NCBI GenBank assembly: GCA_965250085.1
Contig: OZ252287.1
Coordinates: 448,001 to 512,000, forward strand
From: Candidatus Altimarinota bacterium
GTDB taxonomy: Bacteria > Patescibacteriota > Gracilibacteria > CAIRYL01
DNA length: 64,000 bases
Direction: 5' to 3'
The position numbers were made by a program, and so were the translations under genes. Under the pieces are notes generated by a model. That model was not told the DNA's origin and did not search any database. It was given only the letters and a program-made list of their open reading frames with translations. This document shows, piece after piece, positions 1-64,000 of the stretch. Numbering within the stretch: the stretch's first letter is position 1; every line of letters begins with the position of its first letter.

Positions 1-1
1 C

Positions 2-1003
2 GTAAAAACAGGGCTCGTTTTTATTTTTGGCGAACTTACCACAAGTGGATATATTGATTTTCAAAGCGTTGCCCGGAATGTAATTAAAGATATCGGGTAT
101 ACTCGAGCGAAGTTTGGATTCGACTTTGAAACGTGCTCCGTGATCTCCTCTATTTCAGAGCAGAGCAAAGAGATTGCGCATGCAGTTGCGCAAAATCATG
201 AGCTCGGCGCTGGAGATCAAGGTATGATGTTTGGCTTTGCCTGCAAAGAAACTCCAGAATGTATGCCATTACCCATTATGCTCTCTCATCAGCTGGCTCA
301 GAAGTTGGCAGAAATAAGAAAAGATGAAAGTTTGACTGAGCTTCGTCCAGATGGAAAAACACAGGTGACCGTAGAATATCATGATGGTGCACCGCAGCGA
401 GTCCATACTGTTGTCATATCCGCACAACATAGCGCAAAAATTTCCGAACAGGACCTGAAGAACAAAATTGAAAAAGTGGTGCTGAGACCGGTGCTTGGAA
501 AGCTGTATGATAAGAAGACAATCTTCCATTGTAATCCGAGCGGCAGTTTTATTATTGGCGGACCCCAGGGTGACGCAGGACTGACTGGGAGAAAAATTAT
601 CGTAGATACGTATGGAGGATATGCACCACATGGAGGAGGTGCGTTTTCAGGAAAAGATCCATCCAAAGTAGATCGAAGTGGAGCATACGCTGCTCGATAT
701 ATTGCCAAAAATATTGTTACTGCAGGGCTTGCCCAAAAGTGTCAGATAGAGGTGTCATATGCCATTGGTATTGCCGATCCAGTTTCTATTTGGGTAGAAA
801 CTTTTGGAACTGAAACCATTTCTCATGACAAGTTGGGGACAATTATTCAAGATCACTTCCCCCTTCGGCCTGGTGATATTATTGATCAACTGGATCTCAA
901 AAAACCAATCTATCAAAAGACGGCTATCTACGGACATTTTGGACGAGATGATGTGCCGTGGGAGAAGGTAGATAAAGTGGAGGAACTAAAGAAATATCTC
1001 TAA
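2..1003 (+). CDS. metK: S-adenosylmethionine synthetase (5' end outside window)
   Basis: Frame open from base 2 ([14 protein letters not shown]); motifs [46 protein letters not shown]. Confidence 0.98.
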
Positions 1004-1040
1004 AAATCCCCCTTGATCCCCCTTTTCCAAAGGGGGAAAA
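1004..1040. repeat. C-rich/G-rich hairpin element (TCCCCCTT..AAGGGGGA family), may act as terminator
   Basis: aatcccccttgatcccccttttccaaaggggga directly after metK stop; relatives at 19712-19806 and 41563-41600. Confidence 0.7.
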
Positions 1041-1048
1041 TCTACTAT

Positions 1049-1111
1049 GACTTTTGATTTTCAGTTTTTTGAATTTGAACTTTCGACTTTATGGACTTTT
1101 AACTTTCAACT
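1049..1111. repeat. Degenerate 7-bp tandem repeat array (AACTTT/GACTTT family)
   Basis: tgaattt gaacttt cgacttt ... tttaact ttcaact; similar array near 40745-40785. Confidence 0.6.
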
Positions 1112-1117
1112 CTTGTT

Positions 1118-1492
1118 ATGTGGAAAAACATCCCTCTTTGGATACTCCTCTTCTGTACTTTTCTCTGCTGGTCAGCATGGGCACTCGTGCTGAATAAAAT
1201 ATCGCCTGTAGAGTCTCCGCGAATAGCAGTTCCTGCATTTTATTTCGCCACATTTTTTTCATTACTCACCACATTTACCGTCATTGGAAGCCTCCTCAGA
1301 AAATTTTCTGCACCCCATCGTAAGATTCTTTCCTGTATCAATATTTCTCTGCGCCAAGGCACCATTCTTGCTGTTATGTGTAGTGTGGCTCTGTTTTTTC
1401 AGCAGCAGCGTATTTTTACCTGGTGGATAGGAGCCTTGCTTTTGACTATTGCCGTCACTATGGAAGCCCTTTTTTGGCAAGACCAGGGGTAA
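1118..1492 (+). CDS. Conserved small integral membrane protein (about 4 TM)
   Basis: 124 aa, four hydrophobic segments, SLRQG motif typical of CPR membrane proteins. Confidence 0.75.
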   Translation: MWKNIPLWILLFCTFLCWSAWALVLNKISPVESPRIAVPAFYFATFFSLLTTFTVIGSLLRKFSAPHRKILSCINISLRQGTILAVMCSVALFFQQQRIFTWWIGALLLTIAVTMEALFWQDQG

Positions 1493-1509
1493 AGTCATCT
1501 TTGATGGCT

Positions 1510-1668
1510 AATTTTTAATTTTAAAATCTTGTAATTTTTAAAGAATTTCTAAATCCCAATTCTTAAGCACTCAACATTATCTTTTTAGAAATTAAAAATT
1601 AGGATTTATTTATAAAATTAAAAATTGTCTTCGACCTTGAGTTCAGACCGAAAGGAGAATTAAAAATT
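1510..1668. repeat. Gene-less inverted heptamer-array element, AT-rich family A
   Basis: Left arm aatttttaattttaaaatcttgtaatttttaaagaatttctaaat, right arm tttagaaattaaaaattaggatttatttataaaattaaaaatt; matches arms at 10511-10925. Confidence 0.7.
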
Positions 1669-1734
1669 CTCTCAGCTCTAATTTGCAAATTCCTTGCACG
1701 CGAGGTACCATTTTCTCAGAATATTATTGTCCCT

Positions 1735-1980
1735 ATGGAAATAGATCTCTCCAATAGTAAAGACCTCCTCTTCGTTTCACTTGCCGTAGGATTTTTGATG
1801 ATCAGCATTTCCCTTACTTTTGTACTGGTGCGAGTCTTTCGAGTCTTAGGCAGGGTCAATTCTATTAGCGAGACTGTGGACGAGATTACCCATTTGGTAA
1901 ACCATTATCTCTGGCAACCAGCAAAGATCACCAAAAAAATTGTAGATAGGGTAAAAAAAGCCGCGAAGAAAAAAAAGTAA
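1735..1980 (+). CDS. Small single-TM protein (DUF948-like)
   Basis: 81 aa, N-terminal TM helix followed by amphipathic helix and basic tail. Confidence 0.7.
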   Translation: MEIDLSNSKDLLFVSLAVGFLMISISLTFVLVRVFRVLGRVNSISETVDEITHLVNHYLWQPAKITKKIVDRVKKAAKKKK

Positions 1981-1991
1981 ATCAAATATTT

Positions 1992-2567
1992 TTACACCGG
2001 TTCCGGAAGAGCATCTGGAAGCATATCTTCAAGCTCTTCTTCTTGGGGTTGCTTCATTCCAGGATGACTCACGATATATGTTCGTAATAAATTTAGTATA
2101 GTCATTCCACATATAATCTGTAGTTTAAGCATTGATTCAATATCATCTCCTTGCTCAAGAAAAATGCTATGTCCTATTCCAACTCCCCCTGTAATAAAAC
2201 CTGACATAGTTACGAATATCGCGTTCATTCTCGTGGTTCTTGTAGTCACATCTATAGCACCTTGAGCCTCTCTTCCTTGCTGAATTTCGTCCTCAAGTGT
2301 GGGTATCGCCTTTTTATTTATCATATACATTAAGACTGCCAACGGAACTGATATAATTGCTATTTCTATGGAAATTTCTGGAATATGAAAGTCTACTCCC
2401 AAGGTTGCCGCAGTCACCATTGGCGAGTCTTTTATGAAAGTCCCACTTAAGAGCTTATGTACTTTTTTTGCCGTGATTTTTGTCTTTGCTTCAACCACAC
2501 CCAATACCTTGTGCACCACCTGTTCTATTTCAATATCGGTTTCTACCAACTCTTCTTCCAGACTCAT
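1992..2567 (-). CDS. Hypothetical membrane protein
   Basis: 191 aa ORF with hydrophobic segments, fills gap between genes. Confidence 0.6.
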   Translation of the reverse strand: MSLEEELVETDIEIEQVVHKVLGVVEAKTKITAKKVHKLLSGTFIKDSPMVTAATLGVDFHIPEISIEIAIISVPLAVLMYMINKKAIPTLEDEIQQGREAQGAIDVTTRTTRMNAIFVTMSGFITGGVGIGHSIFLEQGDDIESMLKLQIICGMTILNLLRTYIVSHPGMKQPQEEELEDMLPDALPEPV

Positions 2568-2625
2568 TATTTAAAAATTACAGGAGATATTTATACTAGA
2601 AAAATAGAAGAAAGACAATATGTTC

Positions 2626-2672
2626 TTGACACTTCTGTTTTTCTATATACAATAACCGACCGAACGGTCAGT
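2626..2672 (+). promoter_or_regulatory. Sigma70 promoter plus probable TetR operator
   Basis: TTGACA-N16-TACAAT followed by near-palindrome ACCGACCGAACGGTCAGT immediately upstream of the tetR-family gene. Confidence 0.75.
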
Positions 2673-2692
2673 CAGGCTTTATTCAAAACAAT

Positions 2693-3277
2693 ATGAAAAA
2701 ACGTTCTCAAAACGCCAAGAGCAAAATCATCAAGACAGTTCTCAAAATGCTTTCTCAAGGCAATTCTCACTTTTCTATGTCTGAAATTGCGGCGTCATCA
2801 GGGGTATCCAAGTCTTCTCTCTATTATTTTTTTGAGAATAAAAAACATCTTTTTGAGGAAATCATATTTGCCATTTTTGGAACGTTGGGAGAGAGAGTGG
2901 AAACAATATCTCAGAAAAGTATATCTCCGGAAAAAAAGATGCTCCAAATGATGAAGGCGTGTACGCAATGCGCCGAAAAAGATGGAGCGGTGACACATTT
3001 TATTTTTCAGCAGGTATTTGAACATGATCAGAAGATTTTAGGAAAAATTCATGACATGAGAGAAAGTCTCAAACTCTCCTTTGCCAATGTTATACGAGAA
3101 GGCATCCAAACTGGTATTTTCCGAAAGCAAAACATTGACATATGCGCTGAAATTATGGTAGGATATTTAGATTTTATCGCGCTCAGATCTGCTTTTCGTG
3201 CGCACAAAATCGCAAAAACCTATTCATCTGAAAAGCTCTGCAAAAACTTTATTTCGCTTTTACAAGACAAAAAATGA
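2693..3277 (+). CDS. TetR/AcrR family transcriptional regulator
   Basis: HTH SMSEIAASSGVSKSSLYYFFENKKHLF; C-terminal IREGIQTGIFR. Confidence 0.93.
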   Translation: MKKRSQNAKSKIIKTVLKMLSQGNSHFSMSEIAASSGVSKSSLYYFFENKKHLFEEIIFAIFGTLGERVETISQKSISPEKKMLQMMKACTQCAEKDGAVTHFIFQQVFEHDQKILGKIHDMRESLKLSFANVIREGIQTGIFRKQNIDICAEIMVGYLDFIALRSAFRAHKIAKTYSSEKLCKNFISLLQDKK

Positions 3278-5328
3278 GAAAAATCCCAATTGTCGGCGCT
3301 TTATGCTTGATAATGCTTTTTTCCAGTGGATGCACTGAAAAAGATTCAGAAGGAGATGTCGTTGAAGAAGAGATAAAGCCAATATCCGCCTACACCGTCC
3401 ATCGGGAAAAACTTGTCTCAAACATAGAAATTTTTGGAACCCTGGAACCCCAATCTCAAACAACCCTGGCGGCTGAAGTTTCTGGGACCGTATCTTCTTC
3501 TCTTGTACAAGAGGGAGATCTCGTGTCTGTAGGACAGGAACTGGCTCGATTTGCCGCAAGAGAGAATTTTATTCAACTGAATTATCAAAATGCTCTTCAA
3601 AATTATGATAATGCACAAAAACTCTATGACCTTACATTTCGCTCTGTACAGCGAGACGAAGAAAATGCTCGCATTGCTATTGAACAATCAGAAATAAATC
3701 TCAGTAACGCCTCTGTCAGTGAGGAAAAAACAGATATTTCTCTTGAAAGCCAAATAGAAAGTGCTCAAAAAAGCGTTGAGATTGCCGAAACAAATGTCGA
3801 AATTGCAGAGCTTGCACTGAGTAATTTGATCGAAAGTAATCAGCAAATGGAAGATAATCTTGAACGAAGTTCTCGGACATCTGCACATTCTGCCCTGATT
3901 GCTTTTGAAGACATCATCCTCTTTACCGATACCGTTCTGGGAGTTACTCACGAAAATGATGCTCAAAGAAAGGTGTATGGCGCATACCTCTCTCTCTATG
4001 ATCCCAATCTTCTGGTGAGAACAGCGCAAGACTGGAAAGTGAAAAACAATAGCGTCACGGGTTTGAGAAATACTTTTAATACCATTCCTGCAAATGATTG
4101 GGATGATTTGATAAAAAATAAACCTTTCTTTGATCAGGCAGAGCAAGTTGCTGAAGGGCTTCGAGAGTTCTTGATTCAATTTGAAGCAGTACTCACCAAT
4201 AGTCGGATAGGCGGAGGGCTTACTTCTACAGAGCTTTCTCGTCTCAAGACAGAAACCAGTGCACACCAGTCATCATTAGAAGGACAGTTGTCATCTCTCA
4301 TTTCTGTTCAGCAAAGTATTGACGACTTTTTACTATCCGCTCCGCAGAATGAAAAAAATAGTGAACTTTCACTGCTTTCTGCTGAGAATCAACTCGAGCA
4401 GGCCAAACAAAAACTTGTGGAGTTCAGTGCTTCATCTGATGTTCAGAGAACCAATACAAATTCTCAGAAAGAAAATGCCCAAAAGTCTCTCGAATCAGCA
4501 GAAAACAATCTCCAAAGCATTCGTGAAAAAAATGCGATTCAAGTTCAAAATGCCGAATCTGGGATCGATGCTGCTGGTAATCAGCTCGACCAAGCATCGC
4601 TAGAGCTCAGTAAAGCGACAGTAAAGAGTCCTGTATCAGGAGTTATCGTTTCCAAGTTTATAGAAATTGGCGATACTATTTCTGCTGGCAGTCCTCTCTT
4701 TGTCATCGCTGAGATCGATACCTTGACTCTAAAAGGCGAAGTTGACCCGAATGAATTGAATGATATCAAATCAACAAAGACCGGAATGGTTTTTATTGAG
4801 AATTTTGGGGAAGTGCCCGGCATCCTCACTCGATATAATCCGATTGCCGATATTAATACACGGCAAGTTGGTGTAGAAATTGACATTAAAAATTATGACC
4901 GAGCCATACCAGCAAATGTCTTTGCAACTGCAAAGTTTGATGTTCCTCAGAATAAAGAGTCATTGCTTATTCCTTTAAAAAGTTTGGTAAATCAAAATCC
5001 TGCTCAAATTTTTGTTCTTGTTCCAGAAAAAAATTCAGACGCTCTGAATACCCCTGTCTCTGATCAGACGTCTGGAACATTTAGAGTCGAGAGAAGGACT
5101 GTAGAATTGGGAGACAAACATGAAGAATTTATTGAAGTTCTCTCTGGTCTCGAAGTAAGAGAGAAAATCGTGGAAGAACGAGTGCTCGGTCTTCGTGAAG
5201 GAGATATCGTGTCTATCGCAGACGATTCCCTTCCTCTAGAGAAAGTTGAAGGTAGAGGCAATTCTGATGAAGAAAAAAAGAAAGAAGAAAATCCCGACCT
5301 TGAATTTGGAAAAGAGTTATCTCTGTAG
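3274..5328 (+). CDS. Efflux RND periplasmic adaptor (HlyD/MFP) lipoprotein with very long coiled coil
   Basis: Lipobox FSSGC, lipoyl halves AEVSGTV..VQEGDLV and KSPVSGVI..EIGDTI, C-terminal IEVLSGL. Confidence 0.9.
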   Translation: MRKIPIVGALCLIMLFSSGCTEKDSEGDVVEEEIKPISAYTVHREKLVSNIEIFGTLEPQSQTTLAAEVSGTVSSSLVQEGDLVSVGQELARFAARENFIQLNYQNALQNYDNAQKLYDLTFRSVQRDEENARIAIEQSEINLSNASVSEEKTDISLESQIESAQKSVEIAETNVEIAELALSNLIESNQQMEDNLERSSRTSAHSALIAFEDIILFTDTVLGVTHENDAQRKVYGAYLSLYDPNLLVRTAQDWKVKNNSVTGLRNTFNTIPANDWDDLIKNKPFFDQAEQVAEGLREFLIQFEAVLTNSRIGGGLTSTELSRLKTETSAHQSSLEGQLSSLISVQQSIDDFLLSAPQNEKNSELSLLSAENQLEQAKQKLVEFSASSDVQRTNTNSQKENAQKSLESAENNLQSIREKNAIQVQNAESGIDAAGNQLDQASLELSKATVKSPVSGVIVSKFIEIGDTISAGSPLFVIAEIDTLTLKGEVDPNELNDIKSTKTGMVFIENFGEVPGILTRYNPIADINTRQVGVEIDIKNYDRAIPANVFATAKFDVPQNKESLLIPLKSLVNQNPAQIFVLVPEKNSDALNTPVSDQTSGTFRVERRTVELGDKHEEFIEVLSGLEVREKIVEERVLGLREGDIVSIADDSLPLEKVEGRGNSDEEKKKEENPDLEFGKELSL

Positions 5329-5357
5329 TCTTAGGCGAGTTTTAAACTCGCCCCTAC
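5325..5357. repeat. GTAG-type REP palindrome
   Basis: gtag..ggcgagttttaaactcgcccctac. Confidence 0.7.
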
Positions 5358-5376
5358 AAACTTTCATTCTGATTAA

Positions 5377-5862
5377 ATGCCTCAAGAGAATCCACAACCA
5401 TCAACAAGATCATCTTCAGATGACAATTCACAGGAAATCCCTGTCTTTCAGAATCCGGAACTGAATTTTAAAGTTATGTGTGCTTTAGAGAATATGGAAA
5501 ATCCAAAGGAAGGTTCTCTTCAGTATTACTTTATAATGTTTAAAACGCTTCGATATTCTTTTTTAGACGATCTCCCTGCCCAAAGAATTACCCCCAGTGA
5601 TCCTAATTATTATTTGTACAAGTGCAGAGGTAATTGGCTAGCCTGCTTGAGAGGGCACCTCGAAAATGCCATTGATTCAGATCGTATTTTTAATGACAGA
5701 TCAATAGTAGAAAGGATTGAAAAATTTATAGAACGTTTTTTAGGTAAAGGTGCTGATAACACAGTTGTTACTCGGCAAGAAATAAATGAGGTCAATCAAC
5801 TCTTAGATGAAGTAATTGCCTATCTTGAACCAAAACATAATCTGCTCCTACATAATTCGTAA
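5377..5862 (+). CDS. Hypothetical protein inserted in the efflux operon
   Basis: 161 aa ORF between MFP and RND genes; no motif recognised. Confidence 0.65.
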   Translation: MPQENPQPSTRSSSDDNSQEIPVFQNPELNFKVMCALENMENPKEGSLQYYFIMFKTLRYSFLDDLPAQRITPSDPNYYLYKCRGNWLACLRGHLENAIDSDRIFNDRSIVERIEKFIERFLGKGADNTVVTRQEINEVNQLLDEVIAYLEPKHNLLLHNS

Positions 5863-5885
5863 TTTTTCTATTCGTAATTGATTCC

Positions 5886-8800
5886 GTGTCTGATTCCAAT
5901 TCCTCATCACTGGTCAAAAAAATACCAAAGGGATTTTGGAGCTATTTTATCAAAAATATAAAAGTTGCATTCCTTGTAGGAGGAATCCTTATGATTTGGG
6001 GTATCCTTTCTGCCATATCAATCCCCAAAGAAAGCGCACCATATATCCCCTTCGGGATTGTAAATATTACTACGGTCTATAGCGGAGTTTCTGCTCCGGA
6101 AATTGACACCCTCATTACCCAAAAAATTGAAAATAAAATCAAAGCAGTATCGAATGTCAGTAAAATTGACTCTGTTTCCCGAAATAGTGTTTCCAGCATC
6201 ACTGTAGAATTTGAGCCGGATCATAATATGATCAAAGGAGTGAGTGATATTCGCAGTAAAGTGGATGAAGCGAAGCCAGAACTCCCAAGTGATATTGAAT
6301 CAGATCCATCGGTCTTAGAGATAGACAGTGCTATTGAGCCATTCTTTTCAATAATCCTCTATGGACCATATGATGTTGTGTCCCTCAGGGATTATGCCGA
6401 AAGACTCAAGCTTTTTTTGGAATCCGTACCCGATGTCGCTTCTGTAAGTATTAGTGGAGGAGCGGAGCGTGAGATTGCAGTAGAAGTGGACCCTCTCAAA
6501 CTTCAATCTTTTGGTCTCACTACAAATGATGTGGTTAATTCTATTAGAAGATCCCATATTGATACTCCTGTTGGCGGATTTGATATCGATGCTCTCGAAT
6601 ATAACATTAGATTTCAGGGCAAACATCGCTCTGCAGAAGATATCAAAAAAGTACATCTGAGAAATCTTGCTACCGGCGGTCGTGTATCAGTTGTACGAGT
6701 AGAAGATGTGGCAAACGTGATCGAGCAGGCAGATGAAGATACAGACTCCATAAGGCGCATTGGACTCCCCAAAGAAAATATATTTGAGAACTCTACAAAT
6801 CTGCAGGTGAGCAAGGGAATTGGGAAAAATATTTTTGTGGTTGATGCGGCGGTAAGGGAAAAAGTAAATGAATATACGACCAAAAATTTTCCTTCAGATT
6901 TACATATTACCTATGAGCTTGAGATTTCAAAGATTGCAGAAGATGATTTTGCAAAAGTGTTTCAAAGTGGCTTACAGGCGGTTGTAATTGTCTTGATTAT
7001 TCTTTTTATCTTTGTCGGATTCCGCGCTGGCATCATCGCTGCCCTCATCATCCCTCTCACATTTCTTACCACAATCGGACTCTTGTCCTATATGGGCAGT
7101 ACTCTCAACTTCATGACCAATTTTTCTATGATTCTCGCTCTGGGAATATTGGTAGATACCGCCGTTGTGATAGTAGAAGGCATACAACACCATATCCATA
7201 AAGGATATAAACCGAGGCAAGCAGCGATGATGTCTCTTCATGAATTTAAGTCTCCTCTTATTTCTGGAACACTCACGACACTTGCCGTGTTTATTCCTCT
7301 CTTTAGTCTCCCAGGGGTCTTGGGGAAATATCTCAGCTTTATTCCCATCACTGTTTTCTTGGTACTGACTTCTTCTCTGTTTATTTCACTGCTTCTGATT
7401 ACCGCTTATGGAGGAAAATTTATGCTTTCGCGCGGACAAATTGAACGTCGAAAACAAAGATGTACGCGCTTTGCTGAAATAGGACATCGATTTCGAGAAA
7501 AGTTTACCGCAAGAGAAAACACTGTTTTACAAAAATATGGAGACTTTGTTCAAAAGATTCTTTCTAAAAGGAGATATCGTATTGGAATATTTTACGGAGC
7601 TCTCATCCTATTTGTTCTCTCTATTTTTATTCCCGTAAAATTTGAACTGTTCCCTTCCGGAGATGCTTTTTCATTTAGCGTCACTCTTGAACGCCCAGAG
7701 GGGACATTGACCGAAGAAACCGATGCGCATATGCGTCCATTAGAAGAGGCGTTGATGAAAATACCAGAGGTGCGACACATCTCCACGACCGTAAATGGCA
7801 AACAAGCGAGCTCTTATGTAGAGCTCCTCCCCGTAAATGAGAGAAAAAAGTTGAAACTCAGACCCAGTAAAGAGATTGTAGATAACATTCAGATCGATTT
7901 TAAAAAACGATTTGCCGATCCTACCGGTTCTAATGTGCGTGTTGCCAATGCACAAAATGGGCCTCCTTCAGAATTTCCTGTTGCCTTTCGAGTGATTGCA
8001 ACTGAGAGTGACAAAATCCAGTCAGCAGAAACAGTTGCTGAAGAACTCACAGAACTTCTGAGAGATATCCCCGGAACTTTTGGAGTCAAGAGTGATATTG
8101 AGCAGATCCCCGGAGAGTTTCTCTATCGAGTGAATAGAGAAAAAGCACTTGCTCTCTCCCTTGATCCTGACAATGTGGCAAATGTGGTGCGTACTGCCCT
8201 GAAAGGAAGTACTGCTGCTACCATCACGAGAGATGGGAGAGATATTGATATTGTAGTGAGATACCACAAAAAAAGTCGTGATGACATACGAGAAGTAGGA
8301 AATATCAAAATCTTAAATCAAAATGGTGAATATATTCTTTTGAAGCAAGTAGTAGATGAAACACTTACTTCAAGCCTCAGTAGTATTCGCCGTCGAGATA
8401 CGCGTATTGCTTTTACCGTTTCCAGTCTTTTGACAGAAAATGGAAATGCTGCAGAAATTTCTACTGCTTTTTTACAAGAGTTAGAAAACTATCCACTCCC
8501 TGACGGAGTAGAGGTCCTCAATGCTGGAGAGAATGAGGAAAATGCTGCTTTATTTGCCGCTCTTCTCAGGGCATTTGTCCTCTCGGTATTGATCATGTTT
8601 TTGATTTTAGTAATTCAATTTAACTCATATCTGCAACCATTGATCATTCTCACTACTATTATCTTTGCTCAGATTGGGGTCAGTATCGGACTCTTTTTGA
8701 CCGGCACTCCACGCTCACTTGCATACATTCTTGGTGCCATCAGTTTAGCGGGAATTGTAGTGAATGATGCGATCATTATGGTAGATCAGATGAATAAAAA

Positions 8801-9194
8801 TCGAGACAGAGACAAAGGAAGCTCTTTGCCATTGAGCCAATCAATTGCAACCGCTGGAAGATCCCGATTTATTCCAGTGATCCTCACCACACTTACTACC
8901 AGTGCAGGGATTCTTCCCCTCGTTTTTGTAGATGTATTTTGGGCAGGCCTCAGCTATACCGTCATCTTTGGACTCATGATGGCAACACTTCTCACTCTTT
9001 TTGTGACTCCTGCTATGTACTACCAGATGGAACGGGAAAAGACCCTCACCTTTGTTCCTCTCCTCGCTCTTATAAGTCTGATCCTCACTCTCGTTGCACC
9101 CGGCTGGATAGCAAAAATCTTCTTCCTCGTGCTTACCATTTTCTTCGTGCGAGTAATTTGGAAGAAATATCAAACAAGTAAAGTTCTTGTGTAA
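5886..9194 (+). CDS. Efflux RND transporter permease (AcrB/AcrD/AcrF family)
   Basis: 1102 aa; GILVDTAVVIVE, GIVVNDAII, RFIPVILTTLTT; two large extracytoplasmic loops. Confidence 0.95.
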   Translation: MSDSNSSSLVKKIPKGFWSYFIKNIKVAFLVGGILMIWGILSAISIPKESAPYIPFGIVNITTVYSGVSAPEIDTLITQKIENKIKAVSNVSKIDSVSRNSVSSITVEFEPDHNMIKGVSDIRSKVDEAKPELPSDIESDPSVLEIDSAIEPFFSIILYGPYDVVSLRDYAERLKLFLESVPDVASVSISGGAEREIAVEVDPLKLQSFGLTTNDVVNSIRRSHIDTPVGGFDIDALEYNIRFQGKHRSAEDIKKVHLRNLATGGRVSVVRVEDVANVIEQADEDTDSIRRIGLPKENIFENSTNLQVSKGIGKNIFVVDAAVREKVNEYTTKNFPSDLHITYELEISKIAEDDFAKVFQSGLQAVVIVLIILFIFVGFRAGIIAALIIPLTFLTTIGLLSYMGSTLNFMTNFSMILALGILVDTAVVIVEGIQHHIHKGYKPRQAAMMSLHEFKSPLISGTLTTLAVFIPLFSLPGVLGKYLSFIPITVFLVLTSSLFISLLLITAYGGKFMLSRGQIERRKQRCTRFAEIGHRFREKFTARENTVLQKYGDFVQKILSKRRYRIGIFYGALILFVLSIFIPVKFELFPSGDAFSFSVTLERPEGTLTEETDAHMRPLEEALMKIPEVRHISTTVNGKQASSYVELLPVNERKKLKLRPSKEIVDNIQIDFKKRFADPTGSNVRVANAQNGPPSEFPVAFRVIATESDKIQSAETVAEELTELLRDIPGTFGVKSDIEQIPGEFLYRVNREKALALSLDPDNVANVVRTALKGSTAATITRDGRDIDIVVRYHKKSRDDIREVGNIKILNQNGEYILLKQVVDETLTSSLSSIRRRDTRIAFTVSSLLTENGNAAEISTAFLQELENYPLPDGVEVLNAGENEENAALFAALLRAFVLSVLIMFLILVIQFNSYLQPLIILTTIIFAQIGVSIGLFLTGTPRSLAYILGAISLAGIVVNDAIIMVDQMNKNRDRDKGSSLPLSQSIATAGRSRFIPVILTTLTTSAGILPLVFVDVFWAGLSYTVIFGLMMATLLTLFVTPAMYYQMEREKTLTFVPLLALISLILTLVAPGWIAKIFFLVLTIFFVRVIWKKYQTSKVLV

Positions 9195-9205
9195 TGTGCG
9201 TATTT

Positions 9206-10507
9206 CTATATCTCAAAATCCCCTCTAAGATTTAGATATTTTCTCGTTACTTCATCTTCTTCCCGCCCTTTTTCCCACTCGGATTTGAGGAGTTCCATGT
9301 TGGAGAGATCATAGAGCTTGTTCTTTTTCTTGACCTCTTTCTTCGCTTCTCCCACTGTTTGAAATCCACATCGCTCATACATCCTGAGGGCTGCTATGTT
9401 CTCTTTGAAAACTTGGAGTGAGATTTTTTGAAATCCCAATATACCAAACCCAATAGAGAGAAGCTCTCGTACTATTTCAGTTCCATAGCCTTGTCCCCAG
9501 AGTTGTTTCTCTCCCAAACAAATAGCAAGATCCCCCACGTGAGAATGTACATCGCAAGATTTTGCTTTTACACTTGCGGTTCCAATAGGTTCTCTGGTAT
9601 TCCTATCAGACACTGTAAAATACAGACCATCAAACGATGTTTTTCTTTTTTCAAAATAATTCTCAGCATCCTCGGAAGTATAGGGAGTCTCAAGGCACAA
9701 ATACTGCACTATCTCTTCATCGTTAAACCATTGCATCCAGTGTTCCAAATCCGACTCTACATAGGTGCGAAGAAGTGTCATTCGTGATTTCCATGGTTTT
9801 GCAGGACTGAAGTATATTTCACGAATCAGAAATATTTCTTTCTCTCTATCGGTAAATCCGCGAAGGTGCTTTTTTCGCCACTTTTCAATCTCGGCATGAT
9901 TCCCGGAAAGAAGTATTTTTGGTACTTTCATTCCTTCAAATTCTTCCGGACGAGTATATTGAGGATGCTCAAGCCGTCCTCCAAATTCGTCAGAAAAACT
10001 TTCTGTTTGGGTGCTTTCATCATTTCCCAGTGCACCTGGGAGAAGCCGTGTGATCGAATCGACAAAAGCCATTGCAGGAATTTCTCCTCCCGTAAGGACA
10101 AAATCCCCTAGGGAAATTTCTTCATCGACAAACATTTCACGTACTCGCTCATCTACTCCCTCATAGTGACCACAGAGAAGAATCAGTGGTGTTTTCTGCT
10201 CAGCAAATTCATGGCATTTTTTTTGGGTGAGTGGCTCACCTTGAGGAGTAAAAAATACAATTTTTGCTTCCGGCATCTGATCCTTTGCCCACCTGAGTGC
10301 ATCAGCAAGGATATCTGGCTTCATTACCATGCCCGCACCTCCTCCATAAGGCACGTCGTCCACCTGCTTATGTTTTCCTGTTCCAAAATCACGAATATTC
10401 TTACTCTGTACAGAAATAATATCTTTTTCTTGTGCGCGCTGAAGAATACTCTCTGAGAGTGGTCCCTCAAACATTTCGGGAAAAAGAGTAAGCAAAAGGA
10501 ATTTCAT
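9206..10507 (-). CDS. trmD: tRNA (m1G37) methyltransferase TrmD fused to a C-terminal RimJ/RimL-type GNAT domain
   Basis: [47 protein letters not shown]; then WGQGYGTE and [13 protein letters not shown]. Confidence 0.95.
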
Positions 10508-10510
10508 AAG

Positions 10511-10925
10511 AAAATTTTTGAATTTTTAATTTTATAATTTTTAAATAAATTCTAAATCTTAATTTTTAAACAACAATCATTAACTCGAATTTTTCTTTAT
10601 TTTAGCAAAAATAAGGGTAAGTTCGTGTGCTTCTTTCCACAATTTTCTGCATTTCGTTCGCTTCTTTGGTGCAAATTGATATTTTATTCCGAAAATCCTT
10701 CTTAGAACTTGCTTGATTGGCTTCCATATAATTTGCTCTAATACTTGTTGCAGAGCGAATCAACTGTCGAATTATTGGTTTTGTAATCTCGTTTTGATCT
10801 AACTCTTTCAGAAATATAATTACTGATTCTCCAAATTTTTCCGTTCTTTCTTCCAAGTCATATTCCATTGAGAACATTAAAAATTATAATTTATTTATAA
10901 AATTAAAAATTAGAAATTTAAAATT
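10511..10925. mobile_element. Putative element: four-helix-bundle gene enclosed by inverted AT-rich heptamer arrays (family A)
   Basis: Arms 10511-10570 and about 10876-10925 are imperfect reverse complements built of about 7-bp units. Confidence 0.55.
10580..10868 (-). pseudogene. Four helix bundle protein (TIGR02436/23S rRNA IVP-like), internally deleted and frameshifted
   Basis: MEYDLEERT..QLIRSATSIRANYMEA..SKKDFRNKISICTKEANE then +1 frame CRKLWKEAHELTLIFAKI; the usual T.YWL helix is missing. Confidence 0.85.
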
Positions 10926-13620
10926 ACTCTGTAAGTACCATGACCACATACAAGGTACCATCTGGAGCTACAAAAAATCCAATCCCGATATTCGTATATT
11001 TTTCTCGGAACAAAGCTGATGTATCCTCTTTGTACGAAAGCGAATCAAGTAATCTTTGAAAAGAACTTTCCGTATATAAAATTGAATCGACTGAGGCATT
11101 TTTTCGTTCTTGAATGAGAATGGCTGTTTCAAAAAAATCCTGCCCATCAGGTGCTTCATATCCAAAAAATCCCTCATCTGCCATTTTTTGGGCCCACTCC
11201 TGTGAAGCTTCGCTTAAATGGGCATCCAAGTTGAGTGCACCCTCTCTCTGGCTATTCAGAACAGACACCATTTGATTCTGGTACTCAGCAATAGAATCGT
11301 TAGAAAGCGCGTCCTCTGCAAAAAGCTGTGTGACTAAAATTGATCCTGATTCATCTCTTGCAATTCCAAATCCAGCTCTTGTGACATCAGGGTTCAAAAT
11401 ATTCTGTCGGTGAATAGCACTTCTCATGAGTCCATGATGAGCCAAGGAGTAATTTATATCGGCTGCAATGTTTTCGAGCACGCTCGCGCCAATGTCAAAA
11501 CGAGAGACAAAATCACTTGCCCCCTTCCCCTCTGGAGAAATGTGAGAAAAATATTTGTTTTCAGCCATATCATCGGATCTCAGCTGCGCAAGATCATTCA
11601 TATTGTCGTGAAGCATAAGCTTTGAAAGACCTTGTTTTTCCCGAACAATATTTATGAGCCGAAGGAGTTTAAGCCGGTCACGCTTCAGATTAATTTCCGT
11701 CACATACTCCTGCTCATGGCGGGGATTGATGTCAAAATAATCCGGCAGCAGTGGTGCGAGTCCTTCGTAATATACCGGTGCATTGAGAAGTGCAAATCCT
11801 TCTTTGGAATTGATCTCCACAATATGTGTTCCTATTTGTTCGGGAGTGAAGCGAAAAGTAAATGTTTGCCCTTTCGTAATCAGTGGCACAGTAACAGCTT
11901 CTCCATTCGGAAGAATAATCGCACCATCTTCTCGTATTTCACCATTAAAATTTCCAGAAAAAACAATATCATTCCCAAGAGAAAATGTGGACGGCAATGT
12001 GTGGGATTTTATTTTTCCCTTATCTCCTTCAAAAAATTGATGTCCTGTGAGTAAAAGATCCAATTTGACTGGAGGAGAAAATGCTCGAGAAGGATCTATA
12101 GAAAAATTTGATGAAAGGTCCACAGCAGAAATCCTCACCTCTGCTTTTCCGGTATGAAAAACCTCAAAAACTTGAGGTGGAAGCGTAAATTCTTCAGTTC
12201 CGTTTATAAAAAACTCAAGACTCTTCTCTTCTTGTGAAAATAAAACCCGAAAGAGTTCTGCTCCCATTCCATTCCACTGCAAGACATATGCACCATCACG
12301 AAAAGTGCCTCGCAAATTTTGCACTGAAGAGGAAATTTCTGTATTCCCCAAAAGACACGGAGCATCAACAATTTCAATAGGATAGACGGTGCTTCTCCCG
12401 CTGCGACCAGTAACTATTCCTATTTCAAACGAACCTTCATTTAGAAACGGGAGAGAGAGCATAAAATTACCATTCACTACTGGCACAGAGAAAACCCTTT
12501 GCTTTTCCTCTTCACTCCAAAAAACTGTAACAATATCTGTATTCTGGGCAGTCCCTTCAAGAAAAAATATTTCATTTTTCCGAAACAAAGTAGGGAGTGA
12601 CTCACTCAAAGTGATACCCTCAAATGCGGTAGCGGGTATTACTTTGCGTGCAGAAGGAAAAGAGCAAAGAGTCTCGAATGCTCCTGACTGAATACTGCTA
12701 TCTATTTGCTGTATTTCACCTCTGAGGAGCCCTCGCGACGGAGGCTCAAGGACAGAAAATGCCGCTTTACTGAGATCCAGATTTCGATAAGCCACATATG
12801 GACCCCTGTCATTTACTTCCACTACGGTAGATTTTCCTGAAGAGAATGAAGTGACTAAGAGTTTGGTTCCAAATGGGAGTGTGCGATGCGCAGCGGTAAA
12901 CTTGGCGTTATCAAATCTATCTCCGCTGGAAGTTGTGCGTCCATTAAAAGAATCTCCATAATAACTCATCACCCCTATCGGATAAGAATAGGTTTGTGCT
13001 CCATCTTGAAATCGATGCATGATCTCTACGAGTTCTCCTCTGCTGAGTGCTTTGCCAGGATTTACTTCAGAAGAAAACAGAATTGATTTCTTTTTTGCTT
13101 GATCATAATATGGCGCAAACCATTCATATCGAGAAACATTTTCGAATGGGCTAGAAGAAAGTGTGCTCTTTACTGGAATTTCATTGGTGAGAAACACCAT
13201 TTTGAGTGCCTCAGCTTGATTGATGGTCCGCATCGGCTCAAATCTTCCTTCCGCAGTTCCATCAATGATCCCTCGATTTTTTCCCTCTCGTACAAATGTA
13301 CTGAACCACTCTTGCGTAGGTACGTCTGGAAATATCTCTCTGAGCGGTGGCTCTGGTTCAGGAATATTTGATCCCAGCAGAATAATTTTGAGGCTTTCGG
13401 CCCGATTGACCGCTTTGTCTGCTTGAAATGTGTTATCCCCAAATCCATTGACCACTCCATGATTCCTGAGGGCTGTAACGGCTTCAAAATGCGGATGAGA
13501 TGGCCCAATATCTAGGAAAAGATTGTCCTCTGCAAACGCAGTGGCAAGACTCAAAACAATACTGAGTACAAATATGAGGAAAAAATACCTCTTGATATGT
13601 TGAAAGTTTTTAAAGCTCAT
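10924..13620 (-). CDS. S-layer homology protein with RlpA-type lytic transglycosylase (DPBB) and two CAP/SCP domains
   Basis: SLH (VNRAESLK, INQAEALK, LSRGELVE), RlpA (TAAHRTLPFGT, VNDRGPY, LDLS), CAP (YFSHISPEG, ENIA, LMRSAIHRQNIL). Confidence 0.88.
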   Translation of the reverse strand: MSFKNFQHIKRYFFLIFVLSIVLSLATAFAEDNLFLDIGPSHPHFEAVTALRNHGVVNGFGDNTFQADKAVNRAESLKIILLGSNIPEPEPPLREIFPDVPTQEWFSTFVREGKNRGIIDGTAEGRFEPMRTINQAEALKMVFLTNEIPVKSTLSSSPFENVSRYEWFAPYYDQAKKKSILFSSEVNPGKALSRGELVEIMHRFQDGAQTYSYPIGVMSYYGDSFNGRTTSSGDRFDNAKFTAAHRTLPFGTKLLVTSFSSGKSTVVEVNDRGPYVAYRNLDLSKAAFSVLEPPSRGLLRGEIQQIDSSIQSGAFETLCSFPSARKVIPATAFEGITLSESLPTLFRKNEIFFLEGTAQNTDIVTVFWSEEEKQRVFSVPVVNGNFMLSLPFLNEGSFEIGIVTGRSGRSTVYPIEIVDAPCLLGNTEISSSVQNLRGTFRDGAYVLQWNGMGAELFRVLFSQEEKSLEFFINGTEEFTLPPQVFEVFHTGKAEVRISAVDLSSNFSIDPSRAFSPPVKLDLLLTGHQFFEGDKGKIKSHTLPSTFSLGNDIVFSGNFNGEIREDGAIILPNGEAVTVPLITKGQTFTFRFTPEQIGTHIVEINSKEGFALLNAPVYYEGLAPLLPDYFDINPRHEQEYVTEINLKRDRLKLLRLINIVREKQGLSKLMLHDNMNDLAQLRSDDMAENKYFSHISPEGKGASDFVSRFDIGASVLENIAADINYSLAHHGLMRSAIHRQNILNPDVTRAGFGIARDESGSILVTQLFAEDALSNDSIAEYQNQMVSVLNSQREGALNLDAHLSEASQEWAQKMADEGFFGYEAPDGQDFFETAILIQERKNASVDSILYTESSFQRLLDSLSYKEDTSALFREKYTNIGIGFFVAPDGTLYVVMVLTE

Positions 13621-13742
13621 AAAGTTGTAAAGTTTTTTTCAAAATCCAAAACTTGCGAAATCCTAGCAAATTTACACAGTAAAATCGAGTGATCGTAGAT
13701 CATAAAATGCGAAACATGTATCATATCTCTCGAACTTTGTCT

Positions 13743-13775
13743 CAATTCGTAATTCGTCATTTGTAATTCGCAATC
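13743..13775. repeat. Heptamer repeat array (AATTCGT family)
   Basis: aattcgt aattcgt catttgt aattcgc; related units at about 5853-5880, 24798-24815 and 36768-36800. Confidence 0.65.
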
Positions 13776-13776
13776 T

Positions 13777-14379
13777 ATGTCTCTTCCTCCAAACATTGAA
13801 ACTCTTATCGAAGAATTTGCCCGTCTCCCAGGGGTTGGTCCTAAAACTGCTCAACGATTTGTGTTTTTTCTCCTGAAGAAAGAAGAGCATGAAAGAAGCC
13901 AAATGGCACATGCACTTTTTGATCTCACCAAAGGACTCAAACTCTGTAGCAAGTGCTACTATTTTGCTGACGATCTCCTCTGTGAAATCTGTAAAAATCA
14001 AAAAAGAGACATTCACACTCTTTGTGTCGTAGAAGACGCACTGGATGTCATCTCTATAGAAAAATCTGGTGCTTTTCGCGGAAAATACCATCTTTTGGGA
14101 GGACTTATCTCTCCTCTTGATGGTATTGGTCCGGAGAAACTCAAGATAGCGGAACTAAAAAAGAGGATTGATTCATCACATGGGGAAATAACAGAAGTCA
14201 TTCTTGCAACAAACCCCACGATAGAAGGAGAGGCTACTGCTACATATATTTGGAAAATGTTTGAATCTATGAATATTAAAATATCACGTATTGCCCGAGG
14301 ACTTCCCGTAGGAGGAGATCTGGAGTATACCGATGAAGTCACACTTGCCAGAGCCATTGAAAGCAGAATAGACTTTTAG
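13777..14379 (+). CDS. recR: Recombination mediator RecR
   Basis: LPGVGPKTAQR, C4 zinc finger, YHLLGGLISPLDGIGP, EVILATNPTIEGEATA. Confidence 0.98.
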   Translation: MSLPPNIETLIEEFARLPGVGPKTAQRFVFFLLKKEEHERSQMAHALFDLTKGLKLCSKCYYFADDLLCEICKNQKRDIHTLCVVEDALDVISIEKSGAFRGKYHLLGGLISPLDGIGPEKLKIAELKKRIDSSHGEITEVILATNPTIEGEATATYIWKMFESMNIKISRIARGLPVGGDLEYTDEVTLARAIESRIDF

Positions 14380-14380
14380 G

Positions 14381-14490
14381 AAAATTTCTAATTCCTAATA
14401 TCTAATAAAATCCTAATGACAAATGTATAAAACTTAAAATCTTTATATTTAGAAATTAGAGCAATGAGACATTAGAAATTTGAGAATGAA
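14381..14490. repeat. Gene-less inverted heptamer-array element, family A-like
   Basis: aatttctaattcctaatatctaataaaatcctaat ... tttagaaattagagcaatgagacattagaaatt directly after recR stop. Confidence 0.65.
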
Positions 14491-14801
14491 ATCATGAAGA
14501 TTGCAAAAAGATATTATAAAATATAAATTTAAGTATTGTAATTTCCTTTCTTCTTAATTTATGAGATAATAGACTTAGAAAAGGTCTTTAAAAAAAGAAT
14601 AATTTTTTGAACCAAGAACTCAATATCTCTGAGAATATGAAACCAATTTTTGATACTTTCCACACCACCTTCTATTTTCCTTTGTTACTTGGACCTCCAG
14701 TAGGATCACTTGCTCTCGCAATATCCTCCGTGAGGGAATAAGAAACTTTTTTTCAAATATTTTTTCCAAGATTTTTACATTATTTTTAAGCAACACATTA
14801 T

Positions 14802-16664
14802 ATGAATAATCGGCTTGATAACTGGATATCCAAAGTGGTATCTGAAGATGCAAAGAAAAAACCTGCATCTCAAAACAATGAGAAGAAACAAAAATCTTTT
14901 CAGAAGCATAGAGCTCAGCAGAAAAAGCTATCTCCTCATTCAAAATCCAAAAAATCCTTTTCATCTCCCAAAGGAGGAAAAGGGAAGCTCAGGGCCATAC
15001 CTCTAGGAGGGCTCAATGAAATTGGGCGCAACTGTATGTGCTTTGAATACGGCAATGACATCATCCTCGTGGATGCGGGGTTTGAGTTTCCAGAGGTAGA
15101 TATGTATGGAGTGGATTATATCCTCCCTGATACACGATACGTGGAAGGGAAAAAACAAAATATTCGCGGTATTGTGATTACACATGCCCATTTGGATCAC
15201 ATTGGAGGACTGAGATATCTTTTGCCAAAACTCGGCTATCCACCAGTATATGCTCCCCCACTCTCAGTAGGGCTTATTGAGAAACAACTCAATGAATACC
15301 CTGAAGTGCGAAAGCGTGCAAAAATTCATCGTATTGATCCCCAGAAAGATGTTCTTAAACTTGGTGCGTTTCAAATAAAATATTTTCATGTGAACCACTC
15401 TATTCCAGATGCCAATGGACTCTATATCCAGACGCCGGCGGGGAATGTGGTGCACACTGGAGATTTTAAGTTTGATTTTACTCCTGCAGATGGAGTTCCC
15501 GCAGATTTTCACCGTATGACAGAAATTGCTAAATCTGGCGTAGATGTGGTCTTTTCTGATTCTACCAATGCTCAAAAGCCAGGATTCTGCACTTCTGAAA
15601 AAGTAGTAGCAGAAACCCTCGAACAGATTATTCGGGACACCAAACAAGGGCGACTTGTCATTACTTCTTTTTCTTCTGTACTCGGGAGATGGCAACAAAT
15701 TATCGAACTCGCCGGAAAATATGATCGCAAGATCTATGTCACTGGACGCAGTCTGCTCGAAAACTTGAAAATTGCTGCAGACCGTGGATACATCAAGGTG
15801 CCCCAAGGACGAATTCACAAGGTGACCAAGCGCATGCACGATGTTCCCAGAAATAAGCAGCTTATTATTACTACCGGAGCACAGGGAGAAGAAAATGCAG
15901 GACTTTCCCGTATTTCTCGAGGAGAACATCACATGATCAAATTGGAAAAAGGTGATAGTGTGATTTTTTCATCTTCTCCTATCCCTGGTAATGAAAGACA
16001 AATGACCAAAGTCATAGATGCACTCTACAAACTCGGAGCAAAGGTCATTACCAATAGAACTCTTGATACTCATACCACCGGACACGCTTGTCAGGGGGAT
16101 CTCAAGCTTATGTATGCACTTCTCAAACCAACCAACATTGTGCCCGTGCATGGGGAGTTTCACATGCGCGTAGATCACGCACGAATGGTTCGGGAAGATC
16201 TGGGATATGAATCCCAAAATGTCGCTGTCATTTCTAACGGAGATATATTGGAAATACTTCATGGAAAAATACAAAAATCTCGGGAAAAAGCCCCTGGAGA
16301 ACGCATTTTTGTAGATGGAAAAATGGTAGGAGATATTGGCAACGATGTTCTGGAAGACAGAAAAGCAATGATGAAATCAGGAGTCGTTTCTTTTACTTTT
16401 GCTGTAGACAAAGCAAAACGAAGAGTCTACAAATCGCCCAATATCCAAAGCCTTGGCTTTACCTATCCTCATGAGCGGGAGCGATTGATGGAAACTCTGA
16501 AAAAGGAGTCCATCACACTTGTAAACCAAGTGCTCAGCAAATACCCAGATCCTCGACAAAAAGGAGGACTCATCCGTCGGGATATTGAAAAAAAACTTTC
16601 AGGAAAGATTGTAAAACTCACTGAACGTGAACCACGGGTTTTGATAACACTGGTGGTGAATTAA
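14802..16664 (+). CDS. rnj: Ribonuclease J
   Basis: LGGLNEIGRN, THAHLDHIGG, HTGDFK, HTTGHA, PVHGE beta-CASP motifs. Confidence 0.97.
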   Translation: MNNRLDNWISKVVSEDAKKKPASQNNEKKQKSFQKHRAQQKKLSPHSKSKKSFSSPKGGKGKLRAIPLGGLNEIGRNCMCFEYGNDIILVDAGFEFPEVDMYGVDYILPDTRYVEGKKQNIRGIVITHAHLDHIGGLRYLLPKLGYPPVYAPPLSVGLIEKQLNEYPEVRKRAKIHRIDPQKDVLKLGAFQIKYFHVNHSIPDANGLYIQTPAGNVVHTGDFKFDFTPADGVPADFHRMTEIAKSGVDVVFSDSTNAQKPGFCTSEKVVAETLEQIIRDTKQGRLVITSFSSVLGRWQQIIELAGKYDRKIYVTGRSLLENLKIAADRGYIKVPQGRIHKVTKRMHDVPRNKQLIITTGAQGEENAGLSRISRGEHHMIKLEKGDSVIFSSSPIPGNERQMTKVIDALYKLGAKVITNRTLDTHTTGHACQGDLKLMYALLKPTNIVPVHGEFHMRVDHARMVREDLGYESQNVAVISNGDILEILHGKIQKSREKAPGERIFVDGKMVGDIGNDVLEDRKAMMKSGVVSFTFAVDKAKRRVYKSPNIQSLGFTYPHERERLMETLKKESITLVNQVLSKYPDPRQKGGLIRRDIEKKLSGKIVKLTEREPRVLITLVVN

Positions 16665-17018
16665 GGATTGATTGCAATCAATCCTTACCACTTAATACCA
16701 CTTCGCTTTCAAAATGATACGCAAATGCGCCCAAGCTATCAAAGAATCAGTTGTAAGGTGTCAGTACATCAGTAGGGACGTATCACTAATACGTCCTTTT
16801 CTGGATGTACTGTAGAGACAGGTCGCGACCTAGTTTCTTACCACATTGGATGCACATCGGTAGGGGCTCAAAATTTTGAGCCCCTACTGGTCGTTCTGAC
16901 AGGGCAGTTGAAAAACTCAAAAACTTGTCGGTTCAATTTTGCAAATTGAACTTTATTTTTCTAGTCGAGTTTTAAAGATTAGGACGAAACATTATGATTC
17001 AGGTTGTAAACCTGAACC
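16662..17018. repeat. Cluster of six different REP-like palindromes
   Basis: 16662-16687, 16772-16797, 16812-16841, 16860-16887, 16931-16951, 16998-17016; several have GTAG..CTAC ends. Confidence 0.8.
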
Positions 17019-17036
17019 AATTAAAAATACCGGAGC

Positions 17037-17627
17037 CTAGTTCGCAAAACCGAGGGGGTGATCGTTATCTTCAATAGTCACAGTGCCCTCTCCCAGAAGA
17101 GTATCGCCAGAAACATCTGTTATCTGGATAATAAATTCTTCATCTTCTTCTGTTTTGCTATCATCAACAAGAGAAATTTGCAAATATATAATCCAGCCAA
17201 AAGAACCATCAGATGTGTCATTAACAACTGTATCAACGGACAAATAATCATCTCCGGCCTTAGCGGATCCCTCTATCGTCTTGACCCTAAACCGAGAGTA
17301 GTGTGTTCCATCTTTCGTACCAAGCTCTCTCAAACGAACATTTGCTGTTTTATGTCCTTCTGTAACAGTAGGGCTTCCAACCTCGAAGGCAATATCACTT
17401 GTAAGAGGAGGAGAAGCCTGAGGCAGATCAGGTGTAGTGGGAAGTTTAATAGAAAGAATATCATTATAACATCCTTCAGCAGCAACTCCTGTCAGAGCGA
17501 CCAATACTGGAAGCGCTAGTCGCTGGCGAAAGCCCTTTCGCAGTCGGGTAAGCGCTCCATCTGGAGGAGTAACGGATGCTTCATGTGGAGAAGGGAGAGA
17601 GTCAATGTGTTGAGGATTTTCTTTCAT
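17037..17627 (-). CDS. Calx-beta domain surface (lipo)protein
   Basis: Hydrophobic stretch ending AAEGC; VTEG..TIEGSAKAGDDY..ISLVDDSKTEEDEEFIIQI..GTVTIEDND. Confidence 0.8.
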   Translation of the reverse strand: MKENPQHIDSLPSPHEASVTPPDGALTRLRKGFRQRLALPVLVALTGVAAEGCYNDILSIKLPTTPDLPQASPPLTSDIAFEVGSPTVTEGHKTANVRLRELGTKDGTHYSRFRVKTIEGSAKAGDDYLSVDTVVNDTSDGSFGWIIYLQISLVDDSKTEEDEEFIIQITDVSGDTLLGEGTVTIEDNDHPLGFAN

Positions 17628-17658
17628 AGTGGAAAAGATAAAAAAACAAATGATCAGG

Positions 17659-18738
17659 TTATTCTGATCGAGAAATTTCCCTTTGTAGTTGATCTGTTAC
17701 GGTTCTGGCATGTCTTAGCCTCGATTCGGAAAGGTCTATAGGATATGTCTCTCTGAATGCTCTTACTTGTTTTCCATCACCAGTTTGAAAAATATATTGA
17801 TTCTCAGCTACGCTGTACCAGACCTGAGGATCAGGATACCCTCGACTGATCAAGTCCTTTCGTATTTCTGGGAGTATTCTCTCAGTCGCATATTTATCTG
17901 CCTCTTCTTCGGTACAGTTGTTCCAATTCTTCACTTTTTTTCTTCTTCCTTTTTTCTTGCCTTTTTCAAAAGGGCATACTTCCAACTCCCACCCTGACTG
18001 CTCCATAGCATACCAATCATCTATAGGAAAAGCAGGACGAGCGGCATAATCGCCATTTGTACCGAACTCTTGGGTTGTGGCTTTCCTTTGCAGCTCATCT
18101 GCTATGCTTTGGGCAGATCTCGTGACTGAGTCGTTGTCAAAGTCTGTAGGTCTCATATCTCTATAGGCTCTTACTTGCGCTCCATTCTTTGGCTCAAAAA
18201 CGTATTGATTCTCAGGTTCACTATACCAGACGTTAGGATCGGGATACCCTCGACTGATCAAGTCCTTTTTCAGATCTGGGAGTACGCTCTCAGCCGCATA
18301 CTGATCCGCCTCTGACTCATCACACTCCCGCCAACGTCTTGTTCTTTCATAAGACTTCACAGTAATATTATCAAGAAGATGATCGGCATAAAATTCACGA
18401 GAATACACAGAAAGACCATCACTATGATCACGCAAAAATTCATAAATACCACTATTAGAATCATCAACATAATCAATACGATATTGTTCGGATTCGGTCC
18501 TACAATTCTTCCTCTCATAATCATAATGCTCGTACCGTATGGGGAGAGATGAAGGAAGAGTATTCTCTTCACTGAATGCTTGATCCGCACCTGACATCAT
18601 TATTGCGACCATGACAAATTGTAATCGATTTTTACGAAAGCTTGTTACAAGATTGACCAGCGCTTCTTTACCAGAAGATATTTTACTTGGACCTCCTTCT
18701 CGGGCAGAAGGTGCTTGAGATGTTTCATTGCTTTTCAT
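17659..18738 (-). CDS. Hypothetical secreted/anchored protein with two internal repeats
   Basis: 359 aa; duplicated LPx.KDLISRGYPDP.VWYS..ENQY.F unit; identical 27-bp blocks at 17834-17860 and 18242-18268. Confidence 0.8.
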   Translation of the reverse strand: MKSNETSQAPSAREGGPSKISSGKEALVNLVTSFRKNRLQFVMVAIMMSGADQAFSEENTLPSSLPIRYEHYDYERKNCRTESEQYRIDYVDDSNSGIYEFLRDHSDGLSVYSREFYADHLLDNITVKSYERTRRWRECDESEADQYAAESVLPDLKKDLISRGYPDPNVWYSEPENQYVFEPKNGAQVRAYRDMRPTDFDNDSVTRSAQSIADELQRKATTQEFGTNGDYAARPAFPIDDWYAMEQSGWELEVCPFEKGKKKGRRKKVKNWNNCTEEEADKYATERILPEIRKDLISRGYPDPQVWYSVAENQYIFQTGDGKQVRAFRETYPIDLSESRLRHARTVTDQLQREISRSE

Positions 18739-18884
18739 AGAAATAATTATAAGAGAGAATATACTTTTACTACTTAAAACTTCCTAGTGTCAACTTTTAT
18801 CTCTTTACAATATATATATATATTGCTTAATAAATATTAGGCCTGCGTCTTTCGGATTTGTGATTTCACATCTACAATACACAC

Positions 18885-19712
18885 ATGTTTGTCTTTCTCA
18901 ACAACTCATTCCTTCCGGCTGATGATGCAAAAATATCCGTCTTTGATCACGGGTTCCTCTATGCCGATGGAATTTATGAAACCCTCAGAACAGTAGAAGG
19001 TGCAGTATTTGATGTGCAAAATCATTTGCAGAGACTGAGAGATGGAGCACGAAAACTGAAACTCACAATTCCTCTTTCTGATTCAGAAATTATGGAAGCG
19101 ACTCAGGACCTTGTAGAAAAAAATAATATTTTCCCGGATGCTGAAGCCCGTATACGATGGACTCTTACTCGCGGTATCAATCATTTTGAATTTGATAAAC
19201 CAAGCCAGCCCACATTTCTCATCACCGCAGTGCCCATGAAGGCGTATCCAGAAGAATATGTGACAGAAGGTATATCGGTGACGACGATCGATGTGCAGAG
19301 GGTTCTCCCGAGTGTCAAAAGCACTTCTCTGCTTCCTATGATCCTGGGAAAGCAAAAATGTAAAGAGGGGGATTTTTTTGAATGCTTATTTACCGAAAAT
19401 GGCTTTATAACAGAAGGAACAGTGAGCAATTTTTTTGTACAAGCAGAAGATGGATTCTGGACTGCTCCCGAGCAAAAAGTCCTTCCTGGTACGGCAGCAA
19501 AAATATTTATGAAGCGAGTGGAGCATTTGGGGATGCGAGTACAAGAGAAGTTGTTTTCTGCAGAAGATGTGATGCAAAAAGCTTCCGCAGCATTTCTTAC
19601 CAACTCCTTAATAGGAGTCCTGCCCGTTACAAAGTTGGAAGATAAGAATATTGGTGATGGAAAGGTGTCCGAAGTTTTTGGGGAGGTATATAAGGATTTT
19701 TGGAATGTATAA
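18885..19712 (+). CDS. PLP-dependent aminotransferase class IV (IlvE/PabC family)
   Basis: ISVFDHGFLYADGIYETLR, VKSTS, ITEGTVSNFF, VLPGT, FLTNS. Confidence 0.92.
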   Translation: MFVFLNNSFLPADDAKISVFDHGFLYADGIYETLRTVEGAVFDVQNHLQRLRDGARKLKLTIPLSDSEIMEATQDLVEKNNIFPDAEARIRWTLTRGINHFEFDKPSQPTFLITAVPMKAYPEEYVTEGISVTTIDVQRVLPSVKSTSLLPMILGKQKCKEGDFFECLFTENGFITEGTVSNFFVQAEDGFWTAPEQKVLPGTAAKIFMKRVEHLGMRVQEKLFSAEDVMQKASAAFLTNSLIGVLPVTKLEDKNIGDGKVSEVFGEVYKDFWNV

Positions 19713-19806
19713 ATCTCCCCTAACCCCTCTTTGCAAAAGAGGGGGAATAAAACATCTCCCTTAACACCATGCCTGGCGGCAGACAGGAGGGGGATTGAGG
19801 GGGTTT
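19712..19806. repeat. Two-armed C-rich/G-rich hairpin element with nested palindrome
   Basis: aatctcccctaacccctctttgcaaaagaggggga ... tctccctt[insert]agggggattgagggggtt after stop codon. Confidence 0.7.
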
Positions 19807-19840
19807 ATTTTTTCACATTATTCCCCAGTCTCTGTAATCT

Positions 19841-19868
19841 GTAGAGACAGCTCGCGAGCTGTCCCTAC
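19841..19868. repeat. GTAG-type REP palindrome
   Basis: gtagagacagctcgcgagctgtccctac; close relative of 16812-16841. Confidence 0.8.
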
Positions 19869-19930
19869 GCTCCATTGTGAAAGACACAAAAAGCATGCTA
19901 CATTTTCTGAGCTCAATAAAATATGCAGCG

Positions 19931-21085
19931 ATGACCCCAGAAGAACTTACAAAAAAGGCATTGGAACTCCACAAAAACCTGAAAGGAAAAATAAGCTATG
20001 GACTCAAAGGAGAATTGGATTCAAAAGAAGATCTTTCACTCCTCTACACTCCCGGAGTGGCTGAGCCATGCAAAGAAATTTCAAAAAATAAGGAAGCTGT
20101 GTATGAATATACTGGCAAAGGAAATCTGGTCATGATTGTGACCGACGGCACTGCTGTGCTTGGATTGGGTGATATTGGCCCAGAAGCAGCGTTGCCAGTT
20201 ATGGAAGGAAAAGCGGCACTCTTTAAACGATTTGCTGGTATAGACGCTGTTCCCATTTGTTTGAACACAAAAGACACCAATCAAATTATAGAAACCGTTG
20301 TTCGCCTTGCTCCTGGATTTGGAGGGGTAAATTTGGAGGATATTGCCGCTCCCCGATGCTTTGAGATTGAGGAAAGACTCAAAGAAAAGCTTGATATTCC
20401 CGTCTTTCATGATGATCAGCACGGGACTGCTATCGTAACGCTTGCGGCGCTTCAAAATGCTTTGAAGGTCGTGGGGAAAAAATTAGGAGAAGTAAAAATT
20501 GTGTTTTCTGGCGCTGGCGCCGCTGGCATTGCCATTGCCAAACTGCTAATAACTGCGGGAGCCAAAAATCTGATCCTCTGTGACTCCAAAGGGGCACTAT
20601 GTTCTGAACGAGAAGATCCCAATATTGCAAAGAAGGAGTCTATGACATTTACCAATCCGCAGGATATATGTGGACCACTCAAGGGTATGATTGTAGGAGC
20701 CGATGTTTTTATCGGAGTTTCTGGTCCTGACCTCCTGACCGCAGAAGATATTTCCCATATGAATAATGACGCCATTGTCTTTGCCATGGCAAATCCTACT
20801 CCGGAGATTATGCCAGATGAGGCACTCAAAGGAGGTGCTGCAATCGTTGCCACTGGCAGAAGTGATTTTCCCAATCAGGTGAATAATGTCCTCGCGTTCC
20901 CGGGACTTTTTCGGGGAGTGTTCGACGCCGGAGCACGTGAAATTACAGAAAGCATGTACCTTGCCGCCGCAGAAGCTCTGGCTTCATATGTGGAAAATCC
21001 CACTTCAGAAAAAATCCTTCCAGACGTATTTGATGAAGACGCAGCAGAGCATGTAGCTCTGGCGGTAAAAAAAGTATGCACGTAA
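19931..21085 (+). CDS. NAD(P)-dependent malic enzyme
   Basis: [60 protein letters not shown]; start placed at MTPEEL. Confidence 0.95.
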
Positions 21086-21116
21086 AGCAGCCAATGGTCA
21101 GAGGTAGGAACCGACT

Positions 21117-21593
21117 CTATGAGCTCCTTACCGCCTGCACAACTTTCACAATACTTGGATCAGCTGAGGATTCATCCTGAAGTTTCAATCTCTTCTCAAA
21201 TTCCTCAGGAGAAATTTTTATAAAAAATTCGGAGAGAACATCACTTATCCCAAAGGTATAAGGGAGATTATTTCCATTGTCTTCAAAAGCCTTGATGAGT
21301 CTTTCACGCCTTCCCGAGTCATCCTGAGACGTCATTGCGTCATCAGGAGAATCTTGAGCAGCAATTCTATAGATTTTATCATCTTCGGATTTTGTAAAAT
21401 GTATGTTCACAAAAGAAACCTTAAGATCTCCATCACCTGATTCCTGTACTTCCAAAAAAGCGAATGAAAAATTTTCTGGGAAAATTTCATCATTTGTTTG
21501 TTCATTAAGAGAACGAATAACAGATCTTGCCACTTTCTCAGCGTCTTCTGTTGAGGGCAGTTCCCGAGATTTCAGAGTGTCTGGAGAAGTCAT
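21117..21593 (-). CDS. Hypothetical protein
   Basis: Likely start MTSPDTL at 21593; upstream ORF extension overlaps cca and an AT-rich promoter region. Confidence 0.6.
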   Translation of the reverse strand: MTSPDTLKSRELPSTEDAEKVARSVIRSLNEQTNDEIFPENFSFAFLEVQESGDGDLKVSFVNIHFTKSEDDKIYRIAAQDSPDDAMTSQDDSGRRERLIKAFEDNGNNLPYTFGISDVLSEFFIKISPEEFEKRLKLQDESSADPSIVKVVQAVRSS

Positions 21594-21699
21594 ATGAGAA
21601 TTATTAAATTTTTCATAACTATATATATTTTTTAACATAAAAAATATATATTTGTCAAATATTTTACCTTTCCCGGTTTTCCCTATACACTTTTTGTAT

Positions 21700-23064
21700 A
21701 TGCAACAAACTGCTGTGCACATTGTAAAAATACTGCAAAAAGCAGGATATACTGCTTATTTTGCCGGTGGTGCTGTGCGCGATATTTTACTGGGAAATGA
21801 TCCAGTAGATATTGATATTGCCACCAGTGCCAAGCCGGATGAAATAGAACACCTTTTTGAAAAAACATTTTCTATCGGCAAGCATTTTGGCGTGATTTTG
21901 GTTGAAGAAAATGGACACCATTTTGAAATCGCCACATTTCGCTCAGACGCTGGATATAGTGATGGGAGAAGACCTGATGCCGTGCTTTTTACAAATGCTG
22001 AAGAAGATGCGTTGAGGCGTGATTTTACCATCAACGGAATGTTTTTTGATCCCATTGAAAAAAAAATTTATGACTTTGTTGGGGGGCAGAAAGACTTGGA
22101 TGGAGAAGTTTTACGATTTATCGGTGACGCAGAGCAAAGAATTCAGGAAGATCACCTGAGGATTTTGCGTGCCATACGATTTAAAAACAGGTTCCATCTC
22201 AGATTTGGGAAAAAAACGGAAGGAGCACTCAAAAGACATGCTTCTCTCATTGTAGGAGTCTCCGCCGAACGTGTGCGGGAAGAAATGACCAAGATGTTAC
22301 TTCATTCATCCAGAAAAAATGCTTTTGAAGATCTCCTTTTTCTCACTATTTTGGAACACATCATTCCTACATTTGCAGAGCTGAATAAAATCCCTCAGCC
22401 CAAAAACTACCATTCAGAAGGAGATGTTCTCACTCACAGCCTCTTGGTCATCAGTCAACTTCCAAAAAAAATAAATGCAGAACTTGCATGGTCAGCACTA
22501 CTCCATGACATTGGTAAAAAACAAGCATTTGTGAGAAAAAGCGACCGTATTCACTTCCCTCGTCATGCAGAGATGGGAGAAGAGATGGCAAAAAAGGTAC
22601 TGAGAAAATTAAAGTTTAGCAAATTTTCCGAAAGCAAAATCCGATGGCTCATCCGATATCATCACTTGTTTGATAGTTTTGATGAAATGAAATGGGTCAC
22701 CAAACTTCACTACTACGACCATCCGTTTTTTGAAGATTTGATGGAGCTCCATCGGGCTGACATGCTCGGATGCGTCCCTCTTGACCCCCATTTTCATGTT
22801 CGTGGACTCCAACATCTCAAACAAATCCGAGAAGAATATGAAAAAGCAGAGTTTGAAAACTTGCTTCCTTCGGCCCAAGAGGAATTCCTCACGGGAGAAG
22901 AAATCATGAAGATCTTGGACCTCAAGCCGGGAAAAAAAGTGGGAGAGATCAAATCTGCCCTGAGAGATGCACAACTCGATGGCGAGGTGAGGAGTAAAAA
23001 AGAGGCGGAGGAATGGATACGAGGAAAAAGTATGAAGAAAATACTTGACAAAAATATATTTTAG
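21700..23064 (+). CDS. cca: CCA tRNA nucleotidyltransferase with HD domain
   Basis: AGGAVRD, DIDIAT, EDALRRDFTINGM, EDHLRILRAIRF, LLHDIGK. Confidence 0.93.
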   Translation: MQQTAVHIVKILQKAGYTAYFAGGAVRDILLGNDPVDIDIATSAKPDEIEHLFEKTFSIGKHFGVILVEENGHHFEIATFRSDAGYSDGRRPDAVLFTNAEEDALRRDFTINGMFFDPIEKKIYDFVGGQKDLDGEVLRFIGDAEQRIQEDHLRILRAIRFKNRFHLRFGKKTEGALKRHASLIVGVSAERVREEMTKMLLHSSRKNAFEDLLFLTILEHIIPTFAELNKIPQPKNYHSEGDVLTHSLLVISQLPKKINAELAWSALLHDIGKKQAFVRKSDRIHFPRHAEMGEEMAKKVLRKLKFSKFSESKIRWLIRYHHLFDSFDEMKWVTKLHYYDHPFFEDLMELHRADMLGCVPLDPHFHVRGLQHLKQIREEYEKAEFENLLPSAQEEFLTGEEIMKILDLKPGKKVGEIKSALRDAQLDGEVRSKKEAEEWIRGKSMKKILDKNIF

Positions 23065-23105
23065 TATTATGGTGACATACTTCTTGTTTTTAACCCCTTC
23101 ACAAG

Positions 23106-24023
23106 ATGACAGAAAATACACCAGAAAATCCTTTATTATCTCAAAGAGAAGAAAGCTCTCCAAGTGACGGATCTCCAGAAGAACATGATTCTCATAGAAA
23201 GCTTTCCCGATTGAAGCAGTTTTTTCACTTGAAATCTTTCTTGCTCTTAGCTTTCTTATCAGCTGGAGCAGTAGATTACATTGAAAGAAGGACAGATAAG
23301 ATCGCCATAACGACGGTCCTACCCCAGATACAAGATCTCCTAGACGAGAGACCAGATTTTCAATTCGATAATACAGTACCTATAAGTGGTCGAATTAATA
23401 ATCTCCGACCAGGATACTTCGGTCCTTATGTATTATCTAATCCATCTCTCGAGTACAATTCTGGCACTAATGAATATGTTCTGGAATATGGGTTCGCACG
23501 TCCTAAGGATTTTAATTACCCTCATGATGATCCTAATTACTCTTATTATGATGATCTTAATCACCCTTATATTGGTAATGTTGATATTAAAACTATTCAA
23601 ATTCGAAAAAAGCGAGATGTTAATACTGTTTTATCTACAATGAAAACCCCTGAGGCTGTGGTAGATGAGATTCTATCGGAAATGATGACGGAAGATGGCA
23701 ATGGCACCTTTAAAAAGGGATATTTTATTGATCATGGGGCTTATTCAGAGATAGAAACAGAATACGATCAAATCGCCAATGAAAGAGTCTTACCACGAGT
23801 AAGAGATCTACTTCGACTAAATAATGAAGTACGTGGATCGATTTCCTATTATGATTCTGAGACTAATGAATATGCGCTATTCTATAGTGATTCTTCTGGA
23901 TCTGATCTTAAGGTTCGAACTGGTCGGGATAATAATGACGATTCATTCCCAGAGATGAAAACCCCTGACGCTGTGGTAGATGAATTTCTATCGGAAACGA
24001 TGAATCAAGGATCAGGCACTTAA
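23106..24023 (+). CDS. Hypothetical single-TM protein with internal repeats, paralog of 17659-18738
   Basis: 305 aa; repeated MKTP.AVVDE.LSE.M at 23640 and 23955; ERVLP..YYDSETNEY..KVR..RD resembles repeat unit of 17659-18738. Confidence 0.75.
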   Translation: MTENTPENPLLSQREESSPSDGSPEEHDSHRKLSRLKQFFHLKSFLLLAFLSAGAVDYIERRTDKIAITTVLPQIQDLLDERPDFQFDNTVPISGRINNLRPGYFGPYVLSNPSLEYNSGTNEYVLEYGFARPKDFNYPHDDPNYSYYDDLNHPYIGNVDIKTIQIRKKRDVNTVLSTMKTPEAVVDEILSEMMTEDGNGTFKKGYFIDHGAYSEIETEYDQIANERVLPRVRDLLRLNNEVRGSISYYDSETNEYALFYSDSSGSDLKVRTGRDNNDDSFPEMKTPDAVVDEFLSETMNQGSGT

Positions 24024-24041
24024 AAAGGGGTATTTTATTAA

Positions 24042-24751
24042 GGCTCTAGAGTAGGAGATTTTAAAAATCTCTGATAATTTTGGACATTATAACAAAAATA
24101 TCTTGATCTTTATAGTTCCATCGCCACTCACATTCTTTGAGGTGAAAGTTAAACTTGTGAGAAGCAATTCCGTTAAACTTAGAGAGTCTTCTTTTCGCAA
24201 AAGACCAAAAGGATTCAATACCATTTACATGACATTTTCCTCGTGCAAATTCATTTTCTGAGTGATGAATACGATAGTGATCATATCCATTGAGAATGAG
24301 TCCATCATAAGCTCTCCATCCATCAGTATGAATAGTTGATCCTTCTAGTATTTTTCCTTGAATAATAGGTAGGAGCTCTTTTCTGGAGCAATCTTTTACA
24401 ATAGAAACAAATACCCTTCCTTCTCTTTGAAGGATTCCAAAGACAGGAGTCTTTCCTGCGGCTCCTCTTCCTCTCTTTCCTCTCATTCTCTTTGCTCCAA
24501 AGTAACTTTCATCAAGTTCAAATTCTCCAAAACTCTTTGACTGTGCTAAAGAGAACTTTGCAATCTTTTCTCTAAAAATATTAAAATATCGATCAACCGT
24601 TCTCCGATTGAGATCTAGAATATTTGCTGTTTTTGATGCATTGAGATCTTCACAAAAACACTTCAATATTTTTTTGATCTTATAATTCGATATTTTACTG
24701 TGTTTAAGCATGTTAAGAGAATAATTGAAGTAATTATTCTACTCAAGAGCC
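24042..24751. mobile_element. IS1595-family insertion sequence (IS1016-like, 710 bp)
   Basis: TIRs GGCTCTAGAGTAGGA / GGCTCTTGAGTAGAA; 8-bp TSD TTTATTAA at 24034-24041 and 24752-24759. Confidence 0.93.
24061..24711 (-). CDS. IS1595-family DDE transposase
   Basis: ELDESYFG, GKRGRGAAGK, IHTDGWRAY, HVNGIESFWS, LKECEWR. Confidence 0.96.
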   Translation of the reverse strand: MLKHSKISNYKIKKILKCFCEDLNASKTANILDLNRRTVDRYFNIFREKIAKFSLAQSKSFGEFELDESYFGAKRMRGKRGRGAAGKTPVFGILQREGRVFVSIVKDCSRKELLPIIQGKILEGSTIHTDGWRAYDGLILNGYDHYRIHHSENEFARGKCHVNGIESFWSFAKRRLSKFNGIASHKFNFHLKECEWRWNYKDQDIFVIMSKIIRDF

Positions 24752-24846
24752 TTTATTAATTATGGGTTAGATCAAGAATAAAGAAGCAGATACAAGAAAA
24801 TTACGAATTACGAGATAGGAATTCGATTCATAAAATTCTTTTTATA

Positions 24847-24875
24847 GTAGGAACGTAGCAGTGCTACGTTCGTAC
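24847..24875. repeat. GTAG-type REP palindrome
   Basis: gtaggaacgtagcagtgctacgttcgtac. Confidence 0.75.
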
Positions 24876-24885
24876 GAATTCCATA

Positions 24886-26565
24886 CTAACATGACACCGC
24901 CTGCCCAGTATCTGCATCAATAATATTTCCCGCCGCGTCATACATAGAGTTCCCATCTGCATCGATCTTGTGAGTCCCGCTAATGCTTCCGCCTTCTGGA
25001 CAAATGATTAAATAGGGAGGACCGATGCGGATCATCATAGCTCCCTCTCCTCCTTCGCACGGACATTTCTCCAGTTCTTTTTCAATGTCTGCCATTTCTT
25101 CTTGGAGTTCCTCGAGATCCTCTTTGAGCTTACGAATTTTTTCCCGCAATTTGGATGAAGACTCACGTGTCTTCCAAAACTCTTTGAGGGCGTCTGTCAT
25201 TCGTTCTGCAGCAGCTTCATCTGGACAGAAAAACTCTCGGTCTTGACTGCTCACTTTTCCGGTAGATTGTCCGTCTTGCACATCTCCGCCAGGGTTTTGA
25301 CCGGGATCACATCCGGCTTCGGCAATAAGTGCATCCAGATCAGTATTGAGCTCATCCTCACCACCTTCCGCATTTGCCAGCTCTTGTTCAGCGGCAGTAA
25401 CCTCACCTTCCAATATCACTTCCTCAGCCTGAAGTTCAATAAATTTCTGCCCGAGTCCAAAGCAATCAGGACATTCATCTCCCGATACCTTCTCTTCCTT
25501 TTTCTCTTTTTTCTTTTCGTCATCATCACCATCTCCGTCTCCATCTCCATCCCCGTCCCCGTCACCTGATGGCGCCGGTTTGCACTCCATCTCTCGTATA
25601 AGCCGAAAATCCGTATCATCACCCACAAACATTCCGGTCTTTTTGGTAATTTTGATCGGCGCTTGATCTGGCTCTTCAAGACGAATACCTGAGCTCGGTC
25701 TATCAGTTGTCATTTCAGCTTTGACACCTATGATGATTTCATGAACAAATTTTACTTTCCCGGGTTTCACGCAGGTAAATTGCCCGACATAAACATGTTT
25801 GTTTTTTGCAGGATCAGATATCAACCCATTGGGTCCAAGTGGTGGAGCAGATACATCTGTCTTTTTGGGAGCTGATGCGATCTCATCGGGACTCACGATT
25901 CCGTTGGGAAAGGCAGTAAGCTCCCCCTTAATATTCCATGGATCAGGCCGTGAAATCGTGACACGAGTGGTTCCCTGTACATCGGGACCAAAGGTCACAT
26001 TTGGTCCTCCTACTATTTCAATTATCTGAGTAGTTTGGGTTTTGGTGGTGGTGGTAGTTACGTCAAATTGCTCTCCTATAAGCGCTTCGGCTGGGTGGAT
26101 CATTTCGGCTTCAAAGGTATCTTCTGTGATGATCAATCGACTAAAGTGTGACATCTCTCCTCGTATTACCACTTCTTTCCCTGATGCATCGGGTTCTACC
26201 GCCACACTCACTTTTTCCAACACCCCATTTGAGAGATGATATACCGCTGGAACCGCATTTGGATTAGGAAGTGTAGTAGTCACAGCAAATTCTGCCGGCT
26301 GAGAAAAAGTGAGTCCATTTGGCTCAAAATTATAAATGGCGAGAGCCGGTACGTCATTGAGTGTCACGGTGAGATCTTGATCTGCACGAGAAATAGAAAC
26401 ATCTTCCATTCTCACATCTTCCGGGAGAATCTTCTCCTCCATATTCAGTTTCACCTGATGGTCATCAGAGAGGATCGTATTTCCTGTTTTTCGCATCGAC
26501 ATCACTCCAAAAATAAGAGCGATAAGCACTACAAGACCAACAATAACAAGAAGTATTTTTTTCAT
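24886..26565 (-). CDS. Membrane-anchored surface protein (ZU5-like module, GD repeat, Cys-flanked coiled coil)
   Basis: Start MKKILLV plus TM; YNFEPNGLTFSQPA..EMSHFS; (GD)n tract; coiled-coil C-terminus. Confidence 0.75.
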   Translation of the reverse strand: MKKILLVIVGLVVLIALIFGVMSMRKTGNTILSDDHQVKLNMEEKILPEDVRMEDVSISRADQDLTVTLNDVPALAIYNFEPNGLTFSQPAEFAVTTTLPNPNAVPAVYHLSNGVLEKVSVAVEPDASGKEVVIRGEMSHFSRLIITEDTFEAEMIHPAEALIGEQFDVTTTTTKTQTTQIIEIVGGPNVTFGPDVQGTTRVTISRPDPWNIKGELTAFPNGIVSPDEIASAPKKTDVSAPPLGPNGLISDPAKNKHVYVGQFTCVKPGKVKFVHEIIIGVKAEMTTDRPSSGIRLEEPDQAPIKITKKTGMFVGDDTDFRLIREMECKPAPSGDGDGDGDGDGDGDDDEKKKEKKEEKVSGDECPDCFGLGQKFIELQAEEVILEGEVTAAEQELANAEGGEDELNTDLDALIAEAGCDPGQNPGGDVQDGQSTGKVSSQDREFFCPDEAAAERMTDALKEFWKTRESSSKLREKIRKLKEDLEELQEEMADIEKELEKCPCEGGEGAMMIRIGPPYLIICPEGGSISGTHKIDADGNSMYDAAGNIIDADTGQAVSC

Positions 26566-26647
26566 AAGGGGAAATAAGAAGCCTATAATGCGCAATTGTC
26601 TCCTCTGTAAGAGAAAATTGCAAATTTTATTTCTCTTTTGGAGCCAA

Positions 26648-26731
26648 TTACCAAGCCGATCCCTTTGTTAACACCGCTACAATAATCATAAGAGATATCA
26701 ATGCATAGAGCGCATTAATCACGAACAGATA
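26648..26731 (-). pseudogene. 3'-end remnant of a DUF1761 gene (diverged copy of 27450-27533)
   Basis: ttaccaagccgatccctttgttaacaccgc vs ttaccaagctgacccttttgttaacaccgc; encodes YLFVINALYAL..VLTKGSAW. Confidence 0.85.
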
Positions 26732-26941
26732 CGAGAAGAATATGAAAAAGCAGAGTTTGAAAACTTGCTCCCTTCAGCCCAATAGGAATTCCTCACGGGA
26801 GAAGAAATTATGAACATTCTGGACTTAAAGCCGGGAAAAAAAGTAGGAGAAATAAAATCTGCTTTGAGAGATGCACAGCTGGGAGGTGAAGTAAAAACGA
26901 AGAAAGAAGCGAAAAAGTGGACACAGAAGAGCTTTGGATAA
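26724..26941 (+). pseudogene. 3'-end remnant of cca (diverged copy of about 22820-23020) with internal TAG
   Basis: REEYEKAEFENLLPSAQ*EFLTGEEIM..; mostly synonymous differences; TAG at 26783-26785. Confidence 0.9.
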
Positions 26942-27015
26942 AAGCCTTAGTAGAATCTCTTGACATATATATATATATAGACTAGTGTAACTCCTCTACT
27001 TTCTATTATATTTTT

Positions 27016-27258
27016 ATGAGAAATCCATCAGAATTACAAGCTGCAGCGACAGCTGCACACGATGCAGGGGATTATGACGTGGTAAGACTCCCAAGCGGAC
27101 CATTGCAAGGAGGAGCAATATCAACGAGAGATTATATTACTCTAGTTGCAAGAGGAAAAGTAGATTGCGTTTTTGGTATGCCTCCCACTTACATTAAATT
27201 TCACGATACAGATCTTGGTGCAGGAATCAGAAAAATGTTTTTGAAAACCGTACGCTAA
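27016..27258 (+). CDS. Small hypothetical protein
   Basis: 80 aa ORF preceded by TTGACA-N17-TAGTGT. Confidence 0.55.
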   Translation: MRNPSELQAAATAAHDAGDYDVVRLPSGPLQGGAISTRDYITLVARGKVDCVFGMPPTYIKFHDTDLGAGIRKMFLKTVR

Positions 27259-27449
27259 AAGGTAAATAGATTGTACTGAATGCAGTCGAAGTATACTTTC
27301 ACTAGCGCGCGTTTGTAACCTTTGTTGGTCCAAGGTTGTACCTTGAACCTTAACGTTTTTTATTGTATCCATCTTAAAAAAAAGGTTTGGAGCTGTATTC
27401 TGAAGCTTTTCTTTACGAACTTTATAAACTTTCTACTTTCAACTCAACT

Positions 27450-27872
27450 TTACCAAGCTGACCCTTTTGTTAACACCGCCACAATAATCATCATCGCCAC
27501 TAATGCGTACAAAGCATTGATTACAAACAAGTATGGAGATTTTTTCTCCCAGAGCACCGCTCCCAAATAAATGGGAGCCTGAATCCCAAGCCAAATCAGA
27601 ACTCCGTAAATAAAGCTCTCCTCTAAAGATGGTGGATTCAAAAATCCAAATATCATTGCCAAGATATATATCGATATGATTTGGACAAGGAGTCCAAAAA
27701 ACAAACCCTTCATCGCTTCTCCGACGCCGGGATTTTCTTTATTCATTCCAGTGAATCTCATCCATTGTTTTCCAAACAAAAGTGGAGAATACCAGATCCA
27801 TCCCAGAAGCATCGTGAGAATCGATGCGATAAGAACACGAACCAAATCAATGTCAGAACTGAGAAAATCCAT
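27450..27872 (-). CDS. DUF1761 family membrane protein
   Basis: LGWIWYSPLLFGKQWM motif, 4 TM. Confidence 0.88.
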   Translation of the reverse strand: MDFLSSDIDLVRVLIASILTMLLGWIWYSPLLFGKQWMRFTGMNKENPGVGEAMKGLFFGLLVQIISIYILAMIFGFLNPPSLEESFIYGVLIWLGIQAPIYLGAVLWEKKSPYLFVINALYALVAMMIIVAVLTKGSAW

Positions 27873-27934
27873 CGGAAAGAGAAAAAGGGAAACAATGTAA
27901 ATATACTCCTTTTATTTTTAACTCGGAAGAATAA

Positions 27935-27966
27935 AAAGATCCCCACTCTTGAGAATGGGGATCTTT
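27935..27966 (-). terminator. Intrinsic terminator-like hairpin
   Basis: aaagatcccca-ctcttgaga-atggggatcttt, U-tract on the minus strand after the SLH gene. Confidence 0.75.
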
Positions 27967-27988
27967 AATTTCACGAAAAGAAAATATT

Positions 27989-29626
27989 TTATATCTTTCC
28001 AAGTTGACTGAGCTTGTAGAGCACTTTTGCCACTTCTCCTCTTGTCACCAATTGTGTGGGATACAAGCTGTTTCCGACAAACAGAGAATTGTCATAAGAG
28101 TACTTCCCGTAGCCAAAATACCACTGGCTGGTATCAGAAGCATCATTATACGATGTCCCTGCCGCTGGCATATCGTCACTTACATTTCGGAGGATCAGGG
28201 CAAGGAATTCAATACGATTGACACTGCGTGCTGGACGATACAACCCCGCATCAGCTCCAGACTGGTATCCAGTAATCATTTCCAGATCGACTCCTCTGCA
28301 GATATATTGTTGTGACCACGCACTTCCCGTGACATCTGGGAATGGATTCCCATCACAGTAATCTTGGTTTTCATCAAAAAGTCCAAATGCTTCGAGTGAT
28401 ATTTTGGCGATTTGATCACGTTGCAAAATTTCACCTGGACCAAATGTCCCGTCTCCATATCCCGTCATAGCACCAATGCTCTGCACATATTCGAGCGCAT
28501 CACAATCAGGATGATCAGCTGGAACATCAGTAAATTCTGCGCATGTATCATCATTTATTAGCTCTGGCTCTGGCTCTTCATCGGAAGCCATGACTTCTAC
28601 TGTCACTTTGTCTTCGTCTGTTCCAGCATCGTTTTCTACCATGACATGAACCGTATATTCACTATTTGGCACGGTGCTTCCTCCAGATTCTTCTCCATCC
28701 CAGACAGCATTTACTGTTCCTGCCGAAGTTGCTTCTGCATCTTTGAGCTTTCGAACTTCAACTTCATTTTCATTGAGGACAGAAATGGTAACATCAGCGT
28801 CATTGCTCAGGTCAAAAGTTACGGTAGTGGTGTCTTGATTCCCATCATCATCTGGTGAAAAAGGGTCTATTGTCATTCCCAAATCAGAAAGAGCAGGAGC
28901 TTCATCGGTAGTAACGGTCACTGTTCCTGTGGCAAGATCATTAGTATTCGCATCTCCTCCACAATATCCAGAATCGGCATACATCCTCCAGTCGTAATCC
29001 CCTTCTGCCGCCGCACCACCCCCCAGATCTCCATTCCAACTGGCAGTATGGTCTCCTGTGTTGAGGGGCCCATAAAACTCAATAAGCTCTCCGTCTACAC
29101 GCAATACAATACAAGCTGGCACTACTGTCTCCAGTGAAAAATCAATTTCATAGTCATTTCCACTGGTAATGGAATAGACTGTGGGGGCGTCATTTACCGT
29201 AATGTTTGATTCTTCCGTCACTTCAAACTCATGCATCAGTACATTGGTATCATTCGCAAACAGATCTGTACCCTGTATACGAAGTTCGTATGTGCCGGGC
29301 AAAGGATATCCTCCGGCAAACATTCCATCCCAACCAAATGTTTTTTGATCATTGGCGATTACCCAGTGACTATCGATTTCAAATTCCATCTCGGTAATAT
29401 GTCCCAGCGGACCTTTTACAAAAAAGTCCATGTCTACATCTTCTCCTTGGATTTCGCTAAGGTCATAGACAACGTCATACATTCCTCCTTCGTACACGTT
29501 GTATTCTGTTGCCGGAGTGGGATTGAAGGTGATCGTTGGCGGCTCTGCGAAGACAAGCGATGAGAAGAGGAAAGATCCAAATAAAAAGAACGCAAAATAC
29601 AAAAAACGAGTCATGTATTGATTCAT
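27989..29626 (-). CDS. S-layer homology protein with FlgD-Ig-like domains
   Basis: Signal peptide, WDG motifs and FSPDDDGNQD (FlgD_ig-like), three C-terminal SLH repeats; start placed at MNQYMTRF. Confidence 0.85.
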   Translation of the reverse strand: MNQYMTRFLYFAFFLFGSFLFSSLVFAEPPTITFNPTPATEYNVYEGGMYDVVYDLSEIQGEDVDMDFFVKGPLGHITEMEFEIDSHWVIANDQKTFGWDGMFAGGYPLPGTYELRIQGTDLFANDTNVLMHEFEVTEESNITVNDAPTVYSITSGNDYEIDFSLETVVPACIVLRVDGELIEFYGPLNTGDHTASWNGDLGGGAAAEGDYDWRMYADSGYCGGDANTNDLATGTVTVTTDEAPALSDLGMTIDPFSPDDDGNQDTTTVTFDLSNDADVTISVLNENEVEVRKLKDAEATSAGTVNAVWDGEESGGSTVPNSEYTVHVMVENDAGTDEDKVTVEVMASDEEPEPELINDDTCAEFTDVPADHPDCDALEYVQSIGAMTGYGDGTFGPGEILQRDQIAKISLEAFGLFDENQDYCDGNPFPDVTGSAWSQQYICRGVDLEMITGYQSGADAGLYRPARSVNRIEFLALILRNVSDDMPAAGTSYNDASDTSQWYFGYGKYSYDNSLFVGNSLYPTQLVTRGEVAKVLYKLSQLGKI

Positions 29627-29789
29627 GAGAAAACGGGTAAAAGGGAAAATGTGTCTCCAATTTAACTCTCTCTGTCCAGAGAAATCAATAAAAAATACTT
29701 CCGCACCTTTCTCTTTTTTTACAAAGAACTTATCTTGCTCGCAGAAATAAAAAAATGTACAGTTCTCGAGCCTCTTTTTCGTGGCATCA

Positions 29790-32132
29790 ATGGCAAAAAT
29801 GATACGAATGGCGCACGTCGCCAAACATCTTGGCATTCCTTCTCAACAACTCAGAACATTGCTCTCTGAGGTCAATTTTGGCATCAAACCAACAGATCGT
29901 GAAGTGGAAGAAGGTGTCGCTTCTGGCATCGTGCGAGTAGCTTCCCAAAGACTTGGTATCAAATGCGAACCCTTTCCAGTCGAATCAGCAGAAGGATTAG
30001 AAGATGAAGCGCTCCAAGACACTGAGGAAACAGAAGTGTCATCTCAAACCGAAAAGAAAACAGCTCCTTCTGCTCTTTCAAAACTCAGCACTATTGCCGA
30101 AAAATCAAAGGAAGATATTCAAAAGAAGAAACAAGAACAACAAGAATCTCCTAAAAAACCTGGAATTCTCAGAAAAATAGAAATTTCACCTGAAGCGGCT
30201 GCAGAAGCGAAAGAACGAATGAAAGAGCAAGAAGAAGAACGCAGAAGACTGAAAGAAGAAAGAGAGCAAGAATCTCTGGAGCGCAAATTGCAACAAAAGA
30301 AAAAACAAGAACAGATTTTTACAAAAAAAGAAGGAACGGTAGAGCTTCCTGAAATGTTACCCGTAAAAGAGTTTGCAGAAAAAGTTGGTGTTCCCACCTC
30401 ACAGATTTTGAAGTCACTTATCAAAAATGGAGTTATGGCAACTCTCAACACCACTATTGATTTTGAAACTGCCGCTATTATTGCTGAAGAATTTGAAGTT
30501 CAGGTCAGAAAAGGACAAATAGAAGCTTCCTCTGAAAGTCTCTTTTTGGGGAACTTGAAAGAACTCCTCAATGATGAGCCAGAAAACATGACTGAAAGAC
30601 CTCCGGTAATAGTTGTCATGGGGCACGTTGATCACGGAAAAACGAGTATTTTGGATGCTATCCGTAAAACAAAAGTGGTGGAAGGAGAGGCGGGTGGTAT
30701 TACTCAGCACATTGGTGCATATCAGGTAGAAAAAAATAACAGGCTCATTACTTTTCTCGATACTCCCGGACATGAAGCTTTTACTTCAATGCGTGCTCGA
30801 GGTGCCAAAACAGCTGACATTGCTATCCTTGTTGTTGCTGGTGATGAAGGCATCAAACCGCAAACTGTAGAAGCTATTAATCATGCCAAAGATGCAGAAG
30901 TGCCCATTATTGTGGCAATGAACAAAATGGATAAACAAAATGTAAACCCAGATAAGGTAAAAGGAGAACTCGCAGAGCACGAACTTCAGCCAGAAGACTG
31001 GGGTGGAGAGACTCCTGTTATCCCTGTTTCAGCGTATACAGGAAAAGGGATTGAAGATCTTTTAGAAATTGTTGTGTTGCAGGCTGATCTTCTGGAGTTA
31101 AAAGCGAATTCAAATCGATCTGCAGTGGGAACTGTCGTCGAGGCACACTTAGATCCTTCCATGGGACCTGTCGCTACTATCTTAATAAATACCGGGACTC
31201 TCAAGGTAAAAGATACATTTTTGCTGGGGACACTGGGCGGGAGAATTAAAACAATGATTGATGATACTGGTACAAAGCTTTCTGAGGTCCCTCCTTCTGG
31301 AGCAGTGCAAATTTCTGGCATCAGTAAAGTTCCCGAAGCAGGAGATATTTTGCAAGTGTTTGAAAACGAAAAACTCATGAAAGCAAAGCTTTATGAAATA
31401 AAGACACTCCATTTGGAAAACCACGGCATCGGACTTGGAGTTTCTGAAATTATCAATCAATTACAACACGGGGAGATGAAGTTTCTCAAAGTTGTCCTTA
31501 AAGCAGATACAAACGGCTCATTACAAGCAGTTGAGCAGGCCTTAGCAAAAATAAAACATGAAGAAGTCGGAGCTAAAATAATCCATTCAGCGGTGGGGGC
31601 CATTACTGAAACTGATGTCATGATGGCAGCAGCGAGCCAGGGCGTAGTAATTGGATTTAATGTAATTATATCTCCTCGAGTGAAAAGAATTGCTGAAAAA
31701 GAAGGAGTAGAGATTATGAATTACGATATCATTTATAAGCTAACTGAGGACGTGGAAAAAATTCTGACCGGACTCCTGGAACCCGAGGAAATCGAAACGA
31801 TTCATGGCTCAGCAACAGTAAAAGCAGTGTTTTATACTCAGAAAAAAATGATGATTGTTGGATGCTCTGTCGATTCGGGAAAAATAAAACAAAAAGCCAA
31901 AGTTCGTATTTTCCGAAAGGGAGAAGGAGAAAACGAAGAAGGAGAAACCATAGAAATGGAAGTCCAAGCAGGAGAAGGTGTCATTGCATCACTTCAGCAT
32001 TTTGAATCAAAAGTGAAAGAAGTGGAAAAAGGGAACGAATGTGGAATCCAATTTGAAGGAAAGATTTCAATTGAAGAGGGAGATCGTATTGAGTGCTATC
32101 AAATTGAAAGCAGAATCAGAACACTGAAATAA
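29790..32132 (+). CDS. infB: Translation initiation factor IF-2
   Basis: [32 protein letters not shown]. Confidence 0.98.
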
Positions 32133-32204
32133 GTGATCAGTTGTCAGTGAATCGGTTATAAGTATTTAAAATATACTGACTACCGACTGCTTACTACTGA
32201 CAAC
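32130..32204. repeat. Gene-less inverted heptamer-array element, family B
   Basis: tgatcag ttgtcag ... actgact accgact gcttact actgaca between two convergent stop codons; same units as 32551-33000. Confidence 0.8.
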
Positions 32205-32534
32205 TTACCCTATTACTCGAACGATAAGTTCAACCACCCCATACGCTACGAGTGCGAGAATGAGTCCAAACATTGTCCATTTGAATGTCCGCTTTGCCTG
32301 AGCCTGTTTTTCATCATCTCCTGCCGAGAGAGCATATTGAATACCACCGATGACCAACATAAGAACTGCAATAATCCCTGCAACCGTGAGGAGCACGTCG
32401 GAAAATTGACTGAGTATTTCTGGAATATTTACATCCTCTCCTCCCGGAAGATCTGTAGGAGGAGTATATTCCCCTATTTCCTGAGCAGAAGCGAGGTGCG
32501 GAAGGAAAAATAAGAATATGAAGAGTTTTTTCAT
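32205..32534 (-). CDS. TrbC/VirB2-like pilin (T4SS pilin family)
   Basis: Signal peptide plus IAVLMLVIGGIQYALSAGDDEKQAQAK..GLIL. Confidence 0.85.
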   Translation of the reverse strand: MKKLFIFLFFLPHLASAQEIGEYTPPTDLPGGEDVNIPEILSQFSDVLLTVAGIIAVLMLVIGGIQYALSAGDDEKQAQAKRTFKWTMFGLILALVAYGVVELIVRVIG

Positions 32535-32550
32535 GGATCAGAATTATAAA

Positions 32551-33000
32551 TAGTAAGTAATCAGTTGTAAGTTGTCAGTTGTAAGTTGTCAGTAAAATTA
32601 TTTTTGGACCTTCATCCAACCATCAAGGGTTTTACCTATTTCATCAGCAAGATCCGAAAGATCTCTATAATTTTTGAAAGAAATATACTTAAGATCTTGT
32701 GCGAGTAATAGCTGATATTTTACTTCTTCCAATGAGCTTTGAGAAATATTATAAAAGTGCAGCGAGTCATTTTTGCCCTTTCTTTTAAATCCTTCTGCAA
32801 TATTTGATGGAATTGAAATCGCAGCCCTTCTTATCTGCGAAGTGAGCCCAAATGTCTCTGATTTTGGAAATTTTTCACTCAGCTTATAAACTTGTAAAAC
32901 AAACTCATGGGACTTTTGCCAGGCAATAATCTCTGTAAATTTTTTGATAATCATGAGAAAAAGTAAAACTGACTACTGACTCACTGACTACTGATTTACT
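32551..33000. mobile_element. Putative element: intact four-helix-bundle gene enclosed by inverted heptamer arrays (family B)
   Basis: Left arm taatcag ttgtaag ttgtcag ttgtaag ttgtcag (32551-32595); right arm actgact actgact cactgact actgatt (32968-33000). Confidence 0.6.
32598..32954 (-). CDS. Four helix bundle protein (TIGR02436/23S rRNA IVP-like)
   Basis: AWQKS..FPKSETFGLTSQIRRAAISIPSNIAEG..SLEEVKYQLLLAQDLKYI. Confidence 0.95.
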   Translation of the reverse strand: MIIKKFTEIIAWQKSHEFVLQVYKLSEKFPKSETFGLTSQIRRAAISIPSNIAEGFKRKGKNDSLHFYNISQSSLEEVKYQLLLAQDLKYISFKNYRDLSDLADEIGKTLDGWMKVQK

Positions 33001-33002
33001 CT

Positions 33003-33590
33003 CTATGAAGCGATAATACTAATGACCCATTGAAGAATGAAGTATGCTCCCAGAGCAACTCCCAGACCAATAAGTGAAAACTTGAGACCCCTTTTGGCTC
33101 CGTCCAATTTGTCCGGATCCCCTGCCGAAAGCATATATTGAATGCCATTGTATATCAGAGTGATGACCGAAACTCCTCCCACTGCCCCCAAAAGAATGTT
33201 GGTGATATTTTTGATGACCTCTGTTGCATCATTCAGCGTTGCAGATCCTTCTATTGCTCCAGTTGGCTTCTGGAGAACCGCAAAGAGAATACCCGAAAAA
33301 AGCATGAGCACTGTAGAGATCAGGGCTCCACTAATGACCTGTTTCGCATTGTCTACTCTCTCTTCATCGCCAGACGATGCCATATACATGACTCCTCCCA
33401 CAATCAGCATGATAACCGAAACGCCAAATATGACCTGCGTTCCCCACGCCCAGATCTGAGAAATATATTCTCCAAACGTTTTTACTTCACCCACCTCTGT
33501 TTCGACGGCAAAAGCGAGGGGGAGAAAAAGAAAGAAAGAAAAGAGTGCAATAGAGAAGCGCCTAAGGATTGACAAAGTTGTTATAATCAT
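33003..33590 (-). CDS. Tandem TrbC/VirB2-like pilin (two pilin units)
   Basis: IVGGVMYMASSGDEERVDNAK and IYNGIQYMLSAGDPDKLDGAK. Confidence 0.85.
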   Translation of the reverse strand: MIITTLSILRRFSIALFSFFLFLPLAFAVETEVGEVKTFGEYISQIWAWGTQVIFGVSVIMLIVGGVMYMASSGDEERVDNAKQVISGALISTVLMLFSGILFAVLQKPTGAIEGSATLNDATEVIKNITNILLGAVGGVSVITLIYNGIQYMLSAGDPDKLDGAKRGLKFSLIGLGVALGAYFILQWVISIIAS

Positions 33591-33625
33591 TATTATGATA
33601 ACCTTTACTCTTCCTCCAGTATAAT

Positions 33626-34048
33626 ATGAAACGAGGTGGAAAAGAAATATTCATTGGGGCTTTCTTTGTCACAACAGCACTCTCACACGAAGCACAAGCA
33701 GATACTTCTGGGGGCAAAGCATTAGAGTTGATACAAAATGTTCGATCAAAAGTTGCATCAATGCAAAACTCTGATCTTCCAGAAACAGTTTCTGCACCAG
33801 CCTGTTTTTATCCGACAGAAGAATCAAAAGGAACAACTATGATATGCGTTGATGAAAGTCGGAACCTCTTACAGATCGATTGGTCACAAAAGGGATTTAC
33901 TCTTTCTGAACCTCTTGCTGAGAGGCAATGTACTTATGACACGGAGGGAAATCTAGGGGATAATTCATCGAATCAAGACGAGTGTAATGCCATGATGGAT
34001 CTCTTGGGAGAACTGATGACAGCAGCACCAACTGCTAGATTTATGTGA
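33626..34048 (+). CDS. Hypothetical secreted protein
   Basis: Signal-like N-terminus (AQA), four Cys; TTGACA-N16-TATTAT upstream. Confidence 0.6.
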   Translation: MKRGGKEIFIGAFFVTTALSHEAQADTSGGKALELIQNVRSKVASMQNSDLPETVSAPACFYPTEESKGTTMICVDESRNLLQIDWSQKGFTLSEPLAERQCTYDTEGNLGDNSSNQDECNAMMDLLGELMTAAPTARFM

Positions 34049-34131
34049 TTGTAAGTGCATAAAAAAGTACGGGGAAAAAACTTGACAAGAAGAAGAAGTG
34101 AGAAGGTGCTTTTACTTTATTCCAAAATTTT

Positions 34132-34377
34132 ATGAAAGAAGAACCAATTCTAGACAATGATACAGTTATAGAGTGTCGGGGGGCGCGTCCTGATACTACG
34201 CGAAATGAAGTTAAAGCGGTTGTGTACCTCTTTCGAGATGGATCAACGAAGATCTTGTGTTCGAGACTTGAAGGTGATAGTAATTGCCATTTAGAAAGTG
34301 CTAGGGCGATGCCCGGTTTTCTTTCAGCCCGTAGTGAGGAGACCCTTCCTTGTCCGTACAAAAAACCACCCCGCTAG
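34132..34377 (+). CDS. Small hypothetical protein with four Cys
   Basis: 81 aa ORF with ATG start after AT-rich leader. Confidence 0.5.
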   Translation: MKEEPILDNDTVIECRGARPDTTRNEVKAVVYLFRDGSTKILCSRLEGDSNCHLESARAMPGFLSARSEETLPCPYKKPPR

Positions 34378-34553
34378 TGCGCATCTGTCTCTGACCATGA
34401 GCATTTATTGGATGGTGACGCATGCAAAATATAAAATCTGGTTCGATATAATCATTGAATCAACAATTTCCCACGTTCGCTCGAGTCAAAAAGACTCGAG
34501 CATTAGTAAAAAACAAAGTTTCAGTCGAAAAGACTAAAACCAACATATTTTTT

Positions 34554-34581
34554 GTAGATATTGATTGCAATCAATACCTAC
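34554..34581. repeat. GTAG-type REP palindrome
   Basis: gtagatattgattgcaatcaatacctac; same core as 16662-16687. Confidence 0.8.
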
Positions 34582-34613
34582 AATGTAATTGTACATTCCA
34601 CATTATAAAATGT

Positions 34614-36764
34614 TCACATCCTCTCTAGTGGAGCAATGCTCGCCGCAAAGCGTTTTATAGTACCATTACCAAAATCAATAGTAAGAATGTCTCCTTCAAT
34701 CTCAGTGATTTTTCCTTTCCCAAACTGAGGATGTATTACTGTCTCATTTGGAGTATATACTTCCAGATGGGCTTCATCATCATATTCATAACTGAGCTCG
34801 TAGTCTGAATCATTCTCTTCTTCCTCATCACAAAATCGTGAAGGCAGGGAGTCTGTATCCACGGATCCAAGAGGAATCTCCTGGAGAAATCGTGATGGTG
34901 GATTTTCATTAAATCCTCCAAACAAAATACGACTTTTGGCATAAAAGAGAGAGAGTTTTTGCATAGCTCGTGTCATTCCCACATACATCAGTCGGCGCTC
35001 TTCTTCCAAATGATCTGGCTCAAACAGTGATCTGGAATGCGGAAAAATGTTTTCTTCACATCCCACAATAAAAACAACAGGAAACTCCAATCCCTTGACG
35101 GCATGGAGCGTCATGAATGTAATGGTATCAGTTGCATCATCCATCGTGTCCGTATCAGATATCAGTGCCACTTCTTCGAGAAAAAGTCGCAAAGAATCCT
35201 CAGGAGATACGTGATCATATTTTTGTGCGACAGAAAGAAGCTCTTGCACATTCTCCCATCGATTTTCTCCTTCCAGTGTTCCATCTTTCAAGAATGACTC
35301 AAATTGAATTTTTTCGACAACCTCTATCAAAAATTCTGAAGCCGACCTTGTGGGAGCAATAGCCCTGAGTGAACGAATGATACTCTCAAATTTTTGAATG
35401 GCGTTGCGAGCAGATGGAGCAATTCCATCTGCCATTTCAATATGTTTGAGCACCTCTCCCACTGACATTTCTTTTTGCTTCGCAAAATTGAGAATTTTGT
35501 TGACCGTTACTGCTCCAATCTTTCGTAAAGGTTTATTGATGATTCGCTGGAAAGAAACAGTGTCTGATCCGTTTTGTACAAAACGCATATAAGCGATCAA
35601 ATCCTTGATTTCCGCTCGTTCATAAAACCGAATGCCTCCCACAATTTGGTAGGGGATACTGTGACGAAGCGCTGCTTCTTCCAGTATTCGACTCTGAGCG
35701 TTCGTGCGATACAGCACCACAATATCATTTGCACTGTACTGATCTTGGCGAACAAGAGAGGCAATTTCATGTATCACGCGTTCGGCTTCTTCACGTTCAT
35801 TTTCTGTTTCTACAATTCGCACGAGATCTCCATATCCCGCTTGAGTAAACATCGTTTTTTTGACTCTCGAGAGATTGTTGGCAATCACTGTATCTGCTGC
35901 ATCAAGAATATGCTGGTGAGATCGGTAATTTTGTTCAAGTTTTATGATTTTTGCTTCTGAATAGTTCTTTTCAAAATCGAGAATGTTTTGAAGATCTGCT
36001 CCACGAAAAGAGTAAATCGCCTGATCAGAGTCTCCAATGGCACAAATATTCCGATATTTCTCCGCGAGGAGACTGGCAAGCATGTATTGCGCATGATTGG
36101 TGTCCTGATATTCATCAATCGAAATAAACTGCCATCGGTTTTGGTATTTTTCAAGAATATTTGGAAAATCCTGAAAGAGCTGTACCGGAAGGACCAGGAG
36201 ATCGTCAAAATCTACTGCTCCCGCATCACGAAGTCTGCGCTCGTATTCATGGTATACACCTGCTACCATACGCTGATAACTATTGTCCGCCAAAGAGTCA
36301 TATTGATCTGGGTGCATAAGCGCATTTTTTGCAGCAGAAATGTGAGAAAGCATTGCCTTGGGGGTATATTTTTTTACATCAATATTTTGATCCTTGAGAA
36401 TGTGTCGCATCAAACTTTTGGTGTCAGTAGTATCAAAAATAGAAAAGTTTTTGTCATGTCCCAAATGCTCCATTTCTACTCTGAGAATACGAACCCCCAG
36501 GGCATGAAAAGTACCGATAAACGGCATGGAGCTTTGCTGTCCCAAAAGAGATTCGATTCTTTCTTTCATCTCTCCAGCTGCCTTATTGGTAAATGTGACC
36601 GCCAAAATATTATGAGGTCCAATACCTCTCTCTATCATATACGCTACCCGATGTGTGAGAACTCGTGTTTTCCCGGATCCAGCACCTGCCACCACAAGCA
36701 GTGGTCCCTTGATGCATTTGACTGCCTCTATCTGCCGCTCATTCAAATCCTGCAAAATATCCAC
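34614..36764 (-). CDS. pcrA: ATP-dependent DNA helicase PcrA/UvrD
   Basis: AGAGSGKTR, DEYQDTN, GDSDQAIY, LEQNYRS, TLHAVKGLEF, EEERRLMYVGMTRA; GTG start at 36764. Confidence 0.96.
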   Translation of the reverse strand: MDILQDLNERQIEAVKCIKGPLLVVAGAGSGKTRVLTHRVAYMIERGIGPHNILAVTFTNKAAGEMKERIESLLGQQSSMPFIGTFHALGVRILRVEMEHLGHDKNFSIFDTTDTKSLMRHILKDQNIDVKKYTPKAMLSHISAAKNALMHPDQYDSLADNSYQRMVAGVYHEYERRLRDAGAVDFDDLLVLPVQLFQDFPNILEKYQNRWQFISIDEYQDTNHAQYMLASLLAEKYRNICAIGDSDQAIYSFRGADLQNILDFEKNYSEAKIIKLEQNYRSHQHILDAADTVIANNLSRVKKTMFTQAGYGDLVRIVETENEREEAERVIHEIASLVRQDQYSANDIVVLYRTNAQSRILEEAALRHSIPYQIVGGIRFYERAEIKDLIAYMRFVQNGSDTVSFQRIINKPLRKIGAVTVNKILNFAKQKEMSVGEVLKHIEMADGIAPSARNAIQKFESIIRSLRAIAPTRSASEFLIEVVEKIQFESFLKDGTLEGENRWENVQELLSVAQKYDHVSPEDSLRLFLEEVALISDTDTMDDATDTITFMTLHAVKGLEFPVVFIVGCEENIFPHSRSLFEPDHLEEERRLMYVGMTRAMQKLSLFYAKSRILFGGFNENPPSRFLQEIPLGSVDTDSLPSRFCDEEEENDSDYELSYEYDDEAHLEVYTPNETVIHPQFGKGKITEIEGDILTIDFGNGTIKRFAASIAPLERM

Positions 36765-36877
36765 AAAATGAATTATAAATTTAAAATTACAAATTATAAA
36801 TGTAATCTCCGGGTTCTTTCCCGTAATTCCTTCGTTCTGCTGACTCCTGACAACTGACTCCTTGTTTCCTATTTTAA

Positions 36878-39130
36878 ATGAAAAGGAATTCGGTATATAA
36901 TCGCCCACGTCAGAAAAAAATATTTATCGCAAAGATGGTCATCTCTTTTTCCAAAATATTCTTTGCAGCACTCATCTTTTTGAGCGCTGTGATTTTGACG
37001 ATGGGCATATTTGAAGATCCATTTGCTCAGGCGGTTCAGAGCTCTTCTCAAGCACAATGCCTTGGGTGGGATGGAACATGGGAAGGAAGTACTCAAGGTG
37101 ATGAGCTCAATGGAAAATGTACTATTCCCTATTTTGCATCTTCTCCAGATTTCGCTTCTGGCACATGGATCGCTTGTAAAAGGTTTAAAATGAAGGGTGA
37201 CGGAGCGGAAAATGGAATACTCGATAGTGGGTTTTGTAACAATGATTCCAGTGTTATCGATCAACCAGTGTGGTCTCTCCATAATTTTGAGACATATAGT
37301 GGCTCAGGATATACAAGAAAATCGATAGTAAAATCTGGTATTTGGAATCTTTCAAACAAAACAGGTCCTGTCAACTGCGGAATAAATGCAAATGCACTCA
37401 ACATGTATTTAGATACTGCAAACTGGTCAACAACAGGTGATTTTTGTGTCCCCATGGGGCAAAAACTCAAATCCAATCTCGATTACACCAAGACAACCTC
37501 TTCTGATTTTTATGAAGACTGTATTCTTTCGGAAACATGCGGATGTGGATCAGGATTTGTCCCTCTCGGGACACTCTATGAATTTGATGGCTCTCATATT
37601 CTTGACGGTAATTTATTGGCTCTGACGGATCCAAATGGTGAAAACTACAGAGTGCAGACTTTTAGTTCTGGTACAGATATAGAAGGCGGGCAATGTACAA
37701 ATGAAAAAATTGTAAAATGCCTTTTGCTCAATAACAGAAGTGATACAGAGTATAAGGTCATAAGTGGTCAAGAGAGGTGTATAGTCCCTGTTTCTCCTCC
37801 GGTTATTCATTACTGGATAGGAGGTACATGGTCTGCAAATCCCTGTTCAGATGGGCAAAAATTGGAAACCAATGGAACATGTAGCACCTGCACAGCGTCG
37901 GCGGATGAGGGCAATACTGCTTGCTGTCAAAACACAACCAAGTGGTGGCATGCCGGCACTGGTGGCTCTGGAACATGCTACAAACCAAAACAATACGAAT
38001 GTGAAGTCATCATAAAAAAAGCTGTCTTTTCTCCTGTACCAGCTGCATATGATGGGTACACACATGCAGGAAAGGCTCCTTCCGCCGTATTTCGAAATAC
38101 TGATAACACCTGTCGTATCTCTTGCGATGATGCCGATGCCAATTTTTCTGATCTTGGACTTCCCATCAATGATCCCAGCACGACTGCTACCAATTGGCAG
38201 TGGAAATCTTTCGCCAGCACCCTTGACCTCAATATGAACAATACTTCTGCTCCATTTTTTGCGGGAACGTCAGCCAGTGGATCGCAATGTGACTGGGAAT
38301 GCGAAAGCGGATACGTAAAAAATGGAAATGTCTGTGATCAGAGTTCTACCACCAATCCAACTCCTGACGGAACCAATGTCGATTATGATCCGACAAATCT
38401 TCCTGATGAAGTCATTCATCCGGGAATAAATGTCAGAGACTATGACGCCTTGACACAAAAAAGACCTGCCGATTGGACGGATTCTCAGGATTACTTCCTT
38501 TCACCCGGAAAAGACGGAAACACCGACACATGGCTCAGATTTCAAATTCTCAAAGACCCTGATACAGGCAATGTGGGTGAAGGCGGAGAGCTCGATCCCA
38601 GTAACGATGGTGGAGAAATTCTTCGGTGGAAGATAGTGTCCAAAGATACCAATGGCGATCCTCGTACCCTCACCGCTATCCCCGGATGTTTCCCAGGGTC
38701 AGGGAGTGGGACTGCCAGTGAAGGAAGCTCACTCTGCCTGGATCATTTTACCACGGTGACATATTTGGGAACGAAGATGTTATTCAATGATACGGGAACC
38801 CATTATCTAGTTGCTCTGCACAATGTGCACGGACGAGATTCTCTCGATGGAAGCATTTCCACTATTGGTGATTTTCTTTCTTCTGGAGTGCAATATCCTT
38901 CTTTAAAATTGGAATACATCAATGCTCCTCTCAATAAATTTGGACATAAAGTTCCTATTGAATATCAACTTTTGATAGAAAAAAATCTGGCAGGCATCAT
39001 AAATCTTCCCAGTGGAGCAAAGATATTAAAAATTATTGGTGAGATAGGAGGAGTCAAAACAGTTTTGAACGCACGAGTGGGAGGTAAAAAGCTTGCTCCA
39101 TTCCTCAACTACGTAATTTCTGTACGGTAA
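36878..39130 (+). CDS. Large Cys-rich secreted/surface protein
   Basis: N-terminal TM/signal, many Cys/Gly/Thr modules e.g. CDWECESGYVKNGNVC; start may be 36935. Confidence 0.75.
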   Translation: MKRNSVYNRPRQKKIFIAKMVISFSKIFFAALIFLSAVILTMGIFEDPFAQAVQSSSQAQCLGWDGTWEGSTQGDELNGKCTIPYFASSPDFASGTWIACKRFKMKGDGAENGILDSGFCNNDSSVIDQPVWSLHNFETYSGSGYTRKSIVKSGIWNLSNKTGPVNCGINANALNMYLDTANWSTTGDFCVPMGQKLKSNLDYTKTTSSDFYEDCILSETCGCGSGFVPLGTLYEFDGSHILDGNLLALTDPNGENYRVQTFSSGTDIEGGQCTNEKIVKCLLLNNRSDTEYKVISGQERCIVPVSPPVIHYWIGGTWSANPCSDGQKLETNGTCSTCTASADEGNTACCQNTTKWWHAGTGGSGTCYKPKQYECEVIIKKAVFSPVPAAYDGYTHAGKAPSAVFRNTDNTCRISCDDADANFSDLGLPINDPSTTATNWQWKSFASTLDLNMNNTSAPFFAGTSASGSQCDWECESGYVKNGNVCDQSSTTNPTPDGTNVDYDPTNLPDEVIHPGINVRDYDALTQKRPADWTDSQDYFLSPGKDGNTDTWLRFQILKDPDTGNVGEGGELDPSNDGGEILRWKIVSKDTNGDPRTLTAIPGCFPGSGSGTASEGSSLCLDHFTTVTYLGTKMLFNDTGTHYLVALHNVHGRDSLDGSISTIGDFLSSGVQYPSLKLEYINAPLNKFGHKVPIEYQLLIEKNLAGIINLPSGAKILKIIGEIGGVKTVLNARVGGKKLAPFLNYVISVR

Positions 39131-39302
39131 AAACATTTGAAGCTCTTCAAAGCTTGCACCTTTGAAAGTTTTCCTCTAAAATCCCTCGGCATAAAAAACC
39201 GGAAAGATTTGATTGTTTTTTTCTCCTGTCCGCCTCAGGCGGATCAAAAAAACAAGATGATGATCTTTCTCGCGAAATTATAAGGATTTTACCACTTTTT
39301 CT

Positions 39303-39986
39303 ATGAAAATTTCTCTGAATGAAATGGCACAAAATGCAGTGCATTTTGGTCATAAAGCCCCTCGCTGGAATCCCAAAATGAAACCCTATATTCATGGGAA
39401 CAAAAGAGGGATTCATATTATTGACTTGAATAAAACACTTGCAGCACTGGACACCGCTTGTGCTTTTTTGAAAAAAAAATCTGATCAGGGAGGTATGATC
39501 CTCTTTGTTTCTACCAAACCTCAGACCAAGCCACTTCTAGAAGAATTTCATAAAAAAACAGGACATCCTATAGTGGTGAGTAAATGGGTGGGAGGTATGT
39601 TAACCAATTTTCCCACTATACGTGAGCGCATCAAGTATTTAAAATCAATACGAGAGATGATTGTCACAGGGGAAATTGAAAAATTTAATAAAAAAGAACG
39701 TTCTGCTTTGAATAAAGAACGAGAAAAACTCGAGAGAGCATTTGGTGGTATTGCTGAGATGTATCGCCTTCCTGATGCAGTTTTTATAGTAGATGGAAAG
39801 CGTGATGAATCCGTTCTCCGTGAAGCAAAAAAACTTCGCATACCTGTCATTGGACTCGCTGATACCAATGTTGACCCAAGTCTCTACGATATCTTAATTC
39901 CGGGGAATGATGATGCTATTTCTTCCCTCACTTACTTGCTTTCTGCTATCTTTGAGTCAATACAACCTCTCAAGAAGAAGCAATAA
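39303..39986 (+). CDS. rpsB: 30S ribosomal protein S2
   Basis: VHFGHKAPRWNPKMKPYI, WVGGMLTNF, DTNVDP, PGNDDA. Confidence 0.98.
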   Translation: MKISLNEMAQNAVHFGHKAPRWNPKMKPYIHGNKRGIHIIDLNKTLAALDTACAFLKKKSDQGGMILFVSTKPQTKPLLEEFHKKTGHPIVVSKWVGGMLTNFPTIRERIKYLKSIREMIVTGEIEKFNKKERSALNKEREKLERAFGGIAEMYRLPDAVFIVDGKRDESVLREAKKLRIPVIGLADTNVDPSLYDILIPGNDDAISSLTYLLSAIFESIQPLKKKQ

Positions 39987-40007
39987 TTCCCTCCTTTTCC
40001 TCTTCAC

Positions 40008-40718
40008 ATGAATGAAGAACACAACAGTAATCAAGCACATCAAGAAGAACTCTTCCAGAAAGAAAACGGCATGACACGAGATGAAGCTTGGGACAAAGTG
40101 CGTGAATGGCACTTTTCTGGAGATACCGATGCTGCAAAACGAGGATGTCAGATCATTTTGGAATATTTCCCTGACCACGAAGCTCGTGAATTGGTCCACA
40201 AAATGGAGTCAGCAGAGTCTTTGGTTCAGAAGGCAGAAAATACTCTGCCCAGGTCTTCCAAAAAACCTTCACTTCTCTCAGGACTTTTTGGGAAAAAGCA
40301 AAAAAAAGAGCCTTCTGTTGTGCAGGATGTTCCCATTCCTCAAACAGAATCACCTCTCCCTGATTATCAAGCGTCTCCGGAAGAATCAGACTCAATAGAA
40401 AAAGTCCCCGTCCTGGATGACGAAAGACTCTTTGCTACCATTTCATATGCATGGATTTTCTGCATTATTCCTCTCTTTCTCAAGAAAGACAGTATGTTTG
40501 TCCAGTTCCATGCGAAGCAAGGCCTTATAATGGCTCTTTTGTTTACAATTTTTGAATTTACTATTGGAGCATTTTTTCAGGTAGTATTCCCATTTATCGG
40601 AGTTTTAATTCGATTTACATATATTGGACTTATTTTTTATGCCGCATATCAAGCCTACCAAGGTCGATCATGGCGCATCCCTCTTATTTATGGGCTTTCT
40701 CAAAAGATAAAACTTTAG
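40008..40718 (+). CDS. DUF4870-like membrane protein
   Basis: ERLFATISY..FVQFHAKQG..AYQG..WRIPLI. Confidence 0.8.
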   Translation: MNEEHNSNQAHQEELFQKENGMTRDEAWDKVREWHFSGDTDAAKRGCQIILEYFPDHEARELVHKMESAESLVQKAENTLPRSSKKPSLLSGLFGKKQKKEPSVVQDVPIPQTESPLPDYQASPEESDSIEKVPVLDDERLFATISYAWIFCIIPLFLKKDSMFVQFHAKQGLIMALLFTIFEFTIGAFFQVVFPFIGVLIRFTYIGLIFYAAYQAYQGRSWRIPLIYGLSQKIKL

Positions 40719-40793
40719 AAATTTTGAATTCTAAATTTTGAATTATCATTCAACACTTAAACTTTCCACTTTATAACTTTCAACTGATTTCCT

Positions 40794-41561
40794 ATGTCTG
40801 AAATTTCTGCATCTGAGGTAATGGCACTTCGCCAAAAAACCGGCGTTTCTATGATGGAGTGTAAAAAAGCTCTTGTAGAAGCTGGTGGCGATGAAGAAAA
40901 AGCTGTTGAAATTCTTAGAAAGCAAGGTGCTATGAAAGCCGCAAAAAAATCTGATCGTACCACCTCTGAAGGAGGTGTTGCCATATCTGGCAATGCAATT
41001 GTAAGTGTCAAATGCGAAACTGACTTTGTAGCTCGAAATGAAAATTTTGTGCAGTTTGTGACATCTCTCGCCGAAGAAGCTGATGCAAATGGTGCTGAGG
41101 CAGCAGGGAAAAAATTTGAAGAAGAAAAAGCTGAAATGGTCACCAAATTAGGAGAAAATCTTGTTTTTGGAGAAGCGCACGTGCTTGACGGGGAAATTGT
41201 ACATGGATATATTCATTCCAACCAAAAAGTGGGAGCACTTGTAGCTCTCTCTGGAGGAAGTGCAGAGATAGCGACTGACGTTGCCATGCATGCAACTGCT
41301 ATGAATCCTTCTGTGACATCACCTGATGAAGTTTCTGACGAGTTGGTGGCAAAAGAAAAAGAAATTTGGACCGAGCAACTTGCCAAAGCAGGAAAACCAG
41401 CGGAAATTATTGGAAAAATTATGATCGGAAAAGAAAAGAAATTCCGCGAAGAATCAGCTCTCATCAAACAGTCATTTGTGAAAGATCAGGAAAAAACAGT
41501 AGAACAATATGCATCAGAGAACGGAGCTACTGTTACCACGTTTGTGCGAGTGGAAGTGTAA
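40794..41561 (+). CDS. tsf: Elongation factor Ts
   Basis: LRQKTGVSMMECKKAL, CETDFVA, DVAMH. Confidence 0.98.
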   Translation: MSEISASEVMALRQKTGVSMMECKKALVEAGGDEEKAVEILRKQGAMKAAKKSDRTTSEGGVAISGNAIVSVKCETDFVARNENFVQFVTSLAEEADANGAEAAGKKFEEEKAEMVTKLGENLVFGEAHVLDGEIVHGYIHSNQKVGALVALSGGSAEIATDVAMHATAMNPSVTSPDEVSDELVAKEKEIWTEQLAKAGKPAEIIGKIMIGKEKKFREESALIKQSFVKDQEKTVEQYASENGATVTTFVRVEV

Positions 41562-41562
41562 T

Positions 41563-41600
41563 TTCTTCTCCCCTTACCAAGGGGAGATTGAGAGGGGTTT
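41563..41600. repeat. C-rich/G-rich hairpin element after tsf stop
   Basis: tctccccttaccaaggggagattgagaggggttt. Confidence 0.7.
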
Positions 41601-41725
41601 ATTTCGCATCAGAGTATTACTAAAAAACACAGTATTCAGTAGGGGTGTGTTCTATGCTGGAGTAATCTCTCCAGCTTGTCCATTGTTAGTTGAGGTTTTT
41701 TTTGGGCTTCGACTTATTTATTATA

Positions 41726-42358
41726 TCAATCCTCATTTCTTAATTCTTCCTGTTTGTGTTTATGATGAGCTGCTGCTGCCCGAAATTTTGCTAAAATATC
41801 ATATGCGAGTTGGGCAATTTCATGTCTGTCTTCTACCTCTTCTCCAACAGAAAGATATTTATAAACATGGTGCGCTTTCAACATTTCTGTATTAAATTTT
41901 CCATCTTTCACAAGTATCCGATCTGCATTTGGTTCCCACGTGTACTTTGCCCCAGAAAAACGCTCAAGCCAGGCATTTTGTTCTTTTGCTTTCAGTCCGT
42001 ACTCCTGGAGTACAGCTTGATCAAAAACTAATGCATAGACCGTTCTTTTGTGAATATCTATACGTATCATAGATATATCAAATCCAGCATTTTCAATCAG
42101 AGTCTCTTGGTCTTCACTGAGTACTCTGGAGAACCAAAATCTATAAAAATCTTCTTCATCATTCAACAACTCTTTATCAATATGTGGTCTATAGAACTTG
42201 ATCCGATATAAGAGATTTTCTGTTGGAAAATAAAATCGAATATCTTGATGTGTAATGCTTTCCGGATCACTGTTGTAGTGAAGAGATGTTTGTTCAATCG
42301 CTACTTGCATATCAGGATCGAATGGTAAGTTCTCCGCAAATCGAACAATATCGACCAT
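41726..42358 (-). CDS. Hypothetical protein
   Basis: 210 aa ORF with normal composition, no motif recognised. Confidence 0.65.
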   Translation of the reverse strand: MVDIVRFAENLPFDPDMQVAIEQTSLHYNSDPESITHQDIRFYFPTENLLYRIKFYRPHIDKELLNDEEDFYRFWFSRVLSEDQETLIENAGFDISMIRIDIHKRTVYALVFDQAVLQEYGLKAKEQNAWLERFSGAKYTWEPNADRILVKDGKFNTEMLKAHHVYKYLSVGEEVEDRHEIAQLAYDILAKFRAAAAHHKHKQEELRNED

Positions 42359-42480
42359 AAAAACATGTTGTTATAAAATAAGAATGGTGTTGTCCATTCT
42401 CCCTTCGTTTTGAGTAAAGTATATATGTTATTTTTACAACTTTCCATTTTCACTTTTTCCTTCCTTGTGGCATACTCCTT

Positions 42481-45400
42481 GTGCAAATTTTTGATACAAG
42501 CTATTTGACTCAACACTTCTCCAAATTTTTTGCGCTGATTGCTCTGTGTATAGCACTCCTCACCCCTGCCGAATATACATACGCTCTCACCCATGAGAGG
42601 AGTACATGGAATACCATATTTTCTTTGGAACAACAAAACACCTGGATTTCCCTTCCTCAGGAAGTCACGGCTTTTGCAGTGCAAGTACCAAATGGCGCTG
42701 ATTTCTTTGTGCAGGCAGAAGGAGAATTGTGGCAACACATCGAAATCGAAACAGAAGATCCGGACCTCATGCTGATTCCAGAAGTGCCAGATTTTGCCCA
42801 TGAAGAAGATCAGTGGTCAGAAGTTATTTTCTTCGAAGCTCCCATCCAGGGATTTCGCTTCCGTGTAGAATCAGAAGTTCTAAAAAATAATTATCTCCCA
42901 GCTCCTAACTCCCAACTCCCAACTCATATCGAATTTTCTTTCTTCGACACACGAGTAGAGAGAGGAAACGGAGAAGTTTCTGTCTCATCTGCACCACTTG
43001 CATCCAGTAGCTTTCCTATTATCAGCAGATCCGCATGGGGCGCAGACGAATCGCTTCGGTATACCAATGGAAGCGAGACTTCTACAGCTTCCGATCGAGA
43101 TCCAACCGCTTCAGTGATTGGAACCCAGAGGGTTCAGGGATGCAACGACCTGAATGAAACCTATCCAGATGAATTCGAAATAAATGAAGTCGTGTATAGA
43201 GAAAACGGGAAAGATCTTCGCTGGCCCCTCCAGTATTCTACAAAAATTGATAAAGTAGTGGTGCATCATACCGCAGGAGAAAATCACTTGGAAAGAAGCC
43301 CAAAAGAAGTCATGCGGGCGGTCTATGCCTATCATGCCAATTCTCGTGGATGGGGAGATATTGGGTACAACTTCGTGATTGATGGCAATGGAAATATCTA
43401 TGAAGGACGTGCTGGAGGTGACTATGTAGTGGGTGGGCATGTGTATTGTTCTAACGTCCACACCATTGGCGTCGCGCTTATGGGAAATTTTCAAAATGCC
43501 TCACCTACTGGGAAACAAATAGAGGCACTCCAGAAGTTACTGCCAGAGCTGGCTGATACCTATGGACTTGATCTTTCGGGAGACAGTGTCTTTCATGGCA
43601 TGAATCTGCCCAATTTACTCGGACATAAAGACCTCGGTCAAACCGCTTGTCCGGGAGAAAATATGTACGAATTGCTGGGAACTCTCAGGCGATCACTGAG
43701 AGGAAATGAGGTGATCCAAAAACTCAGATCTATTGAACGAACAGCAGAATTTGTGGGATCTGTTGAATTTTTGCGCCTCAAACCCGGAGAAGAGCAAAAG
43801 CTGCAATTTCAATTTAAAAACACCGGAAATACTACATGGCGAAGTGGAACTTGGCTCTATGTGGTACAACCAAAAACAGGAGTATCTACCAGACCACAAA
43901 AAGGGAAAAAATATATTGCTGGCCTTTTGAAAGAATCAAGTGTTCCCCCCGGATCAACGGCCACATTTGAAGCCACCATCCGTGGAGGATTTGAAGGTGG
44001 TATTTATTCACTGGAATTTACTCCAGTAGTAGAACAATACAAAATCTCTCAGGCCGCGGTGGTACAACCAGTGGAAATCATTCCTCCCGATTGGGGAGCT
44101 TTCTTGCGACCCATAAAAACTCAGCCGGAGGTTCCTCGGGCAGGTGAACGTATCTCATTCCTCGTGCCGATCAAAAATATTGGAGATACCAAATGGACGA
44201 GAGATCATATCAGTCTGCAGCTGAGTGCCAACGGAAAGCGATATACCAGTCCTCTCAATGAAACAGGAGTTTTTCCCAACACAGAAGGAAGCTTTTCTTT
44301 TTCTCTTGACCCTTTTTCGGTAAAAAAGAAATATCTTCTCAGGGCGCAGATCCTTGTGAATGGGGGCAAAATGCCAGGAATTCGTACATTTATTATCCCT
44401 CTGATCATTGGAGATGCTGAATACAAATATCGCCTTCTTTCCGAACGTATTGTCAAAACAGCAGTCAATGAACACGGAGAAAGTTCTACCCAGGTGAGAG
44501 TAATGAACACAGGAAACATCTCCTGGCATCAGAATCAAACGAAATTGATTGTTTTAGGGAATGGACAACGCCTTGCTTTTGCCCTGGAAGAAATAACCGT
44601 CTATCCAGGAGAGATCGGAACATTTATAGCAAAAGTGATCCCGCCCAAACGCGGGCTTTTACGATATTCGTTTTGGCTGCAAACAGGTCCGCGTAAAATA
44701 TTTGGAACCCGGGGTCGATGGATTGTCAGAAGCAATGCCCTCACACTCCCCTCTCAAACGGTGACGCAAGCTTCATCGGTAATTCCCGCTAGCAATGAAG
44801 GTGATATTCGTATGCGGTTGGGGTATCAGAACGAATTTGCAGATATTTCTTCCTCTTTTGATGTCGATATCATTGCTGATGGAAAAAAAATAGGAGAAGG
44901 ACAGCAGAATGGACTTCTCAAGTTTCAAAAGTCAGAAGGCCGTATTGCATTTAATGACACGAACTATACCTCCGTCCGACTCGTCCCGCAAAATCAGAGA
45001 AATATTCTGACTCTTGCTTCCTGGGACAGGCGACCAGCATGGGATACCAGTGACACCTACAATGACAATATGTTTCGGGGAGCTTTGGAACTGCGCGTCT
45101 ATAACGATGAAATGGTGCTTATTAACGAACTTCCGCTCAGTGAATATTTGAAAGGTATTGCAGAAGTATCCAATGATGCTCCTCGAGAAAAGCAGAAAGC
45201 CATGGCGATCCTGGCACGGACATACGCCCGGTTTTATATGAGCTCTGAAAACAGAAAATATCCGGGAGCTCCGTATGACGGTGATGATTCTCCTGCCAGT
45301 TTCCAGAAATACTTGGGATATAGTTATGAACTCAGATCGCCAAATTTTGCCCAAGCCGTACGAGATACCGAAGGGCTGGTAGTGACCTATCAGGGGAATG

Positions 45401-45642
45401 TGATCAAGACCCCATACTTTAGCCAAAGCGATGGCAGGACCAGGAGTGCAGAGGAGGTCTGGGGATGGACCCATACTCCCTATCTCCAGAGTGTGGAAGA
45501 TCCATTCTCTGCAGGACTGGAATTACAAGGACATGGAGTGGGACTTTCCGGAAAAGGTGCTGAAGAAGCGGCAAAGAGAGGAAAGACGTATGAAGAGATT
45601 ATCAAGTATTATTATCAAGGAGTAGAGATTAAAAGATTATAA
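42481..45642 (+). CDS. N-acetylmuramoyl-L-alanine amidase (Amidase_2) plus Ig-like repeats plus SpoIID/LytB domain
   Basis: ISRSAWGA, VVHHTAG, WGDIGYNF, GHKDLGQTACPG; NTG..W Ig repeats; INELPLSEYLKG, ARTYA, GHGVGLS. Confidence 0.9.
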   Translation: MQIFDTSYLTQHFSKFFALIALCIALLTPAEYTYALTHERSTWNTIFSLEQQNTWISLPQEVTAFAVQVPNGADFFVQAEGELWQHIEIETEDPDLMLIPEVPDFAHEEDQWSEVIFFEAPIQGFRFRVESEVLKNNYLPAPNSQLPTHIEFSFFDTRVERGNGEVSVSSAPLASSSFPIISRSAWGADESLRYTNGSETSTASDRDPTASVIGTQRVQGCNDLNETYPDEFEINEVVYRENGKDLRWPLQYSTKIDKVVVHHTAGENHLERSPKEVMRAVYAYHANSRGWGDIGYNFVIDGNGNIYEGRAGGDYVVGGHVYCSNVHTIGVALMGNFQNASPTGKQIEALQKLLPELADTYGLDLSGDSVFHGMNLPNLLGHKDLGQTACPGENMYELLGTLRRSLRGNEVIQKLRSIERTAEFVGSVEFLRLKPGEEQKLQFQFKNTGNTTWRSGTWLYVVQPKTGVSTRPQKGKKYIAGLLKESSVPPGSTATFEATIRGGFEGGIYSLEFTPVVEQYKISQAAVVQPVEIIPPDWGAFLRPIKTQPEVPRAGERISFLVPIKNIGDTKWTRDHISLQLSANGKRYTSPLNETGVFPNTEGSFSFSLDPFSVKKKYLLRAQILVNGGKMPGIRTFIIPLIIGDAEYKYRLLSERIVKTAVNEHGESSTQVRVMNTGNISWHQNQTKLIVLGNGQRLAFALEEITVYPGEIGTFIAKVIPPKRGLLRYSFWLQTGPRKIFGTRGRWIVRSNALTLPSQTVTQASSVIPASNEGDIRMRLGYQNEFADISSSFDVDIIADGKKIGEGQQNGLLKFQKSEGRIAFNDTNYTSVRLVPQNQRNILTLASWDRRPAWDTSDTYNDNMFRGALELRVYNDEMVLINELPLSEYLKGIAEVSNDAPREKQKAMAILARTYARFYMSSENRKYPGAPYDGDDSPASFQKYLGYSYELRSPNFAQAVRDTEGLVVTYQGNVIKTPYFSQSDGRTRSAEEVWGWTHTPYLQSVEDPFSAGLELQGHGVGLSGKGAEEAAKRGKTYEEIIKYYYQGVEIKRL

Positions 45643-45714
45643 AGATTTTTTACTTTTTGTTTTGTTTTGCAGGTATTTTTAGCTAATATTCCGTTGTATT
45701 CATAAGTTTTTAAT

Positions 45715-45897
45715 ATGTCAAAAGTTCGCACTGGTACTAAAGGCGGAAAATTTCGTAAGAAAAGAACTGACACTAGGATGGGCAGTATTGAAAGAATATA
45801 CGGCAGAGATTTTGGAGTAAGGAGTGACAAGAAGCTTGGCAATTATCTAAAACAAAAAGGATATAAATCACTCAGTGAGCTTTTAAAAAATGACTAA
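45715..45897 (+). CDS. Small basic conserved-looking protein
   Basis: 60 aa, FRKKRTDT..IERIYGRDFGVRSDKKLGNYL..G..SLSELLK; overlaps next gene. Confidence 0.7.
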   Translation: MSKVRTGTKGGKFRKKRTDTRMGSIERIYGRDFGVRSDKKLGNYLKQKGYKSLSELLKND

Positions 45898-46507
45898 GAA
45901 GAAATTCTCTAAATCGATACAATTTGTAGAAATAAACGACTTAAAAGAAAATCGTTTTCTTTTTGTTAAAAATGAGATTTTAAGGGAAAACATTTCAATT
46001 AGCATGCAGTATGTTATCTTTCTTGTTTCCTTAGAAGAAGAATATGAATTGCCAGGTGCAACAACCTATTCAGTTTTTAAGACGATCATATTATATACCG
46101 CTTCAATCATTGAGAGCCTCATTAGTTATAGGCTGAAACAAATGATAAAAAATAATGTTGTTACAAATGATAAAATAATGGGAAAAGAAGAGAAATATCC
46201 AGAAATAAAGGAATTGTATAAAATCTCTAATACTGAAAAAATATGTGGAGTAAAAAAGGTAATCATGAGAAAGAAACTTTCTGATAACACTATGTTTCAG
46301 GAATTGAATAGAGCTGCAAAAAAAGCCGGATTGTTCACATATCCATTATTTGAAAAAGCTGAAAAATTAAAGGAAATAAGAAATAGAATCCATCTTTCAG
46401 GATTAACAGATATTGAGGATAAGTATTCAAAGTCAGATATAATTAAAGTTTTCGAAATAGCAAAAAGCTTGATTGTTAGAATTGAGACTTATAAATCAAA
46501 AAATTAA
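45890..46507 (+). CDS. Putative HEPN-superfamily helical protein
   Basis: SIIESLI helix and EIRNRIH R..H motif near C-terminus; AT-rich. Confidence 0.55.
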   Translation: MTKKKFSKSIQFVEINDLKENRFLFVKNEILRENISISMQYVIFLVSLEEEYELPGATTYSVFKTIILYTASIIESLISYRLKQMIKNNVVTNDKIMGKEEKYPEIKELYKISNTEKICGVKKVIMRKKLSDNTMFQELNRAAKKAGLFTYPLFEKAEKLKEIRNRIHLSGLTDIEDKYSKSDIIKVFEIAKSLIVRIETYKSKN

Positions 46508-46615
46508 AGTATTATCCAAATTGTGTGAATAACTACCGGCAGAGCCGATGGGGCGCTATTTTTGTTGACAAAAATATAAAAATATGTAAACATCGGCTCC
46601 TTTCAAAATTTTCCC

Positions 46616-47743
46616 ATGAAAATTCTGATCAGTGGTGCCGGTATTGCCGGACTTACCCTTGCGGCGTTTCTCAAGAAACAAGGGCATGATCCCGTGGTGA
46701 TCGAAAAAGCTCCAAAACTTCGAAATATGGGCTTTGGTATTGCCATGTGGGATAAAGGACGCAGAATCTTGGAAAAACTGGGAATTGACGATGCACTTGC
46801 TCAGAAGGGGTACAAGGTGCCTTCGTATGAAATCACCGATATGCAGGGGAAACTCCTCAAAGAAATACGATTTGATGACTATTTTTCCGAATACAAACCC
46901 ATCCTCATTGTCACGAGAAAAGACCTCCATGAACTGGTTGCCCAGTCCGCCAAAGGAGTGAAAATACGATTTGGCACAACTCTTGAAATTATGAAAGAAC
47001 AGGATTCATCAGTAAAAGTAGTATTTTCTGACGGGACTCAAGAAGATTTTGACCTTGTCGTTGGAGCCGATGGAGTGTATTCCAATGTGCGCAAACATAT
47101 GTTTGAAAAAGCCAGACTCCAATCCTATGGATGGACTACCATTATGTTTTGGCTGCCAGAAAAAGTTGAACCTCCCAAAGGAGTGTTTCGAACCTTAGGA
47201 CATGATCGTCAGTTTGCCATCTTTCCTATGAAAGAAAAAAGCGTAGTCACTTGCGATGTGCACCATTCACTCCAAAAAAGTGAGAACAAAACACCTCTGC
47301 AAAACCTTAGAAAATACTTTGCGGACTTTGGAGGCATTGTGAATGAGACAATGAAGCACCTTTCGCAAGCAGATGAAATCTTTGAATGGAATCTCATGAA
47401 AGTCCCCGATTTGAAATGCAGAAAACACAGAGCTGTCCTCATTGGTGATGCTTATCATGCCATCTCTCCCCTTATGGGAATGGGAGCATCACTCGCTCTG
47501 GAAGACTCTTTTGTGCTTTCTGAATGCCTGAAAAAGGAAGGAAGTATTTTTGACGCTTTGAATGAATACGAAAAAAATAGACTTGAATGCCTGAAGACAG
47601 TGCACGCAGAAGATGCCAAGATGTGGCGTTGGTCATATCCACGCACTCATTTTTTCTCTGTACTCAGAAATAAAATTGTTCCTTTTGTTCCCACAGAGTA
47701 TTTTATGGGAAGCATGCAGAGGATTTTGAAGACTTCAGGGTAG
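46616..47743 (+). CDS. FAD-dependent monooxygenase/oxidoreductase
   Basis: ISGAGIAGL, VVGADG, LIGDAYHAISPLMGMGASLALED. Confidence 0.92.
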   Translation: MKILISGAGIAGLTLAAFLKKQGHDPVVIEKAPKLRNMGFGIAMWDKGRRILEKLGIDDALAQKGYKVPSYEITDMQGKLLKEIRFDDYFSEYKPILIVTRKDLHELVAQSAKGVKIRFGTTLEIMKEQDSSVKVVFSDGTQEDFDLVVGADGVYSNVRKHMFEKARLQSYGWTTIMFWLPEKVEPPKGVFRTLGHDRQFAIFPMKEKSVVTCDVHHSLQKSENKTPLQNLRKYFADFGGIVNETMKHLSQADEIFEWNLMKVPDLKCRKHRAVLIGDAYHAISPLMGMGASLALEDSFVLSECLKKEGSIFDALNEYEKNRLECLKTVHAEDAKMWRWSYPRTHFFSVLRNKIVPFVPTEYFMGSMQRILKTSG

Positions 47744-47769
47744 ATATTTTTATAAAAAAGAAATTTTGT

Positions 47770-47916
47770 TTGTGAATGTAAAATGCAAAATTTTAAATCC
47801 TAATTTTCAAATAACTTATGTATAAAAGTTTTGAGAATATTTTTTAGAGCTTACAACTTAGAATTTATTTTTACACCTGTCCGCCGTGGTGGATTTTACC
47901 TTTAAAATTTAAAATT
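47770..47916. repeat. Degenerate gene-less inverted heptamer element with nested CCTGTCCGCC palindrome
   Basis: aaaatgcaaaattttaaatcctaattttcaaa ... ttagaatttattttt[cctgtccgccgtggtggat]tttaaaatttaaaatt. Confidence 0.55.
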
Positions 47917-48000
47917 ATCTTTCAACTTTTTCGGCTATTCACTCATGAGCATGAGTAAGTTTTTTATTAAAAACTAGTATGAACTGCAAACTCCTAGCTC

Positions 48001-49332
48001 CTAGCTCCCGACTCCAAGCTCTTTCATCATCTCCACCCGAGCAGAAATAAGTTCTCTTGTCCCGATATCTCTGCGATGAAATACCGGACCAGATACCGCC
48101 TGACACGCTTTTTCGGCATAATATTCTGCATCTACTATTGTATCCGCTACTCCTACAAACCCGATAGCTCGTGATCCACTCAGAATCAACTTACCGTTCT
48201 GCTCATCCACCGAAGCGTAATATACATCTACTTGTTGTGGTATTTCGCCCACAGTAATCTCTTCACCACTGACGGGAGCAGTAGGATATCCTTCTGGTAC
48301 CACATATTTGCATACGGTTGCTTTTTGAGCGAATTGAACTTTTTTTTCTGAAAGATTCCCTTCAATTATTCCCAGACAAATATCCACCAGATCACTTTCT
48401 AAAAGCGAAAGAGCATTCAGTGCTTCTGGATCTCCAAATCGAGAATTAAACTCAATAAGTCGCGTTCCTTCTTTGGTGGCGATAAATCCGCCATACATAA
48501 TACCCTGATATTTTACTCCGCATTCTTTTTCCAGAGCATGCATTACCTGCTCGGTTATTTCAGTTGCTTCATTGATGTGAATGTCATTTAAGAATGGAAG
48601 GTTTTCTGGATACGAATACGTGCCCATACCTCCCGTATTGGGTCCCTCGTCACCCTCAAAAACACGCTTGTGGTCTTGGATGACGGGCATAGAGCGAATA
48701 CAGTTTCCATCAGTAAAGAACATAAGAGAGAACTCTTGTCCCACAAATTTTTCCTCAATAATGAGAGTGCCTCTTTTATGCAGTATTTTTTCTGCGATCA
48801 GGAGTCCTTCTTCAATCGAAGCAAAATGATCTCCAGACACATGGACTCCCTTCCCTCCACAAAGTCCATCATCTTTGATAACAAAATTTCCTCCAAGTTT
48901 TTCACAGAATTCTTTCATTCCATCCATACTAGTAAATATTTGAAATTGTGGATTTCCGGGGATGCTATATTTCTGAAGAAGATTACGAGTAAAGCTTTTG
49001 GAACTTTCGAGCCTTGCGAGAGATGCAAGCGGTCCTACACTTTTAATACCAACTTCGAGTAAGGCATCCGCTGCTCCAGCACCAATAGGATCATCTGGTC
49101 CGAGAAATGCAAAGTCAACACTGTGTAATTTTGCAAAATCTTGCAGCATTTTGAATCCATTTCCTTCTCCAAAGTTTCTTCGTCGACAGATCCCATACTC
49201 TGTTGCCAGAGGCGCAATTCCTGGATTATTCGCATTCGCAAACACAAAGAGCTTCGGATCATGTGATGATCGCTTCAATGCTTCGGCAAGAGAATGTTCA
49301 CGTCCGCCATTCCCAAGGAGTAAAATCTTCAT
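48001..49332 (-). CDS. purD: Phosphoribosylamine--glycine ligase
   Basis: LGNGGREH, LESSK, KDDGLCGGKGV, QDHKR..GPNTGGMG, EFNSRFGDPE. Confidence 0.97.
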   Translation of the reverse strand: MKILLLGNGGREHSLAEALKRSSHDPKLFVFANANNPGIAPLATEYGICRRRNFGEGNGFKMLQDFAKLHSVDFAFLGPDDPIGAGAADALLEVGIKSVGPLASLARLESSKSFTRNLLQKYSIPGNPQFQIFTSMDGMKEFCEKLGGNFVIKDDGLCGGKGVHVSGDHFASIEEGLLIAEKILHKRGTLIIEEKFVGQEFSLMFFTDGNCIRSMPVIQDHKRVFEGDEGPNTGGMGTYSYPENLPFLNDIHINEATEITEQVMHALEKECGVKYQGIMYGGFIATKEGTRLIEFNSRFGDPEALNALSLLESDLVDICLGIIEGNLSEKKVQFAQKATVCKYVVPEGYPTAPVSGEEITVGEIPQQVDVYYASVDEQNGKLILSGSRAIGFVGVADTIVDAEYYAEKACQAVSGPVFHRRDIGTRELISARVEMMKELGVGS

Positions 49333-49382
49333 GTTTGAATAATAAAAACACAGGAAATTGTATCAGAAATAAAAAGGAGCAC

Positions 49383-49411
49383 AAAAAAGGCGTCTTTAGA
49401 GACGCCTTTTT
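49383..49411. terminator. Intrinsic terminator (bidirectional-looking)
   Basis: aaaaaaggcgtct-tt-agagacgccttttt. Confidence 0.8.
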
Positions 49412-49436
49412 CTGAATACTATATTAAGCTCAAATG

Positions 49437-49769
49437 TTACGATCCTTCAGCTGCTGCTTTGGCTTCTTCTTCGTCAGCAGTAGTGTCGGCTTCAGAATTT
49501 TCTTCTTCAGCAGGAACTTCTTCTTCTGAACCACCTTCTTCTGAACCACCTTCTTCAGATGATTCCTCTTCAGAGCCTGCTTCATCTTCAGTGTCTTCTG
49601 AGTCATCCATATCACTATCATCTTCCATCATACTGTCATCATCATCCATCATGACATCGTCTTCCATTGCTTCATTGTGCATGTCATCATCAGATGAGTC
49701 ATCTTGGACATGTGAGCAGCCGGCAAAAACTATCAGGGAGAGAGCAAAGAGTGCGATAATATTTTTCAT
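49437..49769 (-). CDS. Small acidic low-complexity lipoprotein
   Basis: MKNIIALFALSLIVFAGC lipobox then D/E/M-rich tail. Confidence 0.8.
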   Translation of the reverse strand: MKNIIALFALSLIVFAGCSHVQDDSSDDDMHNEAMEDDVMMDDDDSMMEDDSDMDDSEDTEDEAGSEEESSEEGGSEEGGSEEEVPAEEENSEADTTADEEEAKAAAEGS

Positions 49770-49771
49770 AA

Positions 49772-51958
<2,187 letters not shown>

Positions 51959-51981
51959 GGATTTGAGATTATTTTAAAAAT

Positions 51982-52452
51982 CTAAACCATAGCTTTCAGG
52001 AGTTCTGTGAGAGCAAATGCAGTTGCTTTTTGTTGCACTTCTTCTCGATCGCCATCAAATTGCTCATCAAATATTTGGGTCTTATTATTTTTGCAGGAAA
52101 CAGCAAAAATAACCCTGCCGTTTTCAAAGCCCGGTTCAAATTCAGGGCCGGCACAACCAGTGGTTGCTACAGAAACATCAGCAGTGTTTCTCATACGAAT
52201 ATTCTCTGCCATCTGCTCAACAGCTTGGGCAGAATATCCTTCTGTTTTTTCAATTTCACCCGGACTCACTCCCAGTGAGTGAATTTTGGCATCTACATGA
52301 TAAGCAACAATACCACAAATAAACACTTCGGATGATCCAGGTACAGAAGTAAGTGCTGAGGCAATTCGTCCGCCAGTGACACTCTCTGCAACAGCAATTT
52401 TTATTCTTCTCTTTCGAGCTCGTTCAATAATTTTCTGAGCAGTATGATTCAT
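51982..52452 (-). CDS. CinA C-terminal/PncC family nicotinamide-nucleotide amidohydrolase
   Basis: AVAESVTGG..LTSVPGSS..ATTGCAGP..FDGDR; start MNHTAQ just after the tRNA. Confidence 0.9.
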   Translation of the reverse strand: MNHTAQKIIERARKRRIKIAVAESVTGGRIASALTSVPGSSEVFICGIVAYHVDAKIHSLGVSPGEIEKTEGYSAQAVEQMAENIRMRNTADVSVATTGCAGPEFEPGFENGRVIFAVSCKNNKTQIFDEQFDGDREEVQQKATAFALTELLKAMV

Positions 52453-52460
52453 TGGAGAAT

Positions 52461-52535
<75 letters not shown>

Positions 52536-52574
52536 TCAAAATAATAAATCATGTTATAAAGGTGCTTTTCTCTC

Positions 52575-52632
52575 TCGCGAGGTCCTGCCTCGTGAGCTAT
52601 CCGCCACGGCGGACTCGTACCCCGCGTCAAAA
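52575..52632 (-). pseudogene. Degenerate partial copy of the tRNA-fMet 5' half and anticodon arm
   Basis: Minus strand TTTTGACGCGGGGTACGAG[TCCGCCGTGGCGGA]TAGCTCACGAGGCAGGACCTCG vs TTTTGACGCGGGGTAGAGCAGTGGTAGCTCGCGAGGCTCATAACCTCG. Confidence 0.75.
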
Positions 52633-52740
52633 GCCAGGGAAGCATATCAATCTTCCTTTGAAATTGCAAAAATATTTTATCTCATCACCTTTACTCTTTT
52701 TTGTCTAAGAGTACAATACTTTCAGTGCTTTCAAATCGTT

Positions 52741-54132
52741 ATGAAAAAAAAATATCTTTCATTTTTGGGATTTTTCATTTTGCTGAGTTCCACAGTATTT
52801 GCTGACTTTAGTGATGTGAGTGATGACAATATATATAAAGATGCTATCGACTATGTACAAGAACAAGGGATTGTAGACGGTTATGTAGATGGGACGTATA
52901 AGCCAGAAAACACAATAAATCGTGCAGAATTTACAAAAATAGTCATTGAATCTCAATTCGCGGATGAGGTGATAGAATTGTGTATAGAAACAGAGACTGA
53001 GAAGGAGTGGTCATATGTATTTTTTCCAGATGTCCCCAAGAATGAGTGGTTCGGAAAATATATTTGTATTGCAAAAGCCCAAGGGATAATTGATGGATAC
53101 CCAGATGAAACATACAGACCGGAGCAAAATATTTCATTCGTAGAAGCCGCAAAAATCATTGTGAATATTTTTGAATTTGAAACGAGTGACGATGAAATTT
53201 GGTATAAGCCATTTGTAGAAAAATTGGGAGATACAAACGCCATTCCTCTTGCAATTGATAATTTTGAACACCTTGTTTCCAGAGGAGAAATGGCAGAAAT
53301 GATATACCGCCTCAAGGAAAATATTATAGACAAAACTTCTCACACCTATGCTTCTCTCTCTCAAGAGAAAAACATTATTTTTTGTGGAGGAATTAACGAA
53401 ATCAAGTGCCCCGAAGGATTTGTATGTGAATATGAAGATGAGACAACAGGCTCTTCAGGTATATGCAGAGAAGACACCCAGCTTGATCCTTCCTGCAATT
53501 TACTTCCTGATGCAGGCCCGTGTAAGGCAGCTATTTCTAAGTACTATTTTGATATAAGTAGAGACTCATGCACAGAATTCACTTGGGGGGGGTGTGAAGG
53601 AATTATTCCTTTTGAAACATTCGAAACATGTGAACAAATATGTGTAGAGTCACCAGAGCCAGAGCCGCTTGATCCGGCAAAATGTGACTTAATTCCAGAT
53701 GCAGGAGAATGCGATGACACTATTACCAAGTACTATTTTGATGGAGAATCTTCTTGTGGAAGTTTTACCTGGAGTGGATGTAATGGCACTGTCCCTTTTG
53801 AAAGTCAGGAAGAATGTGAAAACACCTGCTTACTTCCAGAAGAGTCTGTTGTCAAAGAGTTTAATATGGTAGCAAAGAAATGGGTGTTTGAACCCAATCA
53901 AATCATTGTGCAAAAAGGTGATCAGGTGCGCCTTACAATTATCAGTGTCGATGTGTCTCATGGTTTTGCGCTTCCGGATTTCGATATCAATGTAGAATTG
54001 AAGCCGGGAGAAAATGTTGTGGTCGAATTTATTGCGGATCAGGCAGGTGACTTTACCTTCTTCTGCTCTGTGTTTTGTGGATCTGGGCACAGCCATATGT
54101 CCGGTACGCTTACGGTAGAAGAGAAGCTGTAA
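52741..54132 (+). CDS. SLH protein with Cys module, two Kunitz/BPTI domains and a C-terminal CuA-type cupredoxin domain
   Basis: Signal peptide, SLH (INRAEFTK, VSRGEMAE), C.LLPDAGPCKA..YYFD..C..FTWGGC..F.T...C...C twice, SHGF..CSVFCGSGHSHM. Confidence 0.88.
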   Translation: MKKKYLSFLGFFILLSSTVFADFSDVSDDNIYKDAIDYVQEQGIVDGYVDGTYKPENTINRAEFTKIVIESQFADEVIELCIETETEKEWSYVFFPDVPKNEWFGKYICIAKAQGIIDGYPDETYRPEQNISFVEAAKIIVNIFEFETSDDEIWYKPFVEKLGDTNAIPLAIDNFEHLVSRGEMAEMIYRLKENIIDKTSHTYASLSQEKNIIFCGGINEIKCPEGFVCEYEDETTGSSGICREDTQLDPSCNLLPDAGPCKAAISKYYFDISRDSCTEFTWGGCEGIIPFETFETCEQICVESPEPEPLDPAKCDLIPDAGECDDTITKYYFDGESSCGSFTWSGCNGTVPFESQEECENTCLLPEESVVKEFNMVAKKWVFEPNQIIVQKGDQVRLTIISVDVSHGFALPDFDINVELKPGENVVVEFIADQAGDFTFFCSVFCGSGHSHMSGTLTVEEKL

Positions 54133-54226
54133 AACTTCACCTCAAAGAAACAATATTTGCTTCAAAAGACTCAATTTTTTATCCATGTATTATGATTTGT
54201 GGTATGCCCTTTATTGTCTCTGAGAT

Positions 54227-54547
54227 ATGACAGATTTTGTGTTCGTGTATATTCCCACATCAAACCCTGAAGAAGCTGATCACATTGGACATGCTCTTTT
54301 GGAAAAAAGGTTGACGGCTTGTGTTAATACTTTTCCTCATATGCATTCTCAATATCTCTGGAAAGATAGTATTCAAAAAGAAAATGAGTCCGTGCTGATT
54401 GTAAAAACAAAAAGATCTCTATTGGAGAGAGTAAAAAATGAAGTTCAAAAGATACACAGCTATGAGTGCCCTTGCATTATTTGTATTCCTATAGAAAATA
54501 TAAACACTGCGTACAAAGACTTTTTAGAAAAAAATTTGGAAACATAA
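54227..54547 (+). CDS. cutA: Divalent-cation tolerance protein CutA
   Basis: LLEKRLTACVN, SQYLW, E..LIVKT, HSYECP. Confidence 0.93.
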   Translation: MTDFVFVYIPTSNPEEADHIGHALLEKRLTACVNTFPHMHSQYLWKDSIQKENESVLIVKTKRSLLERVKNEVQKIHSYECPCIICIPIENINTAYKDFLEKNLET

Positions 54548-54550
54548 GAT

Positions 54551-55585
54551 ATGACAGAAAAAAAAGATGTCACTGGCACTACTCTCTATTTTTCTGGGCC
54601 AGAAAGCTTTTTGCTCAGAGAGCATGTGCAAAAATATTTTGTTGCTTCTGAAAAGAAATATGGAGAATACAATGTCCTCAAAATGAATCCTGAAGAAAAA
54701 AAATTTGGCGAAATAAAAACAGAGCTCCTTTCCGTCCCATTTTTTAACACGGGAAAAAAAATTGTCTTTCTTGACCCATTTCCTTTGCCCTCTTCTGAAA
54801 AAATGAGTGAAGTGAAGAAAGAAAAATCTGAAAAAATTATTGAGCTCCTTAAAGGCATCCCTGAGGACATTGTGATCATTTGTGTTTCAGAACATCCGGA
54901 TAAGCGAACGAAGGCCTGGAAAGATCTCATAAAAATTGCCCAAAAAGACATTTCTCGGTCTTTTGAACCTTTGAACGAAAGGACTCTTACTCAATGGGTA
55001 TTGCAGCGGGTCTCTGCTAAAGAAGGAAAAATTCTTCCTGCAGCTGCAGAATACCTCTGGCAATATGCTGGAAAAAATTTGTGGGTGCTTGATCAGGAAG
55101 TGCAAAAACTCATCAATTTTTCAGAAGGGAAGCCAATTTCTGAGCGAGATATTGAGATTGTGTGTGATGTAAATTCTGAAACTATCGAATGGGCCCTTTC
55201 AAATGCTTTTTCCACTGGTCAGAGAAAGGAGGTGCTCAAAATATTTCATCGAATGATTGATGCAGGGCAGAGCGCTTATACTCTCCTTTTTCGTGATTTT
55301 GGTTCTCTCCTCAGGCAGTTGCTCCTGGTGAGGCAGGCTCTCGATACTCGCTCTTCTGCGAAAGACATAGGGATGAGTCCTTTTCTCTTTGGAAAAATGA
55401 AAAAAGTTGCGGAGCAGTTTTCACTCTCTCATCTCAAAAATATGCAAGATGGGCTCCTAAAAATAGATGAAGGGAGCAAGACCGGCTTGATCCCCACTTC
55501 CACTGGAAAAGAAGAGCTTCTCATATTTGCCTTAGAAAAATGGATTTATAAATTCTTCAGAAAAAATTTGACAAAAACATTTTAG
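54551..55585 (+). CDS. holA: DNA polymerase III subunit delta
   Basis: YFSGPESFL, SVPFF, DKRTK, QEVQKL, IDEGSKTG. Confidence 0.85.
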   Translation: MTEKKDVTGTTLYFSGPESFLLREHVQKYFVASEKKYGEYNVLKMNPEEKKFGEIKTELLSVPFFNTGKKIVFLDPFPLPSSEKMSEVKKEKSEKIIELLKGIPEDIVIICVSEHPDKRTKAWKDLIKIAQKDISRSFEPLNERTLTQWVLQRVSAKEGKILPAAAEYLWQYAGKNLWVLDQEVQKLINFSEGKPISERDIEIVCDVNSETIEWALSNAFSTGQRKEVLKIFHRMIDAGQSAYTLLFRDFGSLLRQLLLVRQALDTRSSAKDIGMSPFLFGKMKKVAEQFSLSHLKNMQDGLLKIDEGSKTGLIPTSTGKEELLIFALEKWIYKFFRKNLTKTF

Positions 55586-55595
55586 AGACTACAAT
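55568..55595 (+). promoter_or_regulatory. Sigma70 promoter for the arg leader
   Basis: TTGACA-N16-TACAAT overlapping the holA 3' end. Confidence 0.75.
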
Positions 55596-55612
55596 TCAGA
55601 GTGTATTAAGAA

Positions 55613-55669
55613 ATGAGCAATGAATTACTTGAAAAACAACACGGGATGCGATCGGCGAGAAGCTTCTAA
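55613..55669 (+). CDS. Putative leader peptide 1 (MSNELLEKQHGMRSARSF)
   Basis: 18-aa uORF with Arg codons CGA and AGA near its end, overlapping hairpin segment 1. Confidence 0.55.
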   Translation: MSNELLEKQHGMRSARSF

Positions 55670-55719
55670 ATGGAAGCTCCGTTGATGCTGCACTAAAATT
55701 TTACTTCTGCACTTCGTAT

Positions 55720-55746
55720 AGCTTCTGATCTTTCGGAAGTTTTTTT
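55720..55746 (+). terminator. Attenuator terminator 1
   Basis: agcttctga-tctt-tcggaagtt followed by T-tract. Confidence 0.75.
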
Positions 55747-55771
55747 ATTTTTATAAAAATTTTAATTTCAT

Positions 55772-55837
55772 ATGTCTCTCAATCTTGCATCACGACCGCA
55801 GTTTCGACAATTCTGGTATTTTCAGAAGTTCCGGTGA
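55772..55837 (+). CDS. Putative leader peptide 2 (MSLNLASRPQFRQFWYFQKFR)
   Basis: 21-aa uORF with Arg codons CGA, CGA, CGG. Confidence 0.6.
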   Translation: MSLNLASRPQFRQFWYFQKFR

Positions 55838-55865
55838 CGCATCTATAAATTTTTTACATGCATTC

Positions 55866-55899
55866 AAAGACTTCTGAATAAATTCCAGGAGTCTTTTTT
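55866..55899 (+). terminator. Attenuator terminator 2
   Basis: aaagacttctg..caggagtcttt followed by T-tracts, about 20 nt before argG. Confidence 0.8.
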
Positions 55900-55918
55900 A
55901 TTTTTTTATTTTTTTGTC

Positions 55919-57181
55919 ATGAAATCACAAACAACATATCTCAAAATAGCTGATTATGAAGCTAAAAAAGGAGAAGTCAAAACTGTTGCGCTTCTCTACT
56001 CGGGAGGTCTTGATACCTCCATTATCGTCAAGTGGCTGCAAGACGAGTATAAGGTTGATGTATACTGCGTCACATTTGATATTGGTCAAACCGCTGATGA
56101 CCTAGAAGCAATTAAACAAAAAGCCATGAGGCTTGGAGCAAAAGATTGCATCATTGTTGATCATAAAGAAGATTTTGCTAATGGAGTTCTTACGCAAGCC
56201 ATCAAAGCAAATGCTAAGTATCAAAGTGACTATTACCTCTCTTGCCCGCTTGGTCGTGCTAGCATTTCAAAGAAAATGGCTGAAATTTCTAAAAATCTGA
56301 AAGTTGATGCCATTGCACATGGTTGTACCGGCAAGGGAAATGACCAAGCACGCTTTGAGAGTTATCTTCTTGCTTTTCTTCCAAACGTGAAGATTATTGC
56401 CCCTGTCCGCGAATGGTCCATGGGACGTGACGAGCAACTCCAATATGCAAAACAACATGGTATTGATATCGTGCAAAGTGAGACAAAAATTTACTCATAT
56501 GATGAAAATATGTGGGGGAACTGTATAGAAGGCGGTGAAACTGAAGAACTCAATCAAATCCCTCCACTTGATAATATGCTGAGAATTTGTAACACGATTG
56601 AGAACACACCCTGCACTGCGGAATTTGTAAAAATACAATTCAAAAAAGGTGTTCCCATTGCTCTTGATGGAAAAAAAATGGAGCTTTCAGAAATCATCAT
56701 GCAACTTCTCGGCATTGGTGGAAAACATGGCGTGGGGGTACATCATTGTATAGAGGATCGTCTTGTGGGACTCAAGGTACGTGAAGTATATGAGCAGCCT
56801 GCTGCCGAAATACTCGTGAAAGCTCATAAAAGCCTCGAGCAATTGGTCTGTACCCGTGAAGAAAATGAATTCAAAGAAAGTATTGATCAAAAATGGGCAT
56901 ATATGACATACCTCGCACTCTATTATCACCCACTCATGGGCCATTTGAATGCTTATATTGAGAGTGTGAATGAAAAAGTAACTGGTGATGTAACCGTCAA
57001 AATTTTGAAAGGCACATGTGAAGTGGTCTCTCTAGATTCACCACATTCGCTGTTTGATAAAAATCTTTCTACCTTTCTCAAAAACGACGCCTTTAATCAG
57101 AATTGTTCTGCCGGATTTATTTCTATTTACAGCGGGCAAATGAGACTTGCACATCAGGTACAACAAAAAAATAATACATAA
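55919..57181 (+). CDS. argG: Argininosuccinate synthase
   Basis: LYSGGLDTS, AHGCTGKGNDQARFE, YSYDENMWG, EDRLVGLKVREVYE. Confidence 0.97.
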   Translation: MKSQTTYLKIADYEAKKGEVKTVALLYSGGLDTSIIVKWLQDEYKVDVYCVTFDIGQTADDLEAIKQKAMRLGAKDCIIVDHKEDFANGVLTQAIKANAKYQSDYYLSCPLGRASISKKMAEISKNLKVDAIAHGCTGKGNDQARFESYLLAFLPNVKIIAPVREWSMGRDEQLQYAKQHGIDIVQSETKIYSYDENMWGNCIEGGETEELNQIPPLDNMLRICNTIENTPCTAEFVKIQFKKGVPIALDGKKMELSEIIMQLLGIGGKHGVGVHHCIEDRLVGLKVREVYEQPAAEILVKAHKSLEQLVCTREENEFKESIDQKWAYMTYLALYYHPLMGHLNAYIESVNEKVTGDVTVKILKGTCEVVSLDSPHSLFDKNLSTFLKNDAFNQNCSAGFISIYSGQMRLAHQVQQKNNT

Positions 57182-57202
57182 TCTTTCTTTTTCTTTCTTT
57201 CT

Positions 57203-58495
57203 ATGACAAAACTCTGGAAAAAACCATCTTCTGGAAAAATACATCCTTTTTTTCAGAAATACACCACCGGCACTGATAATATTTTTGATATCAAACTCTT
57301 TCCGTTCGATATTCAAGCAAGCATTGTGCATATCAAAATGCTCCAAAAAATTGGAATTCTCACAAAACCAGAGCTGAGCAAATTGTTGCAAGGATTTGAA
57401 AAATTAAAGAAGAAATACACTGATGGAAAAATAAAAATACGTTTTGAGGACGAAGATTGTCATACTGTGATCGAAAATGAAATGATCGCATTGTGCGGGG
57501 ATACTGCAAAAAAAATTCACACGGGAAGGAGTCGAAATGATCAAGTTTTGGTTGCAATACGCTTGTATACACTCTCAGAATTGCAAAAAATTCAAAAACA
57601 GTTGAAGCAGGTTCTTACCCATTTTCTGGATTTTGCCGAGCAGTATCAAAAAATTCCTTTCCCTGGATATTCACATACCCGCCAGGCGATGCTTTCGAGC
57701 ATAGATCATTACATTTTAGGGTATATCGATCTGCTTCTGAGTGATTTTGAATATCTCAATTTTGCAATATCTCAGACAAGTAAGAATCCCTTAGGAACTG
57801 GAGCAGGATACGGAAGTTCTTTTGCGCTGGATCGAGAGATGACGACAGAAGAACTGGATTTCAGCAAGACTCAAATAAACTCATTAGCCCCTCAGCTCAG
57901 TCGCGGGAAGTGTGAGCTATGTACTCTGGATGCCCTTGTTCAGCTCATAGTTACACTTGGAAAATTTTCACAAGATATCATTTTCTTCACTTCCGAAGAA
58001 ACCAGCTATTTCACTCTCAGTGATATCATCACAACTGGCTCTAGTATGATGCCGCAAAAAAGAAATCCTGATGGATTTGAAATCCTGCGTGGATATGTGA
58101 ATGTCATTATGGGCAATCAGCATACTATTCAGGGAATTTGCAAAAATTCTTTCACTGGATACAATCGTGATTTTCAATTGATAAAAAAACCACTTTTTGA
58201 ATCCTTGGATATAGTGCAGGACAGTCTAAAGTTTCTATTCATGGCATTAAAAAATATCGTTCCGAATCAGGAAAAAATTGAGGAAAAAATTGATAGAGGT
58301 ATTTTTTCAGTTGATATTGCTAACACTTTAGTTCAAAAAAAAGGTATTCCTTTTCGAGATGCATATCATCTCGCCATGAAGCAACTTGGGGAACACAAAG
58401 CAGACCTTCAGGAAAATATTGCTTCAAAGATAAGTCTGGGAGCACCTGGAAACACACAGCTTAAATGGTATAAAAATAAAATAAAAAATCTTTAG
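57203..58495 (+). CDS. argH: Argininosuccinate lyase
   Basis: DEDCH, HTGRSRNDQ, PGYSH, TGSSMMPQKRNPD, GYNRD, GIPFRDAY. Confidence 0.97.
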   Translation: MTKLWKKPSSGKIHPFFQKYTTGTDNIFDIKLFPFDIQASIVHIKMLQKIGILTKPELSKLLQGFEKLKKKYTDGKIKIRFEDEDCHTVIENEMIALCGDTAKKIHTGRSRNDQVLVAIRLYTLSELQKIQKQLKQVLTHFLDFAEQYQKIPFPGYSHTRQAMLSSIDHYILGYIDLLLSDFEYLNFAISQTSKNPLGTGAGYGSSFALDREMTTEELDFSKTQINSLAPQLSRGKCELCTLDALVQLIVTLGKFSQDIIFFTSEETSYFTLSDIITTGSSMMPQKRNPDGFEILRGYVNVIMGNQHTIQGICKNSFTGYNRDFQLIKKPLFESLDIVQDSLKFLFMALKNIVPNQEKIEEKIDRGIFSVDIANTLVQKKGIPFRDAYHLAMKQLGEHKADLQENIASKISLGAPGNTQLKWYKNKIKNL

Positions 58496-58555
58496 ATAAA
58501 AATAGTAGCGAGGCATCGAAATCTGTCTCTATCAAAAAACGAAAACAAAAAGTAT

Positions 58556-59929
58556 TTATATTTCTGTAAACAAGGCTTCCATTGTTTTGAGTCCAAAATC
58601 CCCTGCCCAGTCAGCAGAAGCATCAACTATCAATTGGTGTTTTTGCTGAAGTGCTATGACCGCTTCTCGGGTCAGTTCCCCATAAAATCCAGTGCTGAGT
58701 CCTTCTCTGAGATACCCTTTCGCGATGAGTTCCTGTTGCATCATTGCTATCTCATTCCCTTCGTCTCCGATGGTAAATTTTTCTGCCTCTACGAGTATTT
58801 CTTCAAATACTTTCTTTTTCAGAATATTTCCAAAAACAAGTTTTGGGCTGTCTTTTTTTGTTTGCCCTTCAGACGGTGCTGCATGTACCGTTTCAATTTT
58901 TTGAGAGAGTTTTTCCTGGAGCGCTGCATTTGTTTTGGGGCCAAACACTCCCGCTCCATAATCAGTAATTTCTACAACAATATCTCCTGATTTTTGGAAC
59001 TCAAAAACAGCTTCCTGAGTAATATTCCCAAAGTTTCCAGTTATTGCTTCATCAAAAAATCCAAGTTTTTTGAGATGTGTCTGCAGAGATTTGACCTCAT
59101 CTCCTGTGTCTCCCAGAGAAAGAGAAGCAAATGATGGGCTCTGTTTTTTCGGAGAAATAAATTCTGTTTGTAGTGCTTTTTCAAGTGCACTGCGTGTTTG
59201 GGGACCAAATATTCCTGCACCCCATTCTTTTTCGGAGGCAACAATGCCCATGCGTCTTTGAAATTGAAAAACTGCTTTTTTGGTAAACTGTCCAAACTCT
59301 CCTGTTTCTGTTGTATCAAAAAACCCAAGTTTCTTCAGATTTTTCTGAAGCTCGCGAACATCATCTCCTTTGCTTCCTAAGAACATGGTTCTTTGCGTAT
59401 TAGGAGCAAGCTTTTGAATATTTGTTGGATTGGCCCAAACGTCATCTATAGAGAGTTCTTCTGACACTTGAGTATCATAATATATGGTTCCTTCCACTGT
59501 ACGCATTCCCCATTGCAATGCTCGTGCGAGTCCTTCTTCTCCTCTTCCCATCCAGACATCAATGCGATGATAATTGGCTCCCTCTATAATAGCTCCGCCC
59601 CTGTCATGCACGGTTCCAATACCAAGTCCAGGGACCTCTATCTTGGTTCCAAACGGATAACTCTTTGGAGCCGCCAGCATCCCTACATATACAGCAGTCC
59701 CGTCTGCTCCATTGGTTCCTCGTCCATTCAGACGAATCTCTGCTTCATAATTCCCACGCAAATATCGGGATTGCCCGGGTAATGGAGAGTAATACGCGGA
59801 AACAAGAAATGTTTGCTTTCTCCCAGCCGCATGTGCTGTGTGAGAAGCAGTCGGAAACAATACGCCAAAACTCAACACTGTGACGCAGAGGAAGGCAAAA
59901 AGTTTTTGAATTTTTATAAATTGAAACAT
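58556..59929 (-). CDS. 3D-domain putative lytic transglycosylase with three peptidoglycan-binding domains
   Basis: SAYY, YPFGTKIEVPG..VHDRGGAI..IDVWM; three LQ..L..LG..G.FG..T..AV..FQ repeats. Confidence 0.88.
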   Translation of the reverse strand: MFQFIKIQKLFAFLCVTVLSFGVLFPTASHTAHAAGRKQTFLVSAYYSPLPGQSRYLRGNYEAEIRLNGRGTNGADGTAVYVGMLAAPKSYPFGTKIEVPGLGIGTVHDRGGAIIEGANYHRIDVWMGRGEEGLARALQWGMRTVEGTIYYDTQVSEELSIDDVWANPTNIQKLAPNTQRTMFLGSKGDDVRELQKNLKKLGFFDTTETGEFGQFTKKAVFQFQRRMGIVASEKEWGAGIFGPQTRSALEKALQTEFISPKKQSPSFASLSLGDTGDEVKSLQTHLKKLGFFDEAITGNFGNITQEAVFEFQKSGDIVVEITDYGAGVFGPKTNAALQEKLSQKIETVHAAPSEGQTKKDSPKLVFGNILKKKVFEEILVEAEKFTIGDEGNEIAMMQQELIAKGYLREGLSTGFYGELTREAVIALQQKHQLIVDASADWAGDFGLKTMEALFTEI

Positions 59930-59946
59930 TTGTATTTGAATATTTG

Positions 59947-60003
59947 TTTGAAAATTGAAAATTAGAATTTATTTAAAAATTAGAAATTGAGAATTAAAAA
60001 TTT
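59947..60003. repeat. Solo arm of heptamer family A
   Basis: tttgaaaattgaaaattagaatttatttaaaaattagaaattgagaattaaaaatt. Confidence 0.7.
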
Positions 60004-60012
60004 ATTGCTCTC

Positions 60013-62298
60013 TTATGTGATTTGATCTTCAGGATTCTGAGGGTCACTAATACCTTGTACTGACTGCAATTGGCTCAGGAGTTCATTTTGTCTCGCTACT
60101 TCCATAAATTGAGCTTCTTCGGTTTCTCCAAGACCACGAATAATCCTTTGAGCAACTTCTTCTCTTGAATTCGCATCATAATCCACAAGGATATCTGCAA
60201 GCTTGTTGACTCCTTCTGGAGTCGTCACATTCACATTTTCTCTAAATGTAGTGTCACCGAGTTTTGCCAGTTGCCCGGAAGCATCCAAAGACATATCAAT
60301 ATTTGTGGGACCACTCTGAAGCGCTCCAGCAGCAGCTCCACCAGACAGCAAATTTCTTGCATTCCCAGTCAAAAGACCAGCTTGTCGACTGTTAATTTCA
60401 GTCGCCATAAGTTTGAGCTGATCTTGAGTCGGTCTTCCGGTAATTCCTACTTTTTTAAATATTTCTGGATGCTTTCCTTCCAAAGCAGTGATCGCTTGGT
60501 CAATATTTCCACTCTTCATGGCTGTATTTATTTTGCTGGCATGATCTTTTGCCAGATTCAGATCTGCATCATATACTCGATTGATCCTCTGTGTGGCATC
60601 TGGTCGTTTTGTTCCTAAATCATCCAATTGCTGTTCTACGCCAGAGGAAAGATTCCCACGGGCTCTATCAAACATCCTTGGCAGAGCTGCTAAGGACAAA
60701 TGTGTGCGTCCTTCTTGGTCATTAGCGTCTTGGGTTGCTACTGGTATAAACTGACCATAGAGTGGGAGCTTCGCTACAAATCCTCCTACGGATTTGACCT
60801 TATCTGTTATTGTTCCCACAAAGTCTCCCAGATGCTTGGCGGTATCTTTGGCAATAGAGACGCTTGACCAAAGCACTGCAACCGCCAGGATATACCACAG
60901 GAGTTCATGTATCGTATTCACTCCGTTGATAATTTCTGTTTCAAAAAATACGCCTTCCGGTCCCACCTTTCCGGACACTGACTTCCCTGCTCTTATCAAA
61001 ATAAATCCAATAGTGAGGGGAAGTCCCATCAAGGCTGGCAAAAAAGCATATTTGAGGAATGGTTTGAACCCAATACCTTGCTCTTCACCAAACGATTGAT
61101 CCAGTCCAAAGTCTTTGATCACAAAGAGGAGTGCTGCCAATGGAGAAAAAATAATATTGATCCAGATGATCACAATACGCTCCAGTAAAACAATAAGCAT
61201 CACCACAAAAGCAATAATAATCACAACCATCATTATGAGCGCTACTGCCGAGCTGATAATTAAGTCTTCGATATCCACATCCGAAAGATCACTTTGTATG
61301 GATCGGGGCAGATTTTGAATCTCCATAACCTGATAGGCAAAAAGAGAAGCAAATGAATTACTCTGAAATTTTTCCCATTTAAAATCCCCCCACACCACCA
61401 CAAACTTTCCCGTATCTTGCACATACCGTATTTGTTCGTTGTTTTCCTTTATTTTAATAAATTCTAGAAACTTCTCCAGATTCTTTTCTTCGAGTCCAAG
61501 AAGTTCTGCATACTGATCTTTTCCCATACTTTCGAGTGTTTCTTTGGAAAGAATTTTTGCCTTGTCATTATCTTTTTCTGACTGCCCTGTTAACTCTGTT
61601 TCTGAAAGAGCACAAACTTCCGTTTCTGGCTCTGTTTCTACTTCGCTGACAATTGTTTTTGGCAGAGCAAAGACCACATGCGTCACGACATTGGCTGCGT
61701 CCAAAATCACTGTTGCCGCAAACCACGTAAAATTAACCGCTACAACTGCAAAAATAAATTTAGGAAGCATCTTTTTGATCTGGAAATTTTCATTATCCGG
61801 CGTTGCCGCTCCAAACACACTCATAAAACCAATCGCCAGAAGTACAATGATAAACATGTAATTTACCAAGTCTCGCATGATCAGCCATACTGAATGCAGG
61901 AGTTCGCGAAATTCTTTTATCTCACTCCCCGGATTGGAACTGAGATTCCCAAATATGGCATCATTACTCATGAGTTTCTCTACATACTCTGCCAAAAATG
62001 CGACCACTGGAGTAAAAAGTCCCACCAGCATAGATGCTGTCTTTCCAAAATTTATTTTTTGATCTGCAATGTTCGGAGTGACTGTGTCATCAGAGACACT
62101 TGTTCCATTTTTGACAAAAACAGCCAGAGGATAACATTGTGATGTGTCCTCCTGACTCACGTCTTCTGGAGGAGTGAGATCAAGATTGGATATTCCCACA
62201 ATTCCTTGAGCACTGGCAATATTTCCAAATACAAAGATACTCAGGAGAGCACAGACTATTGTTTTTTTAAAGCCGAAGAGTGAGAAAATACGTTTCAC
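60013..62298 (-). CDS. Polytopic membrane protein, possibly TrbL/VirB6-like
   Basis: W.IMRDLVN..IKKMLPK..AVNFTWF..LD.AN and ERIVIIW..IIFSPLA patterns typical of CPR VirB6-like proteins. Confidence 0.65.
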   Translation of the reverse strand: MKRIFSLFGFKKTIVCALLSIFVFGNIASAQGIVGISNLDLTPPEDVSQEDTSQCYPLAVFVKNGTSVSDDTVTPNIADQKINFGKTASMLVGLFTPVVAFLAEYVEKLMSNDAIFGNLSSNPGSEIKEFRELLHSVWLIMRDLVNYMFIIVLLAIGFMSVFGAATPDNENFQIKKMLPKFIFAVVAVNFTWFAATVILDAANVVTHVVFALPKTIVSEVETEPETEVCALSETELTGQSEKDNDKAKILSKETLESMGKDQYAELLGLEEKNLEKFLEFIKIKENNEQIRYVQDTGKFVVVWGDFKWEKFQSNSFASLFAYQVMEIQNLPRSIQSDLSDVDIEDLIISSAVALIMMVVIIIAFVVMLIVLLERIVIIWINIIFSPLAALLFVIKDFGLDQSFGEEQGIGFKPFLKYAFLPALMGLPLTIGFILIRAGKSVSGKVGPEGVFFETEIINGVNTIHELLWYILAVAVLWSSVSIAKDTAKHLGDFVGTITDKVKSVGGFVAKLPLYGQFIPVATQDANDQEGRTHLSLAALPRMFDRARGNLSSGVEQQLDDLGTKRPDATQRINRVYDADLNLAKDHASKINTAMKSGNIDQAITALEGKHPEIFKKVGITGRPTQDQLKLMATEINSRQAGLLTGNARNLLSGGAAAGALQSGPTNIDMSLDASGQLAKLGDTTFRENVNVTTPEGVNKLADILVDYDANSREEVAQRIIRGLGETEEAQFMEVARQNELLSQLQSVQGISDPQNPEDQIT

Positions 62299-62315
62299 GT
62301 GTGGAATAAGTTTTT

Positions 62316-63182
62316 TTAAAAAAATGCTCCTGCAGATGAGACTGCTACCGTCCCCACTGTTCCGCCAACAAGAATGTATGGAAGGAGTTTGGACATGAGT
62401 TTCTTTTTGACAGCTTGTGTTCTTCTTTTTGGTCGTTTTCGCACCATTTCACGGTGCACAGCGTTATGTTGGGCCATATATCGATTGATCTCATCTTCCG
62501 TTTTTTTTCGATCTATACTTGCCTGTTGCTCTTGTTTTTTCCGATGAATGAGGTCCTTCCCTTTTCCGCTCATCTCTGCACTTTCAGCGTTCGTAAGGCG
62601 CTCACGTGAAATGGTGTGCTCTCTCTGATATCTCTGCAACGGCACAGAAGAAGTATCTACTTGTTGCGTGAGATCGCCTGCAGAGGAAAGCAGTGCTTTG
62701 TGAACATTTGTAGGAATATCATTTGCTGGCTCTTCTCGTTCAGAAGCAAGGATCACAGCAAGTGCTGCATAGGATCGTTCCGCATCACCTACTGGCATTC
62801 TTTTTTGCCACTGGGGCGTTCCCGGAAAGTGAAGTCCTTCTTTTATCTGATCATCGAGCATATCCATCCGATGCGCAAAATCTTGAGCAGATTCTTGTTG
62901 TTTTTTAGAAACTGCCAAGAGAAATGCAAGTGTTGCCTGTTGGGAGGTAAGTGTTCCAAAAATTTTATCTCTGCAAAATCTCTTACAAAACTCTTCTGCC
63001 TTGTGTGCATACTCTGGAGTCTGCATATGTCCTTTGAGCCAATTTTGAATCTCCTGTTTCTGCTCACGTTCTAAAGAATATCTCGTCATTCGCTCCAGAG
63101 TTTGAAACACATATGCCTCATCCTGGAGACGATCTGCAAAATCTTTCTGCGCTCTGCCGTTTTTGTGTGCCATGTCTATCAT
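62316..63182 (-). CDS. Hypothetical protein with C-terminal membrane anchor
   Basis: 288 aa, hydrophobic C-terminal tail; overlaps the upstream gene stop. Confidence 0.7.
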   Translation of the reverse strand: MIDMAHKNGRAQKDFADRLQDEAYVFQTLERMTRYSLEREQKQEIQNWLKGHMQTPEYAHKAEEFCKRFCRDKIFGTLTSQQATLAFLLAVSKKQQESAQDFAHRMDMLDDQIKEGLHFPGTPQWQKRMPVGDAERSYAALAVILASEREEPANDIPTNVHKALLSSAGDLTQQVDTSSVPLQRYQREHTISRERLTNAESAEMSGKGKDLIHRKKQEQQASIDRKKTEDEINRYMAQHNAVHREMVRKRPKRRTQAVKKKLMSKLLPYILVGGTVGTVAVSSAGAFF

Positions 63183-64000
63183 GAATTTTGAGATTTTAAA
63201 GAATTAAGAATTTCACGAGTATCATGTGTTGAAAAATTTTCTCCCATAAATTGCTTATAGACCCATTTTCGTTCACGCCGTGCTTCAAGAGTCGTATCTT
63301 GTGATTCCAAGCGCGTAAGAGCTTCATTAAATTGTTCTTGGTTGTGTGTACCCGGAATCAAATCTGTCCGTCCTCCAAGTTTTTGAAGTTCTGCAGTTCC
63401 CCATCCTGAACCCTTGAGACCTTCTATAAAATCTCCCTGCACTTTTACCCGATCATTTTTTGAAACTCTCAAATCAGATCCTTTGACCTCTGCCCAATTG
63501 ACCGAACGAAGAATCTGAGCATCCTCTGGATGATTCCTTAAAAACTTCTGTATTCTCTCTCTCTCTATTTTTTTATCAGGAGAGTTGAGATAATTTGTCG
63601 CAGTATTTCCCGTATCCAGTTTGTATCTGTTTTTTTGCATCATTCTCGCTCCCACAGCGCCACTCGCTGCCCAGAATGCCGCTTTATCATTCTTGGGATC
63701 CTGCACCCAGATAGCACCATTTGCCAGTGCCACTGTGTATCCCCAAATGGGTCCTACTACTGTAATGAGAAATCGTATAATGCCATCTTCTTTCTGAAGC
63801 AATTTTCGAAACGGCCCTTCCTTTACCGACTCAGGCTTGAGAGCAATTTCAATTGCTTCTGCTTTGGTCAATCCTTCGGTATGCTTTGTATATTCCGCGA
63901 GCATCTCTGGATTTTCAGGGTTGGTAATCTTGCTCAAAAGTTCTGCTTCCTTCATCGAGATCATTTGATCAGCAATGATATGTCCCTTGGTAGAGATAAA
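63179..64000 (-). CDS. Hypothetical protein (5' end outside window)
   Basis: Frame open to the window edge. Confidence 0.7.
   Translation of the reverse strand, partial: FISTKGHIIADQMISMKEAELLSKITNPENPEMLAEYTKHTEGLTKAEAIEIALKPESVKEGPFRKLLQKEDGIIRFLITVVGPIWGYTVALANGAIWVQDPKNDKAAFWAASGAVGARMMQKNRYKLDTGNTATNYLNSPDKKIERERIQKFLRNHPEDAQILRSVNWAEVKGSDLRVSKNDRVKVQGDFIEGLKGSGWGTAELQKLGGRTDLIPGTHNQEQFNEALTRLESQDTTLEARRERKWVYKQFMGENFSTHDTREILNSLKSQNS

Follow-up and report, generated by a model that had tools for sequence, protein, structure and literature searches.

Four-helix-bundle genes enclosed by inverted heptamer arrays at gene junctions of a Candidatus Altimarinota genome

The window analysed here is a stretch of 64,000 nucleotides from Candidatus Altimarinota bacterium (contig OZ252287.1, positions 448,001 to 512,000). 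It contains two genes of a four-helix-bundle (4HB) family, one intact and one truncated, each enclosed by a pair of inverted arms. The features, in window coordinates and with 5' and 3' given in gene orientation, are:

10602..10877, minus strand: truncated 4HB gene, 91 aa, divergent subfamily B
10873..10930, no strand: 5' arm of the truncated cassette, AT-rich ~58-nt arm family
10509..10566, no strand: 3' arm of the truncated cassette, AT-rich ~58-nt arm family
9206..10507, minus strand: host gene downstream of the truncated cassette, trmD fused to GNAT domain
10924..13620, minus strand: host gene upstream of the truncated cassette, SLH/DPBB/CAP-domain protein
1508..1626, no strand: gene-less hairpin, AT-rich arm family
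59930..60012, no strand: solo arm, AT-rich arm family (genome 507930-508012)
32598..32954, minus strand: intact 4HB gene, 118 aa, PF05635/TIGR02436, main subfamily
32957..32997, no strand: 5' arm of the intact cassette, GTCAGTA-type unit array
32552..32594, no strand: 3' arm of the intact cassette, complementary array, TTGTAAG/TTGTCAG on the plus strand
32205..32534, minus strand: host gene downstream of the intact cassette, T4SS-type pilin, 109 aa
33003..33590, minus strand: host gene upstream of the intact cassette, T4SS-type pilin, 195 aa
32130..32210, no strand: gene-less GTCAGTT/ACTGAC-type hairpin between convergent IF-2 and pilin genes

The product of the intact gene scores 137 bits against PF05635 (cut-off 33.8) and 128.9 bits against TIGR02436 (cut-off 24), and a profile of ten close relatives that includes this protein (A2) matched the solved structure 2GSC (XCC0516) with an E value of 3.7e-37. 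The product of the truncated gene reaches 44.9 and 55 bits, respectively, and covers profile positions 8-80 of 106. This gene is shortened by an in-frame stop and its C-terminal part is gone; similarity to an intact paralogue spans residues 4-98, through one TAA. A Pfam search of both products returned no family besides PF05635 and bAvd, and no catalytic domain. This agrees with the earlier note on this DNA, which had seen no transposase motif or clear target-site duplication; none of the latter was seen in the junction sequences.

The 5' arm of the intact cassette begins a few nucleotides past the upstream pilin gene's stop codon and the 3' arm ends ~20 nt ahead of the downstream one's start codon. 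Within them, TRF arrays are located at 32968-32994 and 32563-32593, and the 3' arm also holds a promoter-like match. The two arms pair in several registers (24-25 nt at 75-76%; 14 nt at 86%). Those of the truncated cassette are 58 nt each, 78% complementary and separated by 306 nt, the 5' arm starting immediately past the TAA stop of the CAP/SLH gene and the 3' arm abutting the ATG of the trmD-GNAT gene. The earlier note had claimed that each gene carries heptamer arms of its own. Both are indeed enclosed by inverted arms of ~7-nt units, but the AT-rich arms represent a conserved ~58-nt arm that is heptameric only loosely, and the units are not private to either gene. Matches to other loci number 14-17 for the 10602 arms and 11 for the 32598 arms, compared with 0-0.2 for shuffled arms. 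Gene-less copies of both arm types are dispersed genome-wide, the ~58-nt arm being found at ~20 loci with ~80-90% identity.

Gene-less arm pairs were recovered nearby, as previously described. In 1508-1626, positions 1508-1526 pair with 1584-1602 (19 nt, 89%) and 1510-1526 with 1610-1626 (17 nt, 94%); in 32130-32193, positions 32130-32148 pair with 32175-32193 (19 nt, 74%). The pilin gene at 32205-32534 is likewise enclosed, by arms 32181-32208 and 32567-32594 (28 nt, 86%; ACTGAC and GTCAGT), and ranks 2 of 1342 for flank inverted repeats.

Seven 4HB genes are present in the genome, and six were scored for flank inverted repeats. Four of these take ranks 1, 3, 7 and 9 among 1342 ORF-called genes, the two in the window being 1st and 7th; the remaining two rank 674 and 1151. 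At 80 loci from many phyla, 59 of the 79 scored 4HB genes exceeded the 95th percentile of a control set of 352 genes. Period-7 self-match had a median of 19/28 at these loci versus 12/28 in controls, and periods 5, 6 and 9 gave the same self-match as controls. Arrays within 200 nt of a 4HB ORF comprised 82 of period 7, 20 of period 8 and at most two of any other period. An independent replicate in metagenome contigs found arms at 58/73 loci, and truncated and broken 4HB copies still carry them; clear arms were absent at 20/79 loci in one set and 43/113 in another. The enrichment around TIGR02436 genes implied by the earlier note is thereby borne out: the pairing of 4HB gene and heptamer arms is confirmed as real and general across many bacterial phyla, and the enrichment is specific to the 4HB family when compared with the 352 control genes.

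The arms are inherited along with the 4HB gene. At least one exact 7-mer was shared by 7% of locus pairs below 40% protein identity, by 48% at 60-75% and by 100% above 75%. Among the replicate loci, at least seven 7-mers were shared with the window arms at 16 of 25 with at least 60% identity and at 4 of 48 below that value (Fisher p 1e-6). Protein clade and heptamer unit thus co-vary, as the earlier note had envisaged. Plain co-inheritance also predicts such co-variation, which is no proof of binding. Arm polarity depends on protein subfamily: of 70 arm pairs, 61 show G>C and 6 show G<C in the 5' arm, whereas in subfamily B G<C was found in 13/15 (Fisher p 5e-11 for the difference).

The genome contains 137 arrays, 100 of which lie in the intergenic 8.3%, and arrays also flank housekeeping genes, frr and a pilin gene among them. 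This would be expected if the arrays were intergenic hairpins prone to slippage, either terminators or hot spots of recombination, and of independent origin, between which small 4HB genes had merely been captured or retained. A k-mer comparison, asking if the units of resident 4HB genes recur in gene-less arrays, was non-discriminating (83/93 versus 67-73 in controls), which would also fit such a passive association. We nevertheless regard it as improbable. Across 19 related, non-independent genomes the period-7 excess tracks 4HB gene number (Spearman rho 0.73, Mann-Whitney p 0.0014). The median per 100 kb was 15 arrays in nine genomes with at least four PF05635 genes and 3.0, equal to the other-period background, in nine genomes without any, none of which (0/9) had a carrier-like excess. 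Among the related genomes sampled, only those with PF05635 genes have heptamer arrays in excess; a sample of Flavobacteriaceae too small to interpret gave 5, 0, 0, 0 versus 0, 1, 0, 0 arrays. Independent origin is further opposed by units that follow protein relatedness across phyla, by the change of polarity with protein subfamily and by the specificity of the enrichment relative to the control genes.

Genome-level co-occurrence and subfamily-specific polarity are also what a regulon would produce. Here, the 4HB proteins would be sequence-specific RNA- or DNA-binding regulators with the heptamer arrays as their operators, the arms serving as autoregulatory sites and the gene-less arrays by start or stop codons controlling host genes, with gains and losses due to ordinary horizontal gene transfer. 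Consistent with this, array length is narrow (median 4.3 units) and solo arrays at co-oriented junctions are strand-biased with respect to transcription (sense G<C in 40, G>C in 15, p 0.001). Furthermore, TAACTGA repeats are located just upstream of start codons and their binding protein is unknown, according to the available text of PMC4679880. Against this, the ~80-90% identity of the ~58-nt arm at ~20 loci points to copying rather than to independent operator origin, truncated and broken copies retain their arms, and at unrelated housekeeping genes the cassettes are inserted precisely from stop codon to start codon. We therefore consider a regulon unlikely as the primary explanation. It is compatible with the explanation preferred below.

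Both window cassettes are located between co-oriented genes, neither of which is disrupted, as the earlier note had stated. The IF-2/pilin/pilin synteny is conserved in genomes G004 and G001, which represent two sister genera. The gap between the pilin genes is 468 nt in G000, where it holds arm, 4HB gene and arm, and 50 nt with a solo array in G004; in G001 the genes overlap. The CAP-trmD gap is 416 nt in G000, precisely from TAA stop to ATG, compared with an ATGA overlap in G004 and 14 nt in G001. Since the flanking genes overlap or abut at the orthologous junctions, both window cassettes are discrete insertions, and the filled and empty alleles anticipated by the earlier note do exist. The cassettes were inserted precisely from a host stop codon to the point where the next co-oriented gene starts. 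At 32 of 45 diverse loci the 4HB gene has the same orientation as both neighbours, and the gaps between arms and neighbours at these loci have medians of 4 and 8 nt. Relatives of the window protein (49-74% identity) were located at 80 metagenome loci, none with a pilin match. Three related cassettes are flanked by PPDK and GDH, by ligA and obg, and by two BPD_transp_2 permease genes (Pfam), two others have metK or ftsZ upstream and one has purD downstream (Pfam). The related cassettes next to ligA/obg, the two permease genes, metK and ftsZ carry the same arm units.

The interpretation as a mobile system, put forward in the earlier note, is partly supported. A role of the protein as mobiliser is not supported. 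The analysis revealed neither transposition chemistry nor a target duplication, and neither recent copies nor excision junctions. Three other intact paralogues could be aligned and are 16-41% identical to the window protein, and its nearest metagenome relatives reach at most 74%, so there is no sign of recent movement. Excised junctions had been suggested as well, but in the only four runs that contain the window, from one sample, contigs bridge the cassette, with no empty allele or joint skipping it. Stable vertical inheritance, which the earlier note held incompatible with its proposal, was seen at one Flavobacterium locus across seven species, and only there. At this locus a ~70-nt spacer separates the 5' arm from the ATG, so that this arm may be missing from the gene's own transcript.

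On the best reading, each locus is a discrete cassette with an anatomy like that of intervening sequences (IVS) of 23S rRNA that carry an ORF. As in the IVS of Leptospira and Coxiella, a PF05635 ORF occupies the loop of a long terminal-inverted-repeat stem. According to sections of PMC4990558, the loop of the Coxiella IVS contains the S23p ORF, RNase III cleaves in its terminal stem of 28 bp, and tandem heptamers of strain-variable copy number lie ahead of the ATG. PF05635 ORFs have also been found in rRNA insertions of CPR bacteria (bioRxiv 10.1101/2024.02.27.582315, as far as its available text goes). Unlike the IVS, the cassettes described here are located between protein-coding genes rather than in rRNA and are accompanied by a genome-wide population of gene-less arrays. 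On balance, we think that an IVS-type cassette at operon junctions, together with gene-less arrays derived from it, is probably the correct explanation.

According to this explanation, the cassette would be transcribed as part of the host operon, and its arms would pair into a long stem folding the insert out of the mRNA. The stem may then be a substrate of host RNase III, as has been demonstrated experimentally for the Coxiella IVS; a gene for this enzyme is present in the genome. With the insert folded out and processed, the flanking genes would stay functional. The long RNA stem was already proposed in the earlier note, and the arms do close the cassette in the minimum-free-energy fold. The stem of the intact cassette, however, is lost in the centroid structure, and neither fold stands out in energy (z = -2.35 and 0.0 for the two cassettes).

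The idea of gene-less elements also held in part: arm homologues are dispersed genome-wide, but an inverted partner is present for only 26 of 100 intergenic arrays, and most gene-less arrays are thus solo arrays, not arm pairs. A comparable arrangement is known from RAYT genes, which are flanked by inverted copies of their cognate repeat and often inherited vertically. Gene-less REP/REPIN hairpins are dispersed in intergenic DNA and their repeat type follows the RAYT clade. The protein studied here differs in being a four-helix bundle instead of an HUH/Y1 transposase, and its repeats are tandem heptamer arrays, mostly solo. MITEs and insertion sequences share with the cassettes the terminal inverted repeats, dispersed short gene-less derivatives and presence or absence among relatives, but the cassettes have no transposase, visible target-site duplication or near-identical copies. 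Genuine transposase-like genes in multiple copies do occur in this genome (216 aa and 314 aa), but their terminal repeats are of the ordinary kind and bear no relation to the arrays.

The 4HB proteins belong to the same fold family as the DGR accessory protein Avd (Pfam PF22296, 57 bits, cut-off 40). An Avd-like protein acting with a reverse transcriptase could have produced the arrays by templated, telomerase-like addition at DNA ends. On both strands the G-rich strand runs inward in the 5' to 3' direction, which would fit extension of both 3' ends of a break, and the ORF adjoining the one reverse transcriptase of the genome is weakly similar to 4HB proteins. The match to the NCBIfam Avd equivalog is weak, however, with 61 bits falling short of the cut-off of 80, and no reverse transcriptase or template/variable repeat was found near the window 4HB genes. 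The reverse transcriptase is located outside the window (genome 567490-568092, the window ending at genome 512000), ~38 kb from the nearest 4HB gene. RVT_1 occurs in just 9 of 41 relatives and was not found in G016, G018, G023, G029, G034 or G039, each with at least five 4HB genes. Repeat units also vary from locus to locus inside one genome. Such an origin is already disfavoured, and we hold it to be very improbable.

Returning to the IVS-type cassette, the protein may bind its own repeats. Two solved relatives each have five chains in one entry, and a pentamer might contact ~4-5 cognate heptamers on single-stranded nucleic acid. Heptamer binding would link the protein to how the gene-less arrays are maintained, spread or used, in a manner resembling RAYT and REPINs. 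Short tandem arrays of 7-nt units are also known as intergenic heptamer repeats, among them the cyanobacterial STRR, TAACTGA in Beggiatoaceae and GGGAATC in Xanthomonas. In the available portions of PMC4692102 and PMC4679880, these mostly have about four units, are often near start codons and sometimes form convergent inverted pairs. Neither paper settles what binds the repeats or how they spread, and the terms four-helix, S23 and intervening sequence are absent from both. Since the pairing of gene and repeat recurs in many phyla, the 4HB family may be the missing partner of unexplained heptamer repeats in bacterial genomes.

The window holds two genes of the four-helix-bundle (4HB) family, PF05635/TIGR02436, and each lies between two mutually inverted arms made of units of about 7 nt. 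We call gene and arms together a cassette, and name the arms 5' or 3' in gene orientation. An earlier note, made from the sequence alone, had proposed that such genes, enclosed by inverted heptamer arrays, are mobile. Its family assignment holds, both genes exceeding the curated cut-offs (33.8 bits for PF05635, 24 bits for TIGR02436), and the inverted arms around each gene were confirmed, as were gene-less versions of both arm pairs nearby.

Cassettes of the window and their gene-less counterparts
1508-1626: gene-less hairpin of the type of the 10602 arms
10509-10566 and 10873-10930: arms of the truncated gene, 58 nt, 78% complementary
10602-10877, minus strand: truncated 4HB gene, 91 aa, PF05635 44.9 bits, TIGR02436 55 bits; an in-frame stop shortens the ORF
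32130-32210: gene-less hairpin of the type of the 32598 arms
32552-32594 and 32957-32997: arms of the intact gene, with several pairing registers
32598-32954, minus strand: intact 4HB gene, 118 aa, PF05635 (23S_rRNA_IVP) 137 bits, TIGR02436 128.9 bits

The PF05635 family is very widespread and has no assigned function. The truncated copy falls in a divergent subfamily, here called subfamily B. The window protein carries an R-x3-S-x3-N-x2-E polar motif (R43, S47, N51, E54; at least 90% conserved in an alignment of 24 proteins), which has been described as conserved in the four-helix-bundle family (PMC3936711). A profile of close relatives matched the solved structures 2GSC (E 3.7e-37) and 2RLD (E 8.8e-14), both with five chains per structure entry. 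The Pfam matches of the two 4HB products are limited to PF05635 and bAvd, with no catalytic domain, and PADLOC gave zero defence-system matches for four proteins.

The genome, of which the window is positions 448001-512000, is a single contig of 1.37 Mb with a G+C content of ~40%, and encodes T4SS-type pilins. Its small size and these pilins point to a CPR/Patescibacteria-like bacterium. The order IF-2, pilin, pilin is conserved in the genomes of two sister genera (G004 and G001). Between the pilin genes there are 468 nt in the own genome (arm, gene, arm) versus 50 nt in G004, and in G001 the genes overlap. The junction of a CAP-domain gene with trmD spans 416 nt in the own genome, bounded exactly by the TAA stop and the ATG, compared with an ATGA overlap in G004 and a 14-nt gap in G001. 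The cassettes were either inserted in the own lineage or precisely lost in both sister genera, and either way they are discrete units. At the pilin junction of G004 (locus L237) lies a solo array with five copies of an unrelated, TAGATTT-like unit; arrays therefore arise or persist there without a 4HB gene.

MITEs and insertion sequences are characterized by a transposase and a target-site duplication. Neither was found at the window cassettes, by Pfam and by reading both junctions base by base, in agreement with the earlier note; nor were recent copies of the window 4HB genes found. The filled and empty alleles that the note had suggested looking for are present as a filled junction in the own genome versus cassette-free junctions in the sister genera, but no empty form and no excised junction occurs over 14001-34000 in the contigs of four runs (one sample), the only runs found to contain the window and none of them RNA; in contigs, rare variants would be invisible. 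In three of these runs a 25.8-kb contig spans 26740-34000, and the only joints seen lie at repeats and have sides of 21-35 nt. A multi-copy 216-aa gene at 24061-24711 (minus strand) has ordinary terminal inverted repeats and a contig depth of 272-351, against ~20 in its flanks; from our own reading of the sequence we take it to be a DDE transposase of the IS1595 kind. Likewise, a 314-aa gene that is multi-copy elsewhere in the genome is presumably IS30-like.

Cassettes of relatives occupy other junctions. None of 80 metagenome loci encoding relatives of the window protein (49-74% identity) had a pilin match in Pfam. According to Pfam, three metagenome cassettes lie between PPDK and GDH, between ligA and obg, and between two transporter permease genes of the same type, and others have metK or ftsZ upstream (two) or purD downstream (one). 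In 32 of 45 diverse loci the 4HB gene has the same orientation as its two neighbours. The upstream gene and the 5' arm are a median of 4 nt apart, the 3' arm and the downstream gene a median of 8 nt.

The own genome contains seven PF05635 matches, all with inverted tandem units of ~7 nt on either side when inspected by eye, the unit varying among the copies. When the 1342 ORF-called genes were ranked by inverted-repeat score of their flanks, 4HB genes took ranks 1, 3, 7 and 9 and two further ones ranks 674 and 1151; the seventh is an uncalled pseudogene and hence unscored. The remaining top ranks are held by multi-copy transposase-like genes and the pilin gene at 32205-32534. TRF detected 137 period-7 arrays, 100 of them in intergenic DNA, which makes up 8.3% of the genome, versus 1, 4, 15, 4 and 6 intergenic arrays for periods 5, 6, 8, 9 and 10. 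The STRR-like intergenic heptamer repeats show the same over-representation of tandem 7-nt units. Median array length is 4.3 units. An inverted partner within 700 nt was found for 26 of the 100 intergenic period-7 arrays, and many arrays are solo.

The claim that the arrays are specific to each gene did not survive. For the 10602 copy, the arms are members of a conserved family of ~58 nt that recurs at another 14-17 loci. The 32598 arms have matches at 11 other loci and those of the remaining 4HB copies at 0-5, compared with 0-0.2 for shuffled arms. A k-mer comparison of gene-less arrays with the units of resident 4HB genes was non-discriminating (83/93, versus 67 and 73 in controls). Solo arrays at co-oriented junctions are strand-biased, 40 to 15, which a regulatory role would explain no less well than mobility. 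In the gene-less hairpins, tblastn for decayed 4HB remnants gave only weak hits (E 0.015-0.03) besides the copies already known, so the hairpins are not claimed here to be decayed cassettes. No Rfam family matched the arms, and a terminator scan of 32000-33700 found none. The arm units of the intact cassette resemble -35 hexamers. Its 3' arm contains a promoter-like match at 32543-32571 on the minus strand (CTTACA, 17 nt, TATAAT; 10/12), a short distance upstream of the pilin gene at 32205-32534.

PF05635 is patchy among 41 related genomes, with 20 carriers and 0-11 copies, and at their loci this architecture recurs with different units. Species genomes scanned with a profile of 10 proteins (a subset of the 24-protein alignment) gave 80 loci in Bacteroidota, Planctomycetota, Chloroflexota, Proteobacteria, Acidobacteriota, Firmicutes, Desulfobacterota, Nitrospirota, CPR and others. 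The enrichment of heptamer arms around TIGR02436 genes, whose absence the earlier note would have counted against its proposal, is evident in this set: 59 of 79 scored 4HB genes exceeded the 95th percentile for flank inverted repeats set by 352 control genes from the same loci. An independent metagenome set had arms at 58 of 73 loci. The period-7 self-match of the 4HB flanks had a median of 19/28, versus 12/28, and periods 5, 6 and 9 gave no signal. Within 200 nt of the 4HB ORFs there were 82 period-7 and 20 period-8 arrays, versus 109 period-7 arrays in 533 kb elsewhere in the loci.

Genes and arrays are also linked at the level of whole genomes. Array density was determined over 38-240 kb per genome in 18 relatives and over the whole own genome. 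The median period-7 density of nine genomes without PF05635 was 3.0 arrays per 100 kb, equal to the background of other periods, whereas nine genomes with at least four PF05635 genes had a median of 15 per 100 kb (range 4-48; background ~2.5). A further genome, with three PF05635 matches of which two are broken, had 1.0 per 100 kb. Over these 19 related CPR genomes the number of PF05635 copies correlated with the excess of period-7 arrays (Spearman rho 0.73; Mann-Whitney p 0.0014), p-values that make the link look stronger than it is because the sampled genomes are kin. The contrast between carriers and non-carriers is still seen when only the family of the own genome is considered, and mostly so at the level of its order. 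In Flavobacteriaceae, where 46 of 61 genomes encode PF05635, a small sample of 145 kb gave 5, 0, 0 and 0 arrays in carriers versus 0, 1, 0 and 0 in non-carriers.

Furthermore, the arms follow the protein, as the note had predicted for protein relatedness and heptamer unit. The proportion of locus pairs sharing exact arm 7-mers rises from 7% below 40% protein identity to 19% at 50-60%, 48% at 60-75% and 100% above 75%, and sharing extends to pairs from different phyla. At least seven 7-mers in common with the window arms were found at 16 of 25 metagenome loci with at least 60% identity, versus 4 of 48 below 60%. Co-inheritance alone can explain this co-variation. The polarity of the arms is unaffected by inversion of the gene. 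The 5' arm has more G than C in 61 of 70 pairs and less in 6; this is reversed in 13 of 15 loci of subfamily B, with units of the YYAATTN kind (Fisher p 5e-11 for polarity by subfamily). The 58-nt arm of subfamily B is conserved in cassettes of other genera. Stable vertical inheritance, which the note had held to speak against its proposal, was seen at one locus orthologous in seven Flavobacterium species. In the most divergent Flavobacterium species both arms are altered together, with an arm score of 50 within the locus versus 15-28 between loci.

Comparison with known systems places the cassette near several of them. A 23S rRNA intervening sequence sits in a 23S or 16S rRNA gene, whereas no rRNA match was found in the window or at the seven 4HB loci of the own genome. 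In such a sequence, which RNase III cuts out of the transcript, the insert is enclosed by a stem of terminal inverted repeats, as both cassettes are by their arms in predicted folds. In RAYT/REPIN systems a gene is flanked by its cognate inverted repeats, as are the window 4HB genes, but the protein is HUH/Y1 transposase-like, in place of which the window proteins are PF05635. The DGR protein Avd has an equivalog (NF033474) with a cut-off of 80, and the window protein scores below it, at 61.1 bits. Avd also adjoins the DGR reverse transcriptase, and the sole RVT_1 match of the own genome, at genome positions 567490-568092, is outside the window. A retroelement reading was rejected on the distribution of RVT_1, as reverse transcriptase and arrays did not co-occur. 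The RVT_1 locus itself (genome 567490-568791; 1339-2802 of locus L260) has a 322-aa ORF whose closest matches, group II intron and defence reverse transcriptases, fall short of the cut-offs. The 150-aa ORF upstream of it is weakly similar to 4HB proteins in their C-terminal half (E 4e-4), and the locus may be a DGR that carries an Avd gene of its own.

The earlier note had pictured the arms as a long stem around the ORF. In minimum-free-energy RNA folds, arm-arm pairing does close both cassettes, but the fold energies are unexceptional (z = -2.35 and 0.0). The own genome has an RNase III gene. A report on the Coxiella intervening sequence describes an ORF of the same family in the loop, a 28-bp terminal stem that is cut by RNase III, and tandem heptamers before the ATG in strain-variable number (PMC4990558). 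From the folds, the RNase III gene and the Coxiella case we infer that the host operon transcript would include the cassette, that the arms would fold it out, and that RNase III probably cuts the folded cassette, so that the neighbours would stay functional. Ring dimensions give an estimate of ~7 nt per subunit, and ring-shaped repeat readers offer a comparison. Because the solved entries have five chains each and arrays have ~4-5 units (mostly four in Xanthomonas; PMC4692102), a protein ring might read about one heptamer per subunit.

Taken together, it is conceivable, although we lean somewhat against it, that PF05635 proteins are the partners of intergenic heptamer repeats (STRR, TAACTGA, GGGAATC etc.), forming a pentameric ring with about one cognate heptamer per subunit, and that the gene with its inverted arms is a self-contained cassette which colonises operon junctions and rRNA helices and seeds or serves a family of gene-less arrays throughout the genome. 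If true, this would be a protein-repeat system of many phyla, RAYT/REPIN-like in kind, with another protein and another repeat logic.

ORF-bearing intervening sequences and an excess of heptamer repeats with no identified partner are already known. PF05635 ORFs occur in CPR rRNA insertions (bioRxiv 10.1101/2024.02.27.582315) and have also been reported inside cas loci (PMC3936711). Heptamer tandem repeats are over-represented in several bacterial groups, the reports leaving their binding partner and spread open (PMC4679880, PMC4692102, bioRxiv 10.1101/2022.06.06.494920). In the main texts of non-subscription literature we found no description of inverted heptamer arrays as a general enclosure of PF05635 genes, of PF05635-array co-occurrence or of cassettes at operon junctions, although an earlier mention is possible; Coxiella is the single published case found of heptamers beside a PF05635-type ORF (PMC4990558). 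The link between gene and array consists of flanking arrays, subfamily-dependent polarity, co-variation of unit and protein, and genome-level co-occurrence. It opens the partner of the heptamers and the function of PF05635 to direct tests, for which a short oligonucleotide and a small protein suffice. Intervening sequences of rRNA that bear the ORF would then be one habitat of a more general cassette, which inserts precisely between the stop and start codons of co-transcribed genes.

Several further arrangements were seen in the own genome (genome coordinates). The commonest array family, of the AATTACG type, is carried by no intact 4HB gene; at 400686-401420 such arrays lie on both sides of a ribosome-recycling-factor-like gene, with a complete hairpin downstream. 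At 536387-536582, 148 nt without an ORF lie between inverted AGTTAGG/CCTAACT-type arrays, and by eye one frame looks like a 4HB C-terminus, undetected by tblastn. A hairpin of ~85 nt with CAATGTA-type arrays occurs twice at 1250338-1250690, the near-identical copies lying 253 nt apart on either side of a short GC-rich palindrome. Two more intergenic repeat families, one of 13 and one of 11 members, have no relation to the heptamer arms, and a 217-aa gene at 373587-374240 is flanked by G-run/C-run palindromes. In three relatives of the same class (G030, G157 and G294) the matches contain 5-10 in-frame TGA codons, which suggests that these genomes read TGA as a residue.

Follow-up and report, generated by a model that had tools for sequence, protein, structure and literature searches.

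The 64,000-nucleotide stretch of DNA analyzed here (the window) carries argG and, beginning 21 nt past it, argH; the next gene after argH is convergent. Between holA and argG lies a spacer of 333 nt with one promoter and two uORF-terminator units in series, each about 140 nt long, and argG-argH follow. The first-pass annotation had described a promoter and then two serial uORF-terminator units before argGH, and each of these is present, as listed below together with the genes (G004, the closest relative, is described further on).

55568–55595, forward strand: sigma-70-type promoter, TTGACA-16-TACAAT, which agrees with the consensus at 11 of 12 positions and overlaps the end of holA
55613–55669, forward strand: alternative leader ORF 1 (the frame of the first-pass annotation), 18 codons with CGA and AGA, stop TAA, read directly
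55620–55685, forward strand: leader ORF 1 in the preferred frame, 21 codons, MNYLKNNTGCDRREASKWKLR, stop TGA, with the length and K-x-R-TGA ending of unit 2
55653–55658, forward strand: candidate regulatory Arg codons CGG-CGA, codons 12–13 of leader 1, read directly
55661–55666, forward strand: unit 1 segment 1, AGCTTC, pairing with segment 2 (folding)
55672–55678, forward strand: unit 1 segment 2, GGAAGCT, pairing with segment 1 or, as antiterminator, with 55720–55726
55720–55751, forward strand: predicted unit 1 intrinsic terminator, stem 55720–55741 and T run 55742–55751 (standard scan and folding)
55772–55837, forward strand: leader ORF 2, 21 codons, MSLNLASRPQFRQFWYFQKFR, stop TGA, closest to G004 u1 and unit C
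55805–55807, forward strand: candidate regulatory Arg codon CGA, codon 12 of leader 2 (ribosome-mask folding)
55809–55816, forward strand: unit 2 segment 1, AATTCTGG, pairing weakly with segment 2, or with segment 4 in the ribosome-free fold
55822–55830, forward strand: unit 2 segment 2, TCAGAAGTT, antiterminator arm (folding, covariation)
55869–55917, forward strand: predicted unit 2 intrinsic terminator, GACTTCTG at 55869–55876, CAGGAGTC at 55886–55893 and a long T tract reaching argG
55919–57181, forward strand: argG, argininosuccinate synthase, 420 aa (PF00764 and PF20979 matches)
57203–58495, forward strand: argH, argininosuccinate lyase, 430 aa (PF00206 and a weak PF14698 match)

The two units are paralogous. 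Each has a 21-codon uORF with Arg at codon 12 and a terminator made of a hairpin and a T run (for unit 1, in its preferred frame), and both leader ORFs lie 3′ of the promoter and 5′ of argG (55620–55685 and 55772–55837). Because two overlapping frames of unit 1 both hold Arg codons, its translated frame had to be deduced, and it is likely the one starting at ATG 55620 rather than at ATG 55613. The uORF with the Arg codons CGA and AGA that had been annotated for unit 1 does exist (ATG 55613, with CGA at 55649 and AGA at 55658), but the frame from ATG 55620 with CGG-CGA is the better one, and its Arg-Arg at codons 12–13 matches G004 u1 and unit C. The stall and stop positions of the ATG 55613 frame gave qualitatively the same folding as those of the preferred frame. 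The four segments of unit 1 were confirmed: agcttc (55661–55666), ggaagct (55672–55678), agcttctga as segment 3 (55720–55728) and tcggaagt as segment 4 (55733–55740). The previously annotated ORF, Arg codons and four segments of unit 2 are likewise all in place, with CGA, CGA and CGG at codons 8, 12, and 21. As these Arg codons are isolated, unit 2 is not counted under a strict tandem criterion (RR or R.R in each uORF), by which two-uORF tandems were found only in G004 among 97 regions examined. Its terminator has a loop of 9 nt; it was missed by the standard scan and found by a custom scan and by folding.

Since both leaders end in TGA, we considered that TGA might be recoded, as in some Gracilibacteria. 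This was rejected: 144 of 807 long ORFs in the genome end in TGA, no tRNA with a UCA anticodon is present, and the genetic code is standard, with TGA as a stop. A single tRNA-Arg(UCG) was found in the genome and would decode both CGG and CGA. A Shine–Dalgarno motif occurs at 46 of 811 gene starts, compared with 104 of 811 control sites inside genes; such motifs are not used in this genome, and leaders that lack them are therefore unremarkable. A genome-wide screen for leader peptides was very noisy, and only a trpE candidate looked credible, while candidates before an M20 peptidase, IF-3, and a 496-aa gene were dropped after Pfam searches.

In G004, whose ArgG is 74% identical, two tandem units stand before argF-argG, with the leader peptides MKNYCTTVRQNRRQNWSFQKVR and MNISHLSTLRRLIRRYWKLQELRRC, each ending at a stop codon and each with its own terminator. 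These units are preceded by similar promoters (TTGACA-17-TAGAGT), and the gene upstream of the tandem is unrelated to holA; we therefore rejected the idea that terminator 1 mainly serves holA. When a covariance model built from four units was run against 20 genomes of the order, it recovered two further G004 units, which precede a LysE-type translocator and an ADI/DDAH-like gene, respectively, as well as one unit before argF in a second genome (G002). Within the 1.37-Mb genome to which the window belongs, only the two window units reached E < 1e-20 with this model, and neither blastn nor nhmmer found further copies there. It is not obvious why Arg shortage should induce a LysE-type exporter, such as the one under the same leader in G004. 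A scan of metagenomes found no closer relatives, the best ArgG match being 60% identical.

The similarity of the two window units to each other and to the four G004 units lies above that of shuffled sequences (z 2.9–7.9), and the score of unit 1 against unit 2 was reached in 1 of 300 shuffles. Terminator and antiterminator pairings both covary across seven aligned units. For the antiterminator, 87.3% of cells are paired and 3 pairs have changed on both sides, a score reached by 3 of 500 shuffles, and slid controls are 31–59% paired. For the terminator, 94.6% are paired with 5 pairs changed on both sides, and 2 of 500 shuffles reach the score.

We then surveyed 95 distinct argG upstream regions, including 64 CPR or own-class loci and 28 non-CPR loci, with a strict criterion (an ATG uORF in which a stretch of 5 codons includes 3 or more Arg, with a terminator 30–120 nt downstream). 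The compared genomes are kin chosen by ArgG similarity, so that the counts overstate independence. An Arg leader was found in 32 of the 64 CPR or own-class loci, and in 40 of 64 under a looser criterion. The next-best amino acid was Val (3/64), Arg on the reverse complement gave 0/64, and none of the 28 non-CPR loci was positive. The annotation had called the element unusual for CPR; on these counts it is instead the commonest arrangement found there. An independent metagenome set gave 12 positive loci of 35 for Arg, followed by Val with 3 of 35. The conservation of Arg codons that the annotation had proposed to look for upstream of argG was found, with uORFs, upstream of argG or argF in relatives, and in 25 of the 32 positive loci the first Arg stands at codon 10–12. 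Over 27 loci, 12 distinct codon strings encode the Arg runs, with AGG-AGA-AGA-AGA in a locus of 17% GC, and it is therefore the amino acid or its tRNA, not the nucleotides, that is conserved. The window leaders are Arg-poor compared with the family.

The ends of the leader peptides bear on a different mechanism, in which the nascent peptide senses free arginine and arrest at or near the stop masks segment 2 and enforces termination when arginine is high, as in the fungal arginine attenuator peptide or TnaC. Both window units and 2 of the 5 relatives' units end in K-x-R followed by TGA, and few parts of the units are better conserved than the stretch around the stop codon. However, the CPR peptides share only the Arg run near codons 10–13, and their C-termini are very diverse (RRRP, RRRSR, or RRRRQ directly before the stop, or long tails). 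In the predicted fold, moreover, upstream leader sequence pairs with the conserved nucleotides close to the stop, whose conservation RNA structure could therefore explain. We consider an arrest peptide of this kind very improbable.

Known RNA regulators were searched for with Rfam. At 55400–56100, with E values up to 10 allowed, only sub-threshold matches at chance level were obtained, among them the trpB motif (26.9 bits; gathering score 59) and PyrR (21.8 bits; gathering score 54). The sole match to a leader family was His_leader on the opposite strand (16.4 bits, gathering score 49), and none of the leader families Trp_leader, His_leader, Leu_leader, and Thr_leader matched at gathering level in the window. 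A gathering-level scan of 14 related loci returned tRNAs only and no leader family, and a like scan of four other loci of the window's genome returned no match. The PyrR binding-site match, weak as it is, would suit a model in which the uORFs are incidental and a protein or small ligand binds the CUUCUG-containing hairpins to control termination (PyrR-type, TRAP-type, or a riboswitch), as would the sequence CTTCTG, which is invariant in 6 of the 7 aligned units. Yet all Rfam matches lie far below their gathering scores and CTTCTG is confined to the closest relatives, whereas the Arg-codon uORF recurs in CPR lineages with unrelated leaders and synonymous codons, which an element acting through RNA only does not predict. 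Control by such a hairpin-binding factor is in our judgment highly unlikely.

No T-box match was obtained at 55400–56100, even at E up to 10, and neither a T-box sequence nor a Stem I was found there. Judged by sequence, some CPR do use a T-box upstream of argG instead of an Arg leader: locus L041 has, in a comparable search, a match of 66.2 bits (E 3e-14), which is below the gathering score of 93, and GAA-CGC-G is kept in L027, L041, and L088. As for ArgR, a search for its arginine-binding C-terminal domain (PF02863) gave no match in the genome (97% complete) or in any of the 41 genomes of the class that were searched; of 14 control genomes, 8 were positive. The sole PF01316 match in the genome (27–31 bits) is the N-terminus of a 351-aa wHTH-Fic protein. 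No canonical ArgR, with both a DNA-binding and an arginine-binding domain, was found.

The alternative structures were folded with a ribosome mask, that is, with the ribosome placed at an Arg codon or at the stop. With the ribosome at codon 12 of unit 2, segment 2 is freed, the antiterminator reaches −15.2 kcal/mol compared with −13.3 kcal/mol when the terminator is forced, and the terminator is absent from the minimum-energy fold; it forms when the ribosome stands at the stop. In unit 1, as long as the RNA end lies at 55726–55738, the fold of lowest energy is the 2:3 antiterminator (−12.1 kcal/mol), but the final minimum-energy fold retains the terminator despite the stalled ribosome (−16.2 versus −12.1 kcal/mol). 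G004 u2 and unit D likewise retain their terminators under stall. The proposed alternative structures are thus borne out by folding for unit 2, which in this model switches cleanly; for unit 1 they hold only until the 3′ arm is made, its predicted antiterminator being only transiently favored, and antitermination there, if any, would have to be kinetic. Across relatives, 22 of 37 loci lost the terminator under Arg stall, and 32 of 37 had it when the ribosome stood at the stop; 15 of the 37 showed no switching in this simple folding model.

The persistence of the unit 1 terminator under a stalled ribosome would be expected if only one unit were a working Arg sensor and the other a decaying duplicate that terminates part of the transcripts constitutively or acts as an insulator. 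The weaker partner could be either of them: unit 1 has a weak antiterminator, and unit 2, with single Arg codons, has lost the second residue of the Arg pair that G004 u1 and unit C, the units closest to it, possess. Several relatives moreover have one uORF followed by two terminators, not two uORFs. Against decay, both units retain an open 21-codon frame, the Arg at codon 12 and the paired segments, and two genera have preserved a tandem that joins an A-type to a B-type unit, though in opposite order, which argues for selection on both. We regard a decaying duplicate as unlikely.

The reading we prefer is that of two serial, paralogous leader-peptide transcription attenuators reading Arg codons in the manner of trp, and we think it probable. 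The two-stage, ribosome-mediated, Arg-tRNA-sensing attenuator proposed in the annotation gains support from the conservation, the pairing folds, the covariation, and the lack of a detectable T-box or canonical ArgR. Most likely, the two Arg-codon leaders let ribosomes report arginine shortage to argG-argH. In each unit, the ribosome would translate the 21-codon leader while RNA polymerase transcribes ahead. With charged tRNA-Arg plentiful, the ribosome would reach the TGA stop and mask segment 2, so that segments 3 and 4 pair and the hairpin and U tract end transcription. With charged tRNA-Arg scarce, it would stall at codon 12 or 13 and mask only segment 1, leaving segments 2 and 3 to pair as the antiterminator, and polymerase would continue. 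The genes argG-argH would be reached only after both units have been passed; the read-through probabilities would therefore multiply, which should give low basal expression and a steeper response.

A broader proposal can be made, of which we are rather less than confident. Peribacteria-like CPR without ArgR may run a small arginine regulon from one portable module (promoter, Arg-codon leader, and terminator) that has been duplicated to argGH, argF-argG, a LysE-type transporter, and an ADI/DDAH-like enzyme. A type A unit (strong antiterminator) and a type B unit (weak) in series might then act together as an ultrasensitive gate with two thresholds that responds to how far a single tRNA-Arg isoacceptor is charged, and Arg attenuators together with Arg T-boxes could be the default arginine control of CPR.

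Arginine synthesis is a standard example of control by the ArgR repressor, and to our knowledge arginine is absent from the usual list of amino acids under leader-peptide attenuation, a gap that a conserved Arg leader would fill. The annotation had not recognized a two-stage Arg-tRNA-sensing attenuator as described, and our literature search, supplementary lists of predicted attenuators excepted, found no leader peptide for arginine biosynthesis: the mechanism is textbook, but does not seem to have been described for arginine. As far as we know, gene regulation in CPR is almost unknown because these bacteria are uncultured and have few transcription factors; the Arg leader would offer a concrete, testable regulatory device for them, one that works without Shine–Dalgarno sites. 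No argF was found in the genome by tblastn with a relative's ArgF, and a single PF00185 match was rejected as argF and read as pyrB, as it adjoins a dihydroorotase-like gene; the arginine deiminase family had no match in the genome. With only argG and argH controlled and no argF found, the switch would govern citrulline-to-arginine salvage, which would hint at what the organism takes from its surroundings. The tandem paralogous units would also make it possible to measure, in a natural system, how attenuators in series sharpen a response.

The argGH units resemble the classical attenuators (E. coli trpL and those of his, leu, thr, phe, and ilv) in having a short leader ORF with codons for the end product of the operon, four segments that can pair as 1:2, 2:3, or 3:4, and an intrinsic terminator ahead of the first structural gene. 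The position of the regulatory codons is alike as well, near codons 10–13 of a 14–25-codon peptide; trpL has two Trp codons at positions 10 and 11 of 14. They differ from the classical cases in reading arginine, in belonging to a CPR host that does not use Shine–Dalgarno sites, and in forming two paralogous units in series; in unit 2, segment 1 can moreover pair with segment 4 in the ribosome-free fold. The Rfam leader models (Trp_leader and His_leader) have no sequence similarity to the argGH units. A closer parallel in signal is the Salmonella speF leader, whose orf34 has two consecutive Arg codons at which ribosome pausing in low arginine alters the mRNA fold and downstream expression (PMC6386406). 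Its reported target is ornithine decarboxylase and its reported outputs are Rho-dependent termination, access to the ribosome-binding site, and decay by RNase G (PMC6386406); in contrast to the argGH units, speF is a single unit with no intrinsic-terminator output, and its target is not arginine synthesis (PMC6386406). T-boxes for tRNA-Arg share the signal (tRNA-Arg charging), the target genes, and the terminator/antiterminator output, but bind the tRNA directly and do not need translation. Serial sensor units in one leader, both of which have to be passed, also occur as tandem riboswitches or T-boxes. In the Salmonella mgtCBR leader, the two ORFs sense different signals, whereas the argGH units are paralogues, both with Arg codons. 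That leader is described as tandem attenuators, with two short-ORF units in series (PMC3641672).

The genome (G000) is a single contig of 1.37 Mb with 40% GC, and the window spans G000:C1:448001-512000. Its holA and argG genes are separated by a spacer of 333 nt which, downstream of a promoter, holds two units in series, each combining a short ORF with a hairpin and T run. Read directly from the sequence, all the pairing segments named in the first-pass annotation are in place. The terminator of unit 2 is overlooked by a standard terminator scan.

54551-55585, holA, directly upstream of the spacer
55568-55595, near-consensus promoter TTGACA-16-TACAAT, at the start of the spacer
55869-55893, terminator of unit 2 with a 9-nt loop, detected by our own scan and by folding
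55919-57181, argG, downstream of the spacer
57203-58495, argH, after argG

The arrangement is most probably a tandem of two classical ribosome-mediated attenuators that read Arg codons. In each unit, translation of the leader would read the Arg codons and the position of the ribosome would set whether the antiterminator (segments 2:3) or the terminator (segments 3:4) forms. For unit 1, the first-pass annotation had used the frame from ATG 55613 (18 codons, with CGA and AGA). This ORF exists, but a second frame, from ATG 55620, fits unit 2 and the relatives better. It encodes MNYLKNNTGCDRREASKWKLR (21 codons, the same length as the unit 2 leader MSLNLASRPQFRQFWYFQKFR), carries CGG-CGA in tandem at codons 12-13, unit 2 likewise having Arg at codon 12, and shares with unit 2 the ending K-x-R-TGA. 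Among the units of the closest relative, two (G004 u1 and unit C) likewise place RR at codons 12-13 and end in the same way. Because length, Arg position and ending match in this way, we prefer ATG 55620 as the translated frame of unit 1.

We folded the alternative pairings with the RNA masked to 11 nt beyond the first base of the A-site codon, and for unit 2 this showed the proposed switch in silico. Placing the ribosome at codon 12 lets segments 2:3 pair and abolishes the terminator (-15.2 kcal/mol versus -13.3 when the terminator is forced); placing it at the stop codon lets the terminator form. Without a ribosome, segments 1:4 pair around the 2:3 helix in a long hairpin that runs up to the U tract, which would still be predicted to terminate. 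In unit 1, a 2:3 helix of 7 bp gives the lowest energy only for transcript ends 55726 to 55738, before the 3' arm is complete; with the complete arm the terminator is favoured (-16.2 versus -12.1), and antitermination would therefore have to be kinetic. The ATG 55613 frame yields the same qualitative geometry. It is here that a reading in which only one of the two units senses arginine has to be weighed; we consider it unlikely, and retain two arginine-reading units in series.

In G004, which belongs to the same family but a different genus, ArgG is 74% identical and argG follows argF. Upstream of argF a TTGACA-type promoter leads into two consecutive units, MKNYCTTVRQNRRQNWSFQKVR and MNISHLSTLRRLIRRYWKLQELRRC, both equipped with a terminator. 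Since the gene 5' of this tandem is unrelated to holA, the tandem moves together with the arg genes. In a search of 20 genomes of the order with a covariance model made from four units, strong matches were confined to G000 (two), G004 (four) and the related genome G002 (one, MNIFTSLRRNARRTCHVQGAFLKK*, preceding argF), the remaining hits being weak, partial and falling on the terminator region. The additional two units of G004, on contig C11, sit just upstream of the tandem before argF-argG:

L203:722-863, minus strand, single copy of the Arg leader module
L203:1505-1642, minus strand, single copy of the Arg leader module

One of them stands before a LysE-type translocator of 209 aa, the other before an ADI/DDAH-like gene that is followed by a PLP-dependent enzyme; this suggests that the module copies of G004 form a small attenuator-controlled arginine regulon.

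Four units of G000 and G004 resemble one another more than shuffled sequences do (z 2.9 to 7.9). Two subtypes can be told apart, type A (unit 2 of the window, G004 u1 and unit C) and type B (unit 1 of the window, G004 u2 and unit D), arranged B then A in the window and A then B in G004. In an alignment of seven units, pairing reaches 87.3% in the antiterminator, where 3 pairs have changes on both sides, and 94.6% in the terminator, where 5 do; the covariation score was reached by 3 of 500 shuffles for the antiterminator and 2 of 500 for the terminator, and slid controls pair far less. The covariation sought by the first-pass annotation thus lends moderate support to both pairings, across seven related sequences. 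The arrangement differs in another genus of the family (L108:1170-1430, minus strand; L008): instead of two ORF-terminator units there is a single leader ORF with RRR or RR (for example MKTLFCNTSARRRSQI*), and two consecutive terminator hairpins come after it.

For a wider comparison we assembled the regions upstream of argG from 16 of 18 initial loci (two fragments omitted) and 80 named genome contigs, 96 in all and 95 without one duplicate, grouped by kinship or record title independently of the feature. A strict Arg leader (ATG uORF of 8-45 codons, at least 3 Arg per 5-codon window, terminator 30-120 nt downstream) is present in 32 of 64 CPR or own-class loci, versus 0/28 non-CPR and 0/3 unlabelled loci, so the Arg codons are conserved upstream of argG in relatives, as the first-pass proposal called for. 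In the same 64 loci any other amino acid gave at most 3, and Arg on the reverse complement 0; with at least 2 Arg, the counts were 40/64 for Arg versus 21/64 for Leu. Of the 32 strict-positive loci, 25 have their first Arg at codon 10-12, and the terminator begins 48-87 nt past it. Runs of at least three Arg are spelled by 12 codon strings across 27 loci, one locus of 17% GC using AGG-AGA-AGA-AGA. A replicate on metagenome contigs (55 of 80 usable) gave 12/35 where ArgG was at least 48% identical versus 1/20 below. In masked folding of 37 loci, a ribosome stalled at Arg removed the terminator in 22; with the ribosome at the stop, it remained in 32. This CPR-wide Arg-codon pattern is poorly matched by a leader acting as a free-arginine arrest peptide, which we regard as very improbable, and equally poorly by an RNA bound by a protein or ligand with the ORFs incidental, to which we give just as little credence. 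Ribosome-mediated attenuation remains our reading.

Several CPR loci lacking a leader directly 5' of argG have argF immediately upstream of argG, and in the genomes G004 and G008 the leader is placed before argF. Uhrbacteria-type loci (L041:860-1141; also L027 and L088) carry a divergent T-box in place of the leader; the L041 match (66.2 bits, E 3e-14) lies below the gathering score of 93. Because GAA-CGC-G is kept at the expected specifier position in all three, the element is probably an Arg T-box missed by the Rfam threshold. Francisella argG loci have an upstream palindrome, presumably ARG-box-like. Three non-CPR contigs labelled Calditrichia (L031, L067, L114) encode a uORF, MICSKARRRNT (CGG-CGG-CGG), about 340 nt upstream of argG, with a qualifying terminator in L114 alone; this uORF is a possible Arg leader from outside the CPR.

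G000 uses the standard genetic code and has four tRNA-Arg genes, with anticodons TCT, CCT, TCG and GCG; tRNA-Arg(UCG) would read every leader Arg codon save CGT, the final codon of unit 1. Searches for the ArgR C-terminal domain in G000 and in 41 genomes of the class gave no match, and the sole ArgR N-domain match in G000 is a Fic protein, not a canonical ArgR:

L019:625-1680 (G000:C1:1193013-1194068), minus strand, Fic protein of 351 aa with an ArgR-like winged-helix N-terminus (27 bits) and a Fic/DOC domain

Across G000, Shine-Dalgarno-like 4-mers are rarer upstream of long ORFs (46/811) than within genes (104/811), and the sequence ahead of starts, that of argG included, is T-rich or A/T-rich; because of this depletion, their absence before the leaders and argG is normal for this genome. 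We found argG and argH in G000 but neither argF nor arginine deiminase, and the step under control is therefore probably citrulline to arginine.

Other features of the genome were recorded alongside. Directly upstream of trpE lie a candidate Trp leader, MKSSNTKLQAWWITFFVRH*, and a terminator (L022, G000:C1:1140149-1140283), with no clear switch in simple ribosome-mask folding; the ORF upstream of this leader looks like a TrpR/YerC-type protein. An isoleucyl-tRNA-synthetase-like protein of 1301 aa (L025:18-3923, minus strand; G000:C1:673417-677322) has a histidine-phosphatase domain (PF00300) inserted within its catalytic domain; its gene's leader carries GGTGGTACCG, T-box-like in appearance, and an Rfam scan of it returned no family at gathering score. 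In the window, a 562-aa ORF (52444-54132, plus strand) has a domain make-up that is unusual in bacteria, with SLH domains and a cupredoxin/COX2-like domain alongside two Kunitz/BPTI domains. As annotated, the ORF overlaps at its 5' end with a tRNA-Met gene (52461-52535, minus strand), so its true start probably lies further downstream.

Searches of openly accessible full text found no leader-peptide attenuator of arginine biosynthesis. Term searches of two surveys of bacterial regulatory RNAs returned none in the text they covered, where the word arginine is absent (PMC2965389) or named only for a carA motif and an Arg-Leu-Arg resistance-type leader (PMC8632094). The nearest published case found is Salmonella speF orf34, likewise an Arg-codon uORF (PMC6386406). 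The proposed mechanism is of a known kind; particular to this lineage are the conserved tandem of an A and a B unit and the module's spread to further arginine-related genes.
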